DNA from: Alphaproteobacteria bacterium UBA2966
Lineage (GTDB): Bacteria > Pseudomonadota > Alphaproteobacteria > UBA2966
Direction: 5' to 3'
NCBI GenBank assembly: GCA_002348365.1
Contig: DEBC01000130.1
Coordinates: 15,224-79,223, forward strand
Length of the DNA stretch: 64,000 nucleotides
Shown here: in pieces, positions 1 to 64,000 of the stretch
How the letters are laid out: each line of letters opens with the position of its first letter
How positions within the stretch are numbered: position 1 is the first letter of the stretch
Program-made: the position numbers and the translations under genes
The notes under the pieces: model-generated
What the model saw: only the letters and a program-made list of their open reading frames with translations
What the model was told of the DNA's origin: nothing
The model's database searches: none

Positions 1-1899
1 GGGACTGACATCCGCGACGGTCAGTGCAGCGAGAGGTTTCAATACCTGTTCTATGTGGGCTTTCAGCCAGCGATCCAGTCGCCGCTCCACGCGCTGCACG
101 ATCTCCCCGTCCAGTTCCATGGGAAGCAAAGAGAATCCGGGTTCCAGTGGCTCCTTTCCGACAGTGAGTCGTGCGACCGCTGTGCCGTTCCACTCCAGCG
201 TGAACTCCGAATTCAAGGTGATCGCTTCATCCCGCGCATCCGCAAGCTGGTTTCCGCGAGCATTGATCTCTCTCGCTACCACGCGTGTGGCGGCTGCCCG
301 CAACGCACGATTTCCGGAAGGTGAACCCGAGGGATCAGGGATGAACCGCAGACCGTCGATCTGCCCGAGTGAATGGCCATCCACTTGAACGCTACCATCG
401 CTGCCGACATGACCGTAGACCTGCTGGTTGTCATGTAGCCTGCGCATGAGGGCCGCGGTACGTTGGTCGACAAAGCGTTGCGTCAACCGATCGTGCAGAG
501 CGTCTGACAATCCGTCCTCGACAGCGCGTGCGCGCTCCTGCCAATGGCGCGCATCGGCCAGCCAGTCTCCCCGGTGGGAGATGTATGTCCAGGTCCGAAC
601 GTGTGCGATCCGAGTGGCCAGCGTGTCGATGTCGCCGTCCATCCGATCCAGTCTCGCAATGTGATCAGCCACCCAATCCGTTGGAAGAACGCCTGCGGGC
701 GACATGATGTGTGTGTAGATCCGACCCAGAAGGCGGGCATGTGCCTCGGCCATGGTCTTCCGGAAATCAGGGATCTGGCATACTTCCCAAAGCATGTTGA
801 CAGCGGCACGGCCCTTGGCGAGTGACGAAATCTCCGGCTCGGCAACCAGAGTCTTCAAGGCCAGATAGTCATCCGCTTCCCGAGTTCGAGTGAGGATGTC
901 CTGGTGAGACTCGGGTGGGGGTGCGTCGAGAGTGGCCAGCAAACCACTGGGCGATGTCACGTCGAGCGAAACGTTGCGCCATTGAATCGATCTGACTCGG
1001 CCGAACTGATGACCTTCGACCCGCTCGATCGTCTCGGTGGGCAATGAGCCGGCATCGGAAGTCGTACCGAAGGTTCCATCGCTCATGTGGCGGCCGGCTC
1101 GCCCGGCAATTTGACCAATCTCGGCTGGAGTCAGTTCGCGGCGCGCGACGCCGTCGAATTTCCTGAGGCTCGCGAACGCAACATGGTCGACATTGAGATT
1201 GAGGCCCATTCCGACGGCATCGGTCGCCACCAGATAGTCGACTTCGGCCGCTTCGAACATGGCGACCTGCGCGTTGCGGGTCCGCGGACTCAAGGCTCCC
1301 AGCACGACGGCCGCCCCCCCTCGATGCCGACGAATGAGTTCCGCCGTGGCGTAAACGTCAGGTGCCGAAAATGAGACGATCGCGCTGCGTTTCGGTAGCC
1401 GCGAGAGCTTTTTCTGTCCGCTGAACGTCAGCGTGGAGAAGCGTGGTCTGGAAACGAACTGGCAGTTCGGGACGAGACGCTTGACGATGGGCCGAATGGT
1501 ATCGGCGCCCAAAAATACCGTTTCTTCGCTTCCCCTGGCTCTGAGGAGGCGATCGGTGAATACATGGCCACGTTCGGAATCAGCCGCGAGCTGGACTTCA
1601 TCGATCGCAACGAAAGCGAAACGCCGTTCCATAGGCATCGCTTCAACCGTACAAACGAAGTAGTCGGGGTTGGCGGGAATGATCTTTTCCTCGCCGGTGA
1701 CCAGGGCCACGCGGGACCGACCCACACTCTGTTGAACCCGATCATAGATCTCGCGGGCCAACAGCCTCAGGGGCAATCCAATGATTCCATTGCGGTGACC
1801 GAGCATGCGCTCCACCGCGAAGTGCGTCTTACCTGTATTCGTAGGACCAAGGACGGCTGTGATCCGCCCTGGCGCGCCAGTGACACCAACAGGACTCAT
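1..1899 (-). CDS. Suv3-like superfamily-2 ATP-dependent helicase; the 3' end runs off the window start
   Basis: Reverse-strand translation from ATG (plus 1897-1899) reads MSPVGVTGAPGRITAVLGPTNTGKTHFAVERML... with Walker A GPTNTGKT and a DEAD/H-like AIDEVQ motif. It stays open to position 1, which is why it is absent from the ORF track. Confidence 0.75.
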   Translation of the reverse strand, partial: MSPVGVTGAPGRITAVLGPTNTGKTHFAVERMLGHRNGIIGLPLRLLAREIYDRVQQSVGRSRVALVTGEEKIIPANPDYFVCTVEAMPMERRFAFVAIDEVQLAADSERGHVFTDRLLRARGSEETVFLGADTIRPIVKRLVPNCQFVSRPRFSTLTFSGQKKLSRLPKRSAIVSFSAPDVYATAELIRRHRGGAAVVLGALSPRTRNAQVAMFEAAEVDYLVATDAVGMGLNLNVDHVAFASLRKFDGVARRELTPAEIGQIAGRAGRHMSDGTFGTTSDAGSLPTETIERVEGHQFGRVRSIQWRNVSLDVTSPSGLLATLDAPPPESHQDILTRTREADDYLALKTLVAEPEISSLAKGRAAVNMLWEVCQIPDFRKTMAEAHARLLGRIYTHIMSPAGVLPTDWVADHIARLDRMDGDIDTLATRIAHVRTWTYISHRGDWLADARHWQERARAVEDGLSDALHDRLTQRFVDQRTAALMRRLHDNQQVYGHVGSDGSVQVDGHSLGQIDGLRFIPDPSGSPSGNRALRAAATRVVAREINARGNQLADARDEAITLNSEFTLEWNGTAVARLTVGKEPLEPGFSLLPMELDGEIVQRVERRLDRWLKAHIEQVLKPLAALTVADVSP

Positions 1900-2119
1900 C
1901 ACCTCTAACATCGGCTCTCACGGCTCGCGATGCAACAACTGCGATGGTAAATAACATCGGAATCTATTGATATGCTTCCGCCCGTGCGGGGCGGCGGACC
2001 GAAGACGCGAGTGCAGGGTCGGACTCGGGCCAGTGGCAATTCAAAAGCGCCATTTGACTTGAGATCGGGGTTTCCCATACTTGCACCCATGTATCTTCAC
2101 GTCGGCGATTGGCGGGACG

Positions 2120-4267
2120 ATGAGCGAATCTGAAGACAAGCTGACTGAAGACTGGCGTGGGCTGGCCGAGAAGGAACTCAAGGGCCGGAATCCGGACGGT
2201 CTCCTTTGGGAGACGCCGGAAGGAATCCCCGTCAAACCACTTTATACGGCAGCCGATCTCGAGGACATCGAGACCAACTCCCTGCCCGGCATCGCGCCTT
2301 TCACCCGCGGGCCTCGTGCCACGATGTATGCCGGCCGTCCCTGGACACTCCGCCAGTATGCGGGCTTTTCCACGGCCGAGGAGTCGAATGCGTTCTACCG
2401 GCGAAACCTGGCGGCCGGTCAAAAGGGTCTGTCGGTCGCCTTCGATCTTGCGACACATCGTGGATACGATTCGGACCACCCGCGCGTCGAGGGAGATGTG
2501 GGCAAGGCCGGCGTCGCCATCGACTCGGTCGAGGATATGAAGCGCTTGTTCGAGGAGATTCCCCTTGGAGAGATGAGTGTTTCGATGACCATGAACGGTG
2601 CCGTTCTCCCGGTACTGGCCGGTTATATCGTGGCGGCGGAGGAACAGGGCGTAAGCCAGGCTGAACTCACAGGGACCATCCAGAACGATATCCTCAAGGA
2701 GTTCATGGTTCGAAACACCTACATCTATCCGCCAGAGCCTTCGATGCGGATCGTTGCCGATATCATCGCCCATACGGCTTCGAACATGCCTCGGTTCAAC
2801 TCTATCTCCATTTCCGGCTATCACATGCAGGAAGCCGGAGCCACGTCGGTACAGGAATTGGCCTTCACACTCGCTGATGGCGTCGAGTATGTACGCGCCG
2901 CATTGTCCAAAGGCCTGGACGTCGATAAATTCGCGCCACGTCTTTCCTTCTTTTTCTGCATTGGCATGAACTTCTTCATGGAGATCGCCAAACTGCGGGC
3001 CGCACGTAAGCTGTGGTCCGAATTGATGGCGCCGTTCGAGCCCCAGGATGCGCGGTCTTCCATGTTGCGAACGCATTGCCAGACCAGCGGTGTTTCTCTG
3101 ACCGAGCAGGATCCATACAACAATATCGTTCGTACGGCCTACGAAGCGCTCGCCGCAGCTTTGGGCGGCACCCAAAGCTTGCATACGAATGCCTTCGACG
3201 AGGCTCTGGCATTGCCGACAGACGCGTCAGCCCGGGTGGCCCGAAATACCCAACTTATCCTCCAGGAGGAGACCGGCATAACCCGCGTGGTCGATCCTCT
3301 TGGCGGCAGCTACTACGTTGAATCGCTGACCGACGCGATGGTTGTCGAAGCGCGTAAAATCATCGACGAAATTGAGGCATTGGGGGGTATGACCAAGGCG
3401 GTGTCTGAGGGCATGCCCAAGATGCGTATCGAGGAAAGCGCCGCCCGCAAGCAGGCGCGTATCGACCGTGGGGAAGAGGTGATTGTCGGGGTTAACAAAT
3501 ACCTGCCCGAAGAAAGCTCGGCCGATGTGGAACTGCTGGAAATCGACAACGCCAAGGTCCGTGAACAACAGATCGAGCGTCTGCAACAGATAAGAGCCAC
3601 CCGCGACAACAATGCTACACAGGCTGCGCTTCAGGCGCTCGAGGACGGAGCGCGTGGTGACGGAAACTTGCTTGCCCTCAGCATCAAGGCTGTACGCGCA
3701 CGGGCAACGGTGGGAGAGGTGTCGGATGCCTTGGAACGTGTATTTGGACGGCATCGTGCGGAGGCTCGTAGCGTGACGGGCGTATATGGTGGTGCCTACG
3801 CCGAAGATGACGGGTTCGCCCGCATCCAACGTGAAACCGAAGCATTTGCGCGTTCTGAAGGACGGCGCCCGCGCATTCTGATTGCCAAGCTCGGCCAGGA
3901 TGGGCACGACCGTGGAGCAAAGGTGATCGCTTCCGCCTTCGCTGACATCGGATTCGATGTCGATATCGGTCCGCTGTTCCAGACCCCGGAGGAAGCGGCC
4001 CTACAGGCCATCGAGAATGATGTGCACGTCATCGGTGTCTCTTCTCAAGCGGCTGCCCACAAAACGCTGGTGCCACAACTCATTGACGAGCTGAAGCAGC
4101 AGGGCGCGGGCGATATCGTAGTGGTGGTCGGCGGCGTTGTGCCGCCTAAGGACTATGACGAGCTCAAAGCCGTGGGTGTATCCGCAGTGTTCGGGCCTGG
4201 AACCAATATCACCGAGGCGGCGTCAGAGGTGATCGGCCTGATTCAAGGTCGTGCTCAGGCTGCATAG
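2120..4267 (+). CDS. mcmA: methylmalonyl-CoA mutase large (alpha) subunit with C-terminal B12-binding domain
   Basis: 716 aa starting [43 protein letters not shown]..., with the [51 protein letters not shown] signature and a C-terminal cobalamin-binding Rossmann region. ATG at 2120 is preferred over the ORF-track TTG at 2081. Confidence 0.9.
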
Positions 4268-4300
4268 CATGGGCCGGCAGGTCGTCCGTCGTCTCTCGAG

Positions 4301-4696
4301 TTAAGCGCCACTTCCTTCAGGTGCCGCTTCGCCACCGCTTGCGGAGGAGCCGCGCGATCGCGTCGCGCTTCCCGCACTCCTCTTGCGCGGAGTCTTACAT
4401 GTCGCGGTTTTGTTCCCTGCGGCGCCCTTGGGCCATTTTGCAAACGGGTACGGCATGTCTTCCGTACGGAACGTCAGAAAACGAACGATGTCTGCGATGT
4501 ACGTGCTGAGGGCATCGCCGAAGGCGACGAGCTGATCGAGGGGATTTCCGGTGAAAAGCTTGAACAGAAACTGGACAAGCACGATGACGGCAATGATGAG
4601 TTCGGCAACGTTGAACGCCACGATGAACAGGATCATGTAGAGCAACCGCATCCATGTTGGTCGCGAAGTGACGTGCTCTTTCAAATCGTCGGCCAT
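4301..4696 (-). CDS. hypothetical small membrane protein
   Basis: 131-aa ORF with a central hydrophobic stretch (LLYMILFIVAFNVAELIIAVIVLVQFLF); TAA stop. No family assigned. Confidence 0.4.
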   Translation of the reverse strand: MADDLKEHVTSRPTWMRLLYMILFIVAFNVAELIIAVIVLVQFLFKLFTGNPLDQLVAFGDALSTYIADIVRFLTFRTEDMPYPFAKWPKGAAGNKTATCKTPRKRSAGSATRSRGSSASGGEAAPEGSGA

Positions 4697-5069
4697 TGGT
4701 CTGACTTTCCCCGAATACTGAATTCATCACGTACGTGGGAATGCGCTCTGTCGAGTTCAAGGGTCGAGCGTACCTAGATGATCTAACTCATTCCTGCTTT
4801 CAATATCGGAATGCATACCAGATGTGCTAAAAAATTAGCTGGCGAGCCCAACATATTGGTGCTGGCAGCCGTTGGGCCATGAAACAGTGCGTTATCGGTT
4901 TGGTGAGGGTATTGCGGCACAGTGGCGCGCAAGACCAGTCCCTTCACGAAACGCCATAAAGGCGGCGTGCGACGGCTCCGGATAGTGTGCGAATTGTGCG
5001 AGGGCACTGATATCGAAGGCAGAGACAACGCGTTACACTGCTTGGTCTCTTGGGTCCGATCACTCGGAA

Positions 5070-5477
5070 TTGCGAGGTGAAGACGTGCGACTGGTTCCCA
5101 AATTCCTCTCCCGCCGCCGAAAAAAGGGCGAAGAAACCGACGTGGATGACGTCGATTCCGAGGAGGACGACGTCGACGACGAAGATGAGAGGACCGAGGT
5201 CAAGACTGAGCGGGTTCGGGATGCCAACGAACCGATCGAACTCAAAATCGACGTTCCGGAAGAATTGCCAGATCCAGAAGATCCCGAAGTCGCAGAAGTG
5301 ACAGAGTCGGAAACCAGTTCGAAGCCTCAAACGCGTGAGGAACTCGTTCAGGAAGCCCTTGCCAACCGCGCCAAGGCGAAGAAGGTATTCGATGAACTCA
5401 GTCCCGAGACCCGCGATCGTATTTTCACGGCCGTGCTCGGGCCGGACTGGAAATCGCAATACGATGACGATGCATGA
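5070..5477 (+). CDS. hypothetical highly acidic protein, translationally coupled to meaB
   Basis: 135 aa with a basic N-terminus (FLSRRRKKGEE) followed by a long D/E tract (TDVDDVDSEEDDVDDEDERTE...). Third-position GC is high. Its TGA stop overlaps the meaB ATG (ATGA at 5474-5477). The start may be TTG 5070 or GTG 5085. Confidence 0.45.
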   Translation: MRGEDVRLVPKFLSRRRKKGEETDVDDVDSEEDDVDDEDERTEVKTERVRDANEPIELKIDVPEELPDPEDPEVAEVTESETSSKPQTREELVQEALANRAKAKKVFDELSPETRDRIFTAVLGPDWKSQYDDDA

Positions 5478-6505
5478 CCGGGACGCCTGAGCCCCAATCG
5501 GAACGGAACGAGGACCACGATATCGAAGAACTCGCGGCAAGGGTTCGCGAGGGGGACCGGCGTGCGCTGGGGCGCGCGATCACACTGATTGAGTCGAGAC
5601 GTCCTGCCGACCAATACCGAGCTTTGGCGCTGCTCGATTCGTTGCTGGAACATGCCGGCAATTCGATCCGTGTCGGCATCTCCGGTGCACCCGGCGTCGG
5701 GAAGTCCACATTTATCGAGGCTGTCGGTGTCGATCTCACGGCAGCGGGACACCGCGTGGCCGTCCTCGCCGTGGATCCGTCCTCGACCAGGTCGGGGGGC
5801 TCCATCCTGGGCGACAAGACGCGCATGGAATCATTGTCGCGTGATCCGGCAGCCTTTATCCGACCGTCTCCTTCGAGTGGGACCCTTGGCGGTGTGGCCA
5901 GACGTACGCGAGAAGCGATGCTCGTGTGCGAGGCGGCGGGCTTCGACGTTGTTATCGTGGAGACGATCGGCGTCGGCCAATCGGAAACAGCGGTCGCGGA
6001 CATGGTCGATTCGTTCCTGCTGTTGATTGCGCCCGGCGGCGGCGATGAACTGCAGGGGATCAAGAGAGGCATCGTCGAGATCGCGGACCTTGTAGTCGTT
6101 AACAAGGCAGACGGAGACCTTGCAGGGCAGGCCAAAGTCATCGCTGCAGACTACACCGGCGCACTGCACCTGCTACGTCCGGCGACCAAGTTCTGGACCC
6201 CTCACGTCGTGACATGTTCTGCTTTGGAGAGGGTCGGAATTGGCGATGTCTGGCAGGCTGTCCAAGAACACCAGGAGGCGCTACGAGAGGGCGGGGAGCT
6301 GGGTCGACGGCGCGAGGCGCAAGCCCGCCACTGGATGTGGAGCGAAGTCAGCGAGAGCTTGCTCGCGGCGTTGCGCGATGAACCAGCGGTCGCGGTCCTA
6401 ATTCCGGAACTCGAAAACGCGGTCACTTCCGGACGCATGACCCCAGGTACTGCTGCACGCGCCCTGCTCGATGTGTTCCGGGGCACTGCAGATCAAGTGC
6501 GCTAG
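5474..6505 (+). CDS. meaB: methylmalonyl-CoA mutase-associated GTPase MeaB (ArgK family)
   Basis: 343 aa with P-loop GISGAPGVGKSTFIEAVG, a G-domain and the MeaB C-terminal dimerization region; downstream of mcm. Confidence 0.9.
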   Translation: MTGTPEPQSERNEDHDIEELAARVREGDRRALGRAITLIESRRPADQYRALALLDSLLEHAGNSIRVGISGAPGVGKSTFIEAVGVDLTAAGHRVAVLAVDPSSTRSGGSILGDKTRMESLSRDPAAFIRPSPSSGTLGGVARRTREAMLVCEAAGFDVVIVETIGVGQSETAVADMVDSFLLLIAPGGGDELQGIKRGIVEIADLVVVNKADGDLAGQAKVIAADYTGALHLLRPATKFWTPHVVTCSALERVGIGDVWQAVQEHQEALREGGELGRRREAQARHWMWSEVSESLLAALRDEPAVAVLIPELENAVTSGRMTPGTAARALLDVFRGTADQVR

Positions 6506-6539
6506 CGGCTCTCTGACTAGAGATCGTCCGGGGCGTCTT

Positions 6540-7007
6540 TCAGCAGGAGAGGTGCCGCTGGACATCGGGACGCGCATGTTGCGCGGCAGTCCATTTCTCC
6601 AGAATTCTGCCGATCTTGTCTTGCGGCAGGCCGAGACTGACGAGGCATTCACCACTGCGCGCCAGGTCTTCGTACACTGCGATCTCGCTGCCTCGCAGTT
6701 TGAAGCAGCCCACACCCTCGATGATCACGCGCCGACCCTTGTTTTCAGGCCGTCGGGAGTCGTAGCTGAACAGCCAGCGCGCGTATCCGGTGACGTCATC
6801 AGTGACCGGATCAATCATTTCCCAGAGAAAGTTCTCGCCATCGCGATGGAACAGGCCGAGCATGTCGGAAATGGCGTCCCGACCCTGATGACGTCCGTAG
6901 AACATGTCGTCGTATATGCCGTCAGACGTAAACAACGCTGCAAGTTCCTGGCCGTTACCGGCTTCGACGGCATGGCAGAAATTTTCGAGCAGGGCAGTAA
7001 AATTCAC
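6540..7007 (-). CDS. NTF2-like/SnoaL-like family protein
   Basis: 155 aa (MNFTALLENFCHAVEAGNGQELAALFTSDGIYDDMFYGRHQGRDAI...) with the typical SnoaL-like length and pattern. Confidence 0.5.
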   Translation of the reverse strand: MNFTALLENFCHAVEAGNGQELAALFTSDGIYDDMFYGRHQGRDAISDMLGLFHRDGENFLWEMIDPVTDDVTGYARWLFSYDSRRPENKGRRVIIEGVGCFKLRGSEIAVYEDLARSGECLVSLGLPQDKIGRILEKWTAAQHARPDVQRHLSC

Positions 7008-7154
7008 GGAATGGCTCCGGTTACTGGCAATGATAGGCGAGGCGCTGTCGCTTGACGGTCCACGGGGGATGCCTTAAGAAGCGCACGCTCAACGGGCCTC
7101 AGGCCCGGTGGGCAGTCTCAGACATCCTAGCAGACGGCGAAATAGGTGGCCGAT

Positions 7155-7442
7155 ATGGCACGACGTTGCGAATTGACAGGAAAGTCCGTGTTGTCGGGCA
7201 ACAATGTAAGCCACGCGCACAACAAGACGCGACGGCGCTATTTGCCGAATATTCAGCGCGTGTCGATCTTCAGCGAGGTATTGGGCCGCCCCATTCGTCT
7301 CAAGGTGGCGGCGAGCGCCATCCGCACCGTGGAGCACGCTGGTGGTTTGGACAAGTTCCTCTCAGACGCCAAGGAAGACAAGCTTTCGGCTAACGCCAGG
7401 CGCGTGCGGCGCGAGATCATCAAGGCTCAGGCTGCCAACTAG
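7155..7442 (+). CDS. rpmB: 50S ribosomal protein L28
   Basis: [37 protein letters not shown]... A Shine-Dalgarno AGGTGG lies 5 nt upstream of ATG 7155. Confidence 0.9.
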
Positions 7443-7529
7443 TTTCGCTCTCTCAAGTGTGAGGGGCGACAGAGCGCTTTCGGAAGTCGGGACAGCGGCG
7501 AATTTCACCCCTTTCGACGCGAGGCCGGC

Positions 7530-8102
7530 ATGAACGAACCGTCAGATACTACAGGACAACTGCTGCGGGCCTTGTGGCTGCCCATCGCGGCCATGGTTGT
7601 CGTGGTCGTTGTATCCAATATCGCTGTCCAGTATCCGATCAACGACTGGATCACCTGGGGTGCTCTCACCTATCCCGTGGCCTTTCTGGTGACTGATCTG
7701 ACAAACCGAAGGTTCGGAGTTGGCGCGACACGCCGGGTCGTTTACGTCGGGTTCGCCATCGCCGTGGTGCTTTCCATATGGGCGGCAGGACCAAGGATCG
7801 CCATTGCATCGGGGAGTGCATTTTTGGCGGCCCAGCTTCTCGACGTTCTGATCTTTGACCGGTTGCGCCGGTCGGAGGCGTGGTGGCGGGCACCGCTGGT
7901 ATCGTCACTGTCCGCCTCAGCCCTTGATACCGCCTTGTTCTTCTCCATCGCCTTTGCCGGCGCTGGTCTTCCCTGGGTCACCTGGGGGCTCGGCGACTTT
8001 GGCGTCAAGGTGGCGATGGCACTGGCCCTGCTGATTCCATTCAGGGCAATGATGGGCTTTGTTTCGCCCTCAGCGCTTGAAACGCGCCGGACTGCCGCAT
8101 AG
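7530..8102 (+). CDS. queuosine-precursor transporter, YhhQ/VUT family (DUF165)
   Basis: 190-aa polytopic membrane protein (PINDWITWGALTYPVAFLVTDLTNRRFGVGATRRVVYVGFAIAVV...) resembling YhhQ. Confidence 0.6.
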   Translation: MNEPSDTTGQLLRALWLPIAAMVVVVVVSNIAVQYPINDWITWGALTYPVAFLVTDLTNRRFGVGATRRVVYVGFAIAVVLSIWAAGPRIAIASGSAFLAAQLLDVLIFDRLRRSEAWWRAPLVSSLSASALDTALFFSIAFAGAGLPWVTWGLGDFGVKVAMALALLIPFRAMMGFVSPSALETRRTAA

Positions 8103-9005
8103 GCGGCGCAACCTGCCGTCAATGACGGCCAGCCCGACACTGATAAGCGCCATGCCTGTGAAGTGGCGGACATCCAATTGCTCGCCGAGAATCAATGTTC
8201 CGAGCAGGATGGCACTGACAGGTACGAGGAACGTGACCAGCAGAAGATTCGTCGCCCCGGCGGTGGCGAGGATACGGAAATAGATAACGTAGGCGAGTAC
8301 CGTGGAGAACAGTGCCAGGGCAATAACGGCGCCAATTGTCCAACCATCGGGCAGAGCGAGGGCCCAGGGTTGATCGACGACCAGCGTCAAGGGAATGAAT
8401 ATCACCGTTGACGCGGTGAGTTGACCGGTCGCGGTCGTCATCGGAGAGAGTTCCATCCGGACGAACCGACGTCCATAGATTCCCGCGAACGCATACGAGA
8501 CTCCCGCTCCAAGGACAGCAAGCTGTCCCGCAACGCTGCCATCGAATGTGCGCAGGACATCGGGTCCGATCATCAGGGCGACTCCGATGAAACCGACCAC
8601 CACACCCAACATCCGCGCGCTTGTCGCTTTTTCATCTGTCGTCAGGACATGAGCTACGAGAACCGTAAGCAGGGGTGTCGTCGCGTTGAGGATGGAGGCA
8701 AGGCCGCTGTCGATGTGGGTTTGACCCCAGACAATCAGGGTGAACGGCATCAGGTTGTTGAGGATTCCCATGACCAGGAATGCTCTCCACACGTGGAGAC
8801 CGTGCGGCATCCGCACACCCGCAAGGGGTAGCAGGATGTTCAGTGCCAGCGCCGCCAAACCGACCCGCAGAACGACGACGGTCAAGGGCGGCAATGATGC
8901 CACCGCGACTTCCATGAAGAAGAACGATCCACCCCAGAAATCGGACAGGGTCACGAGCAGCGTCCATTCCAGGCCGCCCATGGTCGTTTGAACTTGCGTG
9001 GCCAT
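8070..9005 (-). CDS. EamA/DMT-family transporter
   Basis: 311 aa, about 10 TM segments and duplicated EamA-like halves; its 3' end overlaps the convergent upstream gene by 33 nt. Confidence 0.75.
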   Translation of the reverse strand: MATQVQTTMGGLEWTLLVTLSDFWGGSFFFMEVAVASLPPLTVVVLRVGLAALALNILLPLAGVRMPHGLHVWRAFLVMGILNNLMPFTLIVWGQTHIDSGLASILNATTPLLTVLVAHVLTTDEKATSARMLGVVVGFIGVALMIGPDVLRTFDGSVAGQLAVLGAGVSYAFAGIYGRRFVRMELSPMTTATGQLTASTVIFIPLTLVVDQPWALALPDGWTIGAVIALALFSTVLAYVIYFRILATAGATNLLLVTFLVPVSAILLGTLILGEQLDVRHFTGMALISVGLAVIDGRLRRLCGSPARFKR

Positions 9006-9213
9006 GGCCCTTCAGACGCTAAGACAGGGGAATTTCATTCACAGAATCTAGGGGCGTTCGGAGCCCGGGACATTCCCATACTTGCGGTCACATTTCAGCG
9101 ATCTCGAAAATATGTGGATTGGTTTGCGACCGCTCCGTGTTTGATAATCACGGCATGTCCCGATCAAAGGGCCGGTCACACAAGAATTCTTCATATGGGG
9201 AGGATTAAGAAAC

Positions 9214-9972
9214 ATTTACGCACGACGTTCGATCATCAAGCGTGTCGCCGGGCTTCCGCTTGCCGCCGTGCTGGCGGATCCGCTGCTGGCGCAGGCCGCT
9301 GCCGCGACGCTTGAGACCGTATCCCTGCGCACTTCAGGCGGCCAGGATGTTTCGGCGTCCCTCGCAAGACCTTCCGCGGCCAAGGCCCCTACGATCATGC
9401 TGATACATGAATGGTGGGGATTGAACGACCAGATCAAGGCTGTAGACCGGGAATTTGCCAACGAGGGATATCTGGCGCTCGCCATCGATCTCTATGGCGG
9501 AAAAGTTGTCTCGGTTCCTGACGATGCGCGCAGCTTTATGAAACAGGTTGATCCCGAGGTTGCAACGGATACCGTCTCCTCTTGGGTCGACTGGTTGCGC
9601 ATTCACGATCGTGGCAACGGGAACGTCGCGACCATCGGTTAGTGTTTTGGGGGCGGCTGGTCCCTGAACACGTCGCTGGCGGTGCCGGTTGATGCGACAA
9701 TCGTCTACTACGGCAATGTTACCAAGACTGCGGACCAGTTGAAGTCCCTAAAGGGACCCGTCCTCGGACACTTCGCGGCCAAGGACAAGTGGATCAATCA
9801 GAAAATGATCGATGGCTTCGAGGCGGGAATGAAAGGTGCGGGCAAAACCTTCGAGACCCACTGGTACGAGGCCAATCATGCATTTGCCAATCCAACCCAG
9901 GCCCGCTACGACGAAGCGGACGCCAAGCTGGCTTGGCAACGTACGCTCGCGTTCTTGAAGAAACACGTTTAG
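9214..9972 (+). pseudogene. dienelactone hydrolase family protein with Tat-type signal, interrupted by in-frame TAG at 9640-9642
   Basis: One frame reads ...RRSIIKRVAGLPLAAVLADPLLAQAAAA... (Tat-like), then ...MLIHEWWGLNDQIKAVDREFANEGYLALAIDLYGG...NGNVATIG*CFGGGW...ANHAFANP. The TAG sits one codon before the catalytic Cys of the G-x-C-x-G-G motif, splitting the gene into ORFs 9268-9642 and 9682-9972. There is no ATG/GTG/TTG in frame upstream of the RR motif; ATT 9214 has a GGAGG 10 nt upstream. Confidence 0.7.
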
Positions 9973-10008
9973 ACCGGATTTCCCGAGCCGCCAGGGGGCT
10001 TCGCGCGG

Positions 10009-11862
10009 TCAGTGAACGCGCGCCGAACCTCCGGGAGTCATGTGCTGGGGGTCCTCGTCGAACAACTCGGCGAGCTTGTCCATCATGGCGCCGCCGAGTT
10101 GTTCCGCATCGACGATGGTTACCGCCCGCCGGTAGTAGCGTGTAACGTCGTGGCCGATACCGATTGCGACGAGTTCGACCGTCGATCTCGTCTCGATCCA
10201 TTGGATGACCTGACGCAGGTGCCGATCCAGGTAGTTGCCGGGATTGATCGACAAGGTCGAATCATCCACCGGGGCGCCATCTGAGATGACCATCAGGATC
10301 CGGCGTTGTTCGTGGCGTCCCAAAAGTCGGTAATGGGCCCACAGCAACGCTTCGCCGTCGATGTTCTCCTTGAGGATACCCTCGCGCAACATGAGCCCCA
10401 GGCTCTTTCGTGCCCTCCGCCAGGGCTCGTCCGCGCCCTTGTAGATGATATGACGCAGATCGTTGAGACGCCCGGGGTTGGGTGGCTTGCCCCGTGACAG
10501 CCATAGCTCTCGCGCTTGGCCGCCTTTCCAGGCACGTGTAGTGAAGCCGAGAATCTCGACTTTGACGCCACAGCGTTCCAAGGTGCGTGCAAGGATGTCG
10601 GCGCATGTCGCGGCAACGCTGATCGGGCGTCCCCGCATCGAACCCGAATTGTCGATGAGCAACGTCACGATGGTATCGCGGAAATTGGTTTCCTGCTCCT
10701 GCTTGTAAGACAGGGAATGCATGGGGTTGACCACAATCCGGGCCAATCGGGCGGCATCCAGCAGACCTTCATCGAGATCGAATTCCCAGGACCGTTGCTG
10801 CTTGGCCAACAGCCGTCGCTGCAAACGATTGGCAAGCCGACCGATCACCGTCTGCAGATGTTGAACCTGCCGGTCGAGCTGTGCCCGAAGCCGGACAAGT
10901 TCTTCGGCGTCACATAACTCTGTGGCCTCGACGATCTCGTCAAACTGGGAGGAATAAGATTGGTATGGTGGCTCGTTTGCGTTGTCGCCGTATATCCCAT
11001 CCGGCCACCACGGGTGTTCAGACTTGCCAGGATCCTCTTCACCATCTCCCATGGGTTGCATTTCATCGGAGGCAATGAAGTCGGTTTCGCCGGCACTCTC
11101 GCCTTCAGCGACCTCTTCGGTCTCCGCGGACATGCCTTCGGGTGGTGATCCGTCACCGTTTTCGTCTTGGTTCTCTTGATCCGTCTCATCCTGATCGGAT
11201 GATTGGTCGAGTTCCTCCTCCTCGCCATCCCATTCCTCGGCGAGTTCGAGATGAGCGATCAGCCGCCGTGCCACAGCAGAAAATGATGCTTGATCGTCGA
11301 TGGTTTCGGCGAGGTCGTGGAAATCGCTACCTGCCTTCTTTTCGATCTCTTCGCGCCAGAGATCCACGATTTGCCTGCCGCCCTCAGGCGTTGCGCAGCC
11401 GGTCAATTGCTCGCGCAGCATCAGTCGGACAGCATCGGCCAGTGGCGCCTGCTCCCGGTGTTCCATCTTGGCGAAACCGCGAGCCTCGCACTCCTTCGCC
11501 AGTGCGTCTTCGAGATTCTGCGAAACGCCGACCATGCGCCGGGCACCGATGGCTTCGATGCGCGCGAGTTCTACGGCGTTAAAAAGTGCACGTGCGTCCT
11601 GGCCCTTGGGAGCACGCGCTGCGTGCAGTTTTTCGTCATGGTGGCGGACCCGAAGTGCCAGCGAATCGGCCATCCCGCGAATCTGCCCGACTTCGTTCGC
11701 CGGAAGCTCCCGCGAAGGCAGGGGTAGGCGGGCGCGGTCGCCGCTGAGACCCGCCCCTTCGGAACCATAAGAGACCTCCAGCTCTTCGTTTTCGGCGATC
11801 GCCCGCATCGTCGCGGTAACGGCGCGCTTAAACGGTTCAACCGGGCTCTCGGGCTGGCTCAT
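10009..11862 (-). CDS. cobT: cobaltochelatase subunit CobT (aerobic pathway; vWA domain, acidic linker)
   Basis: 617 aa, [33 protein letters not shown]..., with a D/E-rich linker and a C-terminal von Willebrand A domain; adjacent to cobS. Confidence 0.85.
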
Positions 11863-11893
11863 GATACCTCGGTGGTCGGGGTCGCGGTTGCGA

Positions 11894-12898
11894 CTACATC
11901 AACGTAATGTTGGTGGCGGATTCGGGAAGTTCTTCGCCGATACAGCGCTGGTAGTACTCCGCCACCGTGGTCCGCTCCACCTCGTCGCACTTATTCAGGA
12001 AAGTGAGGCGGAAGGCAAAACCCACATCATTGAAGATGGATGCGTTCTCGGCCCACGTGATGACGGTCCGTGGCGACATCACGGTGGAGATGTCTCCGTT
12101 CATGAAACCGGCACGTGTGAGATCGGCAAGATTGACCATATTGGCCACGACTTTGCGGCCCTCGGCCGTGTCATAAGCCGGGGTCTTGGCAAGAATAATC
12201 TCGAGCTCCTTCTCATGAGGCAGATAATTGAGCGTCGAAACAATATTCCAGCGGTCCATCTGGCCCTGGTTGATCTGCTGTGTGCCGTGATAAAGGCCCG
12301 TGGTGTCACCCAGGCCGATGGTGTTGGTCGTGGAGAAAAGCCGGAACGCGGGATGCGGACGGATGACCTTGTTTTGATCCAACAGGGTCAGTTTGCCCTC
12401 AGCCTCAAGTGCCCGCTGAATTACGAACATCACGTCCGGCCGGCCGGCGTCATACTCGTCGAACACCAGCGCGGTCGCTGATTGCAGCGCCCACGGCAGC
12501 ATGCCTTCTCGAAACTCCGTTATCTGCTTGCCATCCCGGATGACGATGGCGTCTTTGCCGATGAGATCAATTCGGCTGATATGGGAGTCAAGATTGACCC
12601 GGACGCACGGCCAATTGAGTCGCGCCGCTACCTGTTCAATGTGGGTCGATTTGCCAGTCCCGTGATAGCCTTGGATCATGACGCGGCGGTTGTAGGCGAA
12701 GCCGGCCAGGATGGCGAGAGTGGTTTCGTGATCGAAGCAATAGGCCTCGTCGATATCCGGCACCAACTCATGCGTCTGTGAGAACGCGGGTGCCTGTAGA
12801 TCGGTTTCGAGCCCAAAGACCTGATTGACCGACACGGTGATGTCGGGAACGCCGAGCGGCTGTTCGGCCCCTTCGACCGCGGTATCCGTGGAATCCAT
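11894..12898 (-). CDS. cobS: cobaltochelatase subunit CobS (AAA+ ATPase)
   Basis: 334 aa with Walker [29 protein letters not shown] and an AAA+/MoxR-like fold. Confidence 0.9.
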
Positions 12899-12929
12899 GA
12901 AGTGAGTCCGTGTTGTTAAGGGCTACGGA

Positions 12930-13517
12930 TCATGTGTAGCCGGAAGAGAGCAAGAAGCCATACGCTTGATTGACGGCCTTCAGCCTTTCCTCGGCTTTCT
13001 TGCTGCCACCGTTAGCGTCTGGATGGAACTTTTTGACGAGTTCCTTGTATCGGTCCTTGATTTGTTGCAAGTCTGCGTCTGAGTCAAGGTTCAGTTCGGC
13101 CAAGGCGCGTCTTTCTTCGGACGTGATTCTCCGCCTTTGGCCTGATTCGTCTACGACTGTAACGTCATCTTCGCCCCATAAAACCCCGTAATCGTCCCGA
13201 AAACTGCCAAAAAAATCGCGGTCAGGAGAGAAATCGCGCGCAGCGCCTTTTCGAGAGTCAGTTGCAAACGGCCAAGTGGGTCGATGCCAGGTGACAGCAC
13301 TTTTTTGGAATCTTTCGATGTCGTTCTGGGACATGCCGTCAAAGTAATTCCAGGTCGAGTTGTAGGCACGAACATGATCGAGGCAGAACCAAAAGTATGA
13401 ATCGAGATCGTGCGGAGATTTCGGCGCCCGGAATTCCCCCTCGGAATCGCACTCCGGATGATCGCAGACGCGAACGGACTGTGCGGGACTGAAATTCTTG
13501 AGCTTAGACGGGGGCAT
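12930..13517 (-). CDS. J-domain protein conserved next to cobS in alphaproteobacteria
   Basis: 195 aa; C-terminal J domain (DLQQIKDRYKELVKKFHPDANGGSKKAEERLKAVNQAY) and N-terminal Cys/His cluster. Confidence 0.7.
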   Translation of the reverse strand: MPPSKLKNFSPAQSVRVCDHPECDSEGEFRAPKSPHDLDSYFWFCLDHVRAYNSTWNYFDGMSQNDIERFQKSAVTWHRPTWPFATDSRKGAARDFSPDRDFFGSFRDDYGVLWGEDDVTVVDESGQRRRITSEERRALAELNLDSDADLQQIKDRYKELVKKFHPDANGGSKKAEERLKAVNQAYGFLLSSGYT

Positions 13518-13637
13518 TCAACAAGTATGGAGTCAGGCCGTTGTGCTGACAACCGTTGGCACGACGCGGATTTTTGTAGAATTGAACATAGGGTCAATAC
13601 TTGCTACCACGATTCAATCGCAACGGGAGTTGATGGC

Positions 13638-14438
13638 GTGACGGTCGACACAGCACAAATCGTCAGTGCAGCGGAGTTTCTCTCGCAGGCTCGCCTCGGC
13701 GGCGGTCCAACGCAAGCGCCGCCGGCCGACCTTTCGCCCGAAACCGAGGCGGAAGGCTACGCGATCCAGGATGCGCTTCACGACATTCTTGAACGGGCAG
13801 GGCATGGACAGCCGATCGGACACAAGATCGGTTGCACGACACCCGTCATGCAGGCGTTTCTCAAGATCGATCATCCCTGTTCAGGCGAAGTGTTCGACAG
13901 CACGGTATTTCAGGAAAGTGTCGAACTGCCACTGTCCGAGTTTCACCGTATTGGTGTGGAATGCGAAATTGCGGCACGTCTTGGTACTGATCTGCCCGGT
14001 AACCTCAGTTCCTATACGCGTGACAGCGTTGGCGACGCGGTGTCGGCGCTCATGGGGGCCATCGAGCTTGTTGATGACCGGTACGAGGACTACGCGGCCC
14101 TCTCGGCTCCCATCCTGATCGGCGATGATTTCTTCAATGCCGGCGTTGTCCTGGGCGACGAGCAAACCGCTTGGCGGGAACTGGATCTGGCGGCGATACG
14201 TGGCACCCTCATGATCGATGGTGTCGAACATGCTTCCGGGTTCGGCTCCGACATACTCGGCGATCCACTCGAGGCACTGGCATGGCTCGCCAACCACCGC
14301 GTCCAAATGAGAAAGCCGTTGCGCGCGGGCACCTTTGTCATGCTGGGGAGCGTCGTGCAAACGGTGTTCTTTGATGCCCCCGCGAGAGTCAGCGTCGAGC
14401 TTACGGGTCTCAGTCAAGCTGAGGTGCGATTTGTCTGA
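13638..14438 (+). CDS. 2-keto-4-pentenoate hydratase / 2-oxohepta-3-ene-1,7-dioate hydratase-like protein
   Basis: Similar to MhpD/HpaH-type hydratases (EAEGYAIQDALHDILERAGHGQPIGHKIGCT...GVECEIAARLG). Start set at GTG 13638 (GGGAG 8 nt upstream); the ORF-track extension back to 13410 overlaps the J-domain gene. Confidence 0.6.
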   Translation: MTVDTAQIVSAAEFLSQARLGGGPTQAPPADLSPETEAEGYAIQDALHDILERAGHGQPIGHKIGCTTPVMQAFLKIDHPCSGEVFDSTVFQESVELPLSEFHRIGVECEIAARLGTDLPGNLSSYTRDSVGDAVSALMGAIELVDDRYEDYAALSAPILIGDDFFNAGVVLGDEQTAWRELDLAAIRGTLMIDGVEHASGFGSDILGDPLEALAWLANHRVQMRKPLRAGTFVMLGSVVQTVFFDAPARVSVELTGLSQAEVRFV

Positions 14439-14542
14439 GGTTGCGCCACTCCGGCGAGATCACGGTGAAAGGGGAACGGCTTGACAGGTGATCACGTGCT
14501 GACCAACGTGCGGGACCCTCATAGGTCTGTGGAATTGAGAAA

Positions 14543-14815
14543 ATGAGTGTCGCCGAATCAATCCAGTCCAAGTTGAGCGAGGCATTCTCGCCGACTAACC
14601 TGAACATCATCGACGAGTCACATCTGCACGCGGGGCATATTGGTGCAAGACCCGAGGGTGAAACCCATTTTCGTGTCGACATTGTTTCCGCGGCCTTCGC
14701 CGGCGTCTCCCGCGTCGAACGCCAACGTATGATTTATCGCGTGCTGGCCGAGGAGCTTTCCGAGCGCGTTCACGCGCTCGCACTTCAGGTGCGGACACCC
14801 GAAGAGGCGGCCTGA
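14543..14815 (+). CDS. BolA family transcriptional regulator
   Basis: 90 aa, MSVAESIQSKLSEAFSPTNLNIIDESHLHAGH... Confidence 0.8.
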   Translation: MSVAESIQSKLSEAFSPTNLNIIDESHLHAGHIGARPEGETHFRVDIVSAAFAGVSRVERQRMIYRVLAEELSERVHALALQVRTPEEAA

Positions 14816-14859
14816 GACGGAGCCGGGCGGAGAATCTTTCCCAATCCGGCACGACACCC

Positions 14860-15738
14860 TTAGATCAGGACGAAGGCGATGAGAAACGGCAGGGTCAGGA
14901 AGGAGAGTGTTGTTGAGATAACGACGGCTCCGGCGACATCCGAGGGCCGATTACCGTAGCGCTGCGCGAACAGATAGTTGTAGACGGCGACGGGCATCGT
15001 GCACTGCAGAATGACCACACCGCGCGCAACGCCCTCGAACTGAAACAGCTCCGCGAGGGCAAGGCCGATGGCGAACCCCAGGGCCAGTCGGAGTAAGCCA
15101 ACCCAGATCGCCCGTCCGAGGTTCTCGACCCGCATCTGGGCGAGCGCGACGCCGAGTGCGATCAGGATGGCCGGGATCGTGAAATCGCCGATCAGCTTGG
15201 TCGTATTGGCTAGCCATAGAGGTGGTTTCACGCCCAAGGCAAGAAATAAGACGCCGGCCGCCGCGGCCCAAATCAGTGGAGTCCGGAATAACCGCAGCGG
15301 CGAAATGTCGCCGGAGGCCAGCCACACGCCGAGGGTGAAGTTCCCAAGGGAAGTCACTGTGAAAAAGGCAATTCCGAGCGCCAGTCCCTCATCACCGAAT
15401 GCAAAAAGGCACAACGGCAAACCCATGTTCCCGGCGTTGGGGAACAAGAGGGAAGGAAGAAAGGTTCGGACGGGCTGTCGAGTGATCAAGAGGAGCCCAC
15501 CCCCCACGGCACAAATCACCGCCAGAGACACCAATGTGGCCAGCGCCATATCGCCCACGGCTTCAAGGTCGACCGCAAACCGCGTCAACGTCGAAAAGAT
15601 CAGACAAGGTGTGCCGATGACCAGCACAAGTGACGTCAGCAGCTCGGTGTTGAAGTGAGGCCCGAAACGAGCCCAGAGGAACCCCAGGGCGGCGCCGAGG
15701 AGGACAGGAGCAACGATGGCGAAGATCTCGGAGGTCAC
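14860..15738 (-). CDS. AEC (auxin efflux carrier / malate permease) family transporter, copy 1
   Basis: 292 aa, about 9-10 TM segments; GTG start overlaps the stop of copy 2 (GTGA). Confidence 0.8.
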   Translation of the reverse strand: MTSEIFAIVAPVLLGAALGFLWARFGPHFNTELLTSLVLVIGTPCLIFSTLTRFAVDLEAVGDMALATLVSLAVICAVGGGLLLITRQPVRTFLPSLLFPNAGNMGLPLCLFAFGDEGLALGIAFFTVTSLGNFTLGVWLASGDISPLRLFRTPLIWAAAAGVLFLALGVKPPLWLANTTKLIGDFTIPAILIALGVALAQMRVENLGRAIWVGLLRLALGFAIGLALAELFQFEGVARGVVILQCTMPVAVYNYLFAQRYGNRPSDVAGAVVISTTLSFLTLPFLIAFVLI

Positions 15739-16622
15739 AGCACGTATGCCAAGAGAAGGGGGAGCGTGACGATGGAGATGAAGCCTGAAACCACGACCAT
15801 CGCGGCAACTTCGTCGGGTTCCTGGTCATAGAACTGCGAAATGAGGTAGTTCACGACCCCAACCGACAGCGCACAGTTGATGATCAGAACGCCACGCTCC
15901 ACACCTTCGAAGTCGAACAGGTCTGCAGCCACGACACCGATCACAAAACCCATCCCCAGCCTCAAGATCGAGAGCCAGAAAGCGCGCCGAATATTGGCGA
16001 CCCGAAGCGTGGCAAGGGCCACGCCCAGCATGAACAGCAGAAGAGGGATGGCGAGGCCAGAGATCAGCCCTGTGGTATTGGCGAGCCAGACCGGCGGCTT
16101 GTTGCCGCTGACGAGGAAGAGGACGGCTCCCAGCGCGGCGTAGAGGAGCGGTGCCCGAACCAGGTCACGCCCTGAGAATTTTCCCGATGCCACCCACACA
16201 CCCAACGTTGCGACCATCACCGAATCAACAGTGAACCATGCGGTCGACAGCGCCAGACCAAGTTCACCGTACGCAAACAGGCACAGCGGCAGGCCGACGT
16301 TGCCGGCATTGGGATAGACCATGCCGTTGAGGTAGACGGGAAGTGACAGGCGTGCGGCGCGCAGCACCAGCGCACCGATCACAGCAAAAGCGATATGAGT
16401 CGCCAGCGAGGCCCACGCCATATCGACAAACACCAGGGGATCGACATCCACGCGGGTCAATGTCGAAAAGATCAGGCAAGGCATGCCGACGTTGTGAATA
16501 AGGTTGGCAAGGAATAGAACGTCGAAGTCCCGACCAAGCTTGGCCCAGGTGAAGCCGATCGAGATTGTGATCACGACAGGCGCGATCACCGGGATCAGGT
16601 TCAACAGTAACTCTTGAGACAT
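15735..16622 (-). CDS. AEC family transporter, copy 2 (tandem paralog)
   Basis: 295 aa, collinear with copy 1 (both share ...PCLIFSTLTR..., ...LPLCLFA..., ...WLANTT...). Confidence 0.8.
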   Translation of the reverse strand: MSQELLLNLIPVIAPVVITISIGFTWAKLGRDFDVLFLANLIHNVGMPCLIFSTLTRVDVDPLVFVDMAWASLATHIAFAVIGALVLRAARLSLPVYLNGMVYPNAGNVGLPLCLFAYGELGLALSTAWFTVDSVMVATLGVWVASGKFSGRDLVRAPLLYAALGAVLFLVSGNKPPVWLANTTGLISGLAIPLLLFMLGVALATLRVANIRRAFWLSILRLGMGFVIGVVAADLFDFEGVERGVLIINCALSVGVVNYLISQFYDQEPDEVAAMVVVSGFISIVTLPLLLAYVL

Positions 16623-16714
16623 GAAGCTCTGCAGTCCGCCGCGTCACTCGGTCCGGGCGCACTGACGGGTGCAGACAGCATGTGCCGCCGCCCGACACAC
16701 CAACGACTCGGACA

Positions 16715-17998
16715 TCACGAGGCTTCGGTCTGTGGTTTGGGCGGTGGTGTTATTCGCAGAGACACAATTTGATTTCGTTGACGGCGAAGGACTTCGAACC
16801 TGAACTCGAAGAAAGTGAAAATCTGTCCGACCTCTGGAATGACCTGTGCGTTGTAGATCACCAGTCCAGCAACTGTCGCCGCTTCTTCGTCGGGCATGCT
16901 CCAGTCGAACAGACGATTCAGGTCGCGAATCGTCGTTTCGCCCTCGACAATGTAAGACCCATCCCCCAGGGCACGCACGGTCGGAGCCGGAACGTCATGC
17001 TCGTCCGCGATGTCACCGACAATCTCTTCGAGAATATCCTCCAGCGTGACGAGGCCCATCAACGTCCCGTACTCGTCGACGACGAGCGCGACATGTGCCC
17101 GCCGGCGGCGAAAGGCATTCAACTGTTGCCGCAGGGAAGTCGTTTCAGGCACGAACCACGGTTCGCCGATCACCGCGCTGACGTCCAGATCATCCAGAGA
17201 CCCCTCATGTGAATGCAGCGCCTTCAGCAGATCCTTGACATGGACGATCCCGATGATGTTGTCGCTATCATCTCGCCACACGGGAATCCGCGTGTAGGGA
17301 CTGGAGAGGATTTGATTGACGAGGCTCGAAGGTGGATCGTCCGCATTGACAGCAAACATGTTTCGGCGGTGAACCATGACTTCATCAACTTCCACTTCGG
17401 TCAGGTCCAATATGCTGCCGAGCATGTCTCGTTCGTGCTTGATCACCTCGCCTTCCTGGGCATGGAGATCGATTGTGCTTCGAATCTCCTCGCTTGCGGT
17501 CGTAATACGGGGGGATCCGCGTCCCGCACCGAGCAACCTCAATGTCACGGCAACAACGGTGTTCAATGTTCTCGTGATCGGTGAGAACAAGGCCACGAAG
17601 ATTCGTATGATCGGTGCCACACCCAGAGCGACGCGATCGGCGTTGGTAAGGGCGTAAGTCTTCGGGAGAATCTCCGAGAAAATCAGCACCAGGGTCGTCA
17701 TGACAACCGTGGCGATAGCGACGCCAAGATCTCCGAAAAAGCTGATCAGGATGCTGGTCGCGATCGCCGATGCCAGAATGTTGACGAGATTGTTGCCGAG
17801 CAGGATGGCACCGATGAGATGCTCCCGCGTTTCCATGAGCGTCGACACGATCTGTGCGCGCCGGTTTCCTTTGCGTTGCAGATGGTGGATGCGGGCACGA
17901 TTGGACGCGGTGAGGGCGGTTTCCGAACCGGAAAACAAAGCCGACAGCACCAGCAGAGCGGCGATGGCAACCAGGGAAAAGAGAAGCGTCAGTTCCAA
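16715..17998 (-). CDS. HlyC/CorC (CNNM) family transporter: DUF21-CBS pair-CorC_HlyC
   Basis: 427 aa; N-terminal DUF21 TM region, tandem CBS domains, C-terminal CorC_HlyC domain. Confidence 0.85.
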   Translation of the reverse strand: MELTLLFSLVAIAALLVLSALFSGSETALTASNRARIHHLQRKGNRRAQIVSTLMETREHLIGAILLGNNLVNILASAIATSILISFFGDLGVAIATVVMTTLVLIFSEILPKTYALTNADRVALGVAPIIRIFVALFSPITRTLNTVVAVTLRLLGAGRGSPRITTASEEIRSTIDLHAQEGEVIKHERDMLGSILDLTEVEVDEVMVHRRNMFAVNADDPPSSLVNQILSSPYTRIPVWRDDSDNIIGIVHVKDLLKALHSHEGSLDDLDVSAVIGEPWFVPETTSLRQQLNAFRRRRAHVALVVDEYGTLMGLVTLEDILEEIVGDIADEHDVPAPTVRALGDGSYIVEGETTIRDLNRLFDWSMPDEEAATVAGLVIYNAQVIPEVGQIFTFFEFRFEVLRRQRNQIVSLRITPPPKPQTEAS

Positions 17999-18100
17999 AT
18001 CATTGGATCCATGTAATTGACGGGGCGTCCGAGCCCCAGGTCGGCCAATGCCAATTCACTGCACGAATACGATCCTGACCGAAATTGTGATCTCGGGGGG

Positions 18101-19228
18101 TCATGCCGACACCGCCAGGTCTTCTTCCAATGCTGTGATGACGGTCTGTTCGTCGACATCGGCCGTGATGAATGCCTGACCGATTCCCCGGGCGAGAATG
18201 AAGGTCAGACGGCCGCCACGAACCTTCTTGTCCTGACGCATGTGATCGACCAGGACCTGAGGGCGAACACTTTCAAGTCCGGGGATCGATGCAGCTGTCA
18301 CCGGCAATCCGACGTCGTTGAAATGACGACGGACCCGCGCGGCGTCGTCAGCTGGGCAAAGCCCCAGGCGGGTGGACAGGTCGAACGCCATGACGATTCC
18401 GATGGCGACGGCCTCGCCGTGTATCAATCGTCCCTCGTAGGCGACTTCTGCTTCCAGCGCGTGCGCGAACGTGTGGCCAAGATTGAGCAGCGCGCGGGAC
18501 CCGGTTTCGCGTTCGTCGGCAGACACGATTTCCGCCTTCGACCGACAGCTTGTTATGACTGCGTGGCGCGTCGCATCTGGATCACCCGACAAGACGTGGG
18601 TGCCATTCTTCTCCAGCCAACCAAAGAATTCAGGCTGATCTATGAGGCCGTACTTCACCACTTCGGCATAGCCCGCACGCAACTCGCGCTCGGGTAGTGT
18701 GGCGAGAACGTCCGTATCCGCCAGCACCATCCTGGGTTGGTGAAAGGATCCAACCAGGTTCTTGCCAAAACGGGTGTTAATAGCAGTCTTCCCGCCCACG
18801 GAGCTGTCGACCTGAGCAAGTAGGGTGGTCGGTGCCTGAATGACGTCGATGCCTCGGCGCAAGATGCTTGCAGCGAACCCCGCAAGATCGCCGATTACAC
18901 CACCGCCCAGAGCAATGATCGCGTCGCCGCGTTCGACGCGCAATTCGAGAAGGCGATCGAGGAGGGATTCCAGGTGTTCGAAGCTTTTGGCGTGCTCGCC
19001 GGCAGGCACCGTGATCAATTCGGCTTCGATTGCAGTGGTGGAGAGCGATTCCGCGAGCCGCGCGTAATGCAGAGCGGCAACGTTCTCGTCGGACACGATG
19101 ACAACACGAGGCTGTTGGATTGCCGACCGAACGAGCGCACCGGCTTCGATAAGGAGTCCAGCTCCGACGTGTATGTTGTAACTGCGGTCGCCGAGAGAGA
19201 TCTCGACGACGTCCGGTGTGGTTTTCAT
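18101..19228 (-). CDS. aroB: 3-dehydroquinate synthase
   Basis: 375 aa, MKTTPDVVEISLGDRSYNIHVGAGLL..., with the DHQS nucleotide-binding signature; directly downstream of aroK. Confidence 0.9.
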   Translation of the reverse strand: MKTTPDVVEISLGDRSYNIHVGAGLLIEAGALVRSAIQQPRVVIVSDENVAALHYARLAESLSTTAIEAELITVPAGEHAKSFEHLESLLDRLLELRVERGDAIIALGGGVIGDLAGFAASILRRGIDVIQAPTTLLAQVDSSVGGKTAINTRFGKNLVGSFHQPRMVLADTDVLATLPERELRAGYAEVVKYGLIDQPEFFGWLEKNGTHVLSGDPDATRHAVITSCRSKAEIVSADERETGSRALLNLGHTFAHALEAEVAYEGRLIHGEAVAIGIVMAFDLSTRLGLCPADDAARVRRHFNDVGLPVTAASIPGLESVRPQVLVDHMRQDKKVRGGRLTFILARGIGQAFITADVDEQTVITALEEDLAVSA

Positions 19229-19245
19229 GGGTGCGTCAGTTACCT

Positions 19246-19821
19246 TCAGGACTCAACAGGGCCCATGAGCAGATAATCTCCTGCCGCCAGTTCATCCATG
19301 ATTTTGTCGACGACGGTGCGATGCGGTTTGTCGCCGGTATCCACTATGATATCGGCTTCACCATATATCGGGTATCTCTGATCGATCAGATTCTCCAGCG
19401 TTTCCTTCATGTCGCCGTCCTTGAGAAGAGGTCGGTCGTCGCGCCGTGCGCAGCGTCGAACCAGGACCTCGAGATCTGCGCGCAGCCAAATGGAAATGCC
19501 ACGTTCCTTGATCCTTTCCCGCGTCTCAGCGTTCATAAAAGCGCCCCCGCCGGTTGCCATGACGCCTGGTGGACCTTCCAAAAGCCGTGCGATAACCCTC
19601 TTCTCACCTTCGCGAAATGCTTCCTCTCCGTGAACTTCGAACATGTCAGCAATGGAACATCCCGCCGCCCGCTCGACCTCGTCGTCAGCATCGACGAAAG
19701 GAACATCCAGCCGGGCTGCCAGTCGCCTACCAATCGTGGTCTTGCCAGCGCCCATCAGTCCGACCAGCACGAGCATGCGGCTCGGGTTTGACTCCATTGT
19801 CGTTGAGTTGGGTTTCGACAT
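19246..19821 (-). CDS. aroK: shikimate kinase
   Basis: MLVLVGLMGAGKTTIGRRLAARLDVPFVDAD... The ORF-track N-terminal extension (to 20253) has no homology, so the start is set at ATG 19819-19821 (MSKPNSTTMESNPSRM...). Confidence 0.85.
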   Translation of the reverse strand: MSKPNSTTMESNPSRMLVLVGLMGAGKTTIGRRLAARLDVPFVDADDEVERAAGCSIADMFEVHGEEAFREGEKRVIARLLEGPPGVMATGGGAFMNAETRERIKERGISIWLRADLEVLVRRCARRDDRPLLKDGDMKETLENLIDQRYPIYGEADIIVDTGDKPHRTVVDKIMDELAAGDYLLMGPVES

Positions 19822-20007
19822 CTGTTCAACAGCAAAAGGGCGCGGCGGGTTCCGCAGGACTCCACACTTCGGTCGAGCTTTCAGGACATTGAATCCCGAT
19901 TCGCGAGCCGATAGACTGACCCAACTTCGCCACAATTGCACTTTAGCATACGTGGTCGGAGGCTGTCCTGATCCACTGGTGCGCCTCCTCAAGGTTTGCA
20001 TTACTTG

Positions 20008-20148
20008 ATGTCTAAGGCGCCCTATATCGTACTCATCATCATGCTGCTGGCCGTCGTGGGCGGTGCGGTGTTCCTTGCCACGTGGGACATTCCGCCACCG
20101 TCTGAGCGTGTGGAAAAGGTGTTGCCAGATGACCGATTCCCGCGCTGA
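20008..20148 (+). CDS. candidate 46-aa single-TM small protein
   Basis: ATG 20008 ... TGA 20146-20148 gives MSKAPYIVLIIMLLAVVGGAVFLATWDIPPPSERVEKVLPDDRFPR with high third-position GC. Its 3' end overlaps the start of the downstream gene by 20 nt in another frame. Below the ORF-track size cutoff. Confidence 0.3.
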   Translation: MSKAPYIVLIIMLLAVVGGAVFLATWDIPPPSERVEKVLPDDRFPR

Positions 20149-21976
20149 CTTCGGTTTTGGAGTGAACGTCCTGCGGACCCTTGCGTTGGGCTGCGTCGCC
20201 ATTTCTCTTGGGGTCGCGGCGCACGCACAGGTCGGTCCGCCAGTGAAGCTCATTCCGGGATCATCTGATCAGCAGCAACAGCCTGTCGCAGAAGTAAAGG
20301 TCGTCCCGCCTCGGGCAAGCCCGCAAGCAGAAGTCCCAGCCGATCCCGATTCCAAAATTCGTTCGATTGTGCAGGGCGGCGGGGTCGTCGTTGGGAAGAT
20401 CTCAACGATAGATCCTTCGTCCGTTGGACTGTTATCTCTGGAAGATGGCGGTTTCGGCTCGGACATGTGGAGAGGCAGTGATCGTGCCTTTGTCGAGGCT
20501 CTGATACCCCGCCTCCCCGTCCAAACATTGTCACCCGTCATGCAGAACCTGACACGGCGCCTTCTCCTGTCGGAGGCGCGCGTTCCTGCCGGTACTCCCA
20601 CTGCCCCGAGCCTATTGGGGCTGCGTGTTGAGAGGCTCAGCGCCAGCGGTCAGACAGATTTGGTTCGTGACTTGTTGCGGCTGGCTCCATCACGTCTCAA
20701 GGACGCCGCGCTGGCCCGTGCCGAAGTCGACAGCATGCTCCTGTCCGGGAATCACGCAGGCGCCTGCACCAACATCGAGGCGCTGCTCAGCGATAGTGAC
20801 GATCCGTACTGGCTCAAGGGGCTGACATTCTGCAAGGCATTGAATGGCGAAAGCGCGGCGGCGCAACTGGGCGTTTCGCTGTTGCAGGAACAGGGTGGTA
20901 CGGGAGACGACTCGTTCTTCGAACTGGTTGCCTCCCTCGTCGGCGATTCGAAGAATGCGCCGGGTACTTTGATCGACCCGTCGCCGCTTCATATGGCGAT
21001 GCTCCGCGCCGCCAGGCTCGATGTGCCGGATGATGCGGTTCCAGGTGCGCGGCCGGCAATTCTGAGATCAATTGCAACATCACCTAACGCGCCATTGGCG
21101 ACGAGGCTATTGGCGGCGGAGCGCGCTGAGGCGGCCGGCGCGCTGTCGCCGGATGCACTGGCAGCGATCTATGAGAGCGTCGAAATCCCTCCTGAAGATC
21201 TGCTTGCGTGGCAGACGCTTGCTGTGGAGGAGGCGGGGCCGCGTATCAATGCCCTTCTGTACCAGGTTGCTCTGACAGAATCCGGAGCTGTTAACCGAGC
21301 TCGTGTCGTGGTAACGGCGCTGTCACGGGCGCGGGTGGCAGGCGGTTTCAACACCATCTCCCGTGTGATGCGAGAGATTTGCAGCGCCATCGATCCGACG
21401 CCTTCTCTCGCGTGGGCAGCGTCTGAAATCGGTCGAGCTCTCCTGGCTGCGGGCGACACTGCGTCCGCTCGACGATGGTTCGACATGATGCATCAGAAAG
21501 CGGTGGAGCAAGTTCCCGACGCTGCGCTCGCGGTTCTGGATCTCTGGCCGCTTATCCAGCTCATGGACGTCGAAGGCTCTCTCGGTTGGAATCCCGACGC
21601 CCTGCTGGGGTGGTGGGAAGGCGAGCGGTCGCGTGCCGGAGACAGCGCGTATGAACGTGCGGCCATCGTGCTTACTCTGATGGATGCGGTCGGCTACGAC
21701 GTTCCGGAGAGCCTTTGGCAAGAGCTAATGGAGGCTTCCCTGACGGTCACCGCATATCTGCCTTCCGTGCAACTCTGGCGCGCGCTCGAAACCGCTTCGC
21801 AAGACTTTCGAGTTGGAGAGACCATTCTTCTGTCATTATTGGCGTTGGGCGAAGTCGGACCGGCAGTCGCCAACCCCACAACTCTGCACGCGGTGATTTC
21901 CGCGCTCAGACGCGTGGGCCTCGAGGCGGACGCCCGAAGCCTGGCACTCGAATCCGCTTTATCGAAGGGTCTTTAG
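20129..21976 (+). CDS. hypothetical secreted Ala/Leu-rich protein (conserved position between aroK and xerD)
   Basis: 615 aa with an N-terminal signal peptide (VLRTLALGCVAISLGVAAHAQVG); no recognised domain. Confidence 0.5.
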   Translation: MTDSRADFGFGVNVLRTLALGCVAISLGVAAHAQVGPPVKLIPGSSDQQQQPVAEVKVVPPRASPQAEVPADPDSKIRSIVQGGGVVVGKISTIDPSSVGLLSLEDGGFGSDMWRGSDRAFVEALIPRLPVQTLSPVMQNLTRRLLLSEARVPAGTPTAPSLLGLRVERLSASGQTDLVRDLLRLAPSRLKDAALARAEVDSMLLSGNHAGACTNIEALLSDSDDPYWLKGLTFCKALNGESAAAQLGVSLLQEQGGTGDDSFFELVASLVGDSKNAPGTLIDPSPLHMAMLRAARLDVPDDAVPGARPAILRSIATSPNAPLATRLLAAERAEAAGALSPDALAAIYESVEIPPEDLLAWQTLAVEEAGPRINALLYQVALTESGAVNRARVVVTALSRARVAGGFNTISRVMREICSAIDPTPSLAWAASEIGRALLAAGDTASARRWFDMMHQKAVEQVPDAALAVLDLWPLIQLMDVEGSLGWNPDALLGWWEGERSRAGDSAYERAAIVLTLMDAVGYDVPESLWQELMEASLTVTAYLPSVQLWRALETASQDFRVGETILLSLLALGEVGPAVANPTTLHAVISALRRVGLEADARSLALESALSKGL

Positions 21977-22029
21977 CTAGACATTGTTCTGATAGTGCGG
22001 AGATCCATCCTTGAGAGGATCCGGCAGGC

Positions 22030-22929
22030 GTGACAGACACGAAAATTGAACTGTTCTTGGAAATGATGTCGGCGGAGCGGGGTGCTGCGCAGACCACGTT
22101 GAAGAATTATCAGCGTGACTTGGAGGATTTTGCCGATTTCGCAGACAGGAACGGAACCCAGATTGCGGCGGCCGATACCGGAACGATCCGTGACTATCTG
22201 GCCGCTATGTCTTCGACGGGTCTCGCGGCCTCCACGGCCGCTCGACGTCTTTCCGCGTTGCGCCAGTTTTTCGGATTCCTTTACGCGGAAGGGCTTCGGG
22301 AAGACGATCCCTGCGTCGCGGTCGAAGGTCCACGACGGACGCGCCCCCTACCCAAGGTGCTTGCCGAGGATGAGGTTGAACTCTTGCTCGATGAGGCGCG
22401 GAGGAAATCAGGCCCCGATGGCGCTCGTCTGGTCGCGCTCATGGAGACGCTGTATGCCACAGGACTTCGCGTGTCCGAGCTGGTCGCGCTCCCGTTGTCG
22501 GCTGCAACGCCGGGTACGCGAATATTGATGGTGCGGGGCAAGGGAAATAAGGAACGTATTGTTCCACTCAGCGAGATAGCGGCTCAGGCGATCGCTGCGT
22601 ACGTCGCGGTTCGTTCGAGGCATCTTAAGGAGGGTGACCAATCCCCGTGGCTCTTTCCTTCGCGAGGTGCGAGCGGCCATCTGACCGAAAGGCGCTTTTC
22701 CCAGATGATCAAGGCGCTGGCCTACGATGCAGGGCTGGATCCCTCCCGGGTTTCGCCCCACGTACTGCGCCATGCGTTTGCCAGCCATCTACTTGCCCAC
22801 GGGGCTGATCTTCGGGCCGTGCAGCAGATGTTGGGCCACGCTGACATATCGACCACGCAGATTTACACGCATGTGCTGGAGGAGCGTCTCAAGGAAATCG
22901 TCACGCGTCATCATCCGCTGAGCACCTAG
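22030..22929 (+). CDS. xerD: site-specific tyrosine recombinase XerD
   Basis: 299 aa, MTDTKIELFLEMMSAERGAAQTTLKNYQRDLEDF..., with the R..HxxR..Y catalytic region (HVLRHAFASHLL...IYTH). Confidence 0.85.
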   Translation: MTDTKIELFLEMMSAERGAAQTTLKNYQRDLEDFADFADRNGTQIAAADTGTIRDYLAAMSSTGLAASTAARRLSALRQFFGFLYAEGLREDDPCVAVEGPRRTRPLPKVLAEDEVELLLDEARRKSGPDGARLVALMETLYATGLRVSELVALPLSAATPGTRILMVRGKGNKERIVPLSEIAAQAIAAYVAVRSRHLKEGDQSPWLFPSRGASGHLTERRFSQMIKALAYDAGLDPSRVSPHVLRHAFASHLLAHGADLRAVQQMLGHADISTTQIYTHVLEERLKEIVTRHHPLST

Positions 22930-23062
22930 GTTGCAGGAAGATGGCCGTACAGGAGTGATTGCTGCCCTACTTGTTGACAGCCCCGCGGACCGTTGACATG
23001 TTGGACGGTCCCGGATTCCAAGGACGCAGGTCCGCGCTGGGCGATCCCATCAAGAGGACGAA

Positions 23063-24100
23063 ATGAGTTTCACTATCGTCGAGGAGACGACGCCACGACT
23101 GAATCGCTCGGAGCTGTCAGTACCTGCGATCTCGACGCGCTTTCTGGAGCGCGCTGCAACCAGTCCGGCCGATATTGTCATGCTCGACCTGGAAGACTCG
23201 GTCGCGCCAGACGACAAGGCGGCCGCTCGTAAGAATGTCATCGAAGCTCTCAACGATCTTGACTGGGGCGGGCGTACCGTGTCGCTGCGGATCAATGGTC
23301 TGGATACGCCCTATATGTATCGGGACGTGATAGACGTGGTCGAGCAGGCCGGCGCGCATCTCGATCTCATTATGGTCCCCAAGGTGGGCACCGCGGCTGA
23401 CGTCTACGCGGTCGATATGCTCATCACCCAAATTGAGCAGGCCAAGGGATTGCGCAAACGGATCGGGCTCGAGATTCAGATAGAGACGGCGCTGGGCATG
23501 CAGAACATCGGAGAGATTGCTGCCGCCAGCCGACGAGCCGAATCGCTTCATTTCGGTTCGGGCGACTATGCCGCATCCACCGGCGCGCGGACGACAGTTA
23601 TCGGCGGGTCCGATCCAAATTATCACACGCTCACCGATCCCGATGAGCACGGCGCGCGGGAGCGGCACTGGGGTGACGCTTGGCACTATCCCTCGTCACA
23701 GATCGTTGTCGCGGCTCGGGCCAACGGGCTGCGTCCGATTGACGGTCCGTATGCGAATATTGCGGATGCGGAAGGTTTCCAGTCTTTGGCCTTGCGTGCT
23801 GCTTCGCTCGGCTTCGAGGGCAAATGGGCCATCCATCCCAGCCAGATTCCGGCGGCGAACGACCTCTTCAGCCCTTCGAAAGACGAAATTACACGGGCGC
23901 GGCGTATACTGGTGGCCATGCGTGAGGCTGAGCGCGAAGGCCGGGCCGCCGTGACGCTCGACGGTCGCATGATCGATATTGCCTCTTTGCGTCAGGCGGA
24001 AGTCATGGTTAGGAAGGCCCGTCTGATCAAATCGCGGAGCAAGGGCGGCGGGCGATCTGCCTCAAAGCGAAAGCCCAGTGCCCGCAAAGCCAAGGCTTAG
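23063..24100 (+). CDS. HpcH/HpaI aldolase / citrate-lyase beta (CitE)-family CoA-ester lyase with a Lys/Arg-rich C-terminal tail
   Basis: 345 aa; core resembles malyl-CoA/citryl-CoA lyases (VMLDLEDSVAPDDKAAARKNV...GLEIQIETALGMQNIGEIAA). The last 25 aa or so are KSRSKGGGRSASKRKPSARKAKA. Confidence 0.7.
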   Translation: MSFTIVEETTPRLNRSELSVPAISTRFLERAATSPADIVMLDLEDSVAPDDKAAARKNVIEALNDLDWGGRTVSLRINGLDTPYMYRDVIDVVEQAGAHLDLIMVPKVGTAADVYAVDMLITQIEQAKGLRKRIGLEIQIETALGMQNIGEIAAASRRAESLHFGSGDYAASTGARTTVIGGSDPNYHTLTDPDEHGARERHWGDAWHYPSSQIVVAARANGLRPIDGPYANIADAEGFQSLALRAASLGFEGKWAIHPSQIPAANDLFSPSKDEITRARRILVAMREAEREGRAAVTLDGRMIDIASLRQAEVMVRKARLIKSRSKGGGRSASKRKPSARKAKA

Positions 24101-24113
24101 GACGCGAAGCTGA

Positions 24114-25070
24114 ATGGAAGCTTTTCTGGATTTTGAGAAACCCATCGCCGAGCTCGAGAGCAAGGTCAATGACCTGCGCCAGCTGGCGGAAACCGGAGAC
24201 GCTGACATCGGCGAAGAGGTCGCCAAACTCGAGGCGAAGGCGAGCGAATTGCTCATCGATACCTATGCCATTCTAACGCCATGGCAGAAGACGCAGGTGG
24301 CCCGCCATCCCAGCAGGCCCCATTTCGCCGACTATGTATCCCGTCTCATCGAGGGATTCACGCCTCTGGCTGGCGACCGGGCCTACGGTGATGATCGCGC
24401 CATTCGAGGAGGCCTGGGACGATTTCGTGGCCGCCCCGTCATGGTCATCGGACACGAAAAGGGTAGTGGCACCGAGGGGCGCGTGCATCACAACTTCGGC
24501 ATGGCGCAGCCCGAGGGCTATCGAAAGGCCGCACGGCTGATGCAACTCGCCGACAGGTTTGGAATTCCCGTTATCACGTTTGTCGATACACCTGGAGCTC
24601 ATCCCGGAATCGGCGCGGAAGAACGCGGCCAATCGGAAGCCATTGCCAGGTCGATAGAGGCGTGCCTGTCGCTGCGCGTGCCGTTGCTCTCCGTGGTCAT
24701 TGGTGAAGGTGGATCGGGCGGCGCGGTGGCTTTGGCCACCGCAAACCGGGTGATGATGCTCGAGCATGCAATCTACTCGGTGATATCTCCGGAAGGTTGC
24801 GCCTCAATCCTGTGGCGCAGCGCCGAGCACGCGCAGGAAGCCGCCGAGGCACTCAAACTGACCGCCAAGGACCTTATGGGCTTCGGCGTCATCGACACGG
24901 TTATCGACGAGCCGATCGGCGGTGCGCACCGAAGCCCGCAGAGCGCCATCGAATCCGTCGGGGAGGCGCTCGACTCGGCGTTCTTGACTCTCGGCAATCT
25001 TGACGGCGCCCAGCTCAAATCCAGCCGCCGAGAGAAATTCATCGAGATGGGGCGGAACGGATTGGCGTAA
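24114..25070 (+). CDS. accA: acetyl-CoA carboxylase carboxyltransferase alpha subunit
   Basis: 318 aa, [26 protein letters not shown]... Confidence 0.9.
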
Positions 25071-25128
25071 CGCTTGTTTGCCTTTACGGGTCACATAGAT
25101 TGTGGCCGGATGGGGAACTGATCCGGTA

Positions 25129-27852
25129 CTAGCTCGCCTTGCCGTGACAATGTTTGTATTTGCGGCCCGATTCGCAGGGGCAGGGGGCGTTGCGCGGTAC
25201 TTTCCCCCACGTACTGGGATCTGCGGGATCGAGCTTCGGCCGTTCCTTGAGCATGGTTCCCGACCCGCTGGCGGCGAGCTCCATTTCACCTTCGCCCGTA
25301 AAGGGATCGATGTGAGACTCCAGAACATCCGACGCATCTCGCTGGGCCGGTGGTGGCGGTGCGCCCTCGCGGTGCTCCATGTGGAGCTCGACATGGGCCA
25401 GAAGGTTTGTGACGTGCTCCCGCAACTCGATCAGCATTGCCTCGAATAGCGCAAAGGCCTCGCTCTTGTATTCATTCAACGGGTCGCGCTGTCCGTAGGC
25501 ACGCAGCCCGATACCCTGGCGCAGGTGATCGAGAGCCAGCAAATGTTCCTTCCAGTGCTGGTCGAGCAGTTGGAGTAGCAAATTCTTTTCAACCATGCGC
25601 CAGAGGTCGCGGCCGTAGTTGGCAGCTTTCTCGGCCATCTTGCGGTCGACTTCCTGCTCGAGGCGTTCCCAGATCTCGACGGGGCCGATACCTTCTTCAG
25701 CCGCCCAGGCAGCGATTGGCAGGTCGAGATCGAAGATCCGTTCGACTTCCGACCGCAAGGTTTCTGTCTCCCATTGCTCAGCGTAGGCCTTCTCGGGCAC
25801 GTGCCGGACGCATAGCGTCTCCACCACCTCGCGACGCATCTCCATGACATCCTCGGCAACGTCCTCTGCCCGCATTAGTTCGATGCGCTGCTCGTAGATG
25901 ACCTTGCGCTGATCGTTCATCACATCGTCAAAGCGCAGCAGGTTTTTTCGAATGTCGAAGTTGCGGGCTTCGACCTTCTGCTGTGCTTTTTCGAGCGCTT
26001 TGTTAATCCAGGGATGGATGATCGCCTCGCCTTCCTTGAGCCCAAGTTTGCGCAGCATCGAGTCCATGCGTTCGGACCCGAAAATGCGCATCAGGTCGTC
26101 TTCCAGGCTGAGGAAGAATTTTGATGAGCCGGGATCACCCTGCCTTCCGGAACGGCCACGAAGCTGATTGTCGATACGACGGCTCTCGTGCCGTTCCGTG
26201 CCGACGATAAACAGTCCGTTCACGTGAATGACGGCCTTCTTGTCATTCTCGATCTCGAGCGCGATTTCCGCGATCTTCTCTTCACGCTTGGTGTCGCTCT
26301 CGATGTTGTCTGCTTCTTGGGCAACACGCATTTCCATGTTGCCGCCCAATTGAATATCGGTCCCGCGACCGGCCATGTTCGTGGCGATGGTCACGCCGCC
26401 CAACCGCCCGGCTTGGGCGATGATATGCGCCTCCTGCTCGTGATAGCGTGCGTTAAGAACGTTGTGCTCGACACCACGCTCTTTCAACAGTTTGGCGAGG
26501 TGCTCGGACTTTTCGATCGAGACCGTGCCGACCAGCACCGGTTGCCCGGACTTCTGGCATTCCTCAATCTGATCGAGGATGGCGTCGTATTTCTCATTGG
26601 CAGTGCGATACACTTCGTCGTCTTCATCCTTGCGAACGCACGGCAGGTTTGTGGGGATAGTGATCACGTCGAGACGATAGATGTCGGCAAACTCTTCGGC
26701 CTCGGTAAGGGCGGTGCCCGTCATGCCTGCCAGCTTGTCGTAAAGGCGGAAGTAATTCTGAAACGTGATCGACGCCAGTGTCTGATTTTCCTGCTGGATG
26801 GAAACGCGCTCCTTGGCCTCCAACGCCTGGTGGAGGCCCTCCGAATAGCGGCGGCCTTCCATCATCCGGCCCGTGAACTCGTCGATAATGATGACCTTGT
26901 CATCCTTGACGATGTAGTCCGTATCGCGTGCGAACAGCTTATGAGCGCGCAGCGCCTGATTGACATGATGGACGATTGAAATATTGGCAATGTCGTAGAG
27001 CGAGCCGTGTTCCAGCTGATCGGTTTCACGCAGGATTTCTTCGACACGTTCCACACCGGCGTCCGTGAGCGATACGGCGCGCGCCTTTTCATCCGTTTCG
27101 TAATGTTCGTCCTCGAGACTGGGGATCACCTTGTCAACGGCGAGGTAGAGCTCCGAGGAGTCCTCGGCCGGTCCTGAGATGATCAAAGGCGTTCGCGCCT
27201 CGTCGATCAGGATGCTGTCCACCTCGTCGACGATCGCGAAATCGTGTCCGCGTTGGACCATGTCATCGAGCGCGAACTTCATGTTGTCGCGGAGGTAGTC
27301 AAAGCCGAATTCGTTGTTAGTCCCGTAGGTGACGTCGGCCGAGTAGGCCTCTCGCCGCTCAGAGTCATCGATGCCGTGTACAATGACGCCGACTTTCAGG
27401 CCTAGGGCTTGGTAGATGCCGCCCATCCACTCCGCATCGCGCTGGGCCAGGTAGTCATTCACGGTTACCACGTGAACGCCCTTGCCACCCACTGCATTCA
27501 GATAGACCGGAAGCGTTGCCACGAGCGTTTTACCTTCACCCGTGGCCATTTCGGAGATCTTGCCCTGATGCAGGACCATGCCCCCGAGAAGCTGGACGTC
27601 GTAGTGCCGCTGCCCCAGCGTCCGCTTTGCCGCCTCGCGTACCGTCGCAAAAGCGTCGACGAGTATGTCATCGAGGGTCTCACCCTTTTCCAGCCGTTCA
27701 CGCAGCATGTCTGTGCGCGCGCGGAGTTCGTAATCGGCAAGATCCTCGAGCTCGGGCTCGAGAGCGTTAATCGCATCGACCTTCGGCTGTAAGTCGCGCA
27801 AAATGCGCTCGTTGGCGGTGCCGAAGAACTTCTGGGCCAGCGCAGCGAACAT
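25129..27852 (-). CDS. secA: preprotein translocase ATPase SecA
   Basis: [22 protein letters not shown]...; DEAD motor and C-terminal zinc-binding tail ...[18 protein letters not shown]. Start set at ATG 27850-27852; the ORF-track upstream extension is discarded. Confidence 0.95.
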
Positions 27853-27879
27853 TGGATGTCCCTGGAATCGGAAAGGCAC

Positions 27880-27893
27880 ACGCCCTAGGGCGT
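27880..27893. promoter_or_regulatory. 14-bp perfect palindrome ACGCCCTAGGGCGT in the secA/argJ divergent intergenic region
   Basis: It equals its own reverse complement and lies 28 nt upstream of the secA start codon. Confidence 0.3.
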
Positions 27894-28050
27894 ATCGACT
27901 TGAGACATAAGGTCCGACCGGCATCCTGTCAACGGCGGTTTCTGCGCTGTTCCCGCCATAAGCGGCTTCTTGCCGCTCCTGCTCGCGCATGACATAAGGG
28001 CGGCCATCCGGCAACGTTCGAGTTTGGGTTTGTGATCGGGGGAATGTCCA

Positions 28051-29322
28051 ATGGCGCGTAAAAAGGGCGGCAAACACTCTCAGACGGGCACTCTGACCCG
28101 CTCGCCACTCGCCCGTGGACGCTTCCCGCGAATTCCCGAGGTGCAGGGCGTTCGGCTATCTTCGGTCGCGGCCGGCGTAAGGTACCGGGGCAGAAAGGAC
28201 GTCATGCTGGCAGAACTTTCGCCGGGAACAACTGTCGGCGGGGTCTTTACGCGCTCAAAGACCGCAGCGGCGCCCGTGGTGTGGTGTCGAGACAGATTGA
28301 AATCGGGCAAGGCCCGGGCCGTTCTTGTGAATGCCGGCAATGCGAACGCATTCACGGGATCCGAGGGCGTGTCTGCGGTGGCCACAGTGGCCGAGGCTGT
28401 TGCCAAGCAGGTGGGATGTCGGGCCACGGATGTGTTCATGGCCTCCACGGGTGTCATCGGTGAACCGCTGCCCCACGATCGCATCACGCAGGCGCTTGGC
28501 AGGCTGCAGCGGGGATTGTCAGGGACGTCGTGGCGCGCCGCTGCGGAAGCCATTCGTACGACAGATACCTTCGCCAAGGCGTCATCCGCGGTCGCACATA
28601 TCGACGGCAAGCCGTATGTTATTGCGGGCATCGCCAAAGGATCCGGCATGATTGCACCGGATATGGCGACAATGCTGGCATTTCTGTTCACTGATGCCCG
28701 GCTTCCGGGCGACGTGCTCCAAAAGCTGACCGTCGCCGCGAATCGCGTATCGTTCAACGCGATCTCCGTTGACGGAGACACGTCGACCTCTGACACCGTG
28801 CTCACGTTCGCTACCGGAAAAGGTCCTCGTCACGCGCGCATAAAGTCCGCTTCTGACCCGCGCCTGGCAGACTTCAAGGCCAAGCTCCGTTCCGTCATGA
28901 CCAATTTGGCTCAGCAGATTGTCAGGGATGGTGAAGGGGCATCGAAGTTTGTGACGATTTCGGTAAGTGGTGCCGAATCCTCCCGAGCGGCGCGGGCAAT
29001 CGGGCTTGCCATCGCCAACTCGCCGCTTGTCAAGACAGCGATTGCCGGAAACGATCCCAACTGGGGGCGCATCGTCATGGCGGTGGGCAAGGCCGGCGAA
29101 AAGGCGGACCGTGATCGACTCAGGATCGACATCGGCGACTGGCAGATCACCGCCGAGGGTATGGTTCGCGCCGACTATGATGAATCGCCGGTCGCCCGGT
29201 ACATGAAGGGCAGCGAGATCGACATTCGGGTTGATGTCGGCGTCGGACGGGGTCGTTTCACCGTCTGGACCTGCGATCTCACGCGGGCCTACGTATCGAT
29301 CAATGCCGATTATCGCTCATAG
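28051..29322 (+). CDS. argJ: bifunctional glutamate N-acetyltransferase / amino-acid acetyltransferase ArgJ
   Basis: 423 aa; ...[15 protein letters not shown]..., autoproteolytic ATML site ([12 protein letters not shown]). Confidence 0.9.
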
Positions 29323-29364
29323 AGCGAGTTCACCTGCGAGAGCGGCGAGTTCGAAAGGGTCTCG

Positions 29365-29772
29365 ATGATGGACGTGCCCGTCCTGCTGGTGACCGCGGTT
29401 GCGCTGGTGGATGTCGATGGGCGCGTCCTGCTGGCGCAACGGCCGGCGGGCAAACCCATGGCGGGTCTTTGGGAGTTTCCCGGCGGGAAAGTGCGGGAGG
29501 GCGAAACCCCGGAGGTGGCACTGATCCGGGAATTGGGGGAAGAACTTGGGATCGATGTAACGGAGACCTGTCTGGCTCCGTTCACGTTCGCCTCGCACAC
29601 ATATGACGACTTTCACCTTCTCATGCCGCTCTTCGTCTGCCGGATATGGGAAGGCGTCGTGACGGCACGCGAAGGCCAGGAACTCAAGTGGGTGCGGCCA
29701 CAGGACATGAGCGACTATGACATGCCACCGGCCGATGTCCCGCTCGTTGCGATGCTGCGGGACCTGTTGTGA
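29365..29772 (+). CDS. mutT: NUDIX hydrolase (8-oxo-dGTP diphosphatase MutT-like)
   Basis: 135 aa with Nudix box GLWEFPGGKVREGETPEVALIRELGEELGI. Confidence 0.8.
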   Translation: MMDVPVLLVTAVALVDVDGRVLLAQRPAGKPMAGLWEFPGGKVREGETPEVALIRELGEELGIDVTETCLAPFTFASHTYDDFHLLMPLFVCRIWEGVVTAREGQELKWVRPQDMSDYDMPPADVPLVAMLRDLL

Positions 29773-29879
29773 TCGAGATCGTGAGGTGCACCGACGGGAG
29801 TAACGCGGGAGGCGGCGCCAGGCTGTAGAATATCGATTCCGCCAACATCTATCCTCATTTTGATTGGTACAGCTCAGTT

Positions 29880-30050
29880 ATGAATATCATCCGTATCGTC
29901 GTCGCCATTTTCCTTCCGCCGGTCGACGCATTTCTGACGGTCGGATTAGGCCTGCAATTCTGGTTGAACCTCATTCTCACAATCTGCTTATTCGTCCCGG
30001 GCGTTATTCACGCCCTCTGGCTGGTGGTGCGCAAAGCTCAGGACGCTTGA
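29880..30050 (+). CDS. YqaE/Pmp3 (UPF0057) family small proteolipid membrane protein, 56 aa
   Basis: MNIIRIVVAIFLPPVDAFLTVGLGLQFWLNLILTICLFVPGVIHALWLVVRKAQDA is collinear with E. coli YqaE (RIVITIILPPLGVLL...IPGLIHAFWV). Below the ORF-track size cutoff; the track instead lists an Arg-rich ORF in another frame. Confidence 0.7.
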   Translation: MNIIRIVVAIFLPPVDAFLTVGLGLQFWLNLILTICLFVPGVIHALWLVVRKAQDA

Positions 30051-30068
30051 CGTCGCCACGCCGCGCCG

Positions 30069-31019
30069 TCATTCCGGCTTCGCTTTGTCACCGGCAGATT
30101 GCTCGGTCGTTCCGAGGACATCGGCCAGCCGGGTCGTTGCGCTACCAGGCCGCAAGGGCTGGGGCTGAGACACATGTGGTGCCCACCCAGTCAAGGTGAT
30201 GATCTGGAACGTCGCCGGGATCCTTCCGTCGGAATCACCATGGTTTTGCTGATAGATCTCTCCTGCCCTTAGTAGGGTTTCCCGGCGTGTAAAGGTCCGC
30301 CGCCGGGTCTGGGTGGCATTGGTTTCTCCCATGCCCCGAAGATCGGTCATCAGGCGAAAAATATCCGGATAGGACACCGTCACCGAGTCTGCATCGGCGA
30401 CCGACAGCGAGAAGCGGGCCCGAGTGAGCAGGTCGCCTGCGTCACGCACGTCGAGAAAGGGCGAGACCCTCGGACCCGCGCCGCCTTCGACCTCCGTTTC
30501 GGCCTGGAGGAGTGACTCGCGCAGTTCCCACAAGGTGTCACCCCCGAACAGCGTGGCCAGAAACAATCCGTCGGGTTTCAGCGTACGATTGAGCTGTGCC
30601 AGCGCTCCGGGAAGATCGTTGGTCCAGTGCAGCACCAAATTACTGAGAACAATATCGAAACTCGCGGGAGCGAAGGGTACGGTTTCTTCGTCTGCCACGA
30701 TGCATGCGGAAGGCTGGGCATTTGACGAGATGAATGAAGGTGCCAGACTTCGAACCATCCCCCATGAAGAGTCCGTCTGAACGAGTTCTTCGATGCCGCC
30801 GCGTCCGTGCAAGAGGCTTGCGAGCAAGCCATTCCGGCAACCAACATCGAGGCCGAACGGGAACTTCCGAGTGACATCATCGAGGCGGTCGAGCAGCCCG
30901 TCAGCAGCCATGCGCATGAGAAATTCATGATCCGCTGGCATGAGGGCCGCTCTGTCACGATGTGCCCGGACGGCCACCCGATCGAAAACCGAAGGAAGTC
31001 CCGAAATTTCTTCGCCCAT
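30069..31019 (-). CDS. class I SAM-dependent methyltransferase (conserved neighbour of comF in alphaproteobacteria)
   Basis: 316 aa with methyltransferase motif I (LDVGCRNGLLASLL) and post-I region. Confidence 0.6.
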   Translation of the reverse strand: MGEEISGLPSVFDRVAVRAHRDRAALMPADHEFLMRMAADGLLDRLDDVTRKFPFGLDVGCRNGLLASLLHGRGGIEELVQTDSSWGMVRSLAPSFISSNAQPSACIVADEETVPFAPASFDIVLSNLVLHWTNDLPGALAQLNRTLKPDGLFLATLFGGDTLWELRESLLQAETEVEGGAGPRVSPFLDVRDAGDLLTRARFSLSVADADSVTVSYPDIFRLMTDLRGMGETNATQTRRRTFTRRETLLRAGEIYQQNHGDSDGRIPATFQIITLTGWAPHVSQPQPLRPGSATTRLADVLGTTEQSAGDKAKPE

Positions 31020-31142
31020 TCCTTCTATATGACATGTCGTATCCGCGCGCCAAAGCGGTACGCCATTCTTGAAGGAAGTGAGAGCCCCGCTCTTGTTGTC
31101 TCAGTTGATGCGATGATTTCCCCAAATGATGCGATGACTTGA

Positions 31143-31904
31143 ATGCGTGTCCTGATCAACGGTTCGGGGCCGCTGATGCGTGCCGTTCTGGATGTCGTCT
31201 TCCCGCCGCGCTGCGTGGGGTGCCGCCGGTTCGTCGACCCTCAAGGCGATCTGTGCCCTGCGTGCTGGAAAAGTTTGAATTTCATCGAAGGGGCGGTCTG
31301 AGCAATCTGTGGTTTTCCGTTCGAGGTTGACGTCGGAGAAGGAACCCTGTGCGGATCCTGCGTGCGCCGGCGGCCTGCATTCGCGCGGGCGCGGTCCGTG
31401 CTCCGCTACGACGAAGGGAGTCGTGAACTCATTCTGGCTTTCAAGCATGGCGACCGCACCGAACTTGCCGTGACACTCGGATCGTGGATGGTTCGTACTG
31501 GTGCTCGTCTCGTAGAAGAATGCGATGCCGTGGTGCCGGTGCCTCTCCATCGGCGACGATTGTTCTTGCGCCGCTTCAACCAATCGGCCTTGCTGGCCTA
31601 CGGCGCGATGTCGGGAAAACGGGGTCCGCCGATACTCCCCGGTGCACTTCAACGCCGACGCAATGACCCGACCCAATCAGGCCGAAGTGCTGCTGCCCGT
31701 CGCGCCAACGTCGCGTCTGCCTTCATGGTTCCCCGCCGCTACCGGGATCGTCTCGCCGGTCAACAGATCTTGCTCATTGACGACGTCTCCGCGACGGGAG
31801 CGACAGTGAACGCGTGTGCAAATACTCTACTTGGCGCGGGGGTCAGAGAGGTTTCCGTTCTCACGCTGTGTCGAGTTGTCCGGGGCAATTCCTACTCTAT
31901 ATAG
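31143..31904 (+). pseudogene. comF: ComF-family phosphoribosyltransferase-domain protein, interrupted by in-frame TGA at 31299-31301
   Basis: One frame reads MRVLINGSGPLMRAVLDVVFPPRCVGCRRFVDPQGDLCPACWKSLNFIEGAV*AICGFPFEVDVGEGTLCGSCVRRRPAFARARSVLRYDEGSRELILAFKHGDR...LLIDDVSATGATVNACANTLLGAGVREVSVLTLCRVV. The TGA falls where the first Cys of the second CxxC zinc-ribbon pair is expected. Confidence 0.7.
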
Positions 31905-32037
31905 TCTTGCTGTTCTTTCGCCGGATCGCTCTTTCCGTGCGGACTTGAAGGAAAGAATTGAGGTCAGGGTGCGAACGTTTCTGCGCAAATTGCTCGGGCT
32001 GGCACCATCCGTTTCGACGAATCCAGAGGGATCCGCC

Positions 32038-32301
32038 ATGTCGAACATCGTTCTCTACACCACCATGTTCTGCCCATTTTGTACTCGCGCCAAACGCCTG
32101 TTGGAGGCGAAGGGCGTGTCCTATACCGAAATCGATGTCGGCATGGACGCGGGAAAGCGGCAGGAAATGCTGGATCGCGCGGGCGGTCGTCACACGGTGC
32201 CTCAGATTTTCATTGGCGACCGGCACGTGGGGGGCTCCGATGAGTTGGTGGCTCTGGAACAAACCGGCGATCTCGATGCGTGGATCGAGGCCGCGATATG
32301 A
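32038..32301 (+). CDS. grxC: glutaredoxin 3
   Basis: MSNIVLYTTMFCPFCTRAKRLLEAKGVSYTEIDV... (CPFC active site), 87 aa. The ORF-track upstream extension is discarded. Confidence 0.85.
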   Translation: MSNIVLYTTMFCPFCTRAKRLLEAKGVSYTEIDVGMDAGKRQEMLDRAGGRHTVPQIFIGDRHVGGSDELVALEQTGDLDAWIEAAI

Positions 32302-33167
32302 GCGGGGTTTTCAAGGCTGCCTGTGTCCAGGTCAACGCCCAGCTCGAGATTGAGGACAATGTTGCCCGCGCCATCGAACTGATCCGAGAGGCGCACTCGG
32401 CGGGTGCGGACCTCATCACGATGCCCGAGAACGTGGGGATGATGGGGCATCGCTCTCGCGATATCAGAGGCCTGGCGATGCCTGAGGCCGAGCATGTCGC
32501 ACTGGCAGCGTTTCGCGATGCGGCGCGTGATACCGGGGCTTGGCTGCTTCCCGGGTCTCTTGGGATTTCCGCTGACGACGGGCGCGTACACAACCGCTCG
32601 TACCTGATCGATTCAGACGGTGGGATTGTCGCACGCTACGACAAGATTCATATGTTCGACGTCGATTTGCCCAATGGCGAATCGTATCGCGAATCCAAAA
32701 ATTTCAAGCCCGGTGGTGACACCGTGATCGCGCCAACCCCCTGGGGCCTGCTGGGACTGACTGTCTGCTACGATGTACGTTTCCCGCACTTATACCGGAC
32801 CCTGGCCAAGGCTGGTGCCAGGTTCATTACGGTCCCTTCGGCCTTCACCAGAACGACGGGAACGGCACATTGGCACGTGTTGTTGCGTTCACGGGCCATC
32901 GAAACAGGGTGCTTTGTGATTGCCCCGGCTCAATGCGGGACGCATCCAGGCGAGCGTCAGACTTATGGCCACTCGCTCATCGTAAATCCGTGGGGCGAGG
33001 TTCTTTCCGACGGCGGAGAGAATCCAGGAATTGTCGTGGCAGAGATCGACTGCGCAAAGGTCGATGAGGCCCGCCATATGGTGCCTTCGTTGGCCCACGA
33101 CCAACCGCTACCGGAACCTGAGGTCGCTGGCCAGTCATCGGAGGTGGTTAGGCGCGCCGCCGTCTGA
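32298..33167 (+). CDS. carbon-nitrogen hydrolase (nitrilase superfamily) protein
   Basis: MSGVFKAACVQVNAQLE... with Glu-Lys-Cys triad context (...LTVCYDVRFP...). Its start overlaps the grxC stop. Confidence 0.8.
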   Translation: MSGVFKAACVQVNAQLEIEDNVARAIELIREAHSAGADLITMPENVGMMGHRSRDIRGLAMPEAEHVALAAFRDAARDTGAWLLPGSLGISADDGRVHNRSYLIDSDGGIVARYDKIHMFDVDLPNGESYRESKNFKPGGDTVIAPTPWGLLGLTVCYDVRFPHLYRTLAKAGARFITVPSAFTRTTGTAHWHVLLRSRAIETGCFVIAPAQCGTHPGERQTYGHSLIVNPWGEVLSDGGENPGIVVAEIDCAKVDEARHMVPSLAHDQPLPEPEVAGQSSEVVRRAAV

Positions 33168-33234
33168 TGTTGCGGTTGAATGGGGTCGGCCTCTGACCGA
33201 ATTTGCAGCGGCTGATCGTGCCCCTGCGCAGCTT

Positions 33235-34392
33235 TCACGCAGACAATTCCGGCAGGCGGAAGAAAAACTTGGCGCCTTTCCCGACCACCGAGTCGACACC
33301 GATTTCACCACCGTGCTGCTCGACGATCGATTTGCTGATGTTGAGACCCAGGCCGGTGCCGCCGACCTGCTGGCCACCCAGCGGGTTCGTGCGAGAAAAC
33401 TTCTCAAATATTCGATCCTTGAACTGCTCCGGAATCCCCTGCCCCTGATCGCTTGCCGATACGAGCACGGATCCGCTCTGCCTTGAAACGTTGACCTCGA
33501 AGGTGTCGCCGCGCGACGAGAATTTGACAGCGTTTGACAGTAGATTGGACATCACCTGCATCAGCCGGTCGTCATCGCCCATGATCTTCGGGCCAGGTGT
33601 GGACTCGCCTACCACGATTCCAACGCCGTATTCACTGGCCAATCCACCGCTGGCCGATACGGCACCGTTCACGAGTTCCATGATATCGAGGGTCTTGACG
33701 CGGAACTCCATCTTGCCGGCGAGAAAGGCTGCCAACGAATCCCGATCACTTACCGGGAGTGCGTCGATGCGTTCTTTGACTTTCGAATAATTCACCTCGC
33801 GGATCGAGATTGGAACGCTCTCGAACAATGTGCGGAAGCACACCTCACTTTCGCGCAGGGCATATTCGGCGGTTCGCTGCTGGGTCGTGTTGATCGCCGT
33901 GCAATGGATAAGTTGCTCTTCGCCGACATCCATCACCCTGACGGTGTTTCTGATCCAGATTCTCTCACTGTTCTTGTTGACGCCTTCGACTTCGTACTCG
34001 CTCGGTGCATATTTGCCAGCAAGCCGCGCCTTCCTGAACTCGAGCATGCGCTCGATCGCTTCGGGCGAGAACAGAATTTCGAGAGTTCCAGCAGCGATGA
34101 TCTCGGCCGGGTCGTCATAGCCGAACAGTTCGGCATAGGCCTGATTGGCATAGAGTGGTGTCCAGCCCTTGTGCACCACAATCCCCGCGCCCGAGGTCTC
34201 GACGAGTTGTTGGAATTCAACACTGCCGCCACCAACTGAAGCAAAATTCAGATCTGGCTGAGCTTCTTGAACTGAGTCATGGCTGGTGACGTTCGTCTCA
34301 AGGCACCTGGCTTCGGCCAATTCATGCTCAAGTTCCGCGATCCGCCGCTCAAGGCTGTATAGATCGGGCGCGGTATCGTGAATCGTTACCAT
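33235..34392 (-). CDS. cytoplasmic PAS-domain GHKL ATPase (histidine-kinase-like) lacking a recognisable DHp/H-box
   Basis: 385 aa with an N-terminal coiled coil and PAS domain, and a C-terminal HATPase_c with N, G1 and G2 boxes (LLSNAVKFS, DQGQGIP, GGTGLGLNISKSIV). There is no His in the ~150 residues preceding the N box. Confidence 0.7.
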   Translation of the reverse strand: MVTIHDTAPDLYSLERRIAELEHELAEARCLETNVTSHDSVQEAQPDLNFASVGGGSVEFQQLVETSGAGIVVHKGWTPLYANQAYAELFGYDDPAEIIAAGTLEILFSPEAIERMLEFRKARLAGKYAPSEYEVEGVNKNSERIWIRNTVRVMDVGEEQLIHCTAINTTQQRTAEYALRESEVCFRTLFESVPISIREVNYSKVKERIDALPVSDRDSLAAFLAGKMEFRVKTLDIMELVNGAVSASGGLASEYGVGIVVGESTPGPKIMGDDDRLMQVMSNLLSNAVKFSSRGDTFEVNVSRQSGSVLVSASDQGQGIPEQFKDRIFEKFSRTNPLGGQQVGGTGLGLNISKSIVEQHGGEIGVDSVVGKGAKFFFRLPELSA

Positions 34393-34557
34393 CTCCCACC
34401 CAAAACGTGAGCAATGCTTCCTTCAGGGTGCTTCCCGGGTGCTGGCCGCGCAGGCCGTCTTTCTGGGGTGACTCTACGACACCCGGCATCGCATGTCGAA
34501 GCGAACACGGGCGGTTCATGACCTACAAACAGAATTGGGAGGGTTTCGAGATTTTCT

Positions 34558-35109
34558 CTAATTGGCCCGTGTCGCGAAGATGCGTTGTACAACTGCCGGT
34601 TTCGGTTTCTCCACGAAGCCGTGTTCATAGGCTCCGATAGAGAGCTTGCCTGAGACGACTTCCATGAGTTCGCCATCGTTCAGAAGGAAATCGGGATTTT
34701 TGGGGCGTCCGTATTGTTCGTTGCCGATGGCGAACGTCTCATAGATGAGAACTCCGCCAGGCGCGACAGCCGAGACGATATCGCCCAAGATAGGACGAAA
34801 CAGGTAGTTGGTGACCACCACACCGGCAAAAGTTTGATTTTCGAATGGCCAGCCTGTTGCCAACTCCAAGTCCGCTTCGAGGACTGTTAGTTCCAAATGT
34901 GGCGACAATGCCCGAACTCCGGAAACATTGCGGTCGACTGCGACAACCGGGTAGCCGGCATCCAGGAACAATCGAGTGTGGCGGCCGTTGCCACACGCGA
35001 CATCCAGGACCCCAACTGCATTAGTCTTAGGCACGCGTCGGGCGAAACGTTGGACCCAAGCCGAAGGTGTCAGATCATGGTGAGCCGTCGCAGAATCCTT
35101 TTCAGTCAT
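34558..35109 (-). CDS. class I SAM-dependent methyltransferase
   Basis: 183 aa with motif I VLDVACGNGRHTRLF. Confidence 0.65.
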   Translation of the reverse strand: MTEKDSATAHHDLTPSAWVQRFARRVPKTNAVGVLDVACGNGRHTRLFLDAGYPVVAVDRNVSGVRALSPHLELTVLEADLELATGWPFENQTFAGVVVTNYLFRPILGDIVSAVAPGGVLIYETFAIGNEQYGRPKNPDFLLNDGELMEVVSGKLSIGAYEHGFVEKPKPAVVQRIFATRAN

Positions 35110-35262
35110 CTCGGCGGACCCGCGCAGTTGTATGCGGCGTACATGCGTTAACCAATTGTCCTCGCCGAATTACTAGGCTATTGATCGCGGCGCGCAAAAT
35201 GGTACATGGGTTTGGTATCATGGTGCCCGCCGGGGTGACGAGGATACTGTAATCATAGAGAC

Positions 35263-35679
35263 ATGATTCTTTACGACGTCATATGTTCGAACGACCACGT
35301 CTTTGAGGCGTGGTTCGCCGATTCCAAAGCCTTCGAAGATCAGCGTAAGTCTGATGCGGTCGCCTGCCCCATTTGCGGTGTTACCGATGTCGAGAAGGCG
35401 CTCATGGCACCAAACATCTCCGCCAAGAAGGAGCAGGCTGCGGCCGATGGCAAGGATGCTGCGGACGCGATGAAGTTTCTCTACAAGATGCGCGAACATA
35501 TTGAAGAGAACTGCGACTATGTGGGGAAGGATTTCGCCGAGGAAGCGCGCAAGATTCACCACGAGGAGGTGGAAAAGCGCGATATCTACGGCGAGGCGAC
35601 GGCTGAAGAGGCGGAAGAGCTTCGCGAGGAAGGTATCGAGTTCGGAGAGATTCCTTGGCCGGCAAGGCACGACGCCTGA
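35263..35679 (+). CDS. DUF1178-family zinc-ribbon protein
   Basis: MILYDVICSNDHVFEAWFADSKAFEDQRKSDAVACPICG... with the typical N-terminal C...H...C..C pattern and an acidic C-terminus. Confidence 0.6.
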   Translation: MILYDVICSNDHVFEAWFADSKAFEDQRKSDAVACPICGVTDVEKALMAPNISAKKEQAAADGKDAADAMKFLYKMREHIEENCDYVGKDFAEEARKIHHEEVEKRDIYGEATAEEAEELREEGIEFGEIPWPARHDA

Positions 35680-35798
35680 TTTTGCCGCCTATCGAACATT
35701 GCTAAGTTGAGGTAACCCGACCACGCTGGAGGTTGGCGCATCCGGCCGCGCGCTGAATGCCTGTCTGACCGGTGGTTATCATCACAGGGAGAGTGAAC

Positions 35799-36629
35799 GT
35801 GGCAAAATCTACCAAGACCGGGAAAGCCCGATCAAAAAAGGGCGCTCAGGATGAAGGGCGGATCACGACAGAGGCAAAAGGCAATGTCTTCCTGATTGGT
35901 ATCGACCGGCCCTCGAAACTGAACGGGTTCACATCGGCCATGTTGGATCAACTCGCCGAGGCGTACACCGAGTTTGAAGACCGGGGTCGATATCGTTGTG
36001 CCGTGCTTTTTGCGCATGGAGATCATTTCACCGCAGGCCTGGATCTGCCGCACGTGGCCCATCGCTTTGAGGCGGGACATGGTCTGTTCCCACCCGGGCT
36101 CATAGATCCTGTCGACATCCGTCCGCCACGCCGCACAAAGCCTGTGGTCACGGCAGTCCGAGGATACTGTTTCACTCTGGGCATCGAGCTGATGCTGGCA
36201 AACGATATCGTTGTGGCCGGGGAGGAGACCGTGTTCAGCCAGCTCGAAGTCGGGCGCGGCATCATGCCGTCTTGCGGCGCGTCCATGCGCATGGTCGAGC
36301 GCGGTGGCTGGGGCAACGCCATGAAGTACTTGCTGACGGGCGATCGTTTCGATGCCATCGAGGCCCATCGCATGAACTTCGTGACTGAGATTGTTCCGAC
36401 GGGCAAGGATGTCTCTCGCGCGATGGAAATTGCGCGAACGATTTCCAAACAGGCGCCTCTCGCGGTGCAAGCGACCCGCGCGACATCTTTGACGTGGCTT
36501 GAGCACGGGCACGATGCCGCCGCGGCGGTTCTGGACCCCGAGCAACTTCGTCTGTCTAAGACCTGGGATGCAGCTGAGGGCGTGCGATCGTTCGTCGAGC
36601 GGCGGTCGCCGAGGTTCCGCGGCAAATAG
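35799..36629 (+). CDS. enoyl-CoA hydratase/isomerase (crotonase) family protein
   Basis: Crotonase fold (NVFLIGIDRPSKLNGF...VLFAHGDHFTAGLDL...). Start taken at GTG 35799 (GGGAGA upstream); the ORF-track start is 35772. Confidence 0.75.
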   Translation: MAKSTKTGKARSKKGAQDEGRITTEAKGNVFLIGIDRPSKLNGFTSAMLDQLAEAYTEFEDRGRYRCAVLFAHGDHFTAGLDLPHVAHRFEAGHGLFPPGLIDPVDIRPPRRTKPVVTAVRGYCFTLGIELMLANDIVVAGEETVFSQLEVGRGIMPSCGASMRMVERGGWGNAMKYLLTGDRFDAIEAHRMNFVTEIVPTGKDVSRAMEIARTISKQAPLAVQATRATSLTWLEHGHDAAAAVLDPEQLRLSKTWDAAEGVRSFVERRSPRFRGK

Positions 36630-36653
36630 CGGTTTCGCGGGCTGGGCCGGCTT

Positions 36654-37439
36654 TCAGCCGTGCGTCGGCTTCGTTGCGAACAGCATGTAGTTGACGGAGG
36701 TGTCCCGGCTCTCTCGCCAGGCGCCCGCCAAAGGATCGAGACTCACACCGCCGATGTCGATGACCGTGAGCCCGTTTGCCCGCAGGTGACGGGAAGCTTC
36801 CGAAGGGCGCACGAATTTGTTCCAGTCGTGGGTTCCTCTGGGTAGCCAACGCAACACGTACTCTGCGCCAACGATCGCGAAAGCGAATGATTTGATCGTT
36901 CGGTTGAGTGAAGCCATCGCCAATGCCCCGCCGGGGGGCAGCAGGCATCCAATCGCTTCCGAGAATGCTGTCAGATCGCCAACATGCTCAATGATTTCCA
37001 TGGCGACGATCGCGTCGAACGTCGCGCCCGACCCCGCCAGACTTTCTGCCGCAGTACAACGGTAGTCTATCTCCAGGCCTGTCTTTTCGGCGTGATGGGC
37101 TGCGACCTTGATGGCATTTGCATCGGCGTCAATCGCCGTCACACGTGCACCGAGGCGAGCCAATGGCTCGCTGAGCAGTCCCCCGCCGCACCCGATATCC
37201 AGCACTGAAAGGTTCTTATAGGGTCGGATATCTCGAGTGTCGTACTGGAAGTGTTGGTCGAGGTGCCGGCGGATGTAGGCCAGTCGAACGGGATTAAGCT
37301 CATGCAGAGGGCGAAAGGGTCCGTTTGGATCCCACCAGGACTCAGCAATCTCGGCGAATCGCTCGATTTCTTCGTGATCTACCGAAGCATGATGTTGGGC
37401 TGTATCAGACAAGGTGTTCGTCGCCGCTCTCGGGACCAT
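36654..37439 (-). CDS. ubiG: bifunctional 3-demethylubiquinol 3-O-methyltransferase / 2-polyprenyl-6-hydroxyphenol methylase
   Basis: ...EIERFAEIAESWWDPNGPFRPLHELNPVRLAYI...VLDIGCGGGLLSEPLARLGA...; divergent from lysC, as is usual in alphaproteobacteria. Confidence 0.85.
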   Translation of the reverse strand: MVPRAATNTLSDTAQHHASVDHEEIERFAEIAESWWDPNGPFRPLHELNPVRLAYIRRHLDQHFQYDTRDIRPYKNLSVLDIGCGGGLLSEPLARLGARVTAIDADANAIKVAAHHAEKTGLEIDYRCTAAESLAGSGATFDAIVAMEIIEHVGDLTAFSEAIGCLLPPGGALAMASLNRTIKSFAFAIVGAEYVLRWLPRGTHDWNKFVRPSEASRHLRANGLTVIDIGGVSLDPLAGAWRESRDTSVNYMLFATKPTHG

Positions 37440-37606
37440 GATGTTTGGATGATGCACCGATCATTGATGAAGGTCCCCGTAGCATTGGCTTGCTCACTAT
37501 CGAGACCGGGAGTATGAATACGCGCCTTTTTCCGGGAAGGAAAGCGACACAGATACGGGATTGGAACACGGCCGGAGCGAAGCCGGCTGGTTCTTGAGAT
37601 TTGGGT

Positions 37607-38827
37607 ATGGCACGTCTTGTGATGAAATTCGGTGGTACTTCGGTTGGAGATGTCGACCGAATCCGAGAGGTGGCCAAACGCGTCCATGCTTCTGTCGAGG
37701 AGGGCAACGAGGTTGCCGTTGTTGTATCTGCGATGGCGGGCACAACCGATCAATTGGCCAAATGGACGAGCGATATCGCGTTGTTCCACGATGCACGCGA
37801 ATATGATGTCGTGGTTTCCGCCGGTGAACAGATAACGGCGGGCCTTCTCGCACTGGCACTACAAGACATGGGCGTTTCCGCCCGGTCCTGGCTCGCCTGG
37901 CAGCTGCCGATCCGGTCCGACGCAGTGCATGGAAATGCCAGGATCGAAGAGATCGATTGCCGCGAACTGGAAAAGCGATTCCAGGAAGGCCAGGTGGCTG
38001 TTGTTGCCGGATTCCAGGGTAAGGGTGAAGACGGCCGCACAACCACCTTGGGTCGGGGCGGGTCCGACACGTCCGCCGTCGCCCTGGCAGCAGCGCTCAG
38101 AGCGGAACGTTGCGATATTTACACCGATGTCGAAGGTGTCTTTACGGCTGATCCGCGTATCGTTGCGAAGGCGCGGAAGCTTGATAGAATCACATATGAA
38201 GAGATGCTTGAAATGGCATCTCAGGGCGCCCGGGTCTTGCAGACACGTTCTGTGTCAATGGCGATGAACCATCAGGTGCGGGTTCAGGTTCTCTCGAGTT
38301 TCTCGAATTCTCCCGGAACGCTGGTCGTCGATGAGGATGAAGTAGTGGAAAAGCAGGTGGTCAGCGGAATCGCGTACTCCCGCGACGAGGCCAAGATTAC
38401 GTTAATTCGTGTCGCGGATCGGCCTGGTGTCGCAGCCGCGATTTTTGGACCGCTCGCGGACGCCAACATCAACGTCGACATCATCGTGCAGAGTGTGTCT
38501 GAAGACGGTAAATCGACGGATGTGACATTCACGGTCAAGGAAGCCGATTTCGAGCGTGCCGTGGGGGTCGTGGAATCCGCGAAGGACTCGGTTGGTTTTG
38601 ACCGAATGATTTCCGACTCCAATGTCGCCAAGGTGTCGGTGATCGGCGTTGGCATGCGCAGCCACGCCGGGGTCGCACAGTGCATGTTTAGCGCCCTCGC
38701 GGAGAAGGGAATAAACATTCATGCGATCTCGACATCGGAGATCAAGGTGAGCGTCCTGATTTCAGAGGAATATACGGAACTGGCCCTGCGCTCGTTGCAT
38801 ACGGCCTATGGCCTCGACGCGAACTAG
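37607..38827 (+). CDS. lysC: aspartate kinase
   Basis: MARLVMKFGGTSVGDVDRIREVAK...; kinase domain plus tandem C-terminal ACT domains. Confidence 0.9.
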   Translation: MARLVMKFGGTSVGDVDRIREVAKRVHASVEEGNEVAVVVSAMAGTTDQLAKWTSDIALFHDAREYDVVVSAGEQITAGLLALALQDMGVSARSWLAWQLPIRSDAVHGNARIEEIDCRELEKRFQEGQVAVVAGFQGKGEDGRTTTLGRGGSDTSAVALAAALRAERCDIYTDVEGVFTADPRIVAKARKLDRITYEEMLEMASQGARVLQTRSVSMAMNHQVRVQVLSSFSNSPGTLVVDEDEVVEKQVVSGIAYSRDEAKITLIRVADRPGVAAAIFGPLADANINVDIIVQSVSEDGKSTDVTFTVKEADFERAVGVVESAKDSVGFDRMISDSNVAKVSVIGVGMRSHAGVAQCMFSALAEKGINIHAISTSEIKVSVLISEEYTELALRSLHTAYGLDAN

Positions 38828-38836
38828 GGCCTCTCA

Positions 38837-39853
38837 TTGACAAGCACTGATCCGCAAAACCGACTGGCAGCACTGTGGCGCCGTGGATGCGACTTGCTGG
38901 GTTCGCGCTACGCCATTCTGGGTGGCGCGATGACGTGGCTCTCAGAGAGAAAACTGGTATCCGCCCTTTCCAATGCTGGGGGATTTGGAGTCATCGCCTG
39001 TGGTTCGATGACGCCCGACCTGCTGGACCAGGAAATCGCCGCAACCTTCGAACTTACTGATCAGCCGTTCGGCGTGAATCTGATCACGATGCACCCCGAC
39101 CTGGGAGACTTGATCGACGTATGCATCGCACGCGGGGTCAGCCATGTCGTCCTGGCCGGGGGACTGCCAAAGGACACCGATATCGGCCGTCTGAAGGAAG
39201 CAGCGGCCAAGGTCATAGCTTTCGCGCCGGCCCTGCCCACCGCCCGGAGATTGGTGCGTTCTGGGGCTGACGGAATCATCATCGAAGGGGCCGAAGCGGG
39301 TGGGCACATCGGACCGGTCTCGACCGGCGTTCTGGCTCAGGAGATCCTTCCCAACATTGATGAAGTCCCCGTGTTCGTTGCCGGAGGAATCGGGCGCGGA
39401 GATGCGATGGCAATGTATTTGCGTATGGGCGCATCGGGATGCCAACTGGGAACGCGCTTTGTCTGCGCCTCAGAATGCGTAGCCCACCCCAACTTCAAGC
39501 AGGCGTTTATCCGTGCCAATGCGCGGGACGCGACATCCACCGTGCAGCTTGATCCACAATTTCCAGTGATCCCGGTTCGCGCACTCGCAAACGAGGGGAC
39601 GCGAAAGTTTCACGAATTTCAGCGGGAGATCATCTCCCGTTTCCGCGCCGGTGAGTTGGAGCAGAAGGCGGCACAGCTCGATATCGAGCACTATTGGGCT
39701 GGCGCTCTGCGGCGCGCAGCAATAGACGGAGATGTCGAATTCGGATCGCTCATGGCAGGCCAAAGTGTCGGCATGGTGCGGGCTGAACAGCCCCTCGCCG
39801 AGATCATTGAAGAGCTTGTTGAGCAGGCCGAAAGGGCCCTGGAGACCACGTAG
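38837..39853 (+). CDS. nitronate monooxygenase / NAD(P)H-dependent flavin oxidoreductase (NMO family)
   Basis: 338-aa FMN-binding TIM barrel (ILGGAMTWLSERKLVSALSNAGGFGVIA...GIIIEGAEAGGHIGPVSTGVLAQ). The TTG start is uncertain. Confidence 0.75.
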   Translation: MTSTDPQNRLAALWRRGCDLLGSRYAILGGAMTWLSERKLVSALSNAGGFGVIACGSMTPDLLDQEIAATFELTDQPFGVNLITMHPDLGDLIDVCIARGVSHVVLAGGLPKDTDIGRLKEAAAKVIAFAPALPTARRLVRSGADGIIIEGAEAGGHIGPVSTGVLAQEILPNIDEVPVFVAGGIGRGDAMAMYLRMGASGCQLGTRFVCASECVAHPNFKQAFIRANARDATSTVQLDPQFPVIPVRALANEGTRKFHEFQREIISRFRAGELEQKAAQLDIEHYWAGALRRAAIDGDVEFGSLMAGQSVGMVRAEQPLAEIIEELVEQAERALETT

Positions 39854-40156
39854 AGGCTTTGTTGACGAAAGTTGATGAAGCCTTGATGTACAGGGTCCTG
39901 CAACTTCGTCCAATGTGGTGGGTTCCTCATTTAACTCGTTGCAAAATTTCAGTATTACTGTTCTACTGAGTTTGGGACGTTAACTAATAGTTTACCTTAA
40001 GAACGGTAATAACTCGTCTGTTCTGGCCGAATTTATTTCGGTCAGCGTAGTGGGGTGACCTCACCAATTCTGCGATGGCACTGCGGCATGCTCGCCGTTT
40101 GGGCTCTGGGAAACTCGCATGAGGCGGACGGTCAATTCGCAGTACCGGGTCAGGAC

Positions 40157-41554
40157 ATGACAGAAAGAACATCTCAAGAGGCTCACGAGAGCCAGTCAAG
40201 ACCACCGCGCCAGCGACGGTTGCATTTACGCGAGGTTACGACCGAAGCCGGCAATTATGATGGCCTCGGTGCGGATCTGAAGGCCGCTCGCGTCCGAAAC
40301 GGACTTGATCTGGCGGAGGTGTCGGACGAGCTTCGCATCCGTCGCGTGCACCTTCACGCTATGGAAGAAGGGCTTTTCAATGACCTGCCGGCACCCGTAT
40401 ACGCCGTCGGGTTTGTCCGTTCCTATGCAGATTATCTGGGATTGGACGGCGAGGTCGCCGTTGAGGCTTTCAAGCAGGAGGCTTCGGGTTTGGGAGGAGA
40501 GACCAAGCTCGTGTTTCCCTCGCCCATACCAGAAAGCCGTGTGCCCACCGGATGGCTTATCGCGCTTTCGCTCGTGCTCGCGGGCCTCATTTATGCCGGA
40601 TGGTATTACGCAGAAATGAACGGCCGCCTTGCGACCGATCGTGTGGCGCCTGTTCCCGAGAGGCTTGTGGCTCTCGCTCCGGCGCCCACGGCGGAACAAC
40701 CCGCCATAGATGATTCGGTTCCCGTGGGGCCTGTTGAAACTGAGGAGACTCCCGTGGAAGGGCCCAAAATCACGGATACCGTGACGGGAATCAGTCCGGC
40801 CACCACTGATGTGAGGGTCGAATTGAGACAGGTTGACACGCCCGACGCAGAGTTGGGAACGGAGGGCGAAGGACGCACCTCTGGCGCCGCTCCTTCAGCC
40901 CAGTTAGGGCCTCAGGAGGAGCCGACGGGTACTGTGACCATCACTCCAGATGTCATAGCCCGTTCTGCCGAAGAGGCGACACCGGTGGCGGAACCGGATA
41001 ATTCTGAGACCATGGCCGCTGTCGTGGAATCGCCGGCTCCGGGCGAGGAGTCATCTGTCCCGGCTGATCAGAGAGCGGCCCCGTCATCATTCGCCAGTAT
41101 GGAGGGTAGAGCAATTGATCGGTCAAACGCGGTCTCCGGATCGGAGGTTGCCCCTGCGGTCACGCCCGAAACGCGGGCTCCACCTCTATCGTCTGCGCCG
41201 CCTCTGCGTGCCGAGGCGAATATTCAGCCTGAAAATGTTCTCCCGGGACGTCAGACGCGGATTTACGGAGAGGGCAACTGGGACGCCCGGGTTATCGTCA
41301 GGGCAAAGAACGAAAGCTGGGTACAGATTATGAGTAGGGACGGCGAGCTACTGCTCACCCGAATTCTTCGTCCCGGCGACCAATACCTGGTGCCCAATCG
41401 TGACGATCTGTTTCTGATGACCGGCAATGCCGGTGGGATCGAGATCACAGTAGATGGAGAATTGGTGCCCGCGATCGGCCAACCCGGAGACATTCGCAGC
41501 AATGTTGCATTGGTGCCGGACCGTCTTATCGCCGGTACGGCCATCGAACCGTAG
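40157..41554 (+). CDS. rodZ: RodZ-like cytoskeleton protein (HTH_XRE, single TM, DUF4115)
   Basis: HTH (LKAARVRNGLDLAEVSDELRIRRVHLHAMEEG), a TM segment (WLIALSLVLAGLIYAGWYY), a long Pro/Ala/Glu-rich linker and a C-terminal DUF4115-like beta domain; immediately upstream of ispG. Start taken at ATG 40157. Confidence 0.65.
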   Translation: MTERTSQEAHESQSRPPRQRRLHLREVTTEAGNYDGLGADLKAARVRNGLDLAEVSDELRIRRVHLHAMEEGLFNDLPAPVYAVGFVRSYADYLGLDGEVAVEAFKQEASGLGGETKLVFPSPIPESRVPTGWLIALSLVLAGLIYAGWYYAEMNGRLATDRVAPVPERLVALAPAPTAEQPAIDDSVPVGPVETEETPVEGPKITDTVTGISPATTDVRVELRQVDTPDAELGTEGEGRTSGAAPSAQLGPQEEPTGTVTITPDVIARSAEEATPVAEPDNSETMAAVVESPAPGEESSVPADQRAAPSSFASMEGRAIDRSNAVSGSEVAPAVTPETRAPPLSSAPPLRAEANIQPENVLPGRQTRIYGEGNWDARVIVRAKNESWVQIMSRDGELLLTRILRPGDQYLVPNRDDLFLMTGNAGGIEITVDGELVPAIGQPGDIRSNVALVPDRLIAGTAIEP

Positions 41555-41727
41555 AAATTCCGCTCGCAGCAGTCTACTTGCGGCGTATCATCTTCATGAT
41601 ACAGTCGCGGCGCATTGGCGAAGCCGGGGCGTTTATCCGTTGGTTCGGATGACGGATCTAGGCACTGAGCTCTCCCCGCGCCGCTCCCATCTGGCAAATA
41701 TCGAGTTTGACTGGCACCCTGACCGAG

Positions 41728-42876
41728 ATGAGCGTACGACCCTATCGAGATATAGCGCGGCGTCAGAGCCGGCAGATCATGGTTGGCCGCGTTGCCGTGG
41801 GCGGCGACGCGCCAATTTCAGTCCAGTCGATGACCAATACGCTCACCACCGACATAAAGGCGACGGTGGCTCAGGTGAAGTCACTCGAGGACGCTGGCGC
41901 GGATATCGTCCGGATATCCTGCCCAGACCAGGATTCATCATTGGCGCTGAAGGAGATCGTGAAGCAGGTCGATGTCCCCATCGTTGCCGACATCCATTTT
42001 CACTACAAACGCGCGATTGAGGCGGCCGAGTCCGGGGCGAGTTGTCTGCGTATCAATCCTGGAAACATCGGTGACAGTGGACGGGTTCGTGACGTCGTCA
42101 AGGCCGCCCGCGACCACGGCTGCTCGATGCGGATCGGAGTCAATGCCGGTTCTTTGGAGAAAGACCTGCTCGAGAAATACGGCGAGCCCAGCCCCAAGGC
42201 GATGGTCGAGAGTGCGCTGAATCATGCGCGTATCCTGGAAGACAACGACTTCCGGGAATTCAAGATCAGTGTGAAAGCGTCCGATGTGTTTCTCGCCGCT
42301 GCCGCTTATCAGCAGCTTGCCGATGCCTGTGACTATGCCCTTCACCTCGGTGTCACCGAGGCAGGGGGGCTGACCACGGGTACCGTGAAGTCCTCAATTG
42401 GAATCGGGACGCTGCTCTGGGCTGGTATTGGCGATACCATCCGGATTTCGCTATCGGCGGATCCCGTCGAAGAGGTTCGCGCGGGTTTTGAGATCCTCAA
42501 GGCCCTCGGGTTGCGGCATCGTGGAGTGAACGTGATCTCGTGCCCGTCCTGCGCAAGACAGGCGTTCCAGGTCATCGACACCGTCCGCATACTCGAGGAG
42601 CGCCTGGCGCACATTTCGACTCCTATGTCGCTGTCGGTGATCGGATGTGTAGTGAACGGTCCGGGGGAGGCACGCGAAACCGATATCGGTGTTACCGGTG
42701 GTGGTCGTGGTACTCACATGGTCTATTTGTCGGGCGTGGCTGATCACAAGATAAGTGATGACGGATTGGTGGATCATGTCGTTGAGCTTGTCGAACAGCG
42801 CGCCGCCGAAATCGAAGCGGAACGCGCCGAGGCCGATATCGGTACTTCGGTCGAATCGCTAGCCCAAGCTTCCTAG
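41728..42876 (+). CDS. ispG: 4-hydroxy-3-methylbut-2-en-1-yl diphosphate synthase
   Basis: [38 protein letters not shown]...; C-terminal 4Fe-4S region with Cys at SCPSC and GCVVNG. Confidence 0.9.
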
Positions 42877-42892
42877 CTCCAAAGAGGTCCCC

Positions 42893-44137
42893 GTGAGTCG
42901 TTTGCAGCCGGTCCGCGGCACGCATGACATACTGCCGGAAGATGGGCGGCGGCACCGTCACGTCGTGGAGACGGCACGCGAACTGTCTGAACGCTACGGT
43001 TTCGCGGAAATCTCGACCCCGATCTTCGAGTTTACGGACGTTTTCCAGCGTACCTTGGGCGAGACGTCTGACGTCGTGACCAAGGAGATGTACACCTTTC
43101 AGGACCGAGGCGGCGATGAGATCACCTTGCGACCGGAGTATACGGCGGGGATCGCCCGTGCCGTGATCTCGGGCGGGTTGAGTCAACAGTTGCCGCTGCG
43201 TTTTTTCGCGCACGGCCCCATGTTCCGCTATGAACGGCCGCAGAAAGGCCGCTTAAGACAGTTTCATCAGATCGACGCCGAGATAATCGGAGTTGCCGGA
43301 CCGCAGGCGGATATCGAAGTGATATGCCTCGGCGCAGAGATTCTCGACAATCTCGGGGTGTTGGATCGTACCGAACTGCAGATTAACTCACTCGGCGATG
43401 CCGAGAGCAGGCACGCCTACCGGGACGCTCTGGTGGCATATTTCGGTGCGCACCGGGATGCTCTGTCCACCGAGAGTCAGCAGAGACTCGAGCGGAATCC
43501 ATTGCGAATATTGGACTCGAAAGATGAAGGTGATCGTGCCCTTGTGGCTGAGGCTCCCCGAATGGAGGATTACCTCAATGAAGACTCCGCCAGCTTTTTC
43601 TCCGAGGTCGTTGCCGGGTTGAACGCGCTGGGCGTCTCTTACAGCCAAAATCCTCATTTGGTTCGGGGTCTGGACTATTACTCCCACACGGCGTTTGAAT
43701 TCGTGACGGGAGAGTTGGGTGCCCAGGGTGCGGTCATCGCCGGGGGTCGTTATGACGGCTTGATCGAGACCATGGGGGGCACGCCGACGCCCGCTGTCGG
43801 CTGGGCCGGTGGGATCGAGCGCCTGGCGATGCTGGCCACGGGTGCTCCTGAGGCACCGCGCCCGATTGCATTGATCCCGGTCGGCGATACCGCGCAGGAC
43901 GCCGCTATGCTTCTGGCATATGAACTCAGGCGTGCCGGTTTTGTGGTTGATTTCGGCTATCGCGGAAACGTGACGCGACGGATGAAACGGGCGGACAGGA
44001 TCGGCGCACGGGCAGCCCTCTTATTGGGCGAAGATGAAATCGAGCGCGGTGTGATTACGTTGCGGGATCTCGATTCAGGGGAACAGCAGAAGCTGACGCG
44101 TGATGCGCTCGATGCAGCGTTAAATTCGCTGTACTAG
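42893..44137 (+). CDS. hisS: histidine--tRNA ligase
   Basis: MSRLQPVRGTHDILPED...; class II aaRS motifs and a C-terminal anticodon-binding domain. Confidence 0.9.
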   Translation: MSRLQPVRGTHDILPEDGRRHRHVVETARELSERYGFAEISTPIFEFTDVFQRTLGETSDVVTKEMYTFQDRGGDEITLRPEYTAGIARAVISGGLSQQLPLRFFAHGPMFRYERPQKGRLRQFHQIDAEIIGVAGPQADIEVICLGAEILDNLGVLDRTELQINSLGDAESRHAYRDALVAYFGAHRDALSTESQQRLERNPLRILDSKDEGDRALVAEAPRMEDYLNEDSASFFSEVVAGLNALGVSYSQNPHLVRGLDYYSHTAFEFVTGELGAQGAVIAGGRYDGLIETMGGTPTPAVGWAGGIERLAMLATGAPEAPRPIALIPVGDTAQDAAMLLAYELRRAGFVVDFGYRGNVTRRMKRADRIGARAALLLGEDEIERGVITLRDLDSGEQQKLTRDALDAALNSLY

Positions 44138-44197
44138 GAACCGTCCGGCCCGCCGTCGTAAGGCAAGCCGGCCCGTCAGATTGGAGCATGAAATTCC

Positions 44198-45286
44198 GTG
44201 GCTAAGATCCCGGAAGAAAAACTGCAGATGATCATTGATCGCCATGCCGCCCTCGAAGGGGAGCTGGCGACGGCTGCCGGTAGTGGCGATGAGTTCGTGC
44301 GTCTTTCAAAGGAATACGCGGAATTGACCCCTGTCGTTGAGGGTGCTGTCGAACTCCAGAGGCTGCAGTCCGAAGTGTCGGGGCTGGAAGAGATGCTTTC
44401 GGACCCCGATACCGATGGCGAAATGAGAACGCTGGCCGAAGAGGAACTCGCTGAACATCGGGAACGCCTGCCCGCGCTTGAAGACAAGATGCAGGTGCTG
44501 CTGTTGCCGCAGGACGCAGCTGACCAGAAGAACGCCATCCTGGAAATTCGGGCGGGCACCGGTGGCGACGAGGCGGCGCTGTTCGCGGCCGATCTCTACC
44601 GCATGTACCAGCGTTACGCCGAACTGAAAGGCTGGAAGGTCGAGGCCTTGCAGGTTTCGGAAACTGACCTCAACGGTGTGAAGGAGGCGCAGGCCTTGAT
44701 ATCGGGTGCGGGCGTGTTCGCGCGCCTCAAGTTTGAGTCTGGCGTGCACCGGGTGCAGCGAGTGCCGGAAACCGAAAGCAGTGGCCGCATTCACACCTCT
44801 GCCGCTACGGTCGCCGTACTGCCCGAGGCCGAGGATATCGATGTCGAGCTCGATGAGAAGGATCTGCGCGTCGACGTCTATCGGGCCAGTGGACCTGGGG
44901 GTCAGTCGGTCAACACTACCGATTCCGCGGTTCGCATCACGCACCTGCCCACCGGAATCGTGGTGACTCAGCAGGACGAAAAATCCCAGCACAAGAACCG
45001 GGCCAAGGCGCTGAAAATATTGCGCAGCCGACTTTACGATCTCGAGCGCGAGCGCGCCCATGCAGAGCGGGCTGAGCAGCGGCGGGGACAAGTGGGATCC
45101 GGCGACCGGTCGGAGCGGGTGCGCACGTACAATTTTCCCCAGGGACGGGTGACCGATCACCGCATCAATCTGACTCTGCACAAGTTGGATCGCGTTCTGG
45201 CGGGAGAGTCGCTGGACGAAGTGATCGACGGGCTCATTGCCGAGGATCAAGCCAGTCGCCTCGCCGAGATGGAAGCAGATGCTTGA
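44198..45286 (+). CDS. prfA: peptide chain release factor 1
   Basis: PxT-type RF1 with GGQ motif ([25 protein letters not shown]); GTG start. Confidence 0.9.
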
Positions 45287-46247
45287 TGGGAACGCCGTGG
45301 TTAGGACGGGCCTTGCGCTCGGCGAACGCGATGTTCCCGGGCAGACAATGAGTATCGACAACGCCATTCAAGATGCAGCACAGATCCTGAGGGATGCCGG
45401 CATCGAAACTGCGCGCCTCGATGCGCGATGTCTCCTGGGTCAAGTTTTGAGCATGCCGCCGATATCGCTTGCGGGCCGTCGAGACGAAGTCCTTTCCACA
45501 GAGGCATTGCGCCGATTTGGGAAGCTTGTGGCGCAGCGTTCTGCACGGACGCCGGTCTCACGAATACTCGGAGAACGAGAGTTCTGGAGTATGCCCTTTA
45601 CTATCTCAGGCTCGGTACTGGATCCACGTGCAGACAGCGAGTGTCTGATCGAGGCGCTCCTCTCCCGTATCAACGATCGTGCAGCCGCGTTGCGCATACT
45701 GGATCTCGGCACGGGTAGCGGTTGTTTGCTGGCGGCTCTCTTGTATGAACTGCCTATGAGTACGGGCCTAGGGGTCGACATCGTGCCTGATGCACTGATA
45801 GTTGCTCGAAGCAATCTCATCCGGAATGGACTGGCGCACCGGGCTCAATTTCTCTGTGGAGACTGGGCTCAGGCCCTGTGTGACGAAACCTTCGACGTCG
45901 TTCTCGTGAATCCACCATACATTCGGGCCAGCGATGCCGGAACGCTCGCACCCGAGGTGATCGACCACGACCCGCACGTTGCCCTGTTTGGAGGTTCTGA
46001 CGGCCTCGCCGCCTATCGGAAAATTCTGCCCGATCTGTCTCGTCTGATGCGGCTGGGAGGGATCGTGGCAGTGGAGATTGGATTGGGCCAGCAGTTGGCT
46101 GTATCAACCATGTTGAAGGCTGCGGGATTCCCGGACGTGGAGTGCAGGCGTGACCTTGCGGGCGTTGAACGTTGCCTGTCGGCACGACTCGAGGCTCAAG
46201 AATGTCAAGACAAAAAAGGGCTTGGAATGGCGGCATGGGGCCGCTAG
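45279..46247 (+). CDS. prmC: release-factor glutamine N5-methyltransferase PrmC (HemK)
   Basis: NPPY motif ([12 protein letters not shown]) and SAM motif [10 protein letters not shown]; overlaps the prfA stop. Confidence 0.85.
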
Positions 46248-46461
46248 GGTCCGGGGCAGGATTTGACGGGAAAACAAAATCCATAACCGACCGTCGTATC
46301 CACCCCAGCAATGCCGAACGGACCAGTGTGAGACGGTCGAGTACTATTCGGGAGCGCAGGGGACCTGCCAAACAGCCGCTTTGAGTAGGTATCGCGGGAT
46401 GACCCCGCACAATGCGTGGTCTGCCCACAAGCGGTGGCACAGATACCGGTGACATGAGGTA

Positions 46462-47055
46462 ATGAAGCACAATTCGAATCCTAAGAGAGGCCGTGGCCGC
46501 TCCGGTGGCCGACGTTCAAATCACGGACCCAATCGAACCTACGATAGCAATGGACCGGACGTAAAAGTCAGGGGGACGGCGACGCAGGTGTGTGATCGCT
46601 ATCTTGCCTTGGCACGGGATGCTTCTTCTTCGGGAGACCGGATCAAGGCGGAGGGCTATCTGCAGCACGCCGAGCATTACTATCGAGTCGTCCACGGAGA
46701 CGAAGCCCAACAAGGTCAAAACCACTGGCAAAACCAGGGTCAGGGCCGTTTCAACGGGCGGCGCAATAACATGGTCGCACCGGCTGAAGTCGCGTTGTCG
46801 GGTGAACAGGCGCCCGTCTATCACATGAACGAGCAGGCCGCTGAGACCACTACGCCCCCTGCTACTGAAGAAAAGAATCAGTCCCGGGCCGAGCAGTCCA
46901 ACAGTTCGAACGGGGGTACGGCCGCCAGTGTTGACGCGTCCGGATCGGAGAATATCGCGAGCGCCGATGGCCGCGAAAAGCGGGAAGCCGTGATCGAGGA
47001 AACCAGCGACATGGAATCGACCGAGTCGGAAGGAAACACCGCCGCGAGTGCCTGA
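46462..47055 (+). CDS. DUF4167-domain protein (conserved between prmC and clpB in alphaproteobacteria)
   Basis: MKHNSNPKRGRGRSGGRRSNHGPNRTYDSNGPDVKVRGTATQVCDRYLALARDA...; basic N-terminus, low-complexity C-terminus. Confidence 0.6.
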   Translation: MKHNSNPKRGRGRSGGRRSNHGPNRTYDSNGPDVKVRGTATQVCDRYLALARDASSSGDRIKAEGYLQHAEHYYRVVHGDEAQQGQNHWQNQGQGRFNGRRNNMVAPAEVALSGEQAPVYHMNEQAAETTTPPATEEKNQSRAEQSNSSNGGTAASVDASGSENIASADGREKREAVIEETSDMESTESEGNTAASA

Positions 47056-47156
47056 CCGGCGTCAGTGCCGGGGTGCGGTTTCAAAACTTAATCAATCGGC
47101 AATGATCCTCAGGGCAAACTGCTCTGGGGTTTAGAACAGATTTACGACTTGCGCCT

Positions 47157-47184
47157 CTTGTGTGGCAATTGAGCAACACTACAT
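47157..47184 (+). promoter_or_regulatory. possible RpoH (sigma-32)-type promoter upstream of clpB
   Basis: CTTGTG, a 16-nt spacer, then CTACAT, about 140 nt upstream of the clpB start. This resembles the alphaproteobacterial heat-shock consensus (CTTG...N16-17...CYTATNT); weak match. Confidence 0.25.
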
Positions 47185-47327
47185 AAGAGGGCGCGCGATT
47201 GCGACTGATGGATGCGGGTTATTTGATTCTCGCATGCGGTGTCGGGTCGTGCCGCTGGGCTGCCAGCTTGCGGGCCACGGGGCAGGCGGCGATTTGAGAA
47301 CAGATTTTGCTTTGTTGGGGCATCGTT

Positions 47328-49916
47328 ATGGAATTTGAGACCTATACCGAGCGGTCCCGAGGATTCGTCCAGTCGGCGCAGGGCTTGGCACTGCGGACCG
47401 GACATCAGCGGTTCACGCCCGAGCACCTGCTCAAGGTGCTGCTTGATGACGAAGAAGGACTGTGCGCAATCCTGATCGGCGGCGCCGGCGGCGATCCCAA
47501 GGCGGCACAGGCCGGAGTAGAAACCGCACTTGCCAAGCTTCCCAAAGTTGAAGGCTCGGGTGCCGGTCAAGTCTATCTGGCGCCCGAGACGGCCCACCTG
47601 TTCGAATCAGCGGAGAAATTGGCGGGAAAAGCCGGAGACACCTACGTCACGGTTGAGCGTTTGTTGCTGGCACTGGCGCTGGCGACGGATACACCTTCGG
47701 CAGAAATTTTGAAGAGTGCCGGCGTTACGCCGCAAGCTCTGGATGCCGCAATCTCGGATATGCGCAAGGGTCGCACGGCGGATACGGCAGGGGCTGAGGA
47801 TACTTTCGAGGCTTTGAGCAAGTATGCGCGCGATCTGACTGAGGACGCGACCCAGGGCCGACTCGATCCTGTTATCGGCCGCGATGAAGAAATCCGCCGC
47901 ACCATTCAGGTCTTGTCGAGGCGCACGAAGAACAATCCCGTTCTCATTGGTGAGCCCGGCGTGGGCAAGACGGCCATCGTGGAAGGTCTGGCGCAACGAA
48001 TCGTGAATCGAGACATTCCTGAATCGCTTCGGGACAAACGCCTCATGGCATTGGATCTGGGCGCGTTGATTGCAGGCGCTAAGTTTCGTGGCGAGTTTGA
48101 AGAACGGTTGAAAGCCGTACTTTCGGAAATCCAGACCGCTCGCGATGTCATCCTGTTCATTGATGAGATGCACACGCTCGTCGGCGCAGGGGCAGCGGAA
48201 GGCGCGATGGACGCCTCGAATCTCCTGAAGCCTGCACTGGCGAGAGGGGAGCTCCACTGTGTCGGTGCTACAACACTTGATGAGTACCGCAAGCATGTCG
48301 AGAAAGACGGTGCGCTGGCCCGCCGATTTCAGGCGGTCTTCGTCACCGAGCCGACCGTGGAGGATTCGGTTTCAATCCTGCGTGGGCTGAAAGAGAAGTA
48401 TGAACTCCACCATGGCGTCCGCATCACGGACGGTGCCATCGTTGCGGCAGCCACGCTGTCCAACCGCTATATCACCGATCGATTCCTGCCTGACAAAGCT
48501 ATCGACCTGGTTGATGAGGCAACCAGTCGTCGACGTATGGAAGTGGATTCCAAACCCGAGGAAATCGACGAACTCGATCGTCGGATTATTCAGCTCAAGA
48601 TCGAACGGGAGGCGCTGAAAAAGGAAGATGACTCCGCGTCCCGTGAAAGATTGGAACGACTGGAGAAAGAACTCGCGGAGCTTGAGCAGGGGGCGGCGGT
48701 ACTGACTGCAAAGTGGCAGGCACAGAAGGACAAGCTTGCCGGCGCTCAAAAGGTGAAGGAAGAACTCGACATCGCCCGCAATGATCTCGAGCGAGCGCAA
48801 CGGGACGGTGATCTCGCGCGAGCCGGTGAACTTGCCTACGGCGTCATTCCAGAGTTGGAAAAGTGCCTTGCAGACCCGCAAGAGGCCGATGAGCAGCAGA
48901 TCATGCGCGAAGAGGTTACGGCTGAGGATATAGCCAATGTCGTCGCCCGCTGGACAGGCGTTCCGGTTGACAAGATGCTGGAGGGTGAGCGCGAGAAGCT
49001 GCTGGGTATGGAAGAGGACCTTGCCAAGCGCGTGGTTGGCCAGCAGGAGGCTGTCAGCGCCGTTGCCAATGCCGTGCGCCGTGCGCGTGCGGGTCTACAG
49101 GACTCCAACCGGCCCATTGGTTCCTTCCTGTTTCTCGGGCCGACCGGTGTGGGCAAGACCGAACTTACCAAAGCGCTTGCGGAACGCCTGTTTGATGACG
49201 AACAGGCCATGGTCCGAATCGATATGTCGGAGTACATGGAGAAGCATGCCGTCGCCCGTCTGATTGGCGCGCCGCCCGGGTATGTAGGATACGAGGAGGG
49301 TGGTGCACTCACCGAGGTGGTTCGCCGTCGCCCGTATCAGGTGATTTTGTTCGACGAGATCGAGAAGGCGCACCCTGACGTGTTCAACGTCTTGTTGCAG
49401 GTCCTGGATGATGGTCGGTTAACGGATGGCCAAGGGCGCACGGTCGATTTCAGGAATACGCTGATTATCCTCACATCAAACTTGGGTTCTGACTATCTCG
49501 CGGCGCTGGCGGATGGCGAAGATGTCGAATCGGCGCGTGACCAGGTCATGGATGTGGTCCGTACCGCGTTCCGGCCCGAGTTCCTCAATCGTCTCGACGA
49601 GGTCATTCTGTTCCATCGTCTCGGCCGCCAGGATATGACGGGCATCGTCGACATCCAGTTGCGCTCCCTCGAGGCCCTTCTGGCCGATCGAAAGATTTCT
49701 CTCGAAGTCGAGGAATCTGGCCGCGTGTGGCTGGCAAACGCCGGCTACGATCCGGTGTACGGTGCACGCCCGCTCAAACGGGTGATCCAGCGCCAGCTGC
49801 AAAACGTCCTGGCTGGCATGATTCTGGAAGGCGCGATCGCCGAAGGCGAGACGGTAAAGGTCACCGCCGGAGATGGCGGGCTATCGGTGAACGGTGAGTT
49901 GATCCAGGCGGCATAG
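47328..49916 (+). CDS. clpB: ATP-dependent chaperone ClpB
   Basis: [41 protein letters not shown]...; two AAA+ modules ([15 protein letters not shown]..., [19 protein letters not shown]) and a middle coiled coil. Confidence 0.95.
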
Positions 49917-49940
49917 ACAGGATTTAATGTATTGAAATAA

Positions 49941-49961
49941 AGGGAAAAATTCCCTTTTTTT
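49941..49961. terminator. bidirectional intrinsic terminator between convergent clpB and the M23 peptidase gene
   Basis: AGGGAA-aaa-TTCCCT hairpin, flanked by an A run upstream and TTTTTTT downstream. Confidence 0.6.
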
Positions 49962-51396
49962 ACCGCTTCACGCTTGCCACACGAGACGACGCGGGTGTTT
50001 CGTTGAGTGCCACGTCGGTCTTGGCTTTCTCTTCCAGAAAACGCGCCAGTTCCGAACCCTTCAGTTTCTTTCCGGTCGGCAGTTTGAGCTTCAGCGGGTT
50101 CAGCTTCTTGCCGTTTCGATGCACCTCATAGTGAAGATGCGGGCCCGTAGAACGACCGGTTGTTCCGACATATCCGATGATCTGGCCTTGGCGAACCCTT
50201 TTCCCGGACCGGACTCCTTTCGCGTAGCCCTTCAGGTGTGCATAGGCTGTCTTGTACGTGCTGTTGTGGCGGATCCGGACGTACTTGCCATAAGCGCCGT
50301 AACGGCTCGCGCGTTCAACGACTCCGTCTCCGGCCGCCATGATCGGAGTGCCACGGGGAGCGGCAAAATCAAGACCACGATGCATCATGGTGTATCCCAG
50401 GATCGGATGCCGGCGCTTGCCGAAGCGTGAGGAAAGGCGCGCGCCGTCGATGGGTGTTTTCATCAGGGCTTTGCGGGCGCTCTGGCCCTTGGCATCGTAG
50501 TAGTCGACGGCGCCGTCCTCGGTCGCGAATCGATAAAGCTGTAGGTCCTCGCCGCTCAACGCGAGGGAAGCATATAGAATATCGCCATTCTTTACGGCGC
50601 GTCCGTCTTCGTCTTTGAACGACTCGAACAGGATCTCGAAGCGGTCGCCATGCCGGATCTCACGCTGGAAATCGACATCCCAGCTGAACATCCGGATGAG
50701 GTCCATGATGACGCGAGCCGGAACACCCGTGCGACGGGCCGAGACGAACAGACTGTCGTCGATTCGATCTGCGCCCCGGACAAATGAGGGCTCCAGGGAT
50801 TGCACAATTTCCTGGGCCTCAAAACCGTCTTCAGTGCGGACGGCGGATACGCTGCGCTCGACATCCAGGGTCACGATCACCGCGACAAGCGCATCGCCCT
50901 TGGCCGCATTGCCATCCGATTCTGGCTCGGGGCGGAATGCCGCAGTCAATTTCTGACCCACCTTGAGTCTACGAGGATCAAAGATCGATTTAAGGGCCCC
51001 AATCGCTGTGTGGGCTTCCTCACGTTTTGCGCCTGCTCGGCGCAATACCCGCATCAGTGTGTCGCCGCGCCGCACCGTGAGGTGCCGTTCGTCGATGACC
51101 GGTTCGGCCTGTGCAGGAGGCGAGATCGCCAGTTCTGGTTCGGATCCCTCCTGGGCTTCAATATCTGTTGTGGTAACAGGGCCAAGCGGTGCGGTGGCAG
51201 CCTTGTCTGGAACCGACACCAGCTCGAGTGCCCGACCGTTCGCATTTCCGAAAGCCGGCAAATCCAGTGCCGTCGCGAGGGCCATAAAGACACCCAACCC
51301 GAGGATGATCCCGTAGGCCGTGAATCTGCCCTCGCCTTGACCAGCGAGGCGTTCGCTGTCACGCCAGATTCGAGGCGCCGATTGTTTTCTGGCCAT
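49960..51396 (-). CDS. M23-family metallopeptidase with OapA/LysM-like N-terminal region
   Basis: 478 aa; N-terminal TM anchor and a C-terminal M23 domain (HRGLDFAAPRGTPIMAAGDGVV...HLHYEV). Confidence 0.75.
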   Translation of the reverse strand: MARKQSAPRIWRDSERLAGQGEGRFTAYGIILGLGVFMALATALDLPAFGNANGRALELVSVPDKAATAPLGPVTTTDIEAQEGSEPELAISPPAQAEPVIDERHLTVRRGDTLMRVLRRAGAKREEAHTAIGALKSIFDPRRLKVGQKLTAAFRPEPESDGNAAKGDALVAVIVTLDVERSVSAVRTEDGFEAQEIVQSLEPSFVRGADRIDDSLFVSARRTGVPARVIMDLIRMFSWDVDFQREIRHGDRFEILFESFKDEDGRAVKNGDILYASLALSGEDLQLYRFATEDGAVDYYDAKGQSARKALMKTPIDGARLSSRFGKRRHPILGYTMMHRGLDFAAPRGTPIMAAGDGVVERASRYGAYGKYVRIRHNSTYKTAYAHLKGYAKGVRSGKRVRQGQIIGYVGTTGRSTGPHLHYEVHRNGKKLNPLKLKLPTGKKLKGSELARFLEEKAKTDVALNETPASSRVASVKR

Positions 51397-51672
51397 TACC
51401 GAAACATTGCTCCCACCATGACCCCCGACGCGGATTCCTTGGGGGATTCCAGGGAGTTGAAACCGAAGCCGCGCAAAAATGGCAAGAACTCGATTCTCTT
51501 GTCAAGGATTTTTTGTATTAGAATCAATGCGATTTTCAGATTTCCTAATGACAATTCAGAGAATGATCTGAGACCTGATTGGAATTAGGTGACTCAATTT
51601 CTCGTTCTCGATTTCCGAGCCAGATCAACACGTCCGTCGGACGTGACTGCTCTCATAGGGTTAACGGAGGGG

Positions 51673-53070
51673 TCAGGGTGCCGAATCGAAAGATTCGGTG
51701 GTGTAGCGCCACACGCGCAGGTCATCGGCCCAGTAGTCGGGTGTGAAACCTGCCTTGGTTTTTAGATGTTGGAGAAAGATCGGTGCCTCCGGGTAGTGTT
51801 TCCAGACTTGCGGCAGGAACGTAGCCCGCTTCTTTCCATCCTCCAATATCAGTCCGTCGATACCGGGTCGAAGCTTGGCTATCAGATCGTCTTCCGAATT
51901 GAATTTGATGGAGACCGGTATGCTCAGCACGGAAATGCTGAGGTCGACATTGTCGTATTCCTCTGAGGTCAACGGCTGGAATCGGGGATCCTTGAAGGCT
52001 GCCCGAAAAGCGTTCTGAGCGACATCGACTGCCAAAGGTTGATGCGGAACCAGAGATCCGATGCAACCCCGCAGGCGCCCCTCGCATTCCAATGTAACGA
52101 AGCTGGCACGCGGTGCGGACAACCGGGGCGGCAACAGGGTGGTCGACAAGCTGGGTTCCTTGCCCGTGGACAGGCCCGAGCGAATGGCACGGTGTGCGAT
52201 GTCGCCGAGGCGACGCCGGAACCTCTCGGACAGGCGTTGGCGATCCCCCTCTTCGACAATGAATGAACCATAACCGACCACCTTGTCACGGGGCCCTGCG
52301 GTATCGCCCGAATTCCGAAGATCCACCAGCGTGATGCGAAGGTCGCGACGCTGGGCCAGCGCCATGAGACCGCGTATCGGTCGGCCGCCGCAGGCTCCTT
52401 CCGTGGTGACCTTATCCATCTGCAGCATCTGGATCGCCCGACAGGTTGCCTCGTCCATTGAACTTGCCTTGGCGTAGTCGTGGTAGTGGCTGAGATCGGA
52501 ACTGATCACCACCAGCGTTTCCGGGCCGCCCCAAAGCGCGTCCAGTACTCGTGCGACATCCTCGGGAGCCGCGTCACCCACCACGATGGGGACCAGGTTG
52601 AAGTCGCCCAGAATCGTTTGCAGGAAGGGCAGGTGAACTTCCAGGCTGTGTTCCTGCGCGTGTGCCTCATCCATCAGACGGACCTGGGAAAATCCGGCGA
52701 TCTCTGCAATCGCTCGGGCGTCGATGGGAATCGGGCCGAGCGGCGTGACATAGGCCTCGGCGCTCGGCACGGCGAGACCGCTGAAGCCGACCCGGTGAGA
52801 GGGTCCCAGCAGGATCCCCCGATTGACCGTCCCGCGAGCTACCTCCAGGCGCGTGTATACCGAAGCGGCTACCGGACCCGAATAGACGTAACCGGCATGC
52901 GGGGCGATGACCGCCTTGGGCCAGGGCGTATCCGGATCTTCAAGATGGGTTTGGCGTGCTCCGTTCAGATAGGCATCCACCGCAGCCCGCAGTTCGCCCG
53001 GATCTTCTGGATAGAAAAACCCCGCGACGGCCGGCGCTCTGATGTGTTCGAAAGATTCCTGAGTGGCCAT
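51673..53070 (-). CDS. AmmeMemoRadiSam system fusion protein: N-terminal AmrB (MEMO1-like) plus C-terminal AmrA (AMMECR1 domain)
   Basis: N-terminal half is Memo-like (AGFFYPEDPGELRAAVDAYL...VIAPHAGYVYSGPVAASVY...GPSHRV...SSDLSHYH). C-terminal half is AMMECR1-like (ASFVTLECEGRLRGCIGSLVPHQPLAVDVAQNAFRAAFKDPRFQPL). 465 aa from ATG 53070. Confidence 0.8.
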   Translation of the reverse strand: MATQESFEHIRAPAVAGFFYPEDPGELRAAVDAYLNGARQTHLEDPDTPWPKAVIAPHAGYVYSGPVAASVYTRLEVARGTVNRGILLGPSHRVGFSGLAVPSAEAYVTPLGPIPIDARAIAEIAGFSQVRLMDEAHAQEHSLEVHLPFLQTILGDFNLVPIVVGDAAPEDVARVLDALWGGPETLVVISSDLSHYHDYAKASSMDEATCRAIQMLQMDKVTTEGACGGRPIRGLMALAQRRDLRITLVDLRNSGDTAGPRDKVVGYGSFIVEEGDRQRLSERFRRRLGDIAHRAIRSGLSTGKEPSLSTTLLPPRLSAPRASFVTLECEGRLRGCIGSLVPHQPLAVDVAQNAFRAAFKDPRFQPLTSEEYDNVDLSISVLSIPVSIKFNSEDDLIAKLRPGIDGLILEDGKKRATFLPQVWKHYPEAPIFLQHLKTKAGFTPDYWADDLRVWRYTTESFDSAP

Positions 53071-53184
53071 GGTCCCGACCCTCGCCTGCAATCACCGGAC
53101 TTCGGTGCTGTTCCCTCGTATGGGTGGGGCTATGTCACTCTAATGACTGCCCGCAAGCCTGCCAAGTATGCCTCCGAAATTTGA

Positions 53185-54282
53185 CTAAACAGTGGCAACG
53201 GGCGTCACGGGTGAGCCCACGGCGCCCGAGATTCTGAGCGGCGGCGCGGTCAGCAGGAAGCGGCTGCGGCCATTTGACCGCAACCAATCGGCAAGTTCAC
53301 TGAGGTGCCATAGCTCGGCGAGAGGGACCCCCAACCTGAACAGGCAATGTTCGTGCAACGGGAGCCAGGGACGTCGCGCCCCGGGCCCGGAGTCGTCCGG
53401 ATTGGGCAGTAGTGGATCGCACTCCACGGCGAAGTTGTCGGCAATCAGCGCAACGAGTTCGCTGTCCGTGATCCACTGCAGCAGCCGCGCATCCCAGCCG
53501 TTCAATTCAGCATAGGGATTGGGCCGAACGCGTGCGGGATCGGGCGTGCCGCCCATTTCCATCAACATGCGGCCGAAACCCGAGTGCAGCAATACCATGT
53601 CCCCCGACTCAACGACCACGTTGTCGGCTTCCATGATCATCATCAGGTCGTCATAGCCGACCTTTCGGCCCGTCGTGCTGAAATGTGCTTCCAGGTCGAT
53701 CATGACACCGCGACCCTGCACGCAGGCCACCGCAAAATTATCGATACTGAGAGCTTTTGCCTGGGCTCCTTCGTACCGGTCGTAACCGTCAATACCGGTG
53801 TCGGACGTGGGGTCTTGGAAGTGCTAATCCCCGCGATAACCGTTGTAGTAGACGATCTCGGGAACGCCGTCGCCGTCGGCATCGAACATCGAACCGACAA
53901 GCGCCAGGGAATCCCACTGAGAAGAGTATTGAGAGTAGAGAAGGACGATGTCGTCGTTCACGACATCGGTAATCTCCGAGCCTTGGGAGACCGACTCGTG
54001 GTTAAAGCAGGGTCGCCCGTCCCGATCGGGTGTAAAGATGCGCGGCGGATTTCGACGCGGATTGACCGCGTTTCCGCCCGGATAATTGAGAGGAAGACTG
54101 AGGCAGAAATTTAGTCCCTCCCGTACTTCTGCCACGCCCTCGCGGACCTTTTCCGGTGTCAGCAGGTTCAGGCGTCCGATCTGGTCATCGGGGCCGAATT
54201 CGCCCCAAGTGGAACCCTCGGGCCGATTCTTCCAGCGTTGTGCCATGACACCCTCCCTTATCTGCGACAATCTCAACGTCAC
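53185..54282 (-). pseudogene. cyclase-family (PF04199-like, arylformamidase-related) gene interrupted by in-frame TAG at 53824-53826; first gene of the amrAB operon
   Basis: ORFs 53824-54282 (...RLNLLTPEKVREGV...YSQYSSQWDSLALVG...YRGD*) and 53185-53730 are in the same frame (both end coordinates are 0 mod 3) and the sequence is continuous: ...YRGD*HFQDPTSDTGIDGYDRYEGAQAKALSIDNFAVACVQGRGVMIDLEAHF... Confidence 0.7.
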
Positions 54283-54335
54283 CTGTCAGGCGGGCCCTTC
54301 AAAAGCTGCCGCCCCGGTTTCATATATCGTCTAGA

Positions 54336-55511
54336 ATGATGCCAGCGGATGGACCAATGAGCACTGCAGCGACACCGGAAGACGTGATATCGGGCGTCGA
54401 GGGGCGTTACTGGCATGCCCTCGAAGACGGACGGGTTCAGTGTGATGTTTGCCCCAGGTTCTGCAAGCTGAAGGACGGTCAGCGGGGTCTCTGCTTTGTG
54501 CGAGCCAACGACGGCGGCCGCATCGTACTCACGACTTACGGCCGCTCCAGTGGATTCTGCGTCGATCCCATCGAAAAGAAGCCGCTCAATCAATTCCTTC
54601 CCGGTACGCCGGTTTTTTCATTTGGAACGGCGGGCTGCAATTTAACCTGCAAGTTCTGCCAGAATTGGGATATCAGCAAGTCGCGGGAGATCGATACCCT
54701 GGCCGATGCGGCGGCGCCAGAGACATTGGCGGAAGCGGCGCTGCGACTTGGCTGCCGTTCGGTTGCCTACACCTACAACGATCCAACGATATTTCTCGAG
54801 TATGCGGTGGATGTCGCCAAGGCTTGCCATGACGTGGGTGTGAAGTCGGTCGCGGTGACGGCCGGATACATCGCCCCCGAGGCGCGGGAGGAGTTCTACG
54901 CGCACATGGACGCCGCCAACCTCGATCTCAAGGCGTTCACCGAGGACTTCTATCACAAGCTCTGCACGGGAGAGCTTGCCCGGGTTCTCGATACGCTGGT
55001 CTACCTGCGCAACGAAACGGACGTCTGGTTCGAGGTCACGACGCTGCTCATCCCCGGTCAGAACGACTCGTCCGAAGAGATCTACAACATGACGCGTTGG
55101 TTCCTAGACAACCTCGGCTCGAACGTGCCGCTGCACTTCAGTGCGTTTCACCCCGACTATCGAATGCGCGATATTCCCCGCACGCCCCACGGCACACTGA
55201 TCCGGGCCCGGGATATCGCGCTGCGGAACGGCCTCCACTACGTCTATGTCGGCAACGTCCACGACGAGGCCTGCAGCTCGACCTATTGCCCGGGCTGCGG
55301 GGAGAAAGTGATCGGCCGGGACTGGTATCAGTTGACCCACTGGCATCTCGACCCTACCGGCCATTGCCGCTCTTGCGGAATCACCGTATCGGGTGTCTAT
55401 GACGGTCCGCCCGGCGATTGGGGCCGCAAGCGCAAGCCGATTCGACTGATCGATTTTGACAAGCGCCGTCGCTCCGGCTCCATGATCGGTCACAACCGCC
55501 GGCCGGCGTAG
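54336..55511 (+). CDS. AmmeMemoRadiSam system radical SAM enzyme (AmrS)
   Basis: CNLTCKFCQNW (CX3CX2C), preceded by CDVCPRFCKL; Cys-rich C-terminus (CSSTYCPGCGEK...GHCRSCG); divergent from the cyclase-amrAB operon. Confidence 0.85.
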   Translation: MMPADGPMSTAATPEDVISGVEGRYWHALEDGRVQCDVCPRFCKLKDGQRGLCFVRANDGGRIVLTTYGRSSGFCVDPIEKKPLNQFLPGTPVFSFGTAGCNLTCKFCQNWDISKSREIDTLADAAAPETLAEAALRLGCRSVAYTYNDPTIFLEYAVDVAKACHDVGVKSVAVTAGYIAPEAREEFYAHMDAANLDLKAFTEDFYHKLCTGELARVLDTLVYLRNETDVWFEVTTLLIPGQNDSSEEIYNMTRWFLDNLGSNVPLHFSAFHPDYRMRDIPRTPHGTLIRARDIALRNGLHYVYVGNVHDEACSSTYCPGCGEKVIGRDWYQLTHWHLDPTGHCRSCGITVSGVYDGPPGDWGRKRKPIRLIDFDKRRRSGSMIGHNRRPA

Positions 55512-55597
55512 CCCTTACCCGCCTCGTGGTGACCGGCGCCCTCTCCCTCAGGGAGAGGGCAAAGGGAGCATGGCGACCGTGGGTGAGGGGGTGTTCT

Positions 55598-56131
55598 CTA
55601 GTCAGAGCCTCTGGGCGGCGTCTCATCCCCCTCGCCGAGCGCGCGCTGCATGAAGACGGTGTCGACCCATTGGCCGTGTTTGAAGCCGATCGATTGCAGA
55701 GCGCCGACATGGTGGAACCCGGCACGTTCGTGAAGCTTGATCGAGGCCTCATCCTCAGTGACGCCGATGATGGCGACCATCTGGCGGAAGCCCGCCTCTG
55801 TGCACTCATCGATCAAGCGTTCCAGAAGGTTCGAGCCCAATCCTCTCCGCGCCGAATCCGCATCGACGTAGACGGAGTTCTCGACGGCATGGCGATATCC
55901 TGGCCGGACGCGATAGGGGGCTGCGTAGGCATAACCCAGGACCACGCCGTCGACCTCCGCGACCAGGTACGGGAGGCCTCGCTCCTTTACCGCCTCCAAC
56001 CGGCGCTTGAGCTCATTGACGTCGGGCGGTTCTTCCTCGAAGGAAGTCACGCCACTGAGAACGTGGTGGGCGTAGATTCTCTGGATGGCAGGAAGGTCCC
56101 GTTCCTGGGCATCGCGAACCAGTGGAGACAA
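55598..56131 (-). CDS. GNAT N-acetyltransferase (phosphinothricin acetyltransferase-like)
   Basis: ...LVRDAQERDLPAIQRIYAHHVLSGVTSFEEEPP...QMVAIIGVTEDEASIKLHERAGFHHVG. A TTG start near 56131 is more likely than the ORF-track GTG at 56185. Confidence 0.7.
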   Translation of the reverse strand: MSPLVRDAQERDLPAIQRIYAHHVLSGVTSFEEEPPDVNELKRRLEAVKERGLPYLVAEVDGVVLGYAYAAPYRVRPGYRHAVENSVYVDADSARRGLGSNLLERLIDECTEAGFRQMVAIIGVTEDEASIKLHERAGFHHVGALQSIGFKHGQWVDTVFMQRALGEGDETPPRGSD

Positions 56132-56154
56132 TCGCGCGGAGGAGGATGGCGAGG

Positions 56155-57042
56155 TCAGGCGAATTCCGCAATTTCGAGGGCACACAAGGTCTCGATCAGG
56201 CTGGTCATATGTGACTTCACCTTTTCCATGCTTGGCAGGCGGCGAATCTTCGCTTCATCCATGTAGAGCGCCCTGTTGATCTCGATCTGTAGCGCATGGA
56301 TCCCGTCGGCTGGTCGACCGTAGTGACGCGTGATGTAACCCCCGGCATAGGGCGTATTGCGGCGAACGGTGTAGCCCAGCGAAGTCAATATCTCCTCTGC
56401 CGCATCCGTCAGACTCGGGTGGCAACTTGTGCCGTAGCGGTCGCCGAGCACGATCTCAGCCCGTTCGTGCCCCGAGTCCCGGTCCATCGGACCACCCACA
56501 GACGGCATCGAATGACAATCGACGAGGACGGCATGTTTGAACTTGCGGCGGGTCGACTCCAACAGATCGGCCAGCGCCCGGTGATAGGGCAGGTAGAGCT
56601 CATTGACGCGACGCACAGCCTCGGCGAATTGCAGTTTGCCGCCGTAAATCTCGGCGCCGCTCGAAACCACTCTTGCAATGGTTCCGAGCCCTCCAGCGAC
56701 CCGGTAGGAGCGGGTATTCACATAGTCGGGGAGGTCATCCTCGAACATGGCAGGGTCCAGTTCCCAGGCCTCACGATTGACGTCGAGATAGGCCCGCGGG
56801 AAATTCGCCCGGATCAGGGGAACTCCCTGTGCCGGAGCTTCTCCGAACAGTTCGTCGACGAAGCTGTCTTCCGATTTTCTCAGGCTGTGGGCATCGAGGC
56901 GAGAGGCGGCGAGCAGGTCGTCCGGGTACTCCGAACCGCTGTGGGGTGAAGCGAACACAAGCGGTGACGACGCCGCTCTCGGTGCCAACACGTCGAACGG
57001 GGCTGGGGTTAATTCGATCGCCGCTTCAGGCACAGCCGCCAT
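56155..57042 (-). CDS. N-formylglutamate amidohydrolase family protein
   Basis: 295 aa (...LVFASPHSGSEYPDDL...VLVDCHSMPS...) resembling FGase/HutG-like zinc hydrolases. Confidence 0.75.
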   Translation of the reverse strand: MAAVPEAAIELTPAPFDVLAPRAASSPLVFASPHSGSEYPDDLLAASRLDAHSLRKSEDSFVDELFGEAPAQGVPLIRANFPRAYLDVNREAWELDPAMFEDDLPDYVNTRSYRVAGGLGTIARVVSSGAEIYGGKLQFAEAVRRVNELYLPYHRALADLLESTRRKFKHAVLVDCHSMPSVGGPMDRDSGHERAEIVLGDRYGTSCHPSLTDAAEEILTSLGYTVRRNTPYAGGYITRHYGRPADGIHALQIEINRALYMDEAKIRRLPSMEKVKSHMTSLIETLCALEIAEFA

Positions 57043-57259
57043 GACCTGACTATGTAGGCTGTGGCGCCCGAACGGGCAAGCGAAAGCACGCTTGATCTGT
57101 TGTAATTCTGCAAATGCCGATCAGGTGAATCTTTGAGCAGGTTACGAGGGTCTTGCCTTGTCGGGTCGGTCAAACTAAAACGCGACTCCTTGTCCGGCGG
57201 TCGGTAAAATCCGTATCGCCGCGCATCCGCCGGCCTTGCGACGCGGATGCCGACAAAGT

Positions 57260-57334
57260 GGGCGCGTAGCTCAGCGGGAGAGCACCTCGGTGACATCGAG
57301 GGGGTCGTAAGTTCAATCCTTACCGCGCCCACCA
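57260..57334 (+). tRNA. tRNA-Val (anticodon GAC), CCA encoded
   Basis: GGGCGCGTAGCTCAGCGGGAGAGCACCTCGGTGACATCGAGGGGGTCGTAAGTTCAATCCTTACCGCGCCCACCA. Cloverleaf with 7-bp acceptor stem, anticodon stem CCTCG/CGAGG and loop gTGACat. Confidence 0.9.
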
Positions 57335-57370
57335 TTTTCTCCATTGCGGCATTGTTGAGAGGAACCCGAC

Positions 57371-58492
57371 ATGGTTGACCTTGCTGTCGCGACTGCGGAC
57401 GGGTCCCCTGATCATTCCCTCACCATTCGCGGCCTGAAGGTTCGACCTGTCGACGTGCCCCTGGAAGACCCGGTGGTCACAGCGAGCGGTACGGTCTCCT
57501 CGGCACCGCTGGTCCTGGTCGACCTGCTGACCCGGGAAGGCATCACCGGCCGCGGGTACATCTTCACCTATTCGCCGGCCGCGCTGCTGCCCACTGCGCG
57601 GCTGGTTCAGAACATGGCTGCCATGATCGAGGGAGAGTCAGTGGCGCCGCACGATCTCGATCGGCTCCTGCAGCAGCGCTTTCGCCTGCTCGGCGCGGAG
57701 GGTCTGACGGGTATGGCGATGGCGGGCATCGACATGGCGGCGTGGGATGCGCTGGCGCAAGCGCGGAACATGCCGCTCGCGGAGTTGCTGGGTGGTGCCT
57801 GCAAGCCGACCCCGTCCTACTACAGCGCAGGCATGATTGATGAGCCCGAGGCCGAACGTCTCATCGAGAAGTCACTTGGCATGGGATTCCGGGCCTTCAA
57901 GGTCAAGGTCGGCTATCCCAGCGTGGAAGCGGATCGCCGTATCATCCGCTTCATACGACGGCTGGTGGGGGACGAGTTTGAGCTCATGATCGATTTCAAT
58001 CAGAGCCTGGACGCACCCGAAGCCGAATCCCGCACCCGGGCACTCGCGTCGGAGAACCTGACCTGGATCGAGGAACCGCTGCTTCACCATGACTTCGCCG
58101 GACACAGCGCCGTGCGCCGAAAGGTCAAGACGCCAATTCAGATCGGAGAGAACTGGTGGGGCATACCCGATATGACCAAGAGCCTTGCGGCAGGTGCTTC
58201 CGATCTCTGCATGCCCGATGCGATGAAGATCGGTGGTGTCACGGGCTGGATGAAGGCGGCGGCGCTGGCAGGCGCCCACGGCATGCCCATGTCTTCACAT
58301 CTGTTCGTCGAGGTTAGCGCTCATCTGTTGGCTGTAACACCGACAGCGCATTGGCATGAATACCTTGATTTGGCCAAGCCCGTCCTTCAGCGCCCTCTGG
58401 AGATCCGCGATGGCGATGCCATTCCCTCGGATGAACCGGGTACCGGGGTCGATTGGGACGAGGATTCCGTGGGGCGCTATCTGGTCGACTGA
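57371..58492 (+). CDS. mandelate racemase / muconate lactonizing enzyme (enolase superfamily) protein
   Basis: 373 aa; capping domain plus TIM-barrel with metal ligands (KVKVG...DFNQS...EEP...). Confidence 0.8.
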   Translation: MVDLAVATADGSPDHSLTIRGLKVRPVDVPLEDPVVTASGTVSSAPLVLVDLLTREGITGRGYIFTYSPAALLPTARLVQNMAAMIEGESVAPHDLDRLLQQRFRLLGAEGLTGMAMAGIDMAAWDALAQARNMPLAELLGGACKPTPSYYSAGMIDEPEAERLIEKSLGMGFRAFKVKVGYPSVEADRRIIRFIRRLVGDEFELMIDFNQSLDAPEAESRTRALASENLTWIEEPLLHHDFAGHSAVRRKVKTPIQIGENWWGIPDMTKSLAAGASDLCMPDAMKIGGVTGWMKAAALAGAHGMPMSSHLFVEVSAHLLAVTPTAHWHEYLDLAKPVLQRPLEIRDGDAIPSDEPGTGVDWDEDSVGRYLVD

Positions 58493-58878
58493 TTCGGAGC
58501 GGCGTTACGCATTAACGCTGCTCGGGCGGTTACCCGGAAGCAGATTGAACACGCTCCGGCGGGCGAACGCCGGGGGTGTCACCCGCCTTTGACGGGAATC
58601 CAACCCATAGAATCCCTTAATCTTAAACGGTTGCCACAGTTTTCCGTGAGGGCTTCTAGAATCCGTCCCGGAGTCAGGCTGCTCCCACAACGATGCAGGA
58701 TGGAGAGGCCGGGACTTCAACAGATCCCGTCAGTTACAAATTCATACAACTCACTACGCTGCAGACAAACTTCTCGAACATCGAATCGCTTAAATCGTAC
58801 GTGGTTGGTTTGGTAACCCGGATGGGGCGCACATTTGATCCGGGAGCTTTTGTCAGAGATTGGTGGTGAAGGGAGTTT

Positions 58879-59223
58879 GTGGACATGGGACGGGAAAGGA
58901 CGATCAACAGGACGGTATCGCAGTACATTGGAGTGTTGATCTTGGGTGCCATCGTGGGAACGGTCATGGCCATTGTGGGATCTGTCACGGCCATCGCGAC
59001 GGCCAATGCACATGTAGCGATTTATGCGACGTCCATTCCGGCGACGTATGAGGCCGCGCGTCTTGACGTCGTGGCGGTCATGGAGCCGTCGAACTGGTGG
59101 GATGATTTCGAGCTGGCTCTGCCGAATCTCGAGCTGCGCCCGGAGGATCCAAATCTGATGAATTCTCCGGTCATCGAATTGAGCAACGGCATGGAAATGG
59201 TCGGCACAAACGTCGCTGAATAG
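58879..59223 (+). CDS. hypothetical small membrane protein P1 (glycine-zipper-like TM plus W-x-D-D-F-ELALP motif)
   Basis: 114 aa, MDMGRERTINRTVSQYIGVLILGAIVGTVMAIVGSVTAIATANAHVAIYATSIPATYEAARLDVVAVMEPSNWWDDFELALPNLELRPEDP... AAGGGAG Shine-Dalgarno 9 nt upstream; lies in a lower-GC patch. Confidence 0.5.
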   Translation: MDMGRERTINRTVSQYIGVLILGAIVGTVMAIVGSVTAIATANAHVAIYATSIPATYEAARLDVVAVMEPSNWWDDFELALPNLELRPEDPNLMNSPVIELSNGMEMVGTNVAE

Positions 59224-59570
59224 ATCGGCTCATCACGACGGTCAAAGTGCCCGCCGCCGGCCGAAGTGGTGCACACGGACGGAACTCAACAGTCTTCCTA
59301 TGAGTTCTTATAGGTTAGGCACTCCTACCGCATGTAGCAGGGATTTCCTGACGCTCTACAATATGATGTGGATCTGGCCGATCGCTCTCGTGGATTTGAG
59401 CGCCAGAAACAAATCGTTACATGTCGAAACCCGCCAGAAATCCGTAACGTCGTACGGTTAGTCAGCTCAGACTCATGTGATGGGGTGCCTCCCACAGCCA
59501 TATGGGGGACCGCTCGCCTGCAACGGCGAATGTGTTCGGTGAGGGAGAGAGCTGAGGACAGGAGGGGAAG

Positions 59571-59843
59571 ATGCGTCACCCGTTATTCGGATATGCGATC
59601 GCGGTTGCAATCGGCGCCGCTGTGGGTACGGGCGCTGCCGTACTGGGGCCGAACCCAGTCAAAACCTGTGTGGTCAACCCGGTTGCTGCGTCTGAGGCCG
59701 ATCCGGTGGCTCACTGGCAGGACGAGTTGGAACTCGCTCTGCCCGATGACCTGCCGGCAACACAGAAGCATGCCACGCTTGCCGGCTCGGGTGCTGACGA
59801 TTTTCTGGGCCTGGAATTGGCAGGCGACTCCAAGGGTCACTAA
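59571..59843 (+). CDS. hypothetical small membrane protein P2, paralog of P1
   Basis: 90 aa, MRHPLFGYAIAVAIGAAVGTGAAVLGPNPVKTCVVNPVAASEADPVAHWQDELELALPDDLPATQKHATLAGSGADDFLGLELAGDSKGH. AGGAGG Shine-Dalgarno upstream; shares the glycine-zipper segment and the HWQDELELALP motif with P1. Confidence 0.5.
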   Translation: MRHPLFGYAIAVAIGAAVGTGAAVLGPNPVKTCVVNPVAASEADPVAHWQDELELALPDDLPATQKHATLAGSGADDFLGLELAGDSKGH

Positions 59844-59910
59844 GCAAGCTGCAGTGGCGAGGTGCGCTACCGCGGCGCCTCGCTGCGCGCCGAAGGCGAT
59901 CGTTCTGCCA

Positions 59911-60618
59911 TCATCTCAGCGAGACTGCGTTTGGCTTGTCCCTCGGTATCGAATTTTCGTCTGCCAGCCATGCTGCCAGATGGCTTTTCACTTCGGGCCA
60001 TTCATCGTCGAGGATCGAATGCCAGGGGGTATCCCGGCTCATGCCTTTAACGATCATGTGGTTGAAAAAGATGCCCTGGAACCGGAAGCCGAGGCGTCGA
60101 GCGGCCGCCCGGGATTTGGCATTCAGGGAATTGCACTGCCATTGCATGCGCCGGTAGCCGAGGTCGGTCATGGCATGATCGAGCAGAAGGTAAAGGGCTT
60201 CTGTGCCGCCCCGGGTTCTTTGCAGCGATGGCCCAAACCAGATGTAGCCGATCTCAATCACGCCAGCCTTGGGGTGAATGTCGAGATAGCTCGCCATGCC
60301 GCAGGCGAGCCCCGTTTCCTCGGAGCGAATTGCATAGGTCACCCGTTCGAACATGGCCGCGTTGTTCTCCAGCTATGTCTTGAATGAGTCGACGTCCGCC
60401 CATGGCCCGTCTGGCAGAAAATCCCAGATCCCGCGTGCCTTATCGGACCCGTGGGAGGAGTGGTACAGCTCATCGGCGTGAACCGGCGGATTGAGCGGTT
60501 CCAGTCGGACGTGCCGGCCTTCAACAGGTGTGCGAGCCGAAATGAGGCCGCTTGGCGGGGTCTCGACGGTAGCCCCCGACAACGGTCGGGGAAAGGGAAC
60601 TTCCTGATCTGGTTTCAT
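59911..60618 (-). pseudogene. RimJ/RimL-like GNAT acetyltransferase interrupted by in-frame TAG at 60373-60375
   Basis: ORFs 60373-60618 (...GRHVRLEPLNPPVHADELY...WADVDSFKT*) and 59911-60354 (MFERVTYAIRSEETGLACGMASYLDIHPKAGVIEIGYIWF...RRLGFRFQGI...) are in one frame, continuous as ...DSFKT*LENNAAMFERV... Confidence 0.7.
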
Positions 60619-60783
60619 GCCATCTTCGTATCAGAAATTGGACCTGAAGGCCTCGATTCAGTTGCCATCCGCCACCGCTGGCGGTCGCCCGGATCCGACG
60701 TCCGGGGACCGTGGAGTTGACAGAATTCCTCCGCATACCTATGTTTCGCGCCGGTCTGGAGCCATCAAAGCCATTTGAATGCC

Positions 60784-60909
60784 ATGAAGGTCGTCAATTC
60801 ACTGAAATCCGCCAAGAAGCGGCACCGTAACTGCCGGGTGGTGCGCCGCCGCGGCCGTGTCTATGTGATCAACAAGACCAACCGGCGTTTCAAGGCTCGC
60901 CAAGGCTGA
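60784..60909 (+). CDS. rpmJ: 50S ribosomal protein L36, zinc-independent (YkgO/RpmJ2-like) form
   Basis: [41 protein letters not shown] (41 aa). Below the ORF-track size cutoff; followed by an intrinsic terminator. Confidence 0.85.
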
Positions 60910-60938
60910 ATCGCCTCAAGTACGTTCTATGGTTTTGG

Positions 60939-60964
60939 ACCGCGCCTGTTGGCGCGGTTTTTTT
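60939..60964 (+). terminator. rho-independent terminator downstream of rpmJ
   Basis: ACCGCGCC-tgtt-GGCGCGGT hairpin followed by TTTTTTTG. Confidence 0.7.
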
Positions 60965-61086
60965 GTTGTGGCCGCGTGGCGCGAGAAAACGAATATGCCC
61001 GGCCTAGCGAACCTCACCGGCCCGGCGTATGGTTCGCCGGAAGGTAAGGATCCTAGATCCTGGTCGCGTGAGCGAAGGAGCGAGCC

Positions 61087-62574
61087 ATGAGAATGCCTGA
61101 GCCCGATCAAAGCGTCCTCGCCGCGCGCGATACGCTGATTGCCTCCCTGCAAAGCATTGTGGCCGAGGAAGGCGTGATCTGGAGCGAGAACCAGCTCAAG
61201 GCATATGAGTCCGATGGACTCACGGCGTACCGGCAGCTCCCTCTCGTGGTCGTCCTGCCCGAGGACACGCGTCAGGTGTCCGAAATCCTCAAGATCTGTT
61301 CTGAACACGGGGCCAAGGTTGTCCCCCGTGGCGCGGGAACGTCTCTTTCAGGCGGCGCATTGCCGTTGGCCGATGGGGTCCTTCTGGCTCTCGGGAAATT
61401 CAATCGCATTCTCGAGATCGACTACGAGAACCGCTGTGCCGTCGTTCAACCTGGCGTGTCCAATCTTGCCATCAGTGAAGCGGTTGCGGATCAGGGCTTC
61501 TATTATGCGCCCGATCCATCCAGTCAGATTGTCTGTTCCATCGGCGGCAACGTCGCCGAAAACTCCGGTGGTGTTCACTGCCTCAAGTACGGTGTCACGA
61601 CCAACAACATCCTCGGCCTCGAAATCGTTCTCATGAGCGGTGAAATCATCCGTCTCGGCGGAAAACACCTCGACCCGGAAGGGTACGACTTGATGGGCGT
61701 GATGACCGGCTCCGAGGGACTCCTTGGAGTCATCACGGAGGTTACGGTTCGGATTCTCAAGCGGCCCGAATTGGCCCGTGCGGTGCTGGTCGGATTCCCC
61801 GAACTGGAGGATGGCGGGCAATTCGTTGCCGACTTGATCGGCGCCGGCATCATTCCGGCGGGCATGGAAATGATGGACAAGCCGGCCACTCACGCGGCCG
61901 AAGAATATTGTCAGGCCGGCTATCCCCTGGATGCTGAGGCACTGGTGATCGTCGAACTCGACGGGCACTCCACCGAGGTCGATCACCTGATCGGCCAGGT
62001 CGAAGAAATTGCGCACAAATGCGGTGCATCATCGCTGCGCACCAGTCAGTCGGAAGAAGAGCGCCTGAACTTCTGGTCAGGAAGAAAGGCCGCTTTCTCA
62101 TCGATCGGTCGCATTTCGCCGGATTACTTTTGCATGGACGGCACGATTCCACGCCGGTCCTTGCCGGAAGTGCTTAAGCGCATGGCGCAGATGTCCGACA
62201 GGTTTGGTTTGCGGGTCGCAAATGTCTTCCATGCGGGAGACGGCAACCTGCACCCCCTGATTCTTTACGACGCCAACCAGCCTGGAGAGCTGGAAAGAGC
62301 GGAGGAATTCGGAGCTGAGATTCTGAAGCTCTGTGTCGAAGTCGGGGGAGTCCTAACGGGTGAGCATGGGGTCGGCGTGGAAAAGCGCGATCTCATGGGG
62401 GTCATGTTCAGTGAAGCCGATCTGGAGCAGCAGCAACGCCTCAAATGTGCTTTCGATCCCGAAGGGTCCCTGAACCCGGGCAAGGTATTTCCAACGCTTC
62501 ATCGCTGCGCGGAGCTGGGGCGCATGCACGTCCATCGGGGCCAAGTCCCGTTTCCTGATATCGAACGTTTCTAG
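61087..62574 (+). CDS. glcD: glycolate oxidase FAD-linked subunit GlcD
   Basis: 495 aa with FAD-binding PCMH domain (VVLPEDTRQVSEILKICSEHGAKVVPRGAGTSLSGGA) and C-terminal FAD-oxidase_C. Confidence 0.9.
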   Translation: MRMPEPDQSVLAARDTLIASLQSIVAEEGVIWSENQLKAYESDGLTAYRQLPLVVVLPEDTRQVSEILKICSEHGAKVVPRGAGTSLSGGALPLADGVLLALGKFNRILEIDYENRCAVVQPGVSNLAISEAVADQGFYYAPDPSSQIVCSIGGNVAENSGGVHCLKYGVTTNNILGLEIVLMSGEIIRLGGKHLDPEGYDLMGVMTGSEGLLGVITEVTVRILKRPELARAVLVGFPELEDGGQFVADLIGAGIIPAGMEMMDKPATHAAEEYCQAGYPLDAEALVIVELDGHSTEVDHLIGQVEEIAHKCGASSLRTSQSEEERLNFWSGRKAAFSSIGRISPDYFCMDGTIPRRSLPEVLKRMAQMSDRFGLRVANVFHAGDGNLHPLILYDANQPGELERAEEFGAEILKLCVEVGGVLTGEHGVGVEKRDLMGVMFSEADLEQQQRLKCAFDPEGSLNPGKVFPTLHRCAELGRMHVHRGQVPFPDIERF

Positions 62575-62588
62575 GGCAGTTAACGGCC

Positions 62589-63821
62589 GTGTCCGAAACC
62601 TACCGCCCCGCCGATGCGGACCAGGTTCAGGAGATCGTCGCCTGGGCGGTAGCCGAGGAACGACCTCTCGAGATACGCGGAGCCGGATCAAAGCGGGCGT
62701 TGGGGCGGCCCATGGAAGTTTGCAGCACACTCGACCTCTCCGGGTTGACGGGACTTACCTACTATGAGCCGGGCGAACTTGTTCTTGCGGCGTGCAGCGG
62801 CACACCACTCAGCGTGATCGAGGCAAAGCTCGGCGAGAACGCGCAGCGGTTGGCGTTCGAACCTGCAGACTATGGAAGTATCCTGGGTGGCACGGCAGGA
62901 CAATCGACGATTGGAGGTGTTCTAGCCTGCAATATTTCCGGGCCGCGGCGTATCCAGGTTGGTGCCGCACGGGATCACTGTCTCGGCGTCTCGGGCGTTT
63001 CCGGGCGGGGTGAGGCTTTCAAGTCGGGGGGACGGGTTGTCAAGAACGTGACGGGCTATGACCTCTCCAAGCTGATGGCTGGCTCCTACGGCACTCTGGC
63101 AGCACTGACCGAAGTCACGTTCAAGGTTTTGCCGATGCCGGAGAAGACGCGGACCGTCCTGGTGTTTGGATTGAGCGTGTCGGAAGGCATTTCCGTGCTG
63201 GGTCAGGCATCCTCGAGCGATCTCGAACCTTCGGGTTTGAGTCACCTTCCGGCGGCTGCGGCATCCCGGTGTTCGGTTGGCTATGTGACTCAACCGGGCG
63301 ACAGCGTCTCTGCGATACGCATCGAAGGACCAGCGCCGTCGGTGGAAGCCAGATGCCGCTCGTTGCGCGAGATGTTCGAAGATCGGGGTGCGACGGAGGA
63401 GTTGCACGGTCACAATTCATCGACCCTGTGGCGGGAAATAGCGGACGTGGATTTGCTCGGGGAAGCTGGGGGCGATTTGTGGCGCCTTTCTGTCCCGCCC
63501 TCGACCGCCGCCGGTGTTGTCGACCGGATCGGCGCAGCCCTCCCATCAACCTGCGATGCAGAGTTTCTTTTCGATTGGGCTGGCGGTCTCGTCTGGCTCG
63601 ATATCAACGCCGCCAAAGATGCGGCCCACGAACTTGTCCGGGACGCCCTTGCAGCGAGTGGCGGTCATGCCACCCTCATTCGGGCATCGGAAGAGGTTCG
63701 CCGCACAATACCGGTGTTTCAGCCTACAAGCCCTGGCCTTGCGGCACTGAACGCCAGGGTGAAACAGGGTTTTGATCCGCGCGGGCTCCTCAATCCCGGC
63801 CGCATGAGCGCGGAATACTGA
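62589..63821 (+). CDS. glcE: glycolate oxidase FAD-binding subunit GlcE
   Basis: 410 aa (...[14 protein letters not shown]...[22 protein letters not shown]...); directly downstream of glcD. Confidence 0.85.
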
Positions 63822-63835
63822 GGCGAGATCCCCGG

Positions 63836-64000
63836 ATGCAGACGCATTTCACTGAAGAGCAGCTTGCCATCCCCGCGATCGCCGAGGCGAACCGTGTGCT
63901 GCGGAAGTGCGTGCATTGCGGATTCTGTCTGGCAACCTGCCCCACGTACGTCCTGCTGGGGGACGAACTCGATTCTCCACGGGGCCGAATATATCTGATG
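63836..64000 (+). CDS. glcF: glycolate oxidase iron-sulfur subunit GlcF (5' part, truncated by window end)
   Basis: [55 protein letters not shown]; ferredoxin-type CxxCxxCxxxCP cluster motif. Confidence 0.8.

Follow-up and report, generated by a model that had tools for sequence, protein, structure and literature searches.

The four interrupted open reading frames described here are almost certainly genuine unitary pseudogenes in neutral decay, rather than products of read-through, recoding or sequencing error. They lie in a 64,000-nucleotide stretch of contig DEBC01000130.1 (the window) from Alphaproteobacteria bacterium UBA2966. Their in-frame stops are real, they evolve neutrally, they have gathered extra lesions, and intact orthologues are present elsewhere; from these sequence data, we infer that the four genes have probably lost their function and are dispensable. 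They are ordinary unitary pseudogenes of differing age, and the kind is already known. Of the three explanations listed, without preference, by the original prediction, nonsense mutations in dispensable accessory genes stands, whereas assembly error and regulated read-through do not.

According to the proposed mechanism, a single marine alphaproteobacterial species, uncultured and with a global distribution, would have lost the need for four accessory genes. These encode a putative secreted esterase resembling dienelactone hydrolase, ComF, an enzyme of the cyclase/formamidase family and a RimJ-like acetyltransferase, and they were presumably knocked out by point mutations. The ages of these events would be graded, with the acetyltransferase (GNAT) gene the oldest, the comF and cyclase stops present in every sampled copy, and the dienelactone hydrolase (DLH) stop still segregating. 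Following inactivation, the genes would drift neutrally and acquire further nonsense mutations and small deletions, lineage by lineage. Translation is predicted to end at each stop, with RF1 acting at TAG and RF2, which lies outside the window, presumably at TGA; no recoding mechanism would be involved.

Position and reproducibility of the in-frame stops

The stops were found where they had been placed by the original prediction, with one internal stop per gene within the window. On the forward strand, the DLH-family pseudogene (9214–9972) is interrupted by TAG at 9640–9642, and the comF pseudogene (31143–31904), which encodes a double zinc ribbon and a phosphoribosyltransferase, by TGA at 31299–31301. 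On the reverse strand, TAG occupies 53824–53826 (codon 142) of the cyclase-family, kynurenine-formamidase-like pseudogene (53185–54249) and 60373–60375 (codon 82) of the RimJ/RimL-like GNAT pseudogene (59867–60618). The continuity of homology claimed for each gene was borne out by Pfam domains that bridge all four stops, namely, DLH over residues 47–251, DZR_2 over 15–73 together with Pribosyltran in comF, Cyclase, and Acetyltransf_3 over 38–179.

The population sample comprised 26 loci (L001–L025 and L107) that were recovered by exact-protein look-up and are 99.1–100% identical to the window. They originate from several Tara Oceans runs, from other ENA, JGI and Logan assemblies, and from NCBI assemblies, including the metagenome-assembled genome GCA_002377535.1, and they span two sub-clades that are approximately 0.5% apart. 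The comF TGA was present in 10 of 10 loci, the cyclase TAG in 10 of 10 and the GNAT TAG in 9 of 9, while the DLH TAG was carried by four of six copies (five loci compared and a sixth allele read separately). The comparison of orthologous positions, which had been suggested as a check, thus revealed three stops that are fixed in the sampled species contigs and a DLH stop that is polymorphic against TGG.

Sequencing, consensus or assembly errors in the record could produce such stops, each of which differs from a sense codon by a single base (TGG>TAG, TGY>TGA), and the source is seemingly a metagenome-derived genome. However, the same stops recur in 9–10 independent contigs each, from different samples, assemblers and both sub-clades, and in the DLH gene, the stop and other variants linked to it segregate as four haplotypes. 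Base-call or assembly error has therefore practically no chance of being the explanation, because the stops are reproduced by independent assemblies. Two look-ups returned nothing from the species itself: the exact look-up of the window protein at 30069–31019 gave no match, the callers of the collection using a later ATG (290 aa), and a contig scan with the neighbouring CN-hydrolase retrieved relatives of at most 63% amino acid identity among the matches listed, with its own species absent.

Sequence evolution and lesion spectrum

The four genes differ from their neighbors in both the kind and the density of their population variants. They carry 25 missense and 4 nonsense variants against 9 synonymous ones (29:9), while the 53 intact genes of the window show 88 non-synonymous against 125 synonymous variants (Fisher p=7.7e-5). 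In the four genes, variants are also three times as dense as in the intact ones (12.1 vs 4.0 per kb, p=6e-8). The observed share of non-synonymous and nonsense changes, 76%, compares with a neutral expectation of 71–75% for these sequences, and no nonsense variant was found in the 53 intact genes. Among the 38 substitutions, 4 are new nonsense mutations vs approximately 1.2 expected from codon composition, a seemingly mild excess that counts slightly against this simple picture.

Further lesions have accumulated in individual lineages. They comprise four more nonsense mutations, i.e., K207* in the DLH gene, W115* in comF (31486 G>A, in 4 of 10 loci), and Y52* and S201* in the clade B GNAT gene, together with two 1-bp deletions, one at 60404 in the clade B GNAT gene and one at 53328 in the cyclase gene of a single locus (L009). 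Additionally, a PAS/HATPase histidine kinase gene (33235–34392, reverse strand), which is intact in the window, is frameshifted in clade B by a 10-bp deletion at 33523–33532. The deletion is present in 4 of 10 loci (L016, L017, L021 and L022), where the kinase is called as 331/307 plus 51 aa or as a truncated 307-aa protein, against 385 aa elsewhere; its variants have an N:S of 11:7. Because of this deletion in clade B, pseudogenisation by frameshift must also be counted among the processes of the species.

The original prediction had described the flanking sequence as free of other damage and all genes as free of frameshifts, which does not hold, since the GNAT gene lacks 1 bp near 59953 and the DLH gene has ATT in place of its initiating Met codon. 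Nor is the pattern all-nonsense, and hence unusual: one of the four genes is frameshifted in the window itself, and the tally for the species in the window amounts to 8 nonsense mutations, as well as 4 frameshifting indels and a single altered start codon. At this local scale, the usual mixture of indels and nonsense mutations was found, which the prediction had named as evidence against its reading. The lesion mix across the window is ordinary.

A lineage that inactivates its genes mainly by substitution, with a bias toward nonsense, perhaps during early genome reduction or under a peculiar mutation spectrum, would account for 8 nonsense mutations against 4 frameshifts in the region, for the 4 new nonsense mutations where approximately 1.2 are expected, and for the pseudogenisation of four, possibly five, of approximately 57 genes (~7%). 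However, the numbers are small, and at ordinary pseudogene loads of 3–5% the probability of at least 4 such genes among 57 is 0.09–0.32. Frameshifts clearly occur, the coding density of approximately 89% is typical for a free-living bacterium, and the nonsense changes (G>A twice, C/T>A, A>T, C>A and C>G) share no signature, a mixture which also refutes a single mutational signature, e.g., G>A, behind all stops. A bias of this kind is therefore considered very unlikely.

Termination, read-through and recoding

Codon reassignment had been judged unlikely in the original prediction, and the assessment remains valid: mcm, meaB, rpmB and cobS all end in TAG, and the window contains RF1. The RF1 gene, prfA (44198–45286, forward strand), is intact with its PCRF and RF-1 domains, and its product is 362 aa long in all loci; with an N:S of 0:5, it is under purifying selection. 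TAG ends 23 of 52 intact window genes (~44%) and TGA 25 of 52; the use of TAG, at approximately 44–50% here, compares with 23% in related loci. Early genome reduction, dominated by nonsense mutations and accompanied by TAG-rich stops, in which young TAG-bearing genes such as the DLH gene might undergo leaky UAG read-through, is an improbable reading of these figures.

Programmed or regulated read-through, or a suppressor tRNA, could keep the four genes functional. Such a reading would be in keeping with the identity of three of the four stops in every population sample, with the preponderance of TAG (three of four) and with the low-level UAG read-through reported for Salmonella pseudogenes (PMC9122581). 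However, purifying selection is not kept downstream of the stops: N:S is neutral, and extra stops and frameshifts occur on both sides of them. The threefold higher density of variants is likewise found in exactly these genes, and the DLH stop is polymorphic, alternating with its ancestral Trp codon and with a second stop of independent origin. Since TAG terminates approximately 44% of the intact genes, its efficient suppression would be very costly, and the conservation of RF1 also speaks against it. The only tRNA found in the window is tRNA-Val(GAC), with no suppressor tRNA, and neither pyl genes nor pyrrolysine-type methyltransferases are among its called genes. The TAG codons occupy one Trp site and two variable sites in unrelated enzymes. 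Regulated read-through is thus contradicted by the neutral N:S, the threefold variant density and the lesions of sister lineages, and we consider it highly improbable. Spontaneous read-through at a low level, as in the Salmonella pseudogenes (PMC9122581), may nevertheless take place.

The TGA of comF raises the separate question of selenocysteine. The claim that at least two stops sit at conserved residues proved correct: the residue in the DLH gene, given as Tyr/Trp, is an invariant Trp, and the comF stop (C53*, TGY>TGA) replaces a Cys that all 55 ComF homologues aligned from related loci possess. In the cyclase and GNAT genes, the stops fall at variable rather than conserved positions. Pairs of selenocysteine and Cys at aligned sites are a classic signature of selenoproteins, and comF resembles them in that its TGA falls exactly at such a Cys. 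However, it differs from them in structure, evolution and chemistry. No SECIS hairpin was apparent in the 62 nt from the TGA (31299–31360), which fold no better than shuffled sequence (MFE −15.9 vs −16.1 kcal/mol on average for the shuffles, z=0.07), and an Rfam scan had no match there. The genes selA, selB, selC and selD are absent from the window. The variants of comF are neutral (N:S 6:4), part of the population carries W115* as a second stop, and the conserved phosphoribosyltransferase motif DDVxTTGAT reads DDVSATGAT in the window. Furthermore, the Cys in question is a zinc ligand, which is not known to be a redox site. Selenocysteine at this position is accordingly given virtually no credence. 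As a pseudogene, comF is collinear with its homologues from end to end, without a frameshift, and intact ComF occurs in 55 related loci.

Graded ages and relation to known pseudogenes

The DLH gene is the youngest of the four pseudogenes, and its stop is still a segregating allele. The lesion W143* (TGG>TAG) falls within the motif GWCFGGGW, in which the Trp is invariant among orthologues; the ancestral TGG is still carried by two loci (L013 and L107). The population contains four haplotypes at codons 143 and 207, namely, TAG/AAA, TGG/AAA, TGG/TAA and TAG/TAA, the second nonsense mutation being K207*. The gene thus represents a case of loss via two independent nonsense alleles that recombine. 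Intact orthologues of 252 aa (P0241–P0245), which like the intact cyclase come from the closest of the other lineages, are 80–85% identical. Codon 1 of the window gene is ATT (9214–9216), 9 nt downstream of GGAGGA, while all eight aligned full-length orthologues have Met at that codon, beginning MYARRS or, in the two most distant ones, MFARRS and MSSLARR. A 5′ frameshift, with initiation at an ATG at 9194 in another frame, was rejected in favor of the altered start at 9214 because of the orthologous Met and the position of GGAGGA.

The cyclase-family gene is intact in a sister contig (L106) that is syntenic with the window. This orthologue (P0001, 354 aa) is 85% identical at the amino acid level, and its codon at the position of the stop is ACG (Thr); polarising the stop by the sister species fails, as ACG>TAG takes two steps. 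In the window copy, a near-invariant His (position 116) is replaced by Leu.

The GNAT gene is the oldest of the four, combining a stop with a frameshift and with numerous substitutions of conserved residues. In tblastn alignments of two homologues (P0121 and P0123), the frame changes from −2 to −1 at 59953, indicating a 1-bp deletion that places the last ~28 codons in another frame, down to the original stop TAG at 59867–59869. Many of its substitutions are at near-invariant positions. Intact homologues are more distant only (at most 69%), and none is present in the sister locus.

Unitary pseudogenes inactivated by nonsense or frameshift have been catalogued in Salmonella Typhi and Paratyphi A (PMC9122581), and the PGAP classes "internal stop" and "frameshift" have been applied to pseudogenes of the Mycobacterium tuberculosis complex (PMC9676053). 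Those described here resemble them in being single-copy genes at the ancestral syntenic position with one or a few point lesions, with homology on both sides, intact orthologues in relatives and relaxed selection afterwards, and also in the independent inactivation of the same gene in different lineages. However, the catalogued hosts are host-restricted pathogens, whereas the present one is uncultured, apparently free-living and cosmopolitan in marine waters, and the evidence derives from metagenome population variation, not from isolate genomes. The "pseudo-pseudogenes" of Salmonella, i.e., disrupted genes with low-level read-through or frameshifting (PMC9122581), are similar in their in-frame UAG-type disruptions of otherwise well-preserved reading frames. 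In contrast, the present genes, known from sequence alone, retain no constraint, and any leakage would thus be without detectable selective value, since no constraint is kept in their sequence evolution.

The value of the analysis is mainly negative, in that a pattern of clean stops hinting at recoding, suppression or error appears as ordinary decay in population data. It also provides a small case of graded-age pseudogenes in a wild marine population, and it indicates that independent metagenome contigs can be used in place of re-sequencing. All four loci are best annotated as pseudogenes, with the GNAT gene assigned an internal stop and a frameshift. The adjoining gene-poor stretch at 58493–59910 contains two small paralogous hypothetical open reading frames that share the motif W.DE.ELALP; its interpretation as an older frameshifted pseudogene was rejected because these two frames and the frameshifted GNAT tail lie there.

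Interrupted genes and their lesions

Within the window, each of the interrupted genes contains a single internal stop, and reading of the sequence verified all four stops of the original prediction: TAG at 9640-9642 in the dienelactone-hydrolase-family (DLH) ORF (9214-9972, + strand), TGA at 31299-31301 in comF (31143-31904, + strand), TAG at 53824-53826 in the cyclase-family gene (53185-54249, − strand), and TAG at 60373-60375 in the RimJ/L-like GNAT (59867-60618, − strand). The predicted homology across the stops was borne out when X was put in place of each stop before the Pfam domain search, in that the DLH domain (residues 47-251), DZR_2 (15-73) plus Pribosyltran in comF, the Cyclase domain, and Acetyltransf_3 (38-179) in the GNAT all span the interruption. 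Two stops were also correctly placed at conserved residues. In comF, the stop falls on the first Cys of the second CxxC motif, a column that is Cys in 55/55 homologues from related loci, and the DLH stop replaces the invariant Trp of GWCFGGGW in the orthologue alignment; the ancestral TGG is directly seen in the population, and the DLH change is therefore G>A. The other two sites are variable, with ACG (Thr) in the intact sister orthologue of the cyclase gene and W, H, S, Y, A or T among GNAT homologues.

The observation is real but incomplete, since the claim of no other damage and no frameshift fails for a 1-bp deletion at about 59953 in the GNAT and an ATT at the DLH start codon. Past ...WLADEN, the GNAT frame departs from all homologues, and the homologous tail (FDTEGQAKRSLAEMMAERSPSAR) is encoded in a different frame that ends with TAG 59867-59869; in tblastn with two intact homologues (P0121 and P0123), the alignment leaves frame −2 and resumes in frame −1 at 59953. 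The lesion is a 1-bp deletion common to all nine loci, because no variants occur between 59881 and 60017. In the DLH ORF, no ATG, GTG or TTG occurs ahead of codon 19, and position 9214 is an ATT, located nine nucleotides past GGAGGA, which aligns with the Met start of eight full-length orthologues (MYARRS.. in six) and is common to all four copies aligned. The comF and cyclase genes are end-to-end collinear with intact homologues. Near-invariant sites are substituted in the window copies of the cyclase (e.g., H116L) and the GNAT (e.g., R161Q, E181Q and N194S).

Population loci and selection

Exact-sequence look-up with three intact window proteins and one DLH allele recovered 26 same-species loci (L001-L025, L107) with 99.1-100% identity to the window, derived from independent assemblies (several Tara Oceans runs, other ENA, JGI, Logan, and NCBI, the latter including MAG GCA_002377535.1) and forming two sub-clades ~0.5% apart. 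The comF TGA and the cyclase TAG are each found in 10/10 loci and the GNAT TAG in 9/9, whereas the DLH TAG is polymorphic, with TGG instead in L013 and L107. Sequencing or assembly error, which had been listed as an option, is therefore excluded, as three stops are invariant across independent assemblies and the fourth is polymorphic. The species is an uncultured marine alphaproteobacterium whose sequence recurs, 99.1-100% identical, in many ocean metagenomes. Among other lineages, the nearest one found is represented by the sister contig L106 and shows a DNA identity to the window of only 75-77%, and a CN-hydrolase query of species-representative genomes gave at best ≤63% amino acid identity among the matches listed (Rhodospirillales-like MAGs).

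Population variants were placed on a 57-gene map of the window built from gene calls. The four interrupted genes carry 25 missense, 4 nonsense and 9 synonymous variants and two indels of 1 bp each (12.1 variants per kb), compared with 88 missense, 0 nonsense and 125 synonymous variants, one 9-bp in-frame indel and one 10-bp indel (in a kinase) in the 53 intact genes (4.0 per kb). Both the N:S ratio (Fisher p=7.7e-5) and the higher variant density (p=6e-8) distinguish the interrupted genes, in which non-synonymous and nonsense changes make up 76% of those observed vs a neutral expectation of 71-75% for their sequences. Extra lesions in sister lineages comprise K207* (9832 A>T) in DLH, W115* (31486 G>A) in comF (4/10 loci), Y52*, S201* and a 1-bp deletion at 60404 in the GNAT (5/9 loci), and a 1-bp deletion at 53328 in the cyclase gene of L009. 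The N:S ratio, the variant density, these lesions and the substitutions at near-invariant sites together show that the four genes evolve as neutral DNA.

All sequence-testable defining features of a unitary bacterial pseudogene are found in the four genes, which points to classical members of this category; they match the PGAP pseudogene classes "internal stop" and "frameshift" (PMC9676053). Among the options originally listed, the right one is real nonsense mutation in accessory genes that are dispensable, and the finding represents biology already known. A second GNAT (55598-56185, − strand, 195 aa) is intact; its population variants, at 10.2 per kb, are 6 non-synonymous and 0 synonymous, and selection on it may be relaxed or diversifying; its counterpart in L106 is called as an ORF of just 140 aa with no Pfam match.

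Relative ages and lesion spectrum

The GNAT is the oldest of the four pseudogenes. It combines a stop, a frameshift, many conserved-site substitutions and the lack of a sister-locus orthologue: tblastn found no RimJ-like GNAT in L106, where the syntenic block ends past the MR_MLE gene and a DDE transposase and several ORFs lacking a Pfam match follow (L106:2633-3994). The comF and cyclase stops are older than the split of the two sub-clades, and DLH is the youngest. Its codons 143/207 occur as four haplotypes, TAG/AAA, TGG/AAA, TGG/TAA and TAG/TAA, which include two null alleles of independent origin and one haplotype that is either recombinant or doubly mutated. That all four combinations of the nonsense polymorphisms exist in the population (window, L012, L013 and L107) implies, by the four-gamete criterion, recombination or recurrent mutation within a 600-bp stretch, in a species with ~0.5% diversity.

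The pattern had been described as all-nonsense and free of indels, which proved false. Across the window region, all lesions seen in the species add up to 8 nonsense mutations, 1 start-codon change and 4 frameshifting indels, of which the GNAT has two, the cyclase gene one, and a histidine kinase of clade B one; this mixture is ordinary. The PAS/HATPase histidine kinase (33235-34392, − strand; N:S = 11:7) has a 10-bp deletion at 33523-33532 in 4/10 loci (L016, L017, L021 and L022), is called there as 331/307 + 51 aa or as a truncated 307 aa, and is a fifth gene undergoing pseudogenisation, by indel. Four pseudogenes among ~57 genes fit pseudogene loads of 3-5% (P=0.09-0.32), and the coding density is ~89%. 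Comparison of the nonsense changes revealed no common mutational signature; the 4 new nonsense mutations seen vs ~1.2 expected form a mild excess in numbers too small to interpret.

Recoding, stop usage and minor features

Very little supports programmed read-through, suppression, or Sec or Pyl recoding at the stops. TAG ends 23 of the 52 intact window genes and TGA 25; every locus carries an intact RF1, whose variants comprise 0 non-synonymous and 5 synonymous changes; and a tRNA-Val is the sole tRNA in the window. For Sec at the comF TGA, a 62-nt segment beginning with the TGA is no more stably folded than shuffled sequence (z=0.07), and an Rfam scan of the region gave no match. The neutral evolution of the four genes likewise speaks against recoding and for pseudogenes. 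Low-level spontaneous UAG read-through in pseudogenes is documented for Salmonella (PMC9122581); it could also occur in these genes, but has left no selective trace.

TAG is unusually frequent as a stop codon here. Its share of the intact-gene stops (44%, with 4 TAA; examples of stops at 4265-4267, 6503-6505, 7440-7442 and 49914-49916) rises to 50% when an automatic ORF picker is used on the window, and is 23% pooled over 80 related alphaproteobacterial loci and 5/13 in L106. The original stops of all four pseudogenes are TAG.

At intergenic position 35127, between the genes at 34558-35109 and 35263-35679, a 21-bp unit (TTGTATGCGGCGTACATGCGT) varies in copy number, with one additional copy in L020, L024 and L025, and L018 carries two copies of the unit within an insertion of 75 bp relative to the window. 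Two small hypothetical ORFs (58885-59223 and 59571-59843, + strand), each with a hydrophobic N-terminus and without Pfam annotation in any locus, look like paralogues because of their common W.DE.ELALP motif; they occupy a gene-poor stretch adjoining the GNAT pseudogene.

Follow-up and report, generated by a model that had tools for sequence, protein, structure and literature searches.

The comF gene (ComF/GntX family) at 31143-31904 on the forward strand of the 64,000-nucleotide stretch of DNA analysed here (the window) is very probably a pseudogene, the product of a TGC-to-TGA nonsense mutation that became fixed and has been decaying neutrally ever since. The gene comprises 253 codons and, in the window haplotype, its translation (MRVL...FPPRCVGCRRFVDPQGDLCPACWKSLNFIEGAV*AICGFPFEVDVGEGTLCGSCVRRRP...) contains a single internal stop, a TGA at codon 53 (31299-31301, forward strand), which stands in place of the invariant first cysteine of the second of two zinc ribbons. 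The cysteine pattern reads C24-x2-C27...C38-x2-C41 and then *53-x2-C56...C70-x2-C73, so that seven of the eight ribbon cysteines remain and the TGA takes the place of the other one. The region coding for the double zinc ribbon (residues 15-73; 31185-31361, forward strand) matches positions 1-55 of the 56-position Pfam profile PF18912 (DZR_2) in an alignment that spans the stop (E 2e-17; score 63.2 bits, cut-off 27), and column 53 is cysteine in 118 of 118 aligned homologues. Translation, domain alignment and column composition thus confirm the placement of the in-frame TGA proposed by an earlier note, which had been made from the letters of the window.

The identity of the interrupted gene is not in doubt. 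A search with the window ComF returned 6915 protein homologues, many of them labelled 'ComF family protein' by their source databases, and the match to intact proteins of 251 residues reaches E 1e-104. Curated profiles score lower: the best NCBIfam models are GntX (105 bits, cut-off 304) and TIGR00201 comF (89.5 bits, cut-off 233.6), and the Pfam Pribosyltran model gives 25.2 bits, slightly below its cut-off of 26.3. Despite these missed cut-offs, sequence comparison makes homology to ComF/GntX by descent unambiguous. A search of solved structures by sequence was uninformative, yielding just a weak phosphoribosyltransferase (PRT)-related match (1vch, E 0.002). The gene lies in the order argJ, mutT (NUDIX), (pmp3), a divergent SAM methyltransferase, comF, grxC and CN hydrolase (window 28051-33167), and the order from argJ to the CN hydrolase is kept in relatives (L001, L002, L087, L109) at merely 64-85% protein identity. 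Since this arrangement is conserved among alphaproteobacterial relatives, comF occupies a housekeeping setting there rather than a competence operon.

The earlier note left open whether the TGA might reflect an error of sequencing or assembly that masks an intact gene, the window being a single metagenome-derived sequence of the kind in which single-base errors happen. Protein look-ups and a metagenome scan recovered 16 copies of comF, the window and 15 further contigs of up to 635 kb, which comprise nine haplotypes in three clades at 96-100% nucleotide identity to the window. The further copies come from a JGI Tara contig (L081), ENA Tara scaffolds (L082, L169, L172-L175), Logan assemblies (L083, L170), WGS metagenome contigs (L084-L086, L176) and the NCBI MAGs GCA_002717105.1 and GCA_002377535.1 (L168, L171), and thus represent several samples and assemblers. 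Codon 53 is TGA in 16 of 16 copies and TGY in none. These assemblies partly share raw data, with overlap in Tara Oceans, and the haplotype count is the better measure of their independence. The recurrence of the TGA in 16 copies and nine haplotypes, from differing samples, assemblers and strains, excludes an error for practical purposes and leaves that reading with a vanishing probability. One copy, L086, was considered as error-prone sequence in its own right, as it also carries a stop in pmp3; this was rejected because the same haplotype recurs on contigs of 320 kb and 635 kb.

Throughout the sampled members of this species-level population the TGA is fixed. The earlier note had anticipated that sister strains might carry a cysteine codon; in scans of genome and metagenome contigs and look-ups of the ArgJ cluster, no intact TGY allele was found among close relatives, and the population at 96% nucleotide identity or above carries TGA throughout. 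The next relatives lie across a gap, at 64-69% amino acid identity, and all of them encode cysteine. The inactivation therefore predates the point at which the sampled strains coalesce. The codon at position 53 of the orthologues is TGC, with TGT in one, making a single C-to-A change (TGC to TGA) the likely cause, and TGC the likely ancestral codon. The window ComF shares 64-68% identity with the two nearest intact clades, which share 67-69% with each other, and a relative-rate comparison with four syntenic intact loci gave no sign of acceleration on the window branch. Neighbouring genes show like divergence, with conserved synteny. Because the divergence of ComF from its intact relatives is not inflated, the knockout is recent on a genus-level scale.

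Population variation was used to assess the constraint acting on the interrupted frame. Unique substitutions pooled over the 13 non-identical loci comprise 20 nonsynonymous and 8 synonymous changes in comF (pN/pS 0.92; 36.7 substitutions per kb), compared with 34 and 59 in eight flanking genes together (accA, secA, argJ, mutT, pmp3, the methyltransferase, grxC and the CN hydrolase; pN/pS 0.11-0.31; 6-23 substitutions per kb), a difference in proportion with a Fisher p of 0.002. The nonsynonymous density in comF, 35.9 per kb, compares with 39.1 per kb for its own synonymous changes and 32.1 per kb for synonymous changes in the neighbours. Constraint like that on the neighbours would predict 3.3 nonsynonymous changes (Poisson 5e-10 for the 20 observed), whereas neutrality would predict 17.9. 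In codons 1-52, all seven population substitutions are nonsynonymous. The counts are small and coverage varies among the control genes, yet the three adjacent genes of similar coverage still show pN/pS values of 0.24-0.31. An uninterrupted frame under purifying selection, as expected of a functional ComF/GntX member, is thus absent.

Further lesions have accumulated in sub-lineages. Codon 115 (31485-31487, forward strand), TGG in the window, is TAG in five copies (L083, L085, L171, L173, L174), giving them a second stop. The four copies of clade C (L086, L168, L169, L170) have lost 60 nucleotides from the core of the PRT domain (codons 108-128; 31466-31525, forward strand) and also carry a 6-nucleotide insertion after 31389. 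In the PRPP loop, DDVxTTGAT, codons 217-218 (31791-31796, forward strand) encode A-T in the window clade, T-M in clade B and S-T in clade C, so that the Thr-Thr pair has been changed independently in each of the three clades. In the window the loop reads DDVSATGAT, with alanine for the first invariant threonine (T217A), and Thr217 is invariant in the family alignment. In vivo, H. pylori ComFC requires both its PRPP loop and its zinc-finger cysteines (PMC9005727).

The window haplotype (clade A) lacks any second disabling lesion; besides the TGA and T217A, its 253-codon frame is clean. Its deviations from conserved residues, 4 in 71 columns (3 outside the stop), lie within the family range of 1.8±1.7, and this overall count is no outlier, although two of them sit on columns that are 100% invariant. 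Judged by itself, the window copy would be indistinguishable from a functional gene that is recoded, and it is the population data that carry the case for a pseudogene. There the two hallmarks of a unitary point-nonsense pseudogene are both seen: a real, heritable disabling mutation, and a neutral pattern of substitution with further lesions. Neutral substitutions, secondary lesions and PRPP-loop changes together make a pattern unlike that of a functional selenoprotein, or indeed of any functional recoded protein.

Insertion of selenocysteine (Sec) in bacteria needs a SECIS hairpin directly 3' of the UGA. The possibility that this UGA encodes Sec, and that ComF is a selenoprotein with a Sec-for-Cys zinc ribbon, draws on two observations: the UGA aligns exactly to an invariant metal-ligand cysteine, and the in-frame TGA is conserved across many differing sequences. 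TGA/Cys pairing and conservation of the TGA across distinct sequences are the comparative filters of metagenomic selenoprotein screens, and the criteria for a SECIS element are a stable stem-loop directly downstream of the UGA and a small apical loop containing G (PMC1088965). The RNA 3' of this UGA folds with a minimum free energy of -11.1 kcal/mol over 52 nucleotides and -24.0 kcal/mol over 82 nucleotides, which does not surpass the folding of dinucleotide-shuffled controls (z +0.46 and +1.02, respectively). The corresponding 52 nucleotides of eight Cys-encoding orthologues fold more strongly (-14.2 to -23.5 kcal/mol), the window being the weakest of all, and no hairpin has been gained. An Rfam scan of 31100-31500 at E<=10 returned no meaningful match and no SECIS model. 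Folding, shuffle controls and scan therefore agree with the earlier impression that the downstream stems are weak. The remark of the earlier note that sel genes are missing from the window is borne out as well: neither these nor a tRNA-Sec turned up within the 64 kb in searches with ARAGORN, with Rfam and with precomputed Pfam assignments on gene calls, and the only tRNA is for Val and no SelA, SelB or SelD domain occurs among the gene calls.

The population data bear on the same question. The comF frame evolves neutrally, and among sister haplotypes five copies gained a TAG and four lost 20 codons. ComF is also absent from a 2026 review of prokaryotic selenoproteomes and from the GOS marine selenoproteome survey (PMC2398784). 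Of the properties of a selenoprotein gene, comF therefore shows the alignment of UGA with Cys, while it has neither a SECIS element nor selection maintaining the frame before and after the UGA. Selenocysteine, which the earlier note had raised as the alternative to a nonsense mutation, is effectively refuted by the absent SECIS, the neutral evolution of the frame and the extra stops and deletion of the sister haplotypes, and we give it almost no credence; the evidence strongly supports the other reading of that note, a TGY-to-TGA nonsense mutation truncating ComF after 52 residues.

Some function might nevertheless persist in the window haplotype, either through leaky near-cognate read-through of the UGA or through re-initiation at the GTG at 31362, producing a useful protein with the PRT domain only. 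The residual open reading frame of 180 codons (31362-31904, forward strand) that begins at this GTG encodes the PRT domain only, is intact in the window and is annotated by public gene callers (P0001/P0121); the clade A allele lacks a second disabling lesion; and the C-terminal part of comF taken alone has a pN/pS of about 0.6 rather than 1, with counts too small to tell the two apart. In other haplotypes, however, this 180-residue frame is itself hit, by the codon-115 TAG in some and by the 60-nucleotide deletion in others, and clade A itself has already lost the invariant Thr217 of the PRPP loop. Read-through that placed tryptophan at the zinc ligand probably would not restore the ribbon, and a zinc-finger cysteine mutant of H. 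pylori ComFC fails to complement (PMC9005727). Residual function of either sort is improbable, keeping a small share of our confidence on account of the clade A allele and its want of a second lesion. Less probable still, and given very little weight, is a fully working ComF with an unusual zinc-ligand residue, made in clade A because the UGA is still decoded there by a non-canonical Sec signal or by efficient near-cognate read-through; later, independent losses would in that case account for the damaged alleles of the other two clades, B and C.

Under the preferred explanation, a nonsense mutation followed by decay, the codon for the first cysteine in the second ribbon would have become a stop through one point mutation, most probably from TGC to TGA. 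Unless this stop is recoded, translation from the comF start must end once 52 residues have been made, leaving the second ribbon and all of the phosphoribosyltransferase domain untranslated. The mutation would have arisen before the last common ancestor of the sampled strains and then been fixed, after which unselected drift would have brought amino acid changes at the synonymous rate and, by sub-lineage, either another stop or the loss of 20 codons. Full-length ComF would accordingly be either not made or not functional, we infer. ComFC couples ComEC-mediated import of single-stranded DNA to its cytoplasmic handling (PMC9005727), and by homology the corresponding ComEC-linked role in uptake and handling of single-stranded DNA would here be lost or dispensable.

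The broken gene has left its mark on annotation. Besides the truncated 52-residue reading frame (31143-31301, forward strand), which appears in the list of open reading frames and holds the first zinc ribbon only, some gene callers pick an antisense frame of 191 residues (31101-31676, reverse strand) instead of comF, and antisense calls of 195-213 residues occur at the locus in L168-L174 without a Pfam match. We considered the antisense frame as a real gene and rejected it as a GC-rich shadow ORF that has no Pfam match. Both the antisense calls and the 180-residue 'phosphoribosyltransferase' are annotation artefacts of the pseudogene.

Other genes of the window are damaged as well. The dienelactone hydrolase (DLH) gene at 9268-9972 (forward strand) contains a single in-frame TAG (9640-9642) directly before the G-x-C-x-G-G nucleophile elbow (...ATIG*CFGGGW...), and the Pfam DLH model aligns over its whole length, straight through the stop (E 5e-45). 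Strain L165 (99.6% identical) has this TAG in common with the window and bears a second stop, and all three differences between the two are nonsynonymous. This gene reads as a second young point-nonsense pseudogene. The gene for a Pmp3-family small membrane protein (29880-30050, forward strand) carries a premature stop at position 29955 in clade C (L086, L168-L170) and is no longer called by gene callers in several strains. In the adjoining region, a sensor kinase (33235-34392, reverse strand) has PAS and HATPase_c domains, with HisKA not detected in the window; clade C orthologues are called with HisKA, clade B copies L083 and L085 carry a 10-nucleotide frameshifting deletion at 33523-33532, and the gene shows a pN/pS of 0.5-0.7. 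Next to comF, this kinase could be a third gene in decay. SecA (25129-28077, reverse strand) is 953 residues long in some strains and 907 in L168, L169, L171 and L175, a difference that probably reflects start-site calling and not a lesion. In a lineage that carries several young pseudogenes, the lesion in comF is unexceptional.

A unitary point-nonsense pseudogene is an already known kind of feature and is biologically ordinary. The significance of this case lies partly in its value as a false-positive example for selenoprotein prediction: it would pass both the TGA/Cys-pair and the recurrence filters, and its TGA is exposed as non-Sec solely by the SECIS test and by dN/dS within the population. 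It also documents that ComF has been lost throughout a species, an uncultured marine alphaproteobacterium that has been widely sampled, and the lesions in the DLH gene, in pmp3 (one clade) and possibly in the sensor kinase fit ongoing gene loss. From the loss of comF one would predict that natural transformation, if this lineage ever had it, is gone.

Comparison with known systems places these features in context. The gene shares its architecture with ComFC, ComF and GntX (H. pylori ComFC, Damke et al. 2022, PMC9005727; E. coli GntX), in which an N-terminal Cys4 zinc module precedes a region related to type-I PRT domains whose PRPP loop follows DDxxTTGxT; it differs from them in being stopped at a zinc ligand, in carrying T217A in that loop and in scoring under the NCBIfam equivalog and subfamily cut-offs, and its ribbon is double, with eight cysteines, where the H. 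pylori finger is single, with four. Pseudogenes of competence genes reported in work on how transformability is lost within species, as in Haemophilus influenzae (PMC2689351) and in Legionella and Acinetobacter (PMC11472951), likewise involve the inactivation of a DNA-uptake gene by point mutation or indel, segregating or fixed in natural lineages, whereas the comF lesion has reached fixation across all strains sampled from an uncultured marine species. With the selenoprotein genes of the Sargasso Sea and GOS selenoproteomes of Zhang and Gladyshev (PMC1088965, PMC2398784), comF has in common an environmentally recurring in-frame TGA at a conserved cysteine. Unlike bacterial selenoprotein genes, however, it has neither a SECIS element nor purifying selection, it has acquired extra stops and deletions, and ComF is no listed selenoprotein family.

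Follow-up and report, generated by a model that had tools for sequence, protein, structure and literature searches.

A gene neighbourhood in which AMMECR1 occurs with a radical SAM enzyme and a ring-opening dioxygenase was described by Balaji & Aravind (2007; PMC2034487), who also reported fusions of AMMECR1 to the dioxygenase and predicted that the system modifies an RNA base. No experimental function for the AmmeMemoRadiSam system was found in the searchable literature, this prediction being the only proposal (PMC2034487). From the family relationships and the same work it would seem that AmrS would make a 5'-deoxyadenosyl radical acting on a substrate held by AMMECR1, with the Memo/LigB-type metal-binding domain providing a metal-dependent redox or ring-opening step (Balaji & Aravind, 2007; PMC2034487). 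The system is widespread and has human homologues in MEMO1 and AMMECR1, and a further conserved component could have given a useful lead to its function.

A preliminary description of the DNA studied here (the window, which is the whole stretch of 64,000 nt that was analysed) had recognised an AmmeMemoRadiSam locus with a cyclase-family gene lying beside it. The features of the locus are collected in Table 1. That this is an AmmeMemoRadiSam locus was borne out, as the matches to the models of all three components greatly exceed the cutoffs and the components are co-located, amrS and amrBA being split only by the 1.06-kb cyclase pseudogene.

Table 1. Coordinates of the amr genes and adjacent features in the window.
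Feature	Coordinates	Strand	Description
amrBA	51673..53070	-	465 aa, intact; Memo-like AmrB and AMMECR1 AmrA in one chain
Conserved non-coding block	53071..53184	-	Directly upstream of amrBA; promoter-like match
Cyclase-family (PF04199) pseudogene	53185..54246	-	353 codons; TAG at codon 141, Leu at His116
amrS	54336..55511	+	Intact radical SAM gene, transcribed away from the cyclase gene and amrBA
GNAT acetyltransferase	55598..56185	-	Pfam Acetyltransf_4/1; convergent with amrS
FGase (N-formylglutamate amidohydrolase family)	56155..57042	-	PF05013, 263.6 bits; 31-bp overlap with the start of GNAT

The amrBA open reading frame spans 51673..53091 on the minus strand, with the ATG at 53070 as the best start. 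Its product had been described as a fusion that is MEMO1-like to about residue 270 and AMMECR1 thereafter, and the profile matches agree with this. Residues 13–270 match Pfam Memo (171 bits) and residues 291–461 match Pfam AMMECR1 (153 bits), while TIGR04336 (AmrB) is matched by residues 11–272 over model positions 1–270 of 270 with 258.7 bits (cutoff 26) and TIGR04335 (AmrA) by residues 288–461 over its full length with 197.2 bits (cutoff 99). An AlphaFold2 model of the chain (pLDDT 92.4, pTM 0.90) was matched by Foldseek to MEMO1 (7kq8/3bcz) and to the AMMECR1 protein PH0010 (1vaj), with TM-scores on the target of 0.78 and 0.81 respectively. Amongst 32 homologues there is little or no variation in the motifs APHAGY, GPSHR, SSDLSHY, GACG and LRGCIG, and the cysteine of LRGCIG (C336) is present in all.

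AmrS matches TIGR04337 over model positions 2–349 of 349 with 639.3 bits (cutoff 220) and Pfam Radical_SAM with 65.6 bits, and its translation contains the CX3CX2C motif as CNLTCKFC. All three Amr domains are intact, with their signature residues kept. After TIGR04337 the nearest named families are the glycyl-radical-enzyme activases (PflA TIGR02493, the YjjW activase and NrdG), which have the CX3CX2C core in common with AmrS. Membership of these families was rejected because their models score only 37–53 bits against cutoffs of 131–250; no glycyl-radical enzyme is encoded near the gene. The gap between amrS and the divergent cyclase gene had been given as 54 bp. While the divergent layout stands, the length depends on the starts chosen: the longest open reading frames (GTG 54282 to ATG 54336) give 53 bp, but the cyclase start is set at ATG 54246 by the orthologues, where it is preceded by a GGGAGGG Shine-Dalgarno sequence, and the gap is then 89 bp to ATG 54336. 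It would be 110 bp if amrS begins at the alternative ATG 54357, which gives the 384-aa protein of the public gene call. The locus is very probably a standard two-gene AmmeMemoRadiSam module, with amrS divergent from amrBA, and thus an instance of a system that is already known.

The preliminary description had proposed a survey of other genomes for the fusion and for enrichment of cyclase genes beside amr genes. The fusion proved to be common. Both Pfam domains are present in all of the 120 best of 8000 database matches to AmrBA, relatives of which are encoded in at least 599 genome stretches, and across the 80 best species loci a single match spans both domains in 76. The order of the two domains in these fusions is B-A, as in AmrBA, and the B-A fusion is the dominant form in Pseudomonadota and not an unusual one. 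In 60 of the 80 species amrS lies less than 400 bp from amrBA, being divergent and upstream in 28, downstream on the same strand in 30 and upstream on the same strand in 2. The expected enrichment of cyclase genes was not seen: no cyclase was found beside amrBA in the 80 loci from other species, whether by tblastn, a subfamily HMM or a Pfam census of neighbours, and in that census no Pfam family occurred in more than 4 of the 150 immediate neighbours. Conversely, no amr gene was found beside any of 77 loci of the cyclase subfamily (54–62% identity), though many of these are on short metagenome contigs and some flanks are uninformative. The neighbours of these 77 loci are varied and catabolic, including GMC oxidoreductases, SDRs, amidases, ABC transporters and acyl-CoA enzymes. 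Across the 80 species the Amr system is a self-contained module of amrS and amrBA with no recurrent third neighbour.

The amber stop reported for the cyclase gene and its 114-bp separation from amrBA (53185 to ATG 53070) both hold. The reading frame (54282..53185, minus strand) is interrupted by exactly one internal stop, the TAG at 53826..53824, and there is no frameshift. PF04199 matches the piece after the stop with 29.7 bits and the repaired full-length translation with 33.2 bits (cutoff 23.1), compared with 42.5–52.6 bits for the intact orthologues. The latter are 353–374 aa in length and have threonine at codon 141, encoded by ACG or ACT, two nucleotide changes away from TAG. The near-invariant His116 (53901..53899), which is histidine in the other 18 aligned sequences, is replaced by leucine in the window, so that the subfamily motif QYSTQWDSLAH reads QYSSQWDSLAL. 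In total, the window gene deviates at five positions that are otherwise invariant in the subfamily, Leu116 and four more. The TAG and Leu116 are found in seven assemblies of the species from different samples (the window together with L085 and L173–L177), and the six further assemblies differ from the window by 0–5 nt within the gene. As the same TAG recurs in assemblies from different samples and pipelines, it is real and not an assembly error.

Of the cyclase/arylformamidase assignment made previously, membership of PF04199, a superfamily of putative cyclases, kynurenine formamidases and isatin hydrolases, stands, but the arylformamidase reading has no support, the 'kynurenine formamidase' labels on homologues being automatic. 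Kynurenine formamidases have a histidine-rich metal-binding motif, HxGTHxDxPxH. The stretch of the subfamily that would correspond to it is the QYSTQWDSLAH motif. A search of the PDB with the subfamily profile, relaxed to an E-value of 10, retrieved neither a kynurenine formamidase nor an isatin hydrolase of solved structure. The only solved relative is 5IBZ, an 'uncharacterized protein', to which the window gene is most similar; the two align end to end (E-values of 9e-25 for the sequence alone and 3e-42 for the profile of the subfamily) and have the QxSTQWDxLxH and HxH-type motifs in common. Unlike 5IBZ, the window copy is a pseudogene, with the TAG and the change of His116 to leucine.

Linkage between the cyclase and the amr genes was confined to a single clade of uncultured marine alphaproteobacteria, whose members share a wider gene order, FGase-GNAT-amrS-cyclase-amrBA-M23 peptidase-ClpB. 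ClpB, the M23 peptidase and PrmC are equally syntenic in the clade, so the conserved position of the cyclase follows from vertical descent of the whole neighbourhood. The gene is intact in L002, L086, L087 and L165–167, where its position is unchanged even in copies with as little as 67% protein identity, and the low dN/dS of these intact copies (approximately 0.05–0.2) indicates a working gene in those lineages. It is not retained wherever the amr genes are retained. It has been lost three times independently: in the window species; in L168–L172, where 137 bp have been inserted, with duplication of CTAGAG, and codon 314 has changed from TGG to TAG; and in L003, where it is deleted apart from an 18-codon remnant of the 3' end. 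Over 20 positions this remnant agrees with the family consensus at 14, a value that none of 20000 shuffles reached (maximum 9). Meanwhile amrBA is intact in every lineage of the clade, and a single contig excepted the same is true of amrS. Saturation of dS in comparisons of the window with its relatives means that the inactivation can be dated only roughly, as 'recent'. We consider it very unlikely that the cyclase belongs to the Amr system and, with a probability of roughly 85%, take it to be an incidental, decaying neighbour. The ancestor of the clade would have acquired a PF04199 gene in the amrS-amrBA intergenic region, which would then have been inherited vertically with the whole surrounding gene order as a passenger, to become a fixed pseudogene in the window, broken in a sister lineage and deleted in a third.

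Between the cyclase and amrBA lies a block that aligns across the clade, including in the cyclase-less L003. In the core of the block the window is 68–79% identical to its closer relatives and 50% identical to L165, the most distant one; at the fourfold-degenerate sites of the adjacent amrBA, used as a neutral comparison, the identity is 36–41%. It contains a sigma-70-like match, TTGGCA-17 nt-TAGAGT, at 53165..53137; as one such match was found with 1.2 expected by chance, conservation is its sole support. Judging by this conservation the block is probably a working promoter, giving amrBA a promoter of its own, and amrBA would then be independent of the cyclase promoter. The constrained block is of interest as a possible regulatory element of the Amr system. 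The stretch separating the cyclase from amrBA showed no terminator-like site.

The preliminary description had made the cyclase the first gene of an operon with amrBA and suggested that it acts in the maturation of the Amr substrate. In this form the cyclase would be a real accessory enzyme, co-transcribed with amrBA and processing a substrate or product of AmrS or AmrBA, at least in the marine clade. The shared strand, the 114-bp distance to amrBA and the lack of a terminator-like site would fit this, as would the constant position of the gene in all clade members possessing it and the purifying selection on the intact copies, but synteny of that degree extends to the whole neighbourhood, no co-occurrence was seen in either direction of the survey, three lineages have independently inactivated or deleted the cyclase with the amr genes preserved as described above, and the promoter-like block persists where the cyclase is gone. 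By the enrichment that the preliminary description had itself set as a test, the proposal is not upheld, and we regard an accessory role as improbable. It appears similarly improbable that a 5IBZ-like hydrolase was recruited as an accessory step of the Amr pathway specific to the marine clade, such as amide or formyl hydrolysis, with the losses marking a change of substrate; if this were true, the intact orthologues P0121 and P0123 would provide a chemical clue to the target of AmrS and AmrBA. It is less likely still that the amber codon does no damage to the gene, being either an artefact of sequencing or assembly or a stop that is bypassed, through a suppressor or programmed read-through, to give a full-length cyclase. 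Although the stop is the only one in frame, without a frameshift, and dN/dS relative to the relatives is as low for the cyclase as for amrBA and amrS, the stop recurs across samples and pipelines, lies two changes away from the orthologous threonine codons and is carried by an allele that also has Leu116 and the four further deviations. The independent destructive lesions in sister lineages indicate that the cyclase is dispensable in the clade, and the 64,000 nt of the window contain no suppressor tRNA, the only tRNA there being tRNA-Val.

The GNAT and FGase genes had been noted as convergent and just downstream of amrS, with which their coordinates and strands agree. The GNAT resembles the ArsN1b and phosphinothricin acetyltransferase models at scores below their cutoffs, and the FGase reaches only 116 bits against TIGR02017 (hutG; cutoff 279). 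These two, in place of the cyclase, might be functionally linked to Amr as a small cluster for processing amides or N-acyl amino acids, since they adjoin amrS throughout the clade, and in L004 an FGase gene immediately precedes amrBA, while in L010 one is found close to amrS. Against this, FGase adjoins amr genes only in the marine clade, L004 and L010, the last being the single case amongst the 80 surveyed loci, tblastn found a GNAT homologue in none of the 80, neither family is amongst the recurrent neighbours of amr genes, and L003, itself a clade member, has no FGase beside amrS. Such a link is barely credible; the GNAT and FGase are neighbours and not part of the Amr system.

With the cyclase read as a decaying passenger it offers no clue to Amr function, and its significance is mostly limited to correct annotation. 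As a by-product, the locus provides a clean case of one gene decaying in three separate ways inside a conserved neighbourhood.

Compared with solved structures, the Memo domain of AmrBA has the fold of human MEMO1 (PDB 7KQ8, 7L5C and 3BCZ), with the metal-site motifs APHAGY, GPSH and SSDxxH aligned, and the AmrA part has the fold of the archaeal AMMECR1 proteins PH0010 (1VAJ), MM0484 (1ZQ7) and ST0229 (1WSC), with the LRGCIG cysteine aligned. The identity to these proteins is only 23–36% and, whereas the solved MEMO1 and AMMECR1 proteins are separate polypeptides, AmrBA is one chain with a short linker. Compared with the AmmeMemoRadiSam system as defined by TIGR04335 (AmrA), TIGR04336 (AmrB) and TIGR04337 (AmrS), all three models are matched full length at one location, and the divergent layout of amrS and amrBA is that of the 28 surveyed species noted above. 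The known loci differ only in lacking the cyclase-family pseudogene that separates amrS from amrBA here, a feature specific to the marine clade.

The module comprises an intact amrS, which encodes the radical SAM partner, and an intact fused amrBA, whose product joins a Memo-like (AmrB) half to an AMMECR1 (AmrA) half. The AmrBA product matches Pfam Memo over residues 13–270 (171 bits) and AMMECR1 over residues 291–461 (153 bits), and scores 258.7 bits over the full NCBIfam model for AmrB (TIGR04336; cutoff 26) and 197.2 bits against that for AmrA (TIGR04335; cutoff 99). These matches bear out the preliminary description of an AmmeMemoRadiSam locus with a fused AmrB-AmrA, which was also correct in placing a GNAT gene and an N-formylglutamate amidohydrolase (FGase) family gene convergent with amrS, and a cyclase-family gene with an amber stop 114 bp upstream of amrBA; the divergent intergenic region, put at 54 bp, measures 89–110 bp with real start codons. 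The AlphaFold2 model of AmrBA is confident (pLDDT 92.4, pTM 0.90), with halves that match MEMO1 (7KQ8, 3BCZ) and AMMECR1 proteins (1VAJ, 1ZQ7, 1WSC), and conserved motifs surround both the MEMO1 metal site, whose residues in the Memo half are H58, H92, H195 and C227, and the cysteine of the AMMECR1 half, C336. The window lies on a 245-kb contig of a Tara Oceans marine metagenome, and near-identical proteins bear the label of uncultured Alphaproteobacteria. As a megablast search against plasmids returned no match for the locus, there is no sign of its mobility.

Features of the amr locus and its surroundings, in window coordinates
Feature	Position	Strand	Basis and remarks
amrBA	ORF 51673..53091; start ATG 53070	-	Pfam and NCBIfam matches; start orthologue-supported, 465 aa
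Conserved non-coding block	53071..53184, core 53120..53165		Upstream of amrBA; alignment across the clade
Cyclase pseudogene	54246..53185	-	Upstream of amrBA, 114-bp gap; ATG preceded by GGGAGGG
amrS	54336..55511	+	TIGR04337, 639 bits over full model; CX3CX2C motif CNLTCKFC
GNAT gene	55598..56185		Convergent with amrS; Pfam
FGase-family gene	56155..57042		Convergent with amrS; PF05013
tRNA-Val (anticodon GAC)	57260..57334	+	Between the FGase gene and a mandelate racemase/muconate-lactonizing-enzyme family gene (57371..58492)

The PF04199 cyclase gene between amrS and amrBA had been proposed as the first gene of a cyclase-amrBA operon, taking part in the maturation of the Amr substrate. In the window's species it is a dead passenger. 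Orthologues begin at the same ATG, and the frame contains exactly one internal stop, a TAG at 53826..53824 (codon 141), which is present in seven assemblies of the species from different samples; in the orthologues this codon is Thr (ACG or ACT), two changes from TAG. Against PF04199 (cutoff 23.1) the piece after the stop scores 29.7 bits and the repaired full length 33.2 bits, compared with 42–53 bits for intact orthologues. His116 of the motif QYSTQWDSLAH, which is His in the other 18 aligned sequences, is replaced by Leu (CTT), and the sequence departs from the subfamily at four more sites that are invariant elsewhere, a total of five that is only modestly high. No second copy able to compensate was found in the window. 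The pairwise dN/dS between this cyclase and its relatives is ~0.05, like that of the neighbouring genes, and dS is saturated, so that relaxed selection could not be shown in this way; the low ratio together with the saturation points to an inactivation that is recent relative to the divergence of the species compared.

When genomes were scanned at one per species, at least 599 stretches proved to encode an AmrBA relative. The best 80 of these, drawn from Alpha-, Beta- and Gammaproteobacteria along with some further phyla, were surveyed over ±10 kb round amrBA. The enrichment of PF04199 cyclases beside amr genes that had been suggested as a check is absent, with cyclase homologues in 0 of these 80 loci (tblastn E ≤ 1e-5; subfamily HMM E ≤ 1). 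Clustering of three genes on each side gave no recurrent neighbour at the same loci, the largest cluster being a response regulator in nine of them, and 150 immediate neighbours, when classed by Pfam, yielded 183 families with at most four members each, PF04199 not being among those listed. The cyclase subfamily, of ~350 aa, has about 8000 database matches near 60% identity; of 80 metagenome loci retrieved, the 77 with 54–62% cyclase identity contained no amr genes. The cyclases there sit among assorted catabolic genes (GMC oxidoreductase, SDR, amidase, branched-chain ABC transporter, acyl-CoA enzymes). The biggest neighbour cluster spans 9 of 70 loci, and such generic catabolic surroundings gave no specific function for the subfamily. 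Its invariant motifs are QYSTQWDSLAH and LPLHEHCLF...PPLRLPGAVGSP. The only solved relative is the uncharacterised PDB 5IBZ, and the name 'Kynurenine formamidase' carried by some members is an unverified automatic annotation.

A cyclase between amrS and amrBA is found only in the window's species (L085, L173–L177) and in relatives of it, with cyclase identities of 82–85% (L002, L086, L087, L168–L172) or, for a more distant member, 67% (L165–L167). These loci, from one uncultured marine alphaproteobacterial clade, share the order FGase-GNAT-amrS-cyclase-amrBA-M23 peptidase-ClpB-DUF4167-PrmC and, because this wider order is shared, the constant position of the cyclase needs no functional explanation. 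The linkage goes back to an insertion peculiar to this clade and passed on by vertical descent. Members of the clade have lost the cyclase on three occasions: in the window's species, in L168–L172 and in L003. The five assemblies L168–L172 are 94% identical in nucleotide sequence to L002, where the cyclase is intact, but their cyclase is split at nt 613 by a 137-bp insertion flanked by a duplication of CTAGAG (L168:4613-4749), and codon 314 has changed from TGG to TAG. The insertion has internal inverted repeats and is MITE-like, and several transposase genes (DUF772/DDE_Tnp_1, IS1595, DDE_3, Transposase_mut) surround the amr genes of these assemblies. In L003, whose AmrBA is 83% identical, amrS and amrBA are adjacent with a spacer of 218 bp, within which positions 7833-7889 encode PLRLPGTRGLPVTAVAAV and a stop, a remnant of the last 18 codons of the cyclase; it agrees with the family C-terminal consensus at 14 of 20 positions, a value that none of 20000 shuffles reached (maximum 9). 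Throughout these three lineages amrBA is intact, as is amrS in all the loci but L170, where a DDE_3 transposase takes its place. With 0 of 80 amr loci, 0 of 77 cyclase loci and three losses, a functional tie of the cyclase to Amr is unsupported. Two unrelated genomes have other genes in the same slot, on the amrBA strand between divergent amrS and amrBA, one arginine-deiminase/DDAH-like (L034:8933-9976) and one an AAA ATPase (L056:8562-9680). The slot has taken in genes more than once, and this divergent spacer apparently tolerates insertions.

The non-coding block that precedes amrBA can be aligned throughout the clade, L003 with its missing cyclase included. Its core is 68–79% identical between the window and closer relatives, whereas fourfold-degenerate sites of amrBA are only 36–41% identical; for the most distant relative (L165) the core identity is 50%. 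The sole sigma-70-like match in 51400..55700 (TTGGCA-17-TAGAGT, 53165..53137) lies within the 114-bp gap, though with 1.2 such matches expected by chance it is the conservation of the block, rather than the match, that counts as evidence. The block probably holds amrBA's own promoter or operator. It also has a CCCxCCCATA...GGGA stretch. An RNA element is not supported there: the RNAalifold covariation term was unfavourable (+1.6) with no convincing helix, and Rfam models run over all 64 kb matched a single RNA gene, the tRNA-Val, and nothing in the block. The upstream motif TTAGAGTGA recurs beyond the clade in just two loci, L045 and L083, and there it is on the other strand and not near the start of amrBA. 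It is taken as a clade-specific regulatory sequence and not as a general Amr operator.

The GNAT and FGase genes, which overlap by 31 bp, accompany amrS throughout the clade. An FGase (PF05013) is also found directly upstream of amrBA in L004 (6560-7519) and near amrS in L010 (6463-7332); none was matched in the other 79 of the best 80 surveyed loci, so that its position beside amrS, with the GNAT, probably reflects the gene order of the lineage. The GNAT is similar to phosphinothricin and arsinothricin N-acetyltransferases, with scores below the cutoffs.

The searchable literature gave no experimental function for the Amr system, for which RNA base modification has been proposed as the target (Balaji & Aravind, 2007, PMC2034487). 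Beyond its own family the nearest named relatives of AmrS are glycyl-radical-enzyme activases, at scores far below membership. It would seem likely that AmrS generates a 5'-deoxyadenosyl radical that abstracts hydrogen from a substrate, which the AMMECR1 domain may bind or carry through its conserved exposed cysteine. The Memo domain, with its LigB/extradiol-dioxygenase-type metal site, could then carry out a redox or ring-opening reaction, with the B-A fusion presumably holding the two domains in fixed geometry.

Both Pfam domains are present in all of the best 120 AmrBA matches of 8000 scored, to which several sources already give the name 'AmmeMemoRadiSam system protein B / protein A', and the match covers both domains in 76 of the best 80 species loci. 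Cultured organisms with the fused protein include Magnetospirillum molischianum (L074), Roseospira marina (L057) and Roseateles (L072). In the other four (L077, L079, L082, L083) B and A are apparently separate adjacent genes, which may represent an unfused precursor state or a frameshift. All four are gammaproteobacterial, and in them B precedes A with a slight overlap (e.g. L079:10001-10816, 10758-11345). Neither the Amr system nor its B-A fusion is new: AMMECR1 has been described as a persistent neighbour of a radical SAM enzyme and of a ring-opening dioxygenase, with gene fusions to the dioxygenase (Balaji & Aravind, 2007). 'Memo-Ammecr1 systems' are the subject of Burroughs et al (2019, JBC), as cited in PMC7159879. 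In 60 of the best 80 loci no more than 400 bp separate amrS from amrBA: amrS follows amrBA on the same strand in 30, precedes it on that strand in two and is divergent upstream of it in 28, the last being the layout of the window apart from its cyclase.

Follow-up and report, generated by a model that had tools for sequence, protein, structure and literature searches.

An amber codon fixed in a marine alphaproteobacterial population and the probable recent loss of a cyclase-like hydrolase gene

A cyclase-like gene in the window (the whole stretch of DNA analysed, 64,000 nucleotides) is very probably a unitary pseudogene, recently inactivated by a nonsense mutation in an uncultured marine alphaproteobacterial species. 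The disabling lesion, an in-frame TAG, is not a sequencing artefact and lies in an organism in which this stop codon has its standard meaning, and the syntenic orthologues at two related loci (L001 and L003) are intact.

RESULTS

One reading frame with an internal stop

Translation of the minus strand between 53185 and 54246 gives a single frame of 353 codons with one internal stop, around which the read-through translation is ...YYNGYRGD*HFQDPTSDTGIDGYDRYEGAQ... (Table 1). In the preliminary description the two ORFs had been taken for one cyclase-family gene cut by an in-frame amber codon. This reading holds, since the full-length homologues are single ORFs and the same TAG is found in 15 other contigs. 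The frame proposed there was also correct, but not the upstream end at 54282, which is an upstream in-frame GTG coming from a mechanical ORF list; the start at ATG 54246 is backed by homologues. The sequence landmarks given for the two halves (RLNLLTPE, QWDSLALVG and the GAVGSP tail) are all present in the read-through translation.

When the read-through protein (with X at the stop) was compared with homologues of about 350 amino acids, 100% of its length was matched (best E = 2.6e-211, 85% identity). Of the 8,000 candidates scored, 7,995 reached E <= 0.001. Those listed, the best 120, are almost all about 350 amino acids long and cover 98–100% of the query, and every one of them carries PF04199. 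Such end-to-end matching indicates that the ORF pair represents a single gene in two halves, whose juxtaposition is not due to chance. Independent conservation of the halves as separate genes in relatives, which had been put forward as evidence that would speak against a single gene, was not seen: all of the 119 full-length homologues aligned are single ORFs, including the orthologues with 85% and 67% identity found in the same synteny. The window copy does not encode one uninterrupted polypeptide of about 350 amino acids, its frame being closed by TAG at codon 141.

An alignment of orthologues had been suggested as a way to identify the native residue at the stop. Codon 141 specifies Thr in the three closest orthologues (ACG, ACC and ACG), so that TAG is two substitutions away from the orthologous codon, and the corresponding column is variable across the 119 homologues (E85, K11, T8, V6, D2, R2).

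Table 1. Coordinates of the features discussed in the text (positions in the window)
Feature	Position	Strand	Basis
Cyclase-like (PF04199, MGS0169/5IBZ-type) hydrolase pseudogene (very probable), 353 codons plus natural TAG stop	53185..54246	minus	Translation, Pfam, homologues, 5IBZ profile match
Premature in-frame TAG, codon 141	53826..53824	minus	Translation and orthologue alignment
H116L, codon 116 CTT (Leu), replacing the motif His	53899..53901	minus	Homologue alignment, 5IBZ alignment
C5/G5 homopolymer run; 1-bp deletion in contig L101, giving a frameshift in the C-terminal half	53328..53332	minus	Contig comparison
Promoter-like, sigma-70-like element TTGGCA-N17-TAGAGT in the 114-nt cyclase-amrBA spacer	53165..53137	minus	Sequence scan, orthologous loci
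Intact fused AmmeMemoRadiSam B-A gene amrBA (Memo + AMMECR1), 465 aa	51673..53070	minus	Domain matches, gene calls
Intact AmmeMemoRadiSam radical SAM gene amrS, divergent from the cyclase-like gene	54357..55511	plus	TIGR04337 (E = 1.2e-192), gene calls

Presence of the TAG in marine populations

The TAG at codon 141 is real and fixed in the sampled population, since the same TAG occurs in 15 other contigs and no intact allele above 85% identity was returned by a protein search of 5.8 billion (5.8e9) clustered proteins. The 15 contigs are near-identical to the window (99.4–99.97%, with 2 to 40 mismatches each), belong to two haplogroups and come from marine assemblies made independently, out of different samples and runs. 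All 15 read TAG; the sense codon that, according to the preliminary description, would overturn its interpretation was thus seen in none of these independently assembled sequences. One of them, MDTE01126555.1, was found by an exact-pattern scan in which codon 141 was written as NNN, and it reads TAG in a sequence that is 99.64% identical over 7.5 kb (27 mismatches). Besides this contig, the sources include ERR599097, ERR599111, SAMEA2619840, SAMEA2619907, SRR5321840, JGI 3300020460, JGI 3300020478, CENY01, DFPZ01 and others. The protein collection holds the exact 140-amino acid fragment together with three allelic variants, and all four are exactly 140 amino acids long.

No match was obtained when the contigs of GTDB-representative genomes were scanned for the exact pattern around the TAG, and a protein-based scan of the same collection returned only homologues with at most 62% identity. 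It follows that, for the cyclase-like gene, the species and its close relatives are absent among GTDB representatives.

Meaning of TAG in the organism

TAG is an ordinary stop codon in this organism. The 53 long ORFs of the window end in TAG (24), TGA (25) or TAA (4). Among the genes ending in TAG is clpB, whose 862-amino acid product has the same length in the sister species; TAG is also the natural stop of the cyclase-like gene in 4 out of 4 orthologues. A release factor 1 (RF1) gene is present at 44198..45286, with PCRF and RF-1 domains; it adjoins prmC, and NCBI gives its 90% cluster the name 'peptide chain release factor 1', for an alphaproteobacterial MAG. The only tRNA in the window is a tRNA-Val: neither tRNA-Pyl nor a suppressor tRNA was found within it, and Rfam searches of the whole window (gathering threshold) and of 52900..54450 (E-value threshold) returned nothing but this tRNA-Val.

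The features of amber recoding were not found, given that TAG makes up about 45% of the stops, that only tRNA-Val is encoded in the window and that the residues replaced are inconsistent. In-frame TAGs replace Thr/Glu in the cyclase-like gene, Gln in its orthologue at locus L002 and Trp in a dienelactone hydrolase (DLH) gene; replacement of such different residues fits random nonsense mutation, not recoding.

Two observations can be added here. A TAG share of 24/53 is unusually high for a bacterium with 59% GC. In the L002 orthologue (78% identity) the in-frame TAG is at codon 22 (L002:7944-7946), where the other orthologues have a conserved Gln (CAG), and gene prediction resumes at codon 40. 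Coverage of the contig is only 5x, and this TAG could be a genuine second loss of the gene in the clade or a mistake of assembly.

Enzyme family and loss of the motif histidine

The Pfam family PF04199 ('Putative cyclase') was matched by residues 165-275 of the read-through protein with 33.1 bits (cut-off, 23.1). Among solved structures, the family profile matches PDB 5IBZ only (E = 7.5e-43), in two stretches that cover most of both proteins. The corresponding enzyme, MGS0169, is a Mn-stimulated, metal-dependent carboxylesterase of the cyclase-like family PF04199 with a modified motif (Gln127-x3-Gln131-x-Asp133-x3-His137), the active-site residues Arg87, His286 and Glu299, and only 17–22% identity to classical PF04199 enzymes (Popovic et al. 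2017, PMC5341072). Its His137 lies 2.6 A from the bound ligand, the H137A mutant is insoluble and enzymes of the family form tightly packed oligomers (PMC5341072).

Residues were mapped to MGS0169 by manual position counting on the profile alignment with 5IBZ, combined with the published numbering. The equivalents of Arg87, His286 and Glu299 in the window copy are R65, H298 and E311, and their columns are invariant in the homologue alignment. Like MGS0169, the window copy has Gln in place of the first two motif His. The Gln-x3-Gln-x-Asp-x3-His motif is incomplete, however: Q106, Q110 and D112 are kept and Leu stands at position 116, the equivalent of His137, which is His in 118 of the 119 homologues and in 5IBZ. 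This H116L replacement is a two-base change (CAC to CTT) and is invariant among the population contigs. H116L and the TAG at codon 141 thus distinguish the window copy from MGS0169, from which its clade is distant. Because residues on either side of codon 141 contribute to the active site, neither fragment alone would be expected to form it.

KynB (kynurenine formamidase) and isatin hydrolase belong to the same Pfam family and fold class as the window gene. Their classical motif, His-x3-His-x-Asp-x3-His, binds Zn or Mn, whereas the window subfamily has Gln-x3-Gln-x-Asp-x3-His. Some homologues are automatically annotated as 'kynurenine formamidase'; in view of the different motif and of the 17–22% identity, this annotation is an unreliable guide to function.

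Signs of decay and tests of selection

Derived alleles were found at columns that are invariant in 119 out of 119 homologues: G190S is fixed, G136D is carried by 4 contigs, P335S by 6 contigs and P56R by one fragment variant. These changes, together with the single frameshift listed in Table 1, point towards relaxed selection. Beyond the TAG, the frame runs on for 212 codons without another stop.

The quantitative comparisons, for their part, gave no statistically significant sign of relaxed selection. Compared with L001, the cyclase-like gene has dN = 0.093 and omega = 0.058 (dS is about 1.6, i.e. saturated), similar to its neighbours (omega of 0.035 for amrS and 0.039 for amrBA). No acceleration was apparent in a relative-rate comparison, the lineage-specific amino acid changes numbering 15 for the window and 14 for L001. 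Nor does the window copy deviate more often than the intact sister protein P0001 where at least 95% of homologues agree, each having 9 deviations. Within the population, the ratio of non-synonymous to synonymous differences (N/S) is 8/4 for the cyclase-like gene and 16/13 for the neighbouring genes (Fisher p = 0.73); intact neighbouring genes also have N >= S, and the divergence is too shallow for this comparison to be informative. Likewise, the cyclase-like gene was not separated from its neighbours when conservation between L001 and L003 was used to classify the polymorphisms. The absence of acceleration relative to the intact sister orthologue indicates that the inactivation is recent. The lesion thus predates the divergence of the two haplogroups, which is about 0.5%, and is young when set against the separation from the sister species.

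The neighbouring amr genes

The pseudogene sits between amrS and the fused amrB-amrA gene of the AmmeMemoRadiSam system (TIGR04335, TIGR04336, TIGR04337), and on its own strand it is followed downstream by amrBA and an M23 peptidase gene. The rest of the operon had been described as intact. This is true in so far as amrBA and amrS are intact (amrBA in all contigs), but amrS lies on the opposite strand. The arrangement, in which amrS diverges from the series cyclase, amrBA and M23, is common to the three closest lineages. Its cyclase orthologue has 85% identity at L001 (intact, 354 amino acids), 78% at L002 and 67% at L003-L005 (intact).

Among 80 loci of more distant homologues (55–62% identity; alpha- and betaproteobacteria), none had amrS, amrBA or another of the neighbours less than 6 kb away, as judged by tblastn run without a positive control; linkage of the cyclase gene to the amr genes is therefore specific to the clade represented by the window, L001, L002 and L003-L005. 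The cyclase gene is absent from the defined components of the AmmeMemoRadiSam system, and its distribution among the loci compared speaks against its being a general component of it. In the literature on this system only incidental mentions were found, and no functional study.

The promoter-like element in the spacer between the cyclase-like gene and amrBA is kept in L001 and L002, and in L003 its -10 half only, despite saturated synonymous sites. Since it is conserved across loci that have diverged to this extent, amrBA probably has its own promoter. No terminator-like site was seen between the cyclase stop and amrBA, nor any convincing rut-like, C-rich and G-poor stretch downstream of the TAG (the highest C/G ratio is about 1.4). 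The further suggestion of the preliminary description, that termination at the amber codon could lower amrAB expression by polarity, is not supported.

The element belongs to a longer conserved block of non-coding spacer that takes in the next 40 nt and in which TTGGCA-N17-TAGAGT is followed by CCCNCCCATA; the block is common to L001 and L002, and partly to L003. It has no Rfam match and is likely to be the amrBA promoter or leader. At L002 (~8946-9010) the cyclase stop is directly followed by an inserted inverted repeat, perfect over about 23 bp (AGCCCGGATTTCTCACAGGGATG ... CATCCCTGTGAGAAATCCGGGCT), which is absent from the window, L001 and L003. It is not accompanied by a T-run and could be a small mobile hairpin element.

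DISCUSSION

Proposed course of the inactivation

The ancestral gene would have been intact, encoding a cyclase-like hydrolase or esterase of about 353 amino acids, probably metal-dependent and of the MGS0169 type. A premature TAG would then have been acquired at codon 141 in the species of the window. Ribosomes are expected to terminate there with RF1 and to release a fragment of 140 amino acids in which the N-terminal motif is kept and those active-site residues that lie further on (matching His286 and Glu299) are missing, so that no active enzyme would be formed; the motif histidine is lost as well (H116L). The lesion is fixed in the sampled population, with the rest of the frame only starting to decay. 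From these features we infer that there is no functional product and no read-through at codon 141.

So understood, the gene is an ordinary young nonsense pseudogene, a fresh instance of a well-known kind with little import beyond annotation. Ordinary unitary pseudogenes of the nonsense type likewise have a single premature stop in a full-length syntenic orthologue with the sister species intact, and nothing essential sets the present case apart; its one distinctive trait is the fixation of the allele in many ocean samples in combination with an almost undamaged frame.

Alternative explanations

That the stop would be an error of sequencing or assembly, the genome having a sense codon, has practically no probability left. 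Single-base errors occur in metagenome-assembled genomes, but here the same TAG is shared by 15 other contigs obtained from different samples with different assemblers and differing elsewhere, and it is two bases away from the orthologous Thr codon; sequencing error was rejected as effectively refuted by these independently assembled contigs. Pyrrolysine recoding or reassignment of TAG can be given no more credit. It would account for the fact that the three in-frame stops noticed in the clade (window gene, L002 orthologue and the DLH gene at 9640) are all TAG, but TAG ends about 45% of the ORFs, at ends supported by homologues, RF1 is present, tRNA-Pyl is lacking in the window, the residues replaced differ from one case to the next (Thr/Glu, Gln and Trp, respectively), and at the DLH site both TAG and TGG occur within the species. 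Moreover, with GC-rich codon usage and transitions from CAG and TGG, TAG would be the nonsense codon to expect.

Some residual function is easier to imagine, and still unlikely. If the amber codon were leaky, by near-cognate read-through or through an unlinked suppressor tRNA, a little full-length protein could be made: the frame after the TAG is open and well conserved, there is no acceleration of rate, codon 141 falls in a variable column so that a read-through product would lack only His116, and the stop is followed by C, which in E. coli makes for rather weak termination. Yet His116 of the motif is lost regardless, residues invariant in the family are changed in the population and one contig is frameshifted; furthermore, general suppression would be costly with RF1 present and TAG among the two commonest stops (24/53), and no suppressor tRNA is encoded in the window. 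Less probable still is a split gene, in which the 140-amino acid N-terminal part and a separately initiated C-terminal product of ~172-181 amino acids would come together as an active enzyme. In every contig both pieces are called as genes, and the enzyme family forms tightly packed oligomers, but the 119 full-length homologues aligned are without exception single ORFs and the halves are separate in no relative; besides, the possible restart codons (173, 176 and 182) are not preceded by a Shine-Dalgarno sequence, gene callers disagree about the restart (172 or 178 amino acids), and a product begun at any such restart would lack some 32-41 conserved residues that follow the TAG. Finally, there is a slim chance that the amber is tolerated because the gene still matters, either as a source of trace read-through enzyme acting with the AmmeMemoRadiSam proteins or through its untranslated 3' part, which would tune amrBA by polarity. 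The independent TAGs in the window and in L002 would then reflect selection for down-regulation, not loss.

Consequences of the pseudogene reading

With recent inactivation retained as the best explanation, annotation should give the two ORFs as a single pseudogene, not as two hypothetical proteins, and an account of what this widespread marine alphaproteobacterium can metabolise should leave the cyclase-like gene out. The case would be a clean example of a nonsense allele that is fixed across many ocean samples in a frame otherwise almost intact and, together with the polymorphic DLH TAG, it would illustrate an ongoing loss of accessory hydrolase genes in the lineage. It does not speak for stop-codon recoding, nor does it help in approaching the function of AmmeMemoRadiSam.

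Other observations in the window

The DLH gene (PF01738; 9214..9972, plus strand) is a second gene of the window broken by an in-frame TAG, at 9640..9642, and reads ...ATIG*CFGGGW..., with the stop at a site occupied by Trp or Phe, before the nucleophile Cys, in every full-length homologue aligned. This TAG is polymorphic, contig L103 (99.59% identical) having TGG and contig L102 (100% identical) TAG. Relatives start the gene with ATG (MYARRS); in the window and in L103 an ATT is found at 9214, 8 nt after GGAGGA, and the start codon has either been lost or is a rare ATT start.

A small ORF at 59571..59843 (plus strand, 90 amino acids, no Pfam match) carries E54* (G>T, position 59730) in MDTE01126555.1, along with two further non-synonymous differences; it is either not a real gene or another decaying one. 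The prmC gene (45279..46247, plus strand) has 54% identity between the window and L001, compared with 77–90% for the neighbouring genes, and its SNPs in the population are four non-synonymous and zero synonymous. In the sister lineages, the stretch that separates the MR_MLE gene from glcD contains transposase genes of the DDE_Tnp_1 and IS110 types (L001:2633-3994 and L002:422-1379). The matching spot in the window (58.5-61 kb) contains small ORFs and a GNAT gene, and it appears as a variable stretch in an otherwise syntenic region.

Follow-up and report, generated by a model that had tools for sequence, protein, structure and literature searches.

Two small paralogous proteins of no described family between an MR_MLE gene and a GNAT pseudogene in a marine alphaproteobacterium

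The window analyzed here is a 64,000-nucleotide stretch of the genome of Alphaproteobacteria bacterium UBA2966 (contig DEBC01000130.1), in which two small plus-strand genes, P1 (58885–59223) and P2 (59571–59843), lie between two recognizable neighbors. The upstream neighbor is an enolase-superfamily gene (57371–58492, plus strand), assigned by its Pfam MR_MLE_N and MR_MLE_C domains and by synteny, and it is found upstream of the small gene in all the genomes that carry the latter. The downstream neighbor, convergent with P2, is a GNAT acetyltransferase gene (59911–60618, minus strand), whose C-terminal piece matches Pfam Acetyltransf_3 and Acetyltransf_1. Its earlier description as a pseudogene was correct, as an in-frame TAG at 60373–60375 of the minus strand splits two pieces that share one frame; remnants of the gene are also present in the related genomes L039 and L040.

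A first, sequence-only reading placed this patch "beside tRNA-Val" and described a fall in GC content to about 50%, compared with about 62% elsewhere. The GC fall was overstated, since the patch between the MR_MLE gene and the pseudogene has 57.4% GC versus 59.2% for the window, and 51% is the minimum over 300-nt windows. The individual segments have 54.3% (IG1), 56.3% (P1), 55.6% (IG2), and 61.9% (P2), and values of 42% to 65% occur among the window's other intergenic spacers. Nor is the tRNA-Val gene (57260–57334) adjacent, as the 1.1-kb MR_MLE gene separates it from the patch. No repeat of the tRNA-Val 3′ end (18–30 nt) was found in 57000–62000, with up to three mismatches allowed, and no integrase gene occurs in the interval. 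Without a tRNA repeat, an integrase, or foreign GC content, and with native codon usage, an integrase-type tRNA-associated genomic island was rejected; the patch, located between tRNA-Val/MR_MLE and rpmJ, is a variable spot and not a compositionally foreign island. Scans of the region for E. coli-type sites detected no sigma-70 promoter, and the only terminator match of this type (59966–59985) is outside the patch and within chance expectation. The GC-rich hairpin that follows P2 is no better than shuffled sequence (z = −1.28).

P1 had been described as a plus-strand open reading frame of 114 aa with a good Shine-Dalgarno sequence. The frame and the ribosome-binding site, AAGGGAG at 58869–58875 as read from the sequence, both stand, but a length of 112 aa is likelier. 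The longer version starts at the GTG at 58879 (58879–59223), only 3 nt after AAGGGAG, and the ATG at 58885 is the likelier start because its spacing is 9 nt; the ATG is also the start used by gene callers in other assemblies. In the predicted protein, a basic N-terminus leads into one hydrophobic helix (residues 14–40), and the motif NWWDDFELALP (residues 70–80) and an acidic tail follow. The DNA coding for the hydrophobic segment contains a 21-nt tandem repeat (58951–58992, plus strand; the units are identical at 17 of 21 positions), of which one unit, encoding VMAIVGS, is missing in other strains with a 105-aa allele. The difference appears as an in-frame 21-nt indel at 58963–58983 relative to L001–L005, and in the family alignment the VMAIVGS unit is an insertion in the window's strain. 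The hydrophobic stretch of the 105-aa allele is accordingly down to 20 aa. P1 is intact in all eight population variants.

P2 encodes 90 aa, and its description as a plus-strand gene with a Shine-Dalgarno sequence was borne out by AGGAGG at 59560–59565, 5 nt before the ATG. Its hydrophobic helix spans residues 5–26, and the motif HWQDELELALP occupies residues 48–58. The population alleles of P2 include E54*, which leaves 53 aa, and L55P, both inside the motif; three haplotypes carry E54*, and the contigs concerned reach 165 kb.

Both genes are coding. Codon usage had been named beforehand as a test, on the ground that random-like usage, together with a lack of counterparts in related genomes, would speak against a real pair, and it proved native in the annotated frame of each. 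On a scale where genes score 0.28 ± 0.13 and off-frame sequence −0.25 ± 0.10 bits per codon, P1 has a log-likelihood ratio of 0.347, the best of its six frames, and P2 one of 0.224, also in its best frame. Furthermore, the probability of a random open frame of 81–112 codons is 0.02–0.06, and the frame is open in five diverged copies. The well-spaced Shine-Dalgarno sequences, the in-frame nature of the 21-nt indel between strains, and the third-position differences in the shared motif are further signs of coding.

The proposal that P1 and P2 are a paralogous pair is supported by several comparisons of the two sequences. BLASTP gives a 13-aa match (E = 5e-4), and the Smith-Waterman score of 55 was reached in none of 5000 shuffles (26 ± 4.7), or in 5 of 5000 when the hydrophobic segment was shuffled apart from the remainder. 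With hhalign, P1 aligns to a profile of P2 and its orthologues at a probability of 94% (E = 9e-8). At the DNA level, the motif-coding stretches of P1 (59093–59123) and P2 (59713–59743), both on the plus strand, form a direct repeat with 77% identity, and five of the seven differences are at third codon positions. By these alignments, the two are true paralogues.

Counterparts were sought in related genomes, as the sequence-only reading had suggested, and three related species (L039, L040/L041, and L045/L046) carry syntenic orthologues of 81–95 aa, located 360–390 nt downstream of MR_MLE. The small gene is absent in the closest relative, L037, and also in L047 and L043. P2 is 35–42% identical to the L039, L040, and L045 orthologues and is the positional orthologue, with the leader of about 170 nt, the ribosome-binding site, and the start codon kept; P1 is an old tandem duplicate that has diverged. 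The family appears to be limited to one genus-level group, that is, to a few uncultured marine alphaproteobacteria.

Conservation within the family is concentrated in two places. Between P2 and its orthologues, 13–16 of 24 positions are identical in the transmembrane region and 7–8 of 10 in the motif, compared with 1–4 of 23 in the linker. The residues invariant in the family alignment are M1, Y8, G15, A16, G19, T20, A23, W49, D51, E54, and A56. Several of these belong to a ladder of small residues at every fourth position of the transmembrane segment (G7, A11, G15, G19, and A23), in which G15, G19, and A23 are common to all seven sequences and G7 and A11 to P2 and its orthologues. Small residues at i, i+4, and i+8, kept among relatives, define the transmembrane glycine zipper, which is a motif class and not a homology family, and the family has them; the glycine-zipper-like N-terminal segment first noticed in P1 and P2 is therefore upheld by the relatives. 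The other two shared features noticed in the pair survived in part. The core of the central motif, W-Q-D-x-L-E-L-A, is kept family-wide, but the following LP is species-specific and not conserved, and the C-terminal regions of P1 and P2 are both acidic, as described, but the tails are not conserved across the family. All family proteins have just one hydrophobic stretch (20–27 aa; Kyte-Doolittle 1.8–2.4) and a net negative charge, with basic residues at the N-terminus only.

The regions upstream of the two genes are also related to those of the orthologues. The P1 element (58733–58772, plus strand; 152 nt before the ATG) consists of four half-sites, GTTACAAATT CATACAACTC ACTACGCTGC AGACAAACTT, in 10-bp phase. 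It falls within a conserved 41-nt block (58724–58764) that is homologous to one ahead of the orthologue in L040 (z = 6.3 in a local alignment; none of 500 shuffles as good). The P2 promoter/leader region (59401–59570, plus strand) is conserved over its length, with homology to the 173 nt that precede the orthologue in L039 (z = 16.7), and it contains the phased half-sites GAAACAAATC GTTACATGTC GAAACCCGCC AGAAATCCGT (59406–59445, plus strand), the ribosome-binding-site block GGACAGGAGGGGAAG, and the stretch GGACAGGAGGGGAAGATGCGTCA, which is identical among orthologues. Both arrays have the form GWWACA spaced 10 bp, with AC(A) invariant every 10 nt in five of five copies. In the window, the phased pattern occurs only at the P1 upstream element and at 59404, and the element was seen nowhere but ahead of family genes. 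An inverted CGTTAC...GTAACG element had been noted in the inter-ORF region; the pair is present (59415–59420 and 59444–59449), with arms of only 6 nt, but it was rejected as a feature because the sequence is not kept upstream of the orthologues, and it overlaps the conserved direct half-site array instead.

The upstream element of the L040 orthologue matches the C1 OmpR-binding site of E. coli ompC at 19 of 24 positions (site sequence from PMC2586830). The arrays resemble an OmpR-type operator in sequence, the likeness being to this single E. coli site. Neither a response regulator nor another evident partner is encoded next to the pair, and a tblastn search of the window with an approximate OmpR sequence gave no match. 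The conserved leader is more conserved than the coding sequence, and its consensus RNA fold is weak, at only −17 kcal/mol, of which covariation contributes −2.6. An Rfam search of 57000–61200 (E ≤ 1) returned nothing except the tRNA.

The statement that the two proteins belong to no known family was sustained by all the family searches. Pfam-A hmmscan gave no significant match for P1 and P2 (E ≤ 1) or for P2 and three orthologues (E ≤ 10), and none of its glycine-zipper families (Gly-zipper_YMGG, Gly-zipper_Omp, Gly-zipper_OmpA, and Rick_17kDa_Anti) was matched in the same search. NCBIfam had no match to the small proteins, the best PADLOC and PHROGs matches (E = 0.012–0.035) covered the hydrophobic segment only and were not significant, and all matches of a PDB profile search had E > 0.3. 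Nothing was found by tblastn in phage and plasmid records or in viral contigs. Word-indexed protein searches with P1 and P2 returned only near-identical proteins of the same species, and an exhaustive phmmer search of P1 against 1.84 billion representative proteins returned only its own cluster and P0003. The latter, a 1202-aa protein with eight near-identical repeats that are each a weak match, was rejected as a summed-repeat artifact.

Searches through the locus and the motif were likewise negative. With MR_MLE as a synteny anchor, no match in the GTDB genomes was more than 52% identical or showed synteny. A metagenome DNA-pattern scan for W-x-D-[DE]-[FL]-E-L-A-L-P gave 19 matches, about the number expected by chance. 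Only two of them are P1 of the same species, and the others come from a P-type ATPase or from a low-GC string of no relation; since the family does not keep LP, the pattern was too strict. AlphaFold2 yielded no confident fold (pLDDT 52 for P1 and 50 for P2), and its model of P2 has, at low confidence, helices at residues 5–24 and 46–54 with the remainder disordered. The sequence-only reading is partly confirmed, and its core, two paralogous small proteins of no described family, is supported.

The best explanation, which we hold tentatively and at somewhat less than an even chance, is that the family consists of small single-pass inner-membrane proteins, duplicated together with their control region, that act by helix packing or partner binding and are regulated by an OmpR/PhoB-type protein. 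The orientation of the protein, its lasting membrane anchorage, the binding of a partner, the nature of the regulator, and the function are inferred along the following lines. A tandem duplication in one genus-level group would have copied the gene together with its control region upstream. The short basic N-terminus would remain in the cytoplasm, followed by one transmembrane glycine-zipper helix, and an acidic, largely disordered tail of 50–80 residues with the conserved amphipathic helix W-Q-D-x-L-E-L-A would be on the periplasmic side. The transmembrane helix may pack in the membrane against itself or against a larger membrane partner, on whose periplasmic face the acidic helix could dock, and the protein would then be a small membrane modulator or adaptor and not an enzyme. 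Expression would probably be governed by a winged-helix (OmpR/PhoB-type) response regulator bound to the GWWACA half-sites, about 150–170 nt upstream of the start codons.

A Sec signal has n-, h-, and c-regions, with an h-region of about 7–15 residues and small residues at −3 and −1. An Ala-x-Ala site follows the hydrophobic stretch in four of the five proteins (TANA|H in P1, AADA|F in L039, and TAHA|F in L040 and L045), and cleavage by signal peptidase is therefore possible. Cleavage would yield small, acidic, and largely disordered peptides of 50–70 aa, periplasmic or secreted, with the WQDxLELA helix as the sole functional element, and both the basic region ahead of the hydrophobic stretch and the 20-aa stretch of the shorter P1 allele fit such a signal. 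However, uncharged hydrophobic stretches of 20–27 aa are longer than expected of a signal peptide, P2 has LGPNP and no Ala-x-Ala site, and no part of the protein is better conserved than the hydrophobic segment, with a strict small-residue ladder that a mere export signal does not need. Cleavage is rated as rather unlikely.

It is a good deal harder to accept that P1 and P2 are transient open reading frames with little or no function, decaying or recently arisen in a junk-accumulating spacer whose conserved upstream DNA is what matters. The family does evolve fast, with weak constraint at the protein level: dN/dS of the small genes is 0.36–0.83, compared with 0.03–0.14 for the neighboring genes, and five nonsynonymous versus two synonymous substitutions were counted within the species. 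The spread of E54* over three haplotypes, the absence of the gene from L037, L047, and L043, the lack of a homologue beyond P1's cluster among the 1.84 billion proteins, and a leader conserved more than the coding sequence all agree with transience. Nevertheless, the frame is open in the five diverged copies despite saturation of synonymous sites (dS > 1.3, window versus other species), two discrete protein blocks are conserved, codon usage is native, the ribosome-binding sites are strong, and P1 is intact in every observed variant.

Pore formers typically have glycine-zipper helices. That the proteins are small pore-forming or membrane-perturbing toxins, type I toxin-antitoxin- or holin-like and held in check at translation by the long conserved 5′ leader, is nonetheless improbable. 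In its favor are the tandem duplicates, the variable intergenic hotspot, the long leaders, the truncating alleles in the population, and a very weak PADLOC match to "2TM effector" (E = 0.012, 13 bits), which spans the hydrophobic segment only. Against it, proteins of 81–112 aa with a strongly acidic tail are unlike the known type I toxins (hydrophobic, below 60 aa, and paired with an antisense RNA), and neither an Rfam family nor a convincing conserved RNA structure or antisense RNA was found.

Annotation misses small membrane proteins to a serious extent, and the characterized ones often tune sensors, transporters, or envelope enzymes. If the single-pass membrane modulator is extended in this direction, P1 and P2 could represent an undescribed, recently born family of membrane "connectors", possibly de novo in origin and switched by an OmpR-type regulator, that feeds back on envelope signaling or transport through the glycine zipper and the acidic docking helix, with P1 diverging while the ancestral P2 is being lost through the nonsense allele. 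This extension is speculative and probably goes too far; were it true, the window would catch a family in mid-evolution, already duplicated. Even so, P1 and P2 offer a clean case of small membrane proteins in an uncultured marine alphaproteobacterium, with conserved residues and a conserved candidate operator defined, and with natural "experiments" to guide mutagenesis, namely the duplication, the 7-residue transmembrane indel, the nonsense allele, and the outright loss in a sister species. Orphan small open reading frames are common, and for this reason, together with the few close lineages that carry the gene and the putative nature of its function, the find is useful and not surprising.

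Several known systems share part of this design. The type I toxins Hok, TisB, Ldr, and ZorO are also small and hydrophobic, with tandem duplication, long conserved 5′ leaders, and variable intergenic sites, but the proteins described here are two to three times larger, their tail is acidic and not basic or aromatic, and neither an antisense RNA nor an Rfam match was found for them. Small acidic periplasmic proteins that are exported by Sec share with the family a basic N-terminus, a hydrophobic stretch, and, in four of its five members, Ala-x-Ala; the family is set apart by the length and the high conservation of its hydrophobic segment, and no named family is similar. Helices with glycine-zipper or GxxxG patterns are comparable in their small residues at every fourth position, while the Pfam glycine-zipper families are set apart, as P1 and P2 match none of the models, lack a lipobox, and have only one helix. 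A further parallel is offered by MgrB, SafA, and MzrA of E. coli, which are small, cross the membrane once, modulate two-component sensors, and are in turn under two-component regulation. Neither sequence similarity nor a Pfam or NCBIfam match connects P1 and P2 to them, the acidic, disordered tail lacks the conserved cysteines of MgrB, and there is no sensor kinase or regulator near the pair. Like MgrB, SafA, and MzrA, however, P1 and P2 are very small, carry one N-terminal transmembrane helix with a putative N-in/C-periplasm orientation and no enzymatic domain, and are encoded by stand-alone genes with their own promoters, here with a phased candidate operator of the OmpR/PhoB type conserved upstream.

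P1 and P2, the two small plus-strand ORFs between the enolase-superfamily MR_MLE gene and the GNAT pseudogene, occupy positions 58879-59223 (114 aa counted from GTG) and 59571-59843 (90 aa, with AGGAGG 5 nt ahead of the ATG). Both have the Shine-Dalgarno sequences that the sequence-only reading gave them, but its length of 114 aa for P1 gives way to 112 aa: the ATG at 58885 is the better start because AAGGGAG (58869-58875) lies 9 nt upstream and gene callers on other assemblies choose this codon. A codon-usage log-likelihood was trained on 30 long ORFs of the window, a set slightly contaminated by a mechanical 339-aa ORF (59368-60387, plus strand) that is not a gene and covers the leader of P2, P2 itself in a different frame, and the strand opposite the GNAT. 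P1 and P2 score 0.347 and 0.224 bits per codon, compared with 0.28 ± 0.13 for genes and -0.25 ± 0.10 off-frame; the annotated frame scores best among the six for both, and both distribute GC over codon positions 1, 2, and 3 as genes do. Their codon usage is native rather than random-like.

The proposal that P1 and P2 form a paralogous pair holds. BLASTP aligns a 13-aa stretch only (E = 5e-4), and the Smith-Waterman score of 55 stands 6 standard deviations over shuffles, 0 of 5000 reaching it; when the hydrophobic segment and the remainder were shuffled separately, just 5 of 5000 did. MAFFT gives three aligned blocks, one in the helix (Y..GA.VGT..A) and then xEA and W.D..ELALP, and third codon positions account for 5 of the 7 differences in the 31-nt DNA repeat coding for the motif. 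Furthermore, hhalign matches P1 to a profile of P2 and its orthologs with a probability of 94% (E = 9e-8).

Direct protein searches returned no match to P1 or P2 beyond their own species, and GlcD was therefore taken as a synteny anchor. In three lineages that share 87-88% GlcD identity with the window, a small ORF starts 360-380 nt past MR_MLE: at 5155-5400 in locus L039 (81 aa), 6341-6628 in L040/L041 (95 aa), and 7263-7508 in L045/L046 (81 aa). The encoded proteins open with MRHSL[IV]GYLVAVILGA..GT.TAV, carry an internal WQD[ELQ]LELATE, and show identities of 63-80% among themselves and of 31-42% with P1 and P2. Three relatives lack the gene: L037 (GlcD 96%), in which MR_MLE and rpmJ are separated by 287 nt of unrelated sequence except for the ~60 nt adjoining rpmJ; L047, in which MR_MLE is directly followed by rpmJ and then by an IS110 element; and L043, which is without MR_MLE and has tRNA-Val 120 nt from rpmJ. 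Exact 8-mer peptides of MR_MLE, compared with the GTDB species representatives, gave no relative above 52% identity; it seems that neither the species of the window nor its close relatives are in that set, or that their entries there lack this contig.

Because the 173-nt stretch preceding the L039 gene aligns with the 170 nt that precede P2 (59401-59570; z = 16.7) and the upstream block GGACAGGAGGGGAAGATGCGTCA is identical across all orthologs, P2 is the positional ortholog and P1 an older tandem duplicate. Upstream of P1 no more than 41 nt is retained (58724-58764; z = 6.3 in the comparison with L040), a block that is common to all five copies and consists of half-sites in a 10-bp phase with an invariant AC (GAAACAAATC GTTACATGTC GAAACCCGCC AGAAATCCGT for P2; GATACAATTT GAAACAACTC TATACGCGAC for L040). 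This GWWACA array is conserved upstream of each family member, at 58733-58772 and 59406-59445 in the window and at ~4987 in L039, ~6173 in L040, and ~7095 in L045, and neither the rest of the window nor the loci without the small gene contain the phased pattern. The inverted CGTTAC/GTAACG repeat noted earlier is not conserved as an element, its CGTTAC arm being part of a GTTACA half-site. The L040 array matches the C1 OmpR-binding site of E. coli ompC (sequence from PMC2586830) at 19 of 24 positions, a likeness that serves as a lead only, and a tblastn search of the 64-kb window with an OmpR sequence turned up no OmpR-like regulator gene.

Related uncultured marine alphaproteobacteria share the gene order FGase, tRNA-Val, MR_MLE, variable spacer, rpmJ, glcDEF. 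The region holding P1 and P2 had been described as a lower-GC patch beside tRNA-Val; the dip exists but is small, 57.4% versus 59.2% for the window (54.3% and 55.6% in the intergenic segments IG1 and IG2, 56.3% in P1, 61.9% in P2), with the remaining spacers at 42%-65%, and MR_MLE (57371-58492) intervenes between the patch and tRNA-Val(GAC) (57260-57334). A tRNA-associated, integrase-type island is rejected, as the tRNA-Val-to-rpmJ interval holds neither an integrase nor an att-like repeat, the tRNA-end repeat is absent, and codon usage is native. Instead, the spacer is a variable hotspot, since transposase and MCP fragments (L039) and GNAT remnants (L039, L040) lie inside it.

Across the window, L037, L039, L040, L041, L043, L045, and L047, the tRNA-Val-to-rpmJ interval as a whole (window 57335-60783) is a hotspot of 120 nt (L043) to ~4.2 kb (L039), with varying contents (MR_MLE, small gene, GNAT, rve_3 transposase fragment, MCP-signal fragment, and IS110 in L047); L041 and L047 have additional ORFs that lie between MR_MLE and the tRNA. 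The GNAT acetyltransferase (59911-60618, minus strand) is one reading frame broken by an in-frame TAG (60373-60375), and a 1-nt deletion near 59951, altering the C-terminus, occurs in this strain alone. Homologous remnants lie at 6869-7535 in L039 and 7303-7544 in L040; L037 and L045 have none. A 61-aa ORF antisense to the remnant in L040/L041 (7163-7348, plus strand), with a twin-arginine-like N-terminus (MHQDRTTRRSAIGIAAALVFG...AYA), is probably spurious.

Residues M1, Y8, G15, A16, G19, T20, A23, W49, D51, E54, and A56 (P2 numbering) are invariant in all seven sequences, and small residues stand at positions 7, 11, 15, 19, and 23 of P2 and its orthologs. Identity between P2 and the orthologs is 13-16/24 in the N-terminal helix and 7-8/10 in the motif, with just 1-4/23 in the linker and a similarly low level in the tail. 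By this comparison the motif proposed earlier stands in P1 and P2, but its LP is confined to the window species, as are the acidic IELSNG/LELAGD tails. Every family protein has a basic N-terminus and one hydrophobic stretch of 20-27 aa and is net acidic over the rest, and AlphaFold2 predicts, with low confidence, just the transmembrane helix plus a short one that covers the motif. The reading with the most support is that of a gene, duplicated in tandem and limited to one genus-level group, whose product is a very small inner-membrane protein of the single-pass type. The N-terminus of this protein would lie inside the cell, a glycine-zipper helix would cross the membrane, and an acidic periplasmic tail would bear one amphipathic helix; the gene would have its own regulated promoter, and the protein probably acts by oligomerizing or through a partner that it binds in the membrane. 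One rival reading is that the hydrophobic segment is a Sec signal peptide and is cleaved off, and another is a toxin-like pore former.

Among L039, L040, and L045, dN/dS is 0.36-0.83 for the small gene and 0.03-0.14 for MR_MLE, GlcD, and L36. In same-species strains (L001-L007, L019, L021; DNA 97-99% identical), the hydrophobic segment of P1 shows an in-frame indel of 21 nt relative to the window, by which a 21-nt tandem repeat loses one of its units. Changes within the species number three nonsynonymous and one synonymous in P1, and two nonsynonymous (L55P, inside the motif, is one of them) and one synonymous in P2. P1 is intact in 8/8 variants, and three haplotypes, on contigs of up to 165 kb, carry a nonsense allele of P2, E54* (53 aa). 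On this evidence the family is fast-evolving, and part of the population seems able to do without P2. A third rival reading is that P1 and P2 are near-neutral transient ORFs, with these changes in its favor and the native codon usage against it.

P1 and P2 fall, as first suggested, outside the families known so far: nothing significant came from Pfam, NCBIfam, PADLOC, or PHROGs, weak matches being confined to the hydrophobic segment; a PDB profile search gave no match below E = 0.3; tRNA was the only Rfam match; and phage, plasmid, and viral collections were all negative. P0003, a 1202-aa protein matched in the exhaustive P1 search (summed score E = 2e-11, 25% identity), was judged a repeat artefact; it has eight near-identical repeats (...SGWDSLEIGADAIMKFQPEGDF...), each a weak match to P1 residues 37-93. 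A motif scan also matched WNDDLEFAFP, a recurrent coding-like string in short open frames of many low-GC metagenome contigs from a few samples (L022, L023, L026, L027, L029, L032-L036; 40-47% GC), which is unrelated to the P1/P2 family; a eukaryotic exon or some repeated element may account for it. P1 and P2 are thus a real finding and define a new family of small proteins, narrow in distribution and of a familiar general kind.
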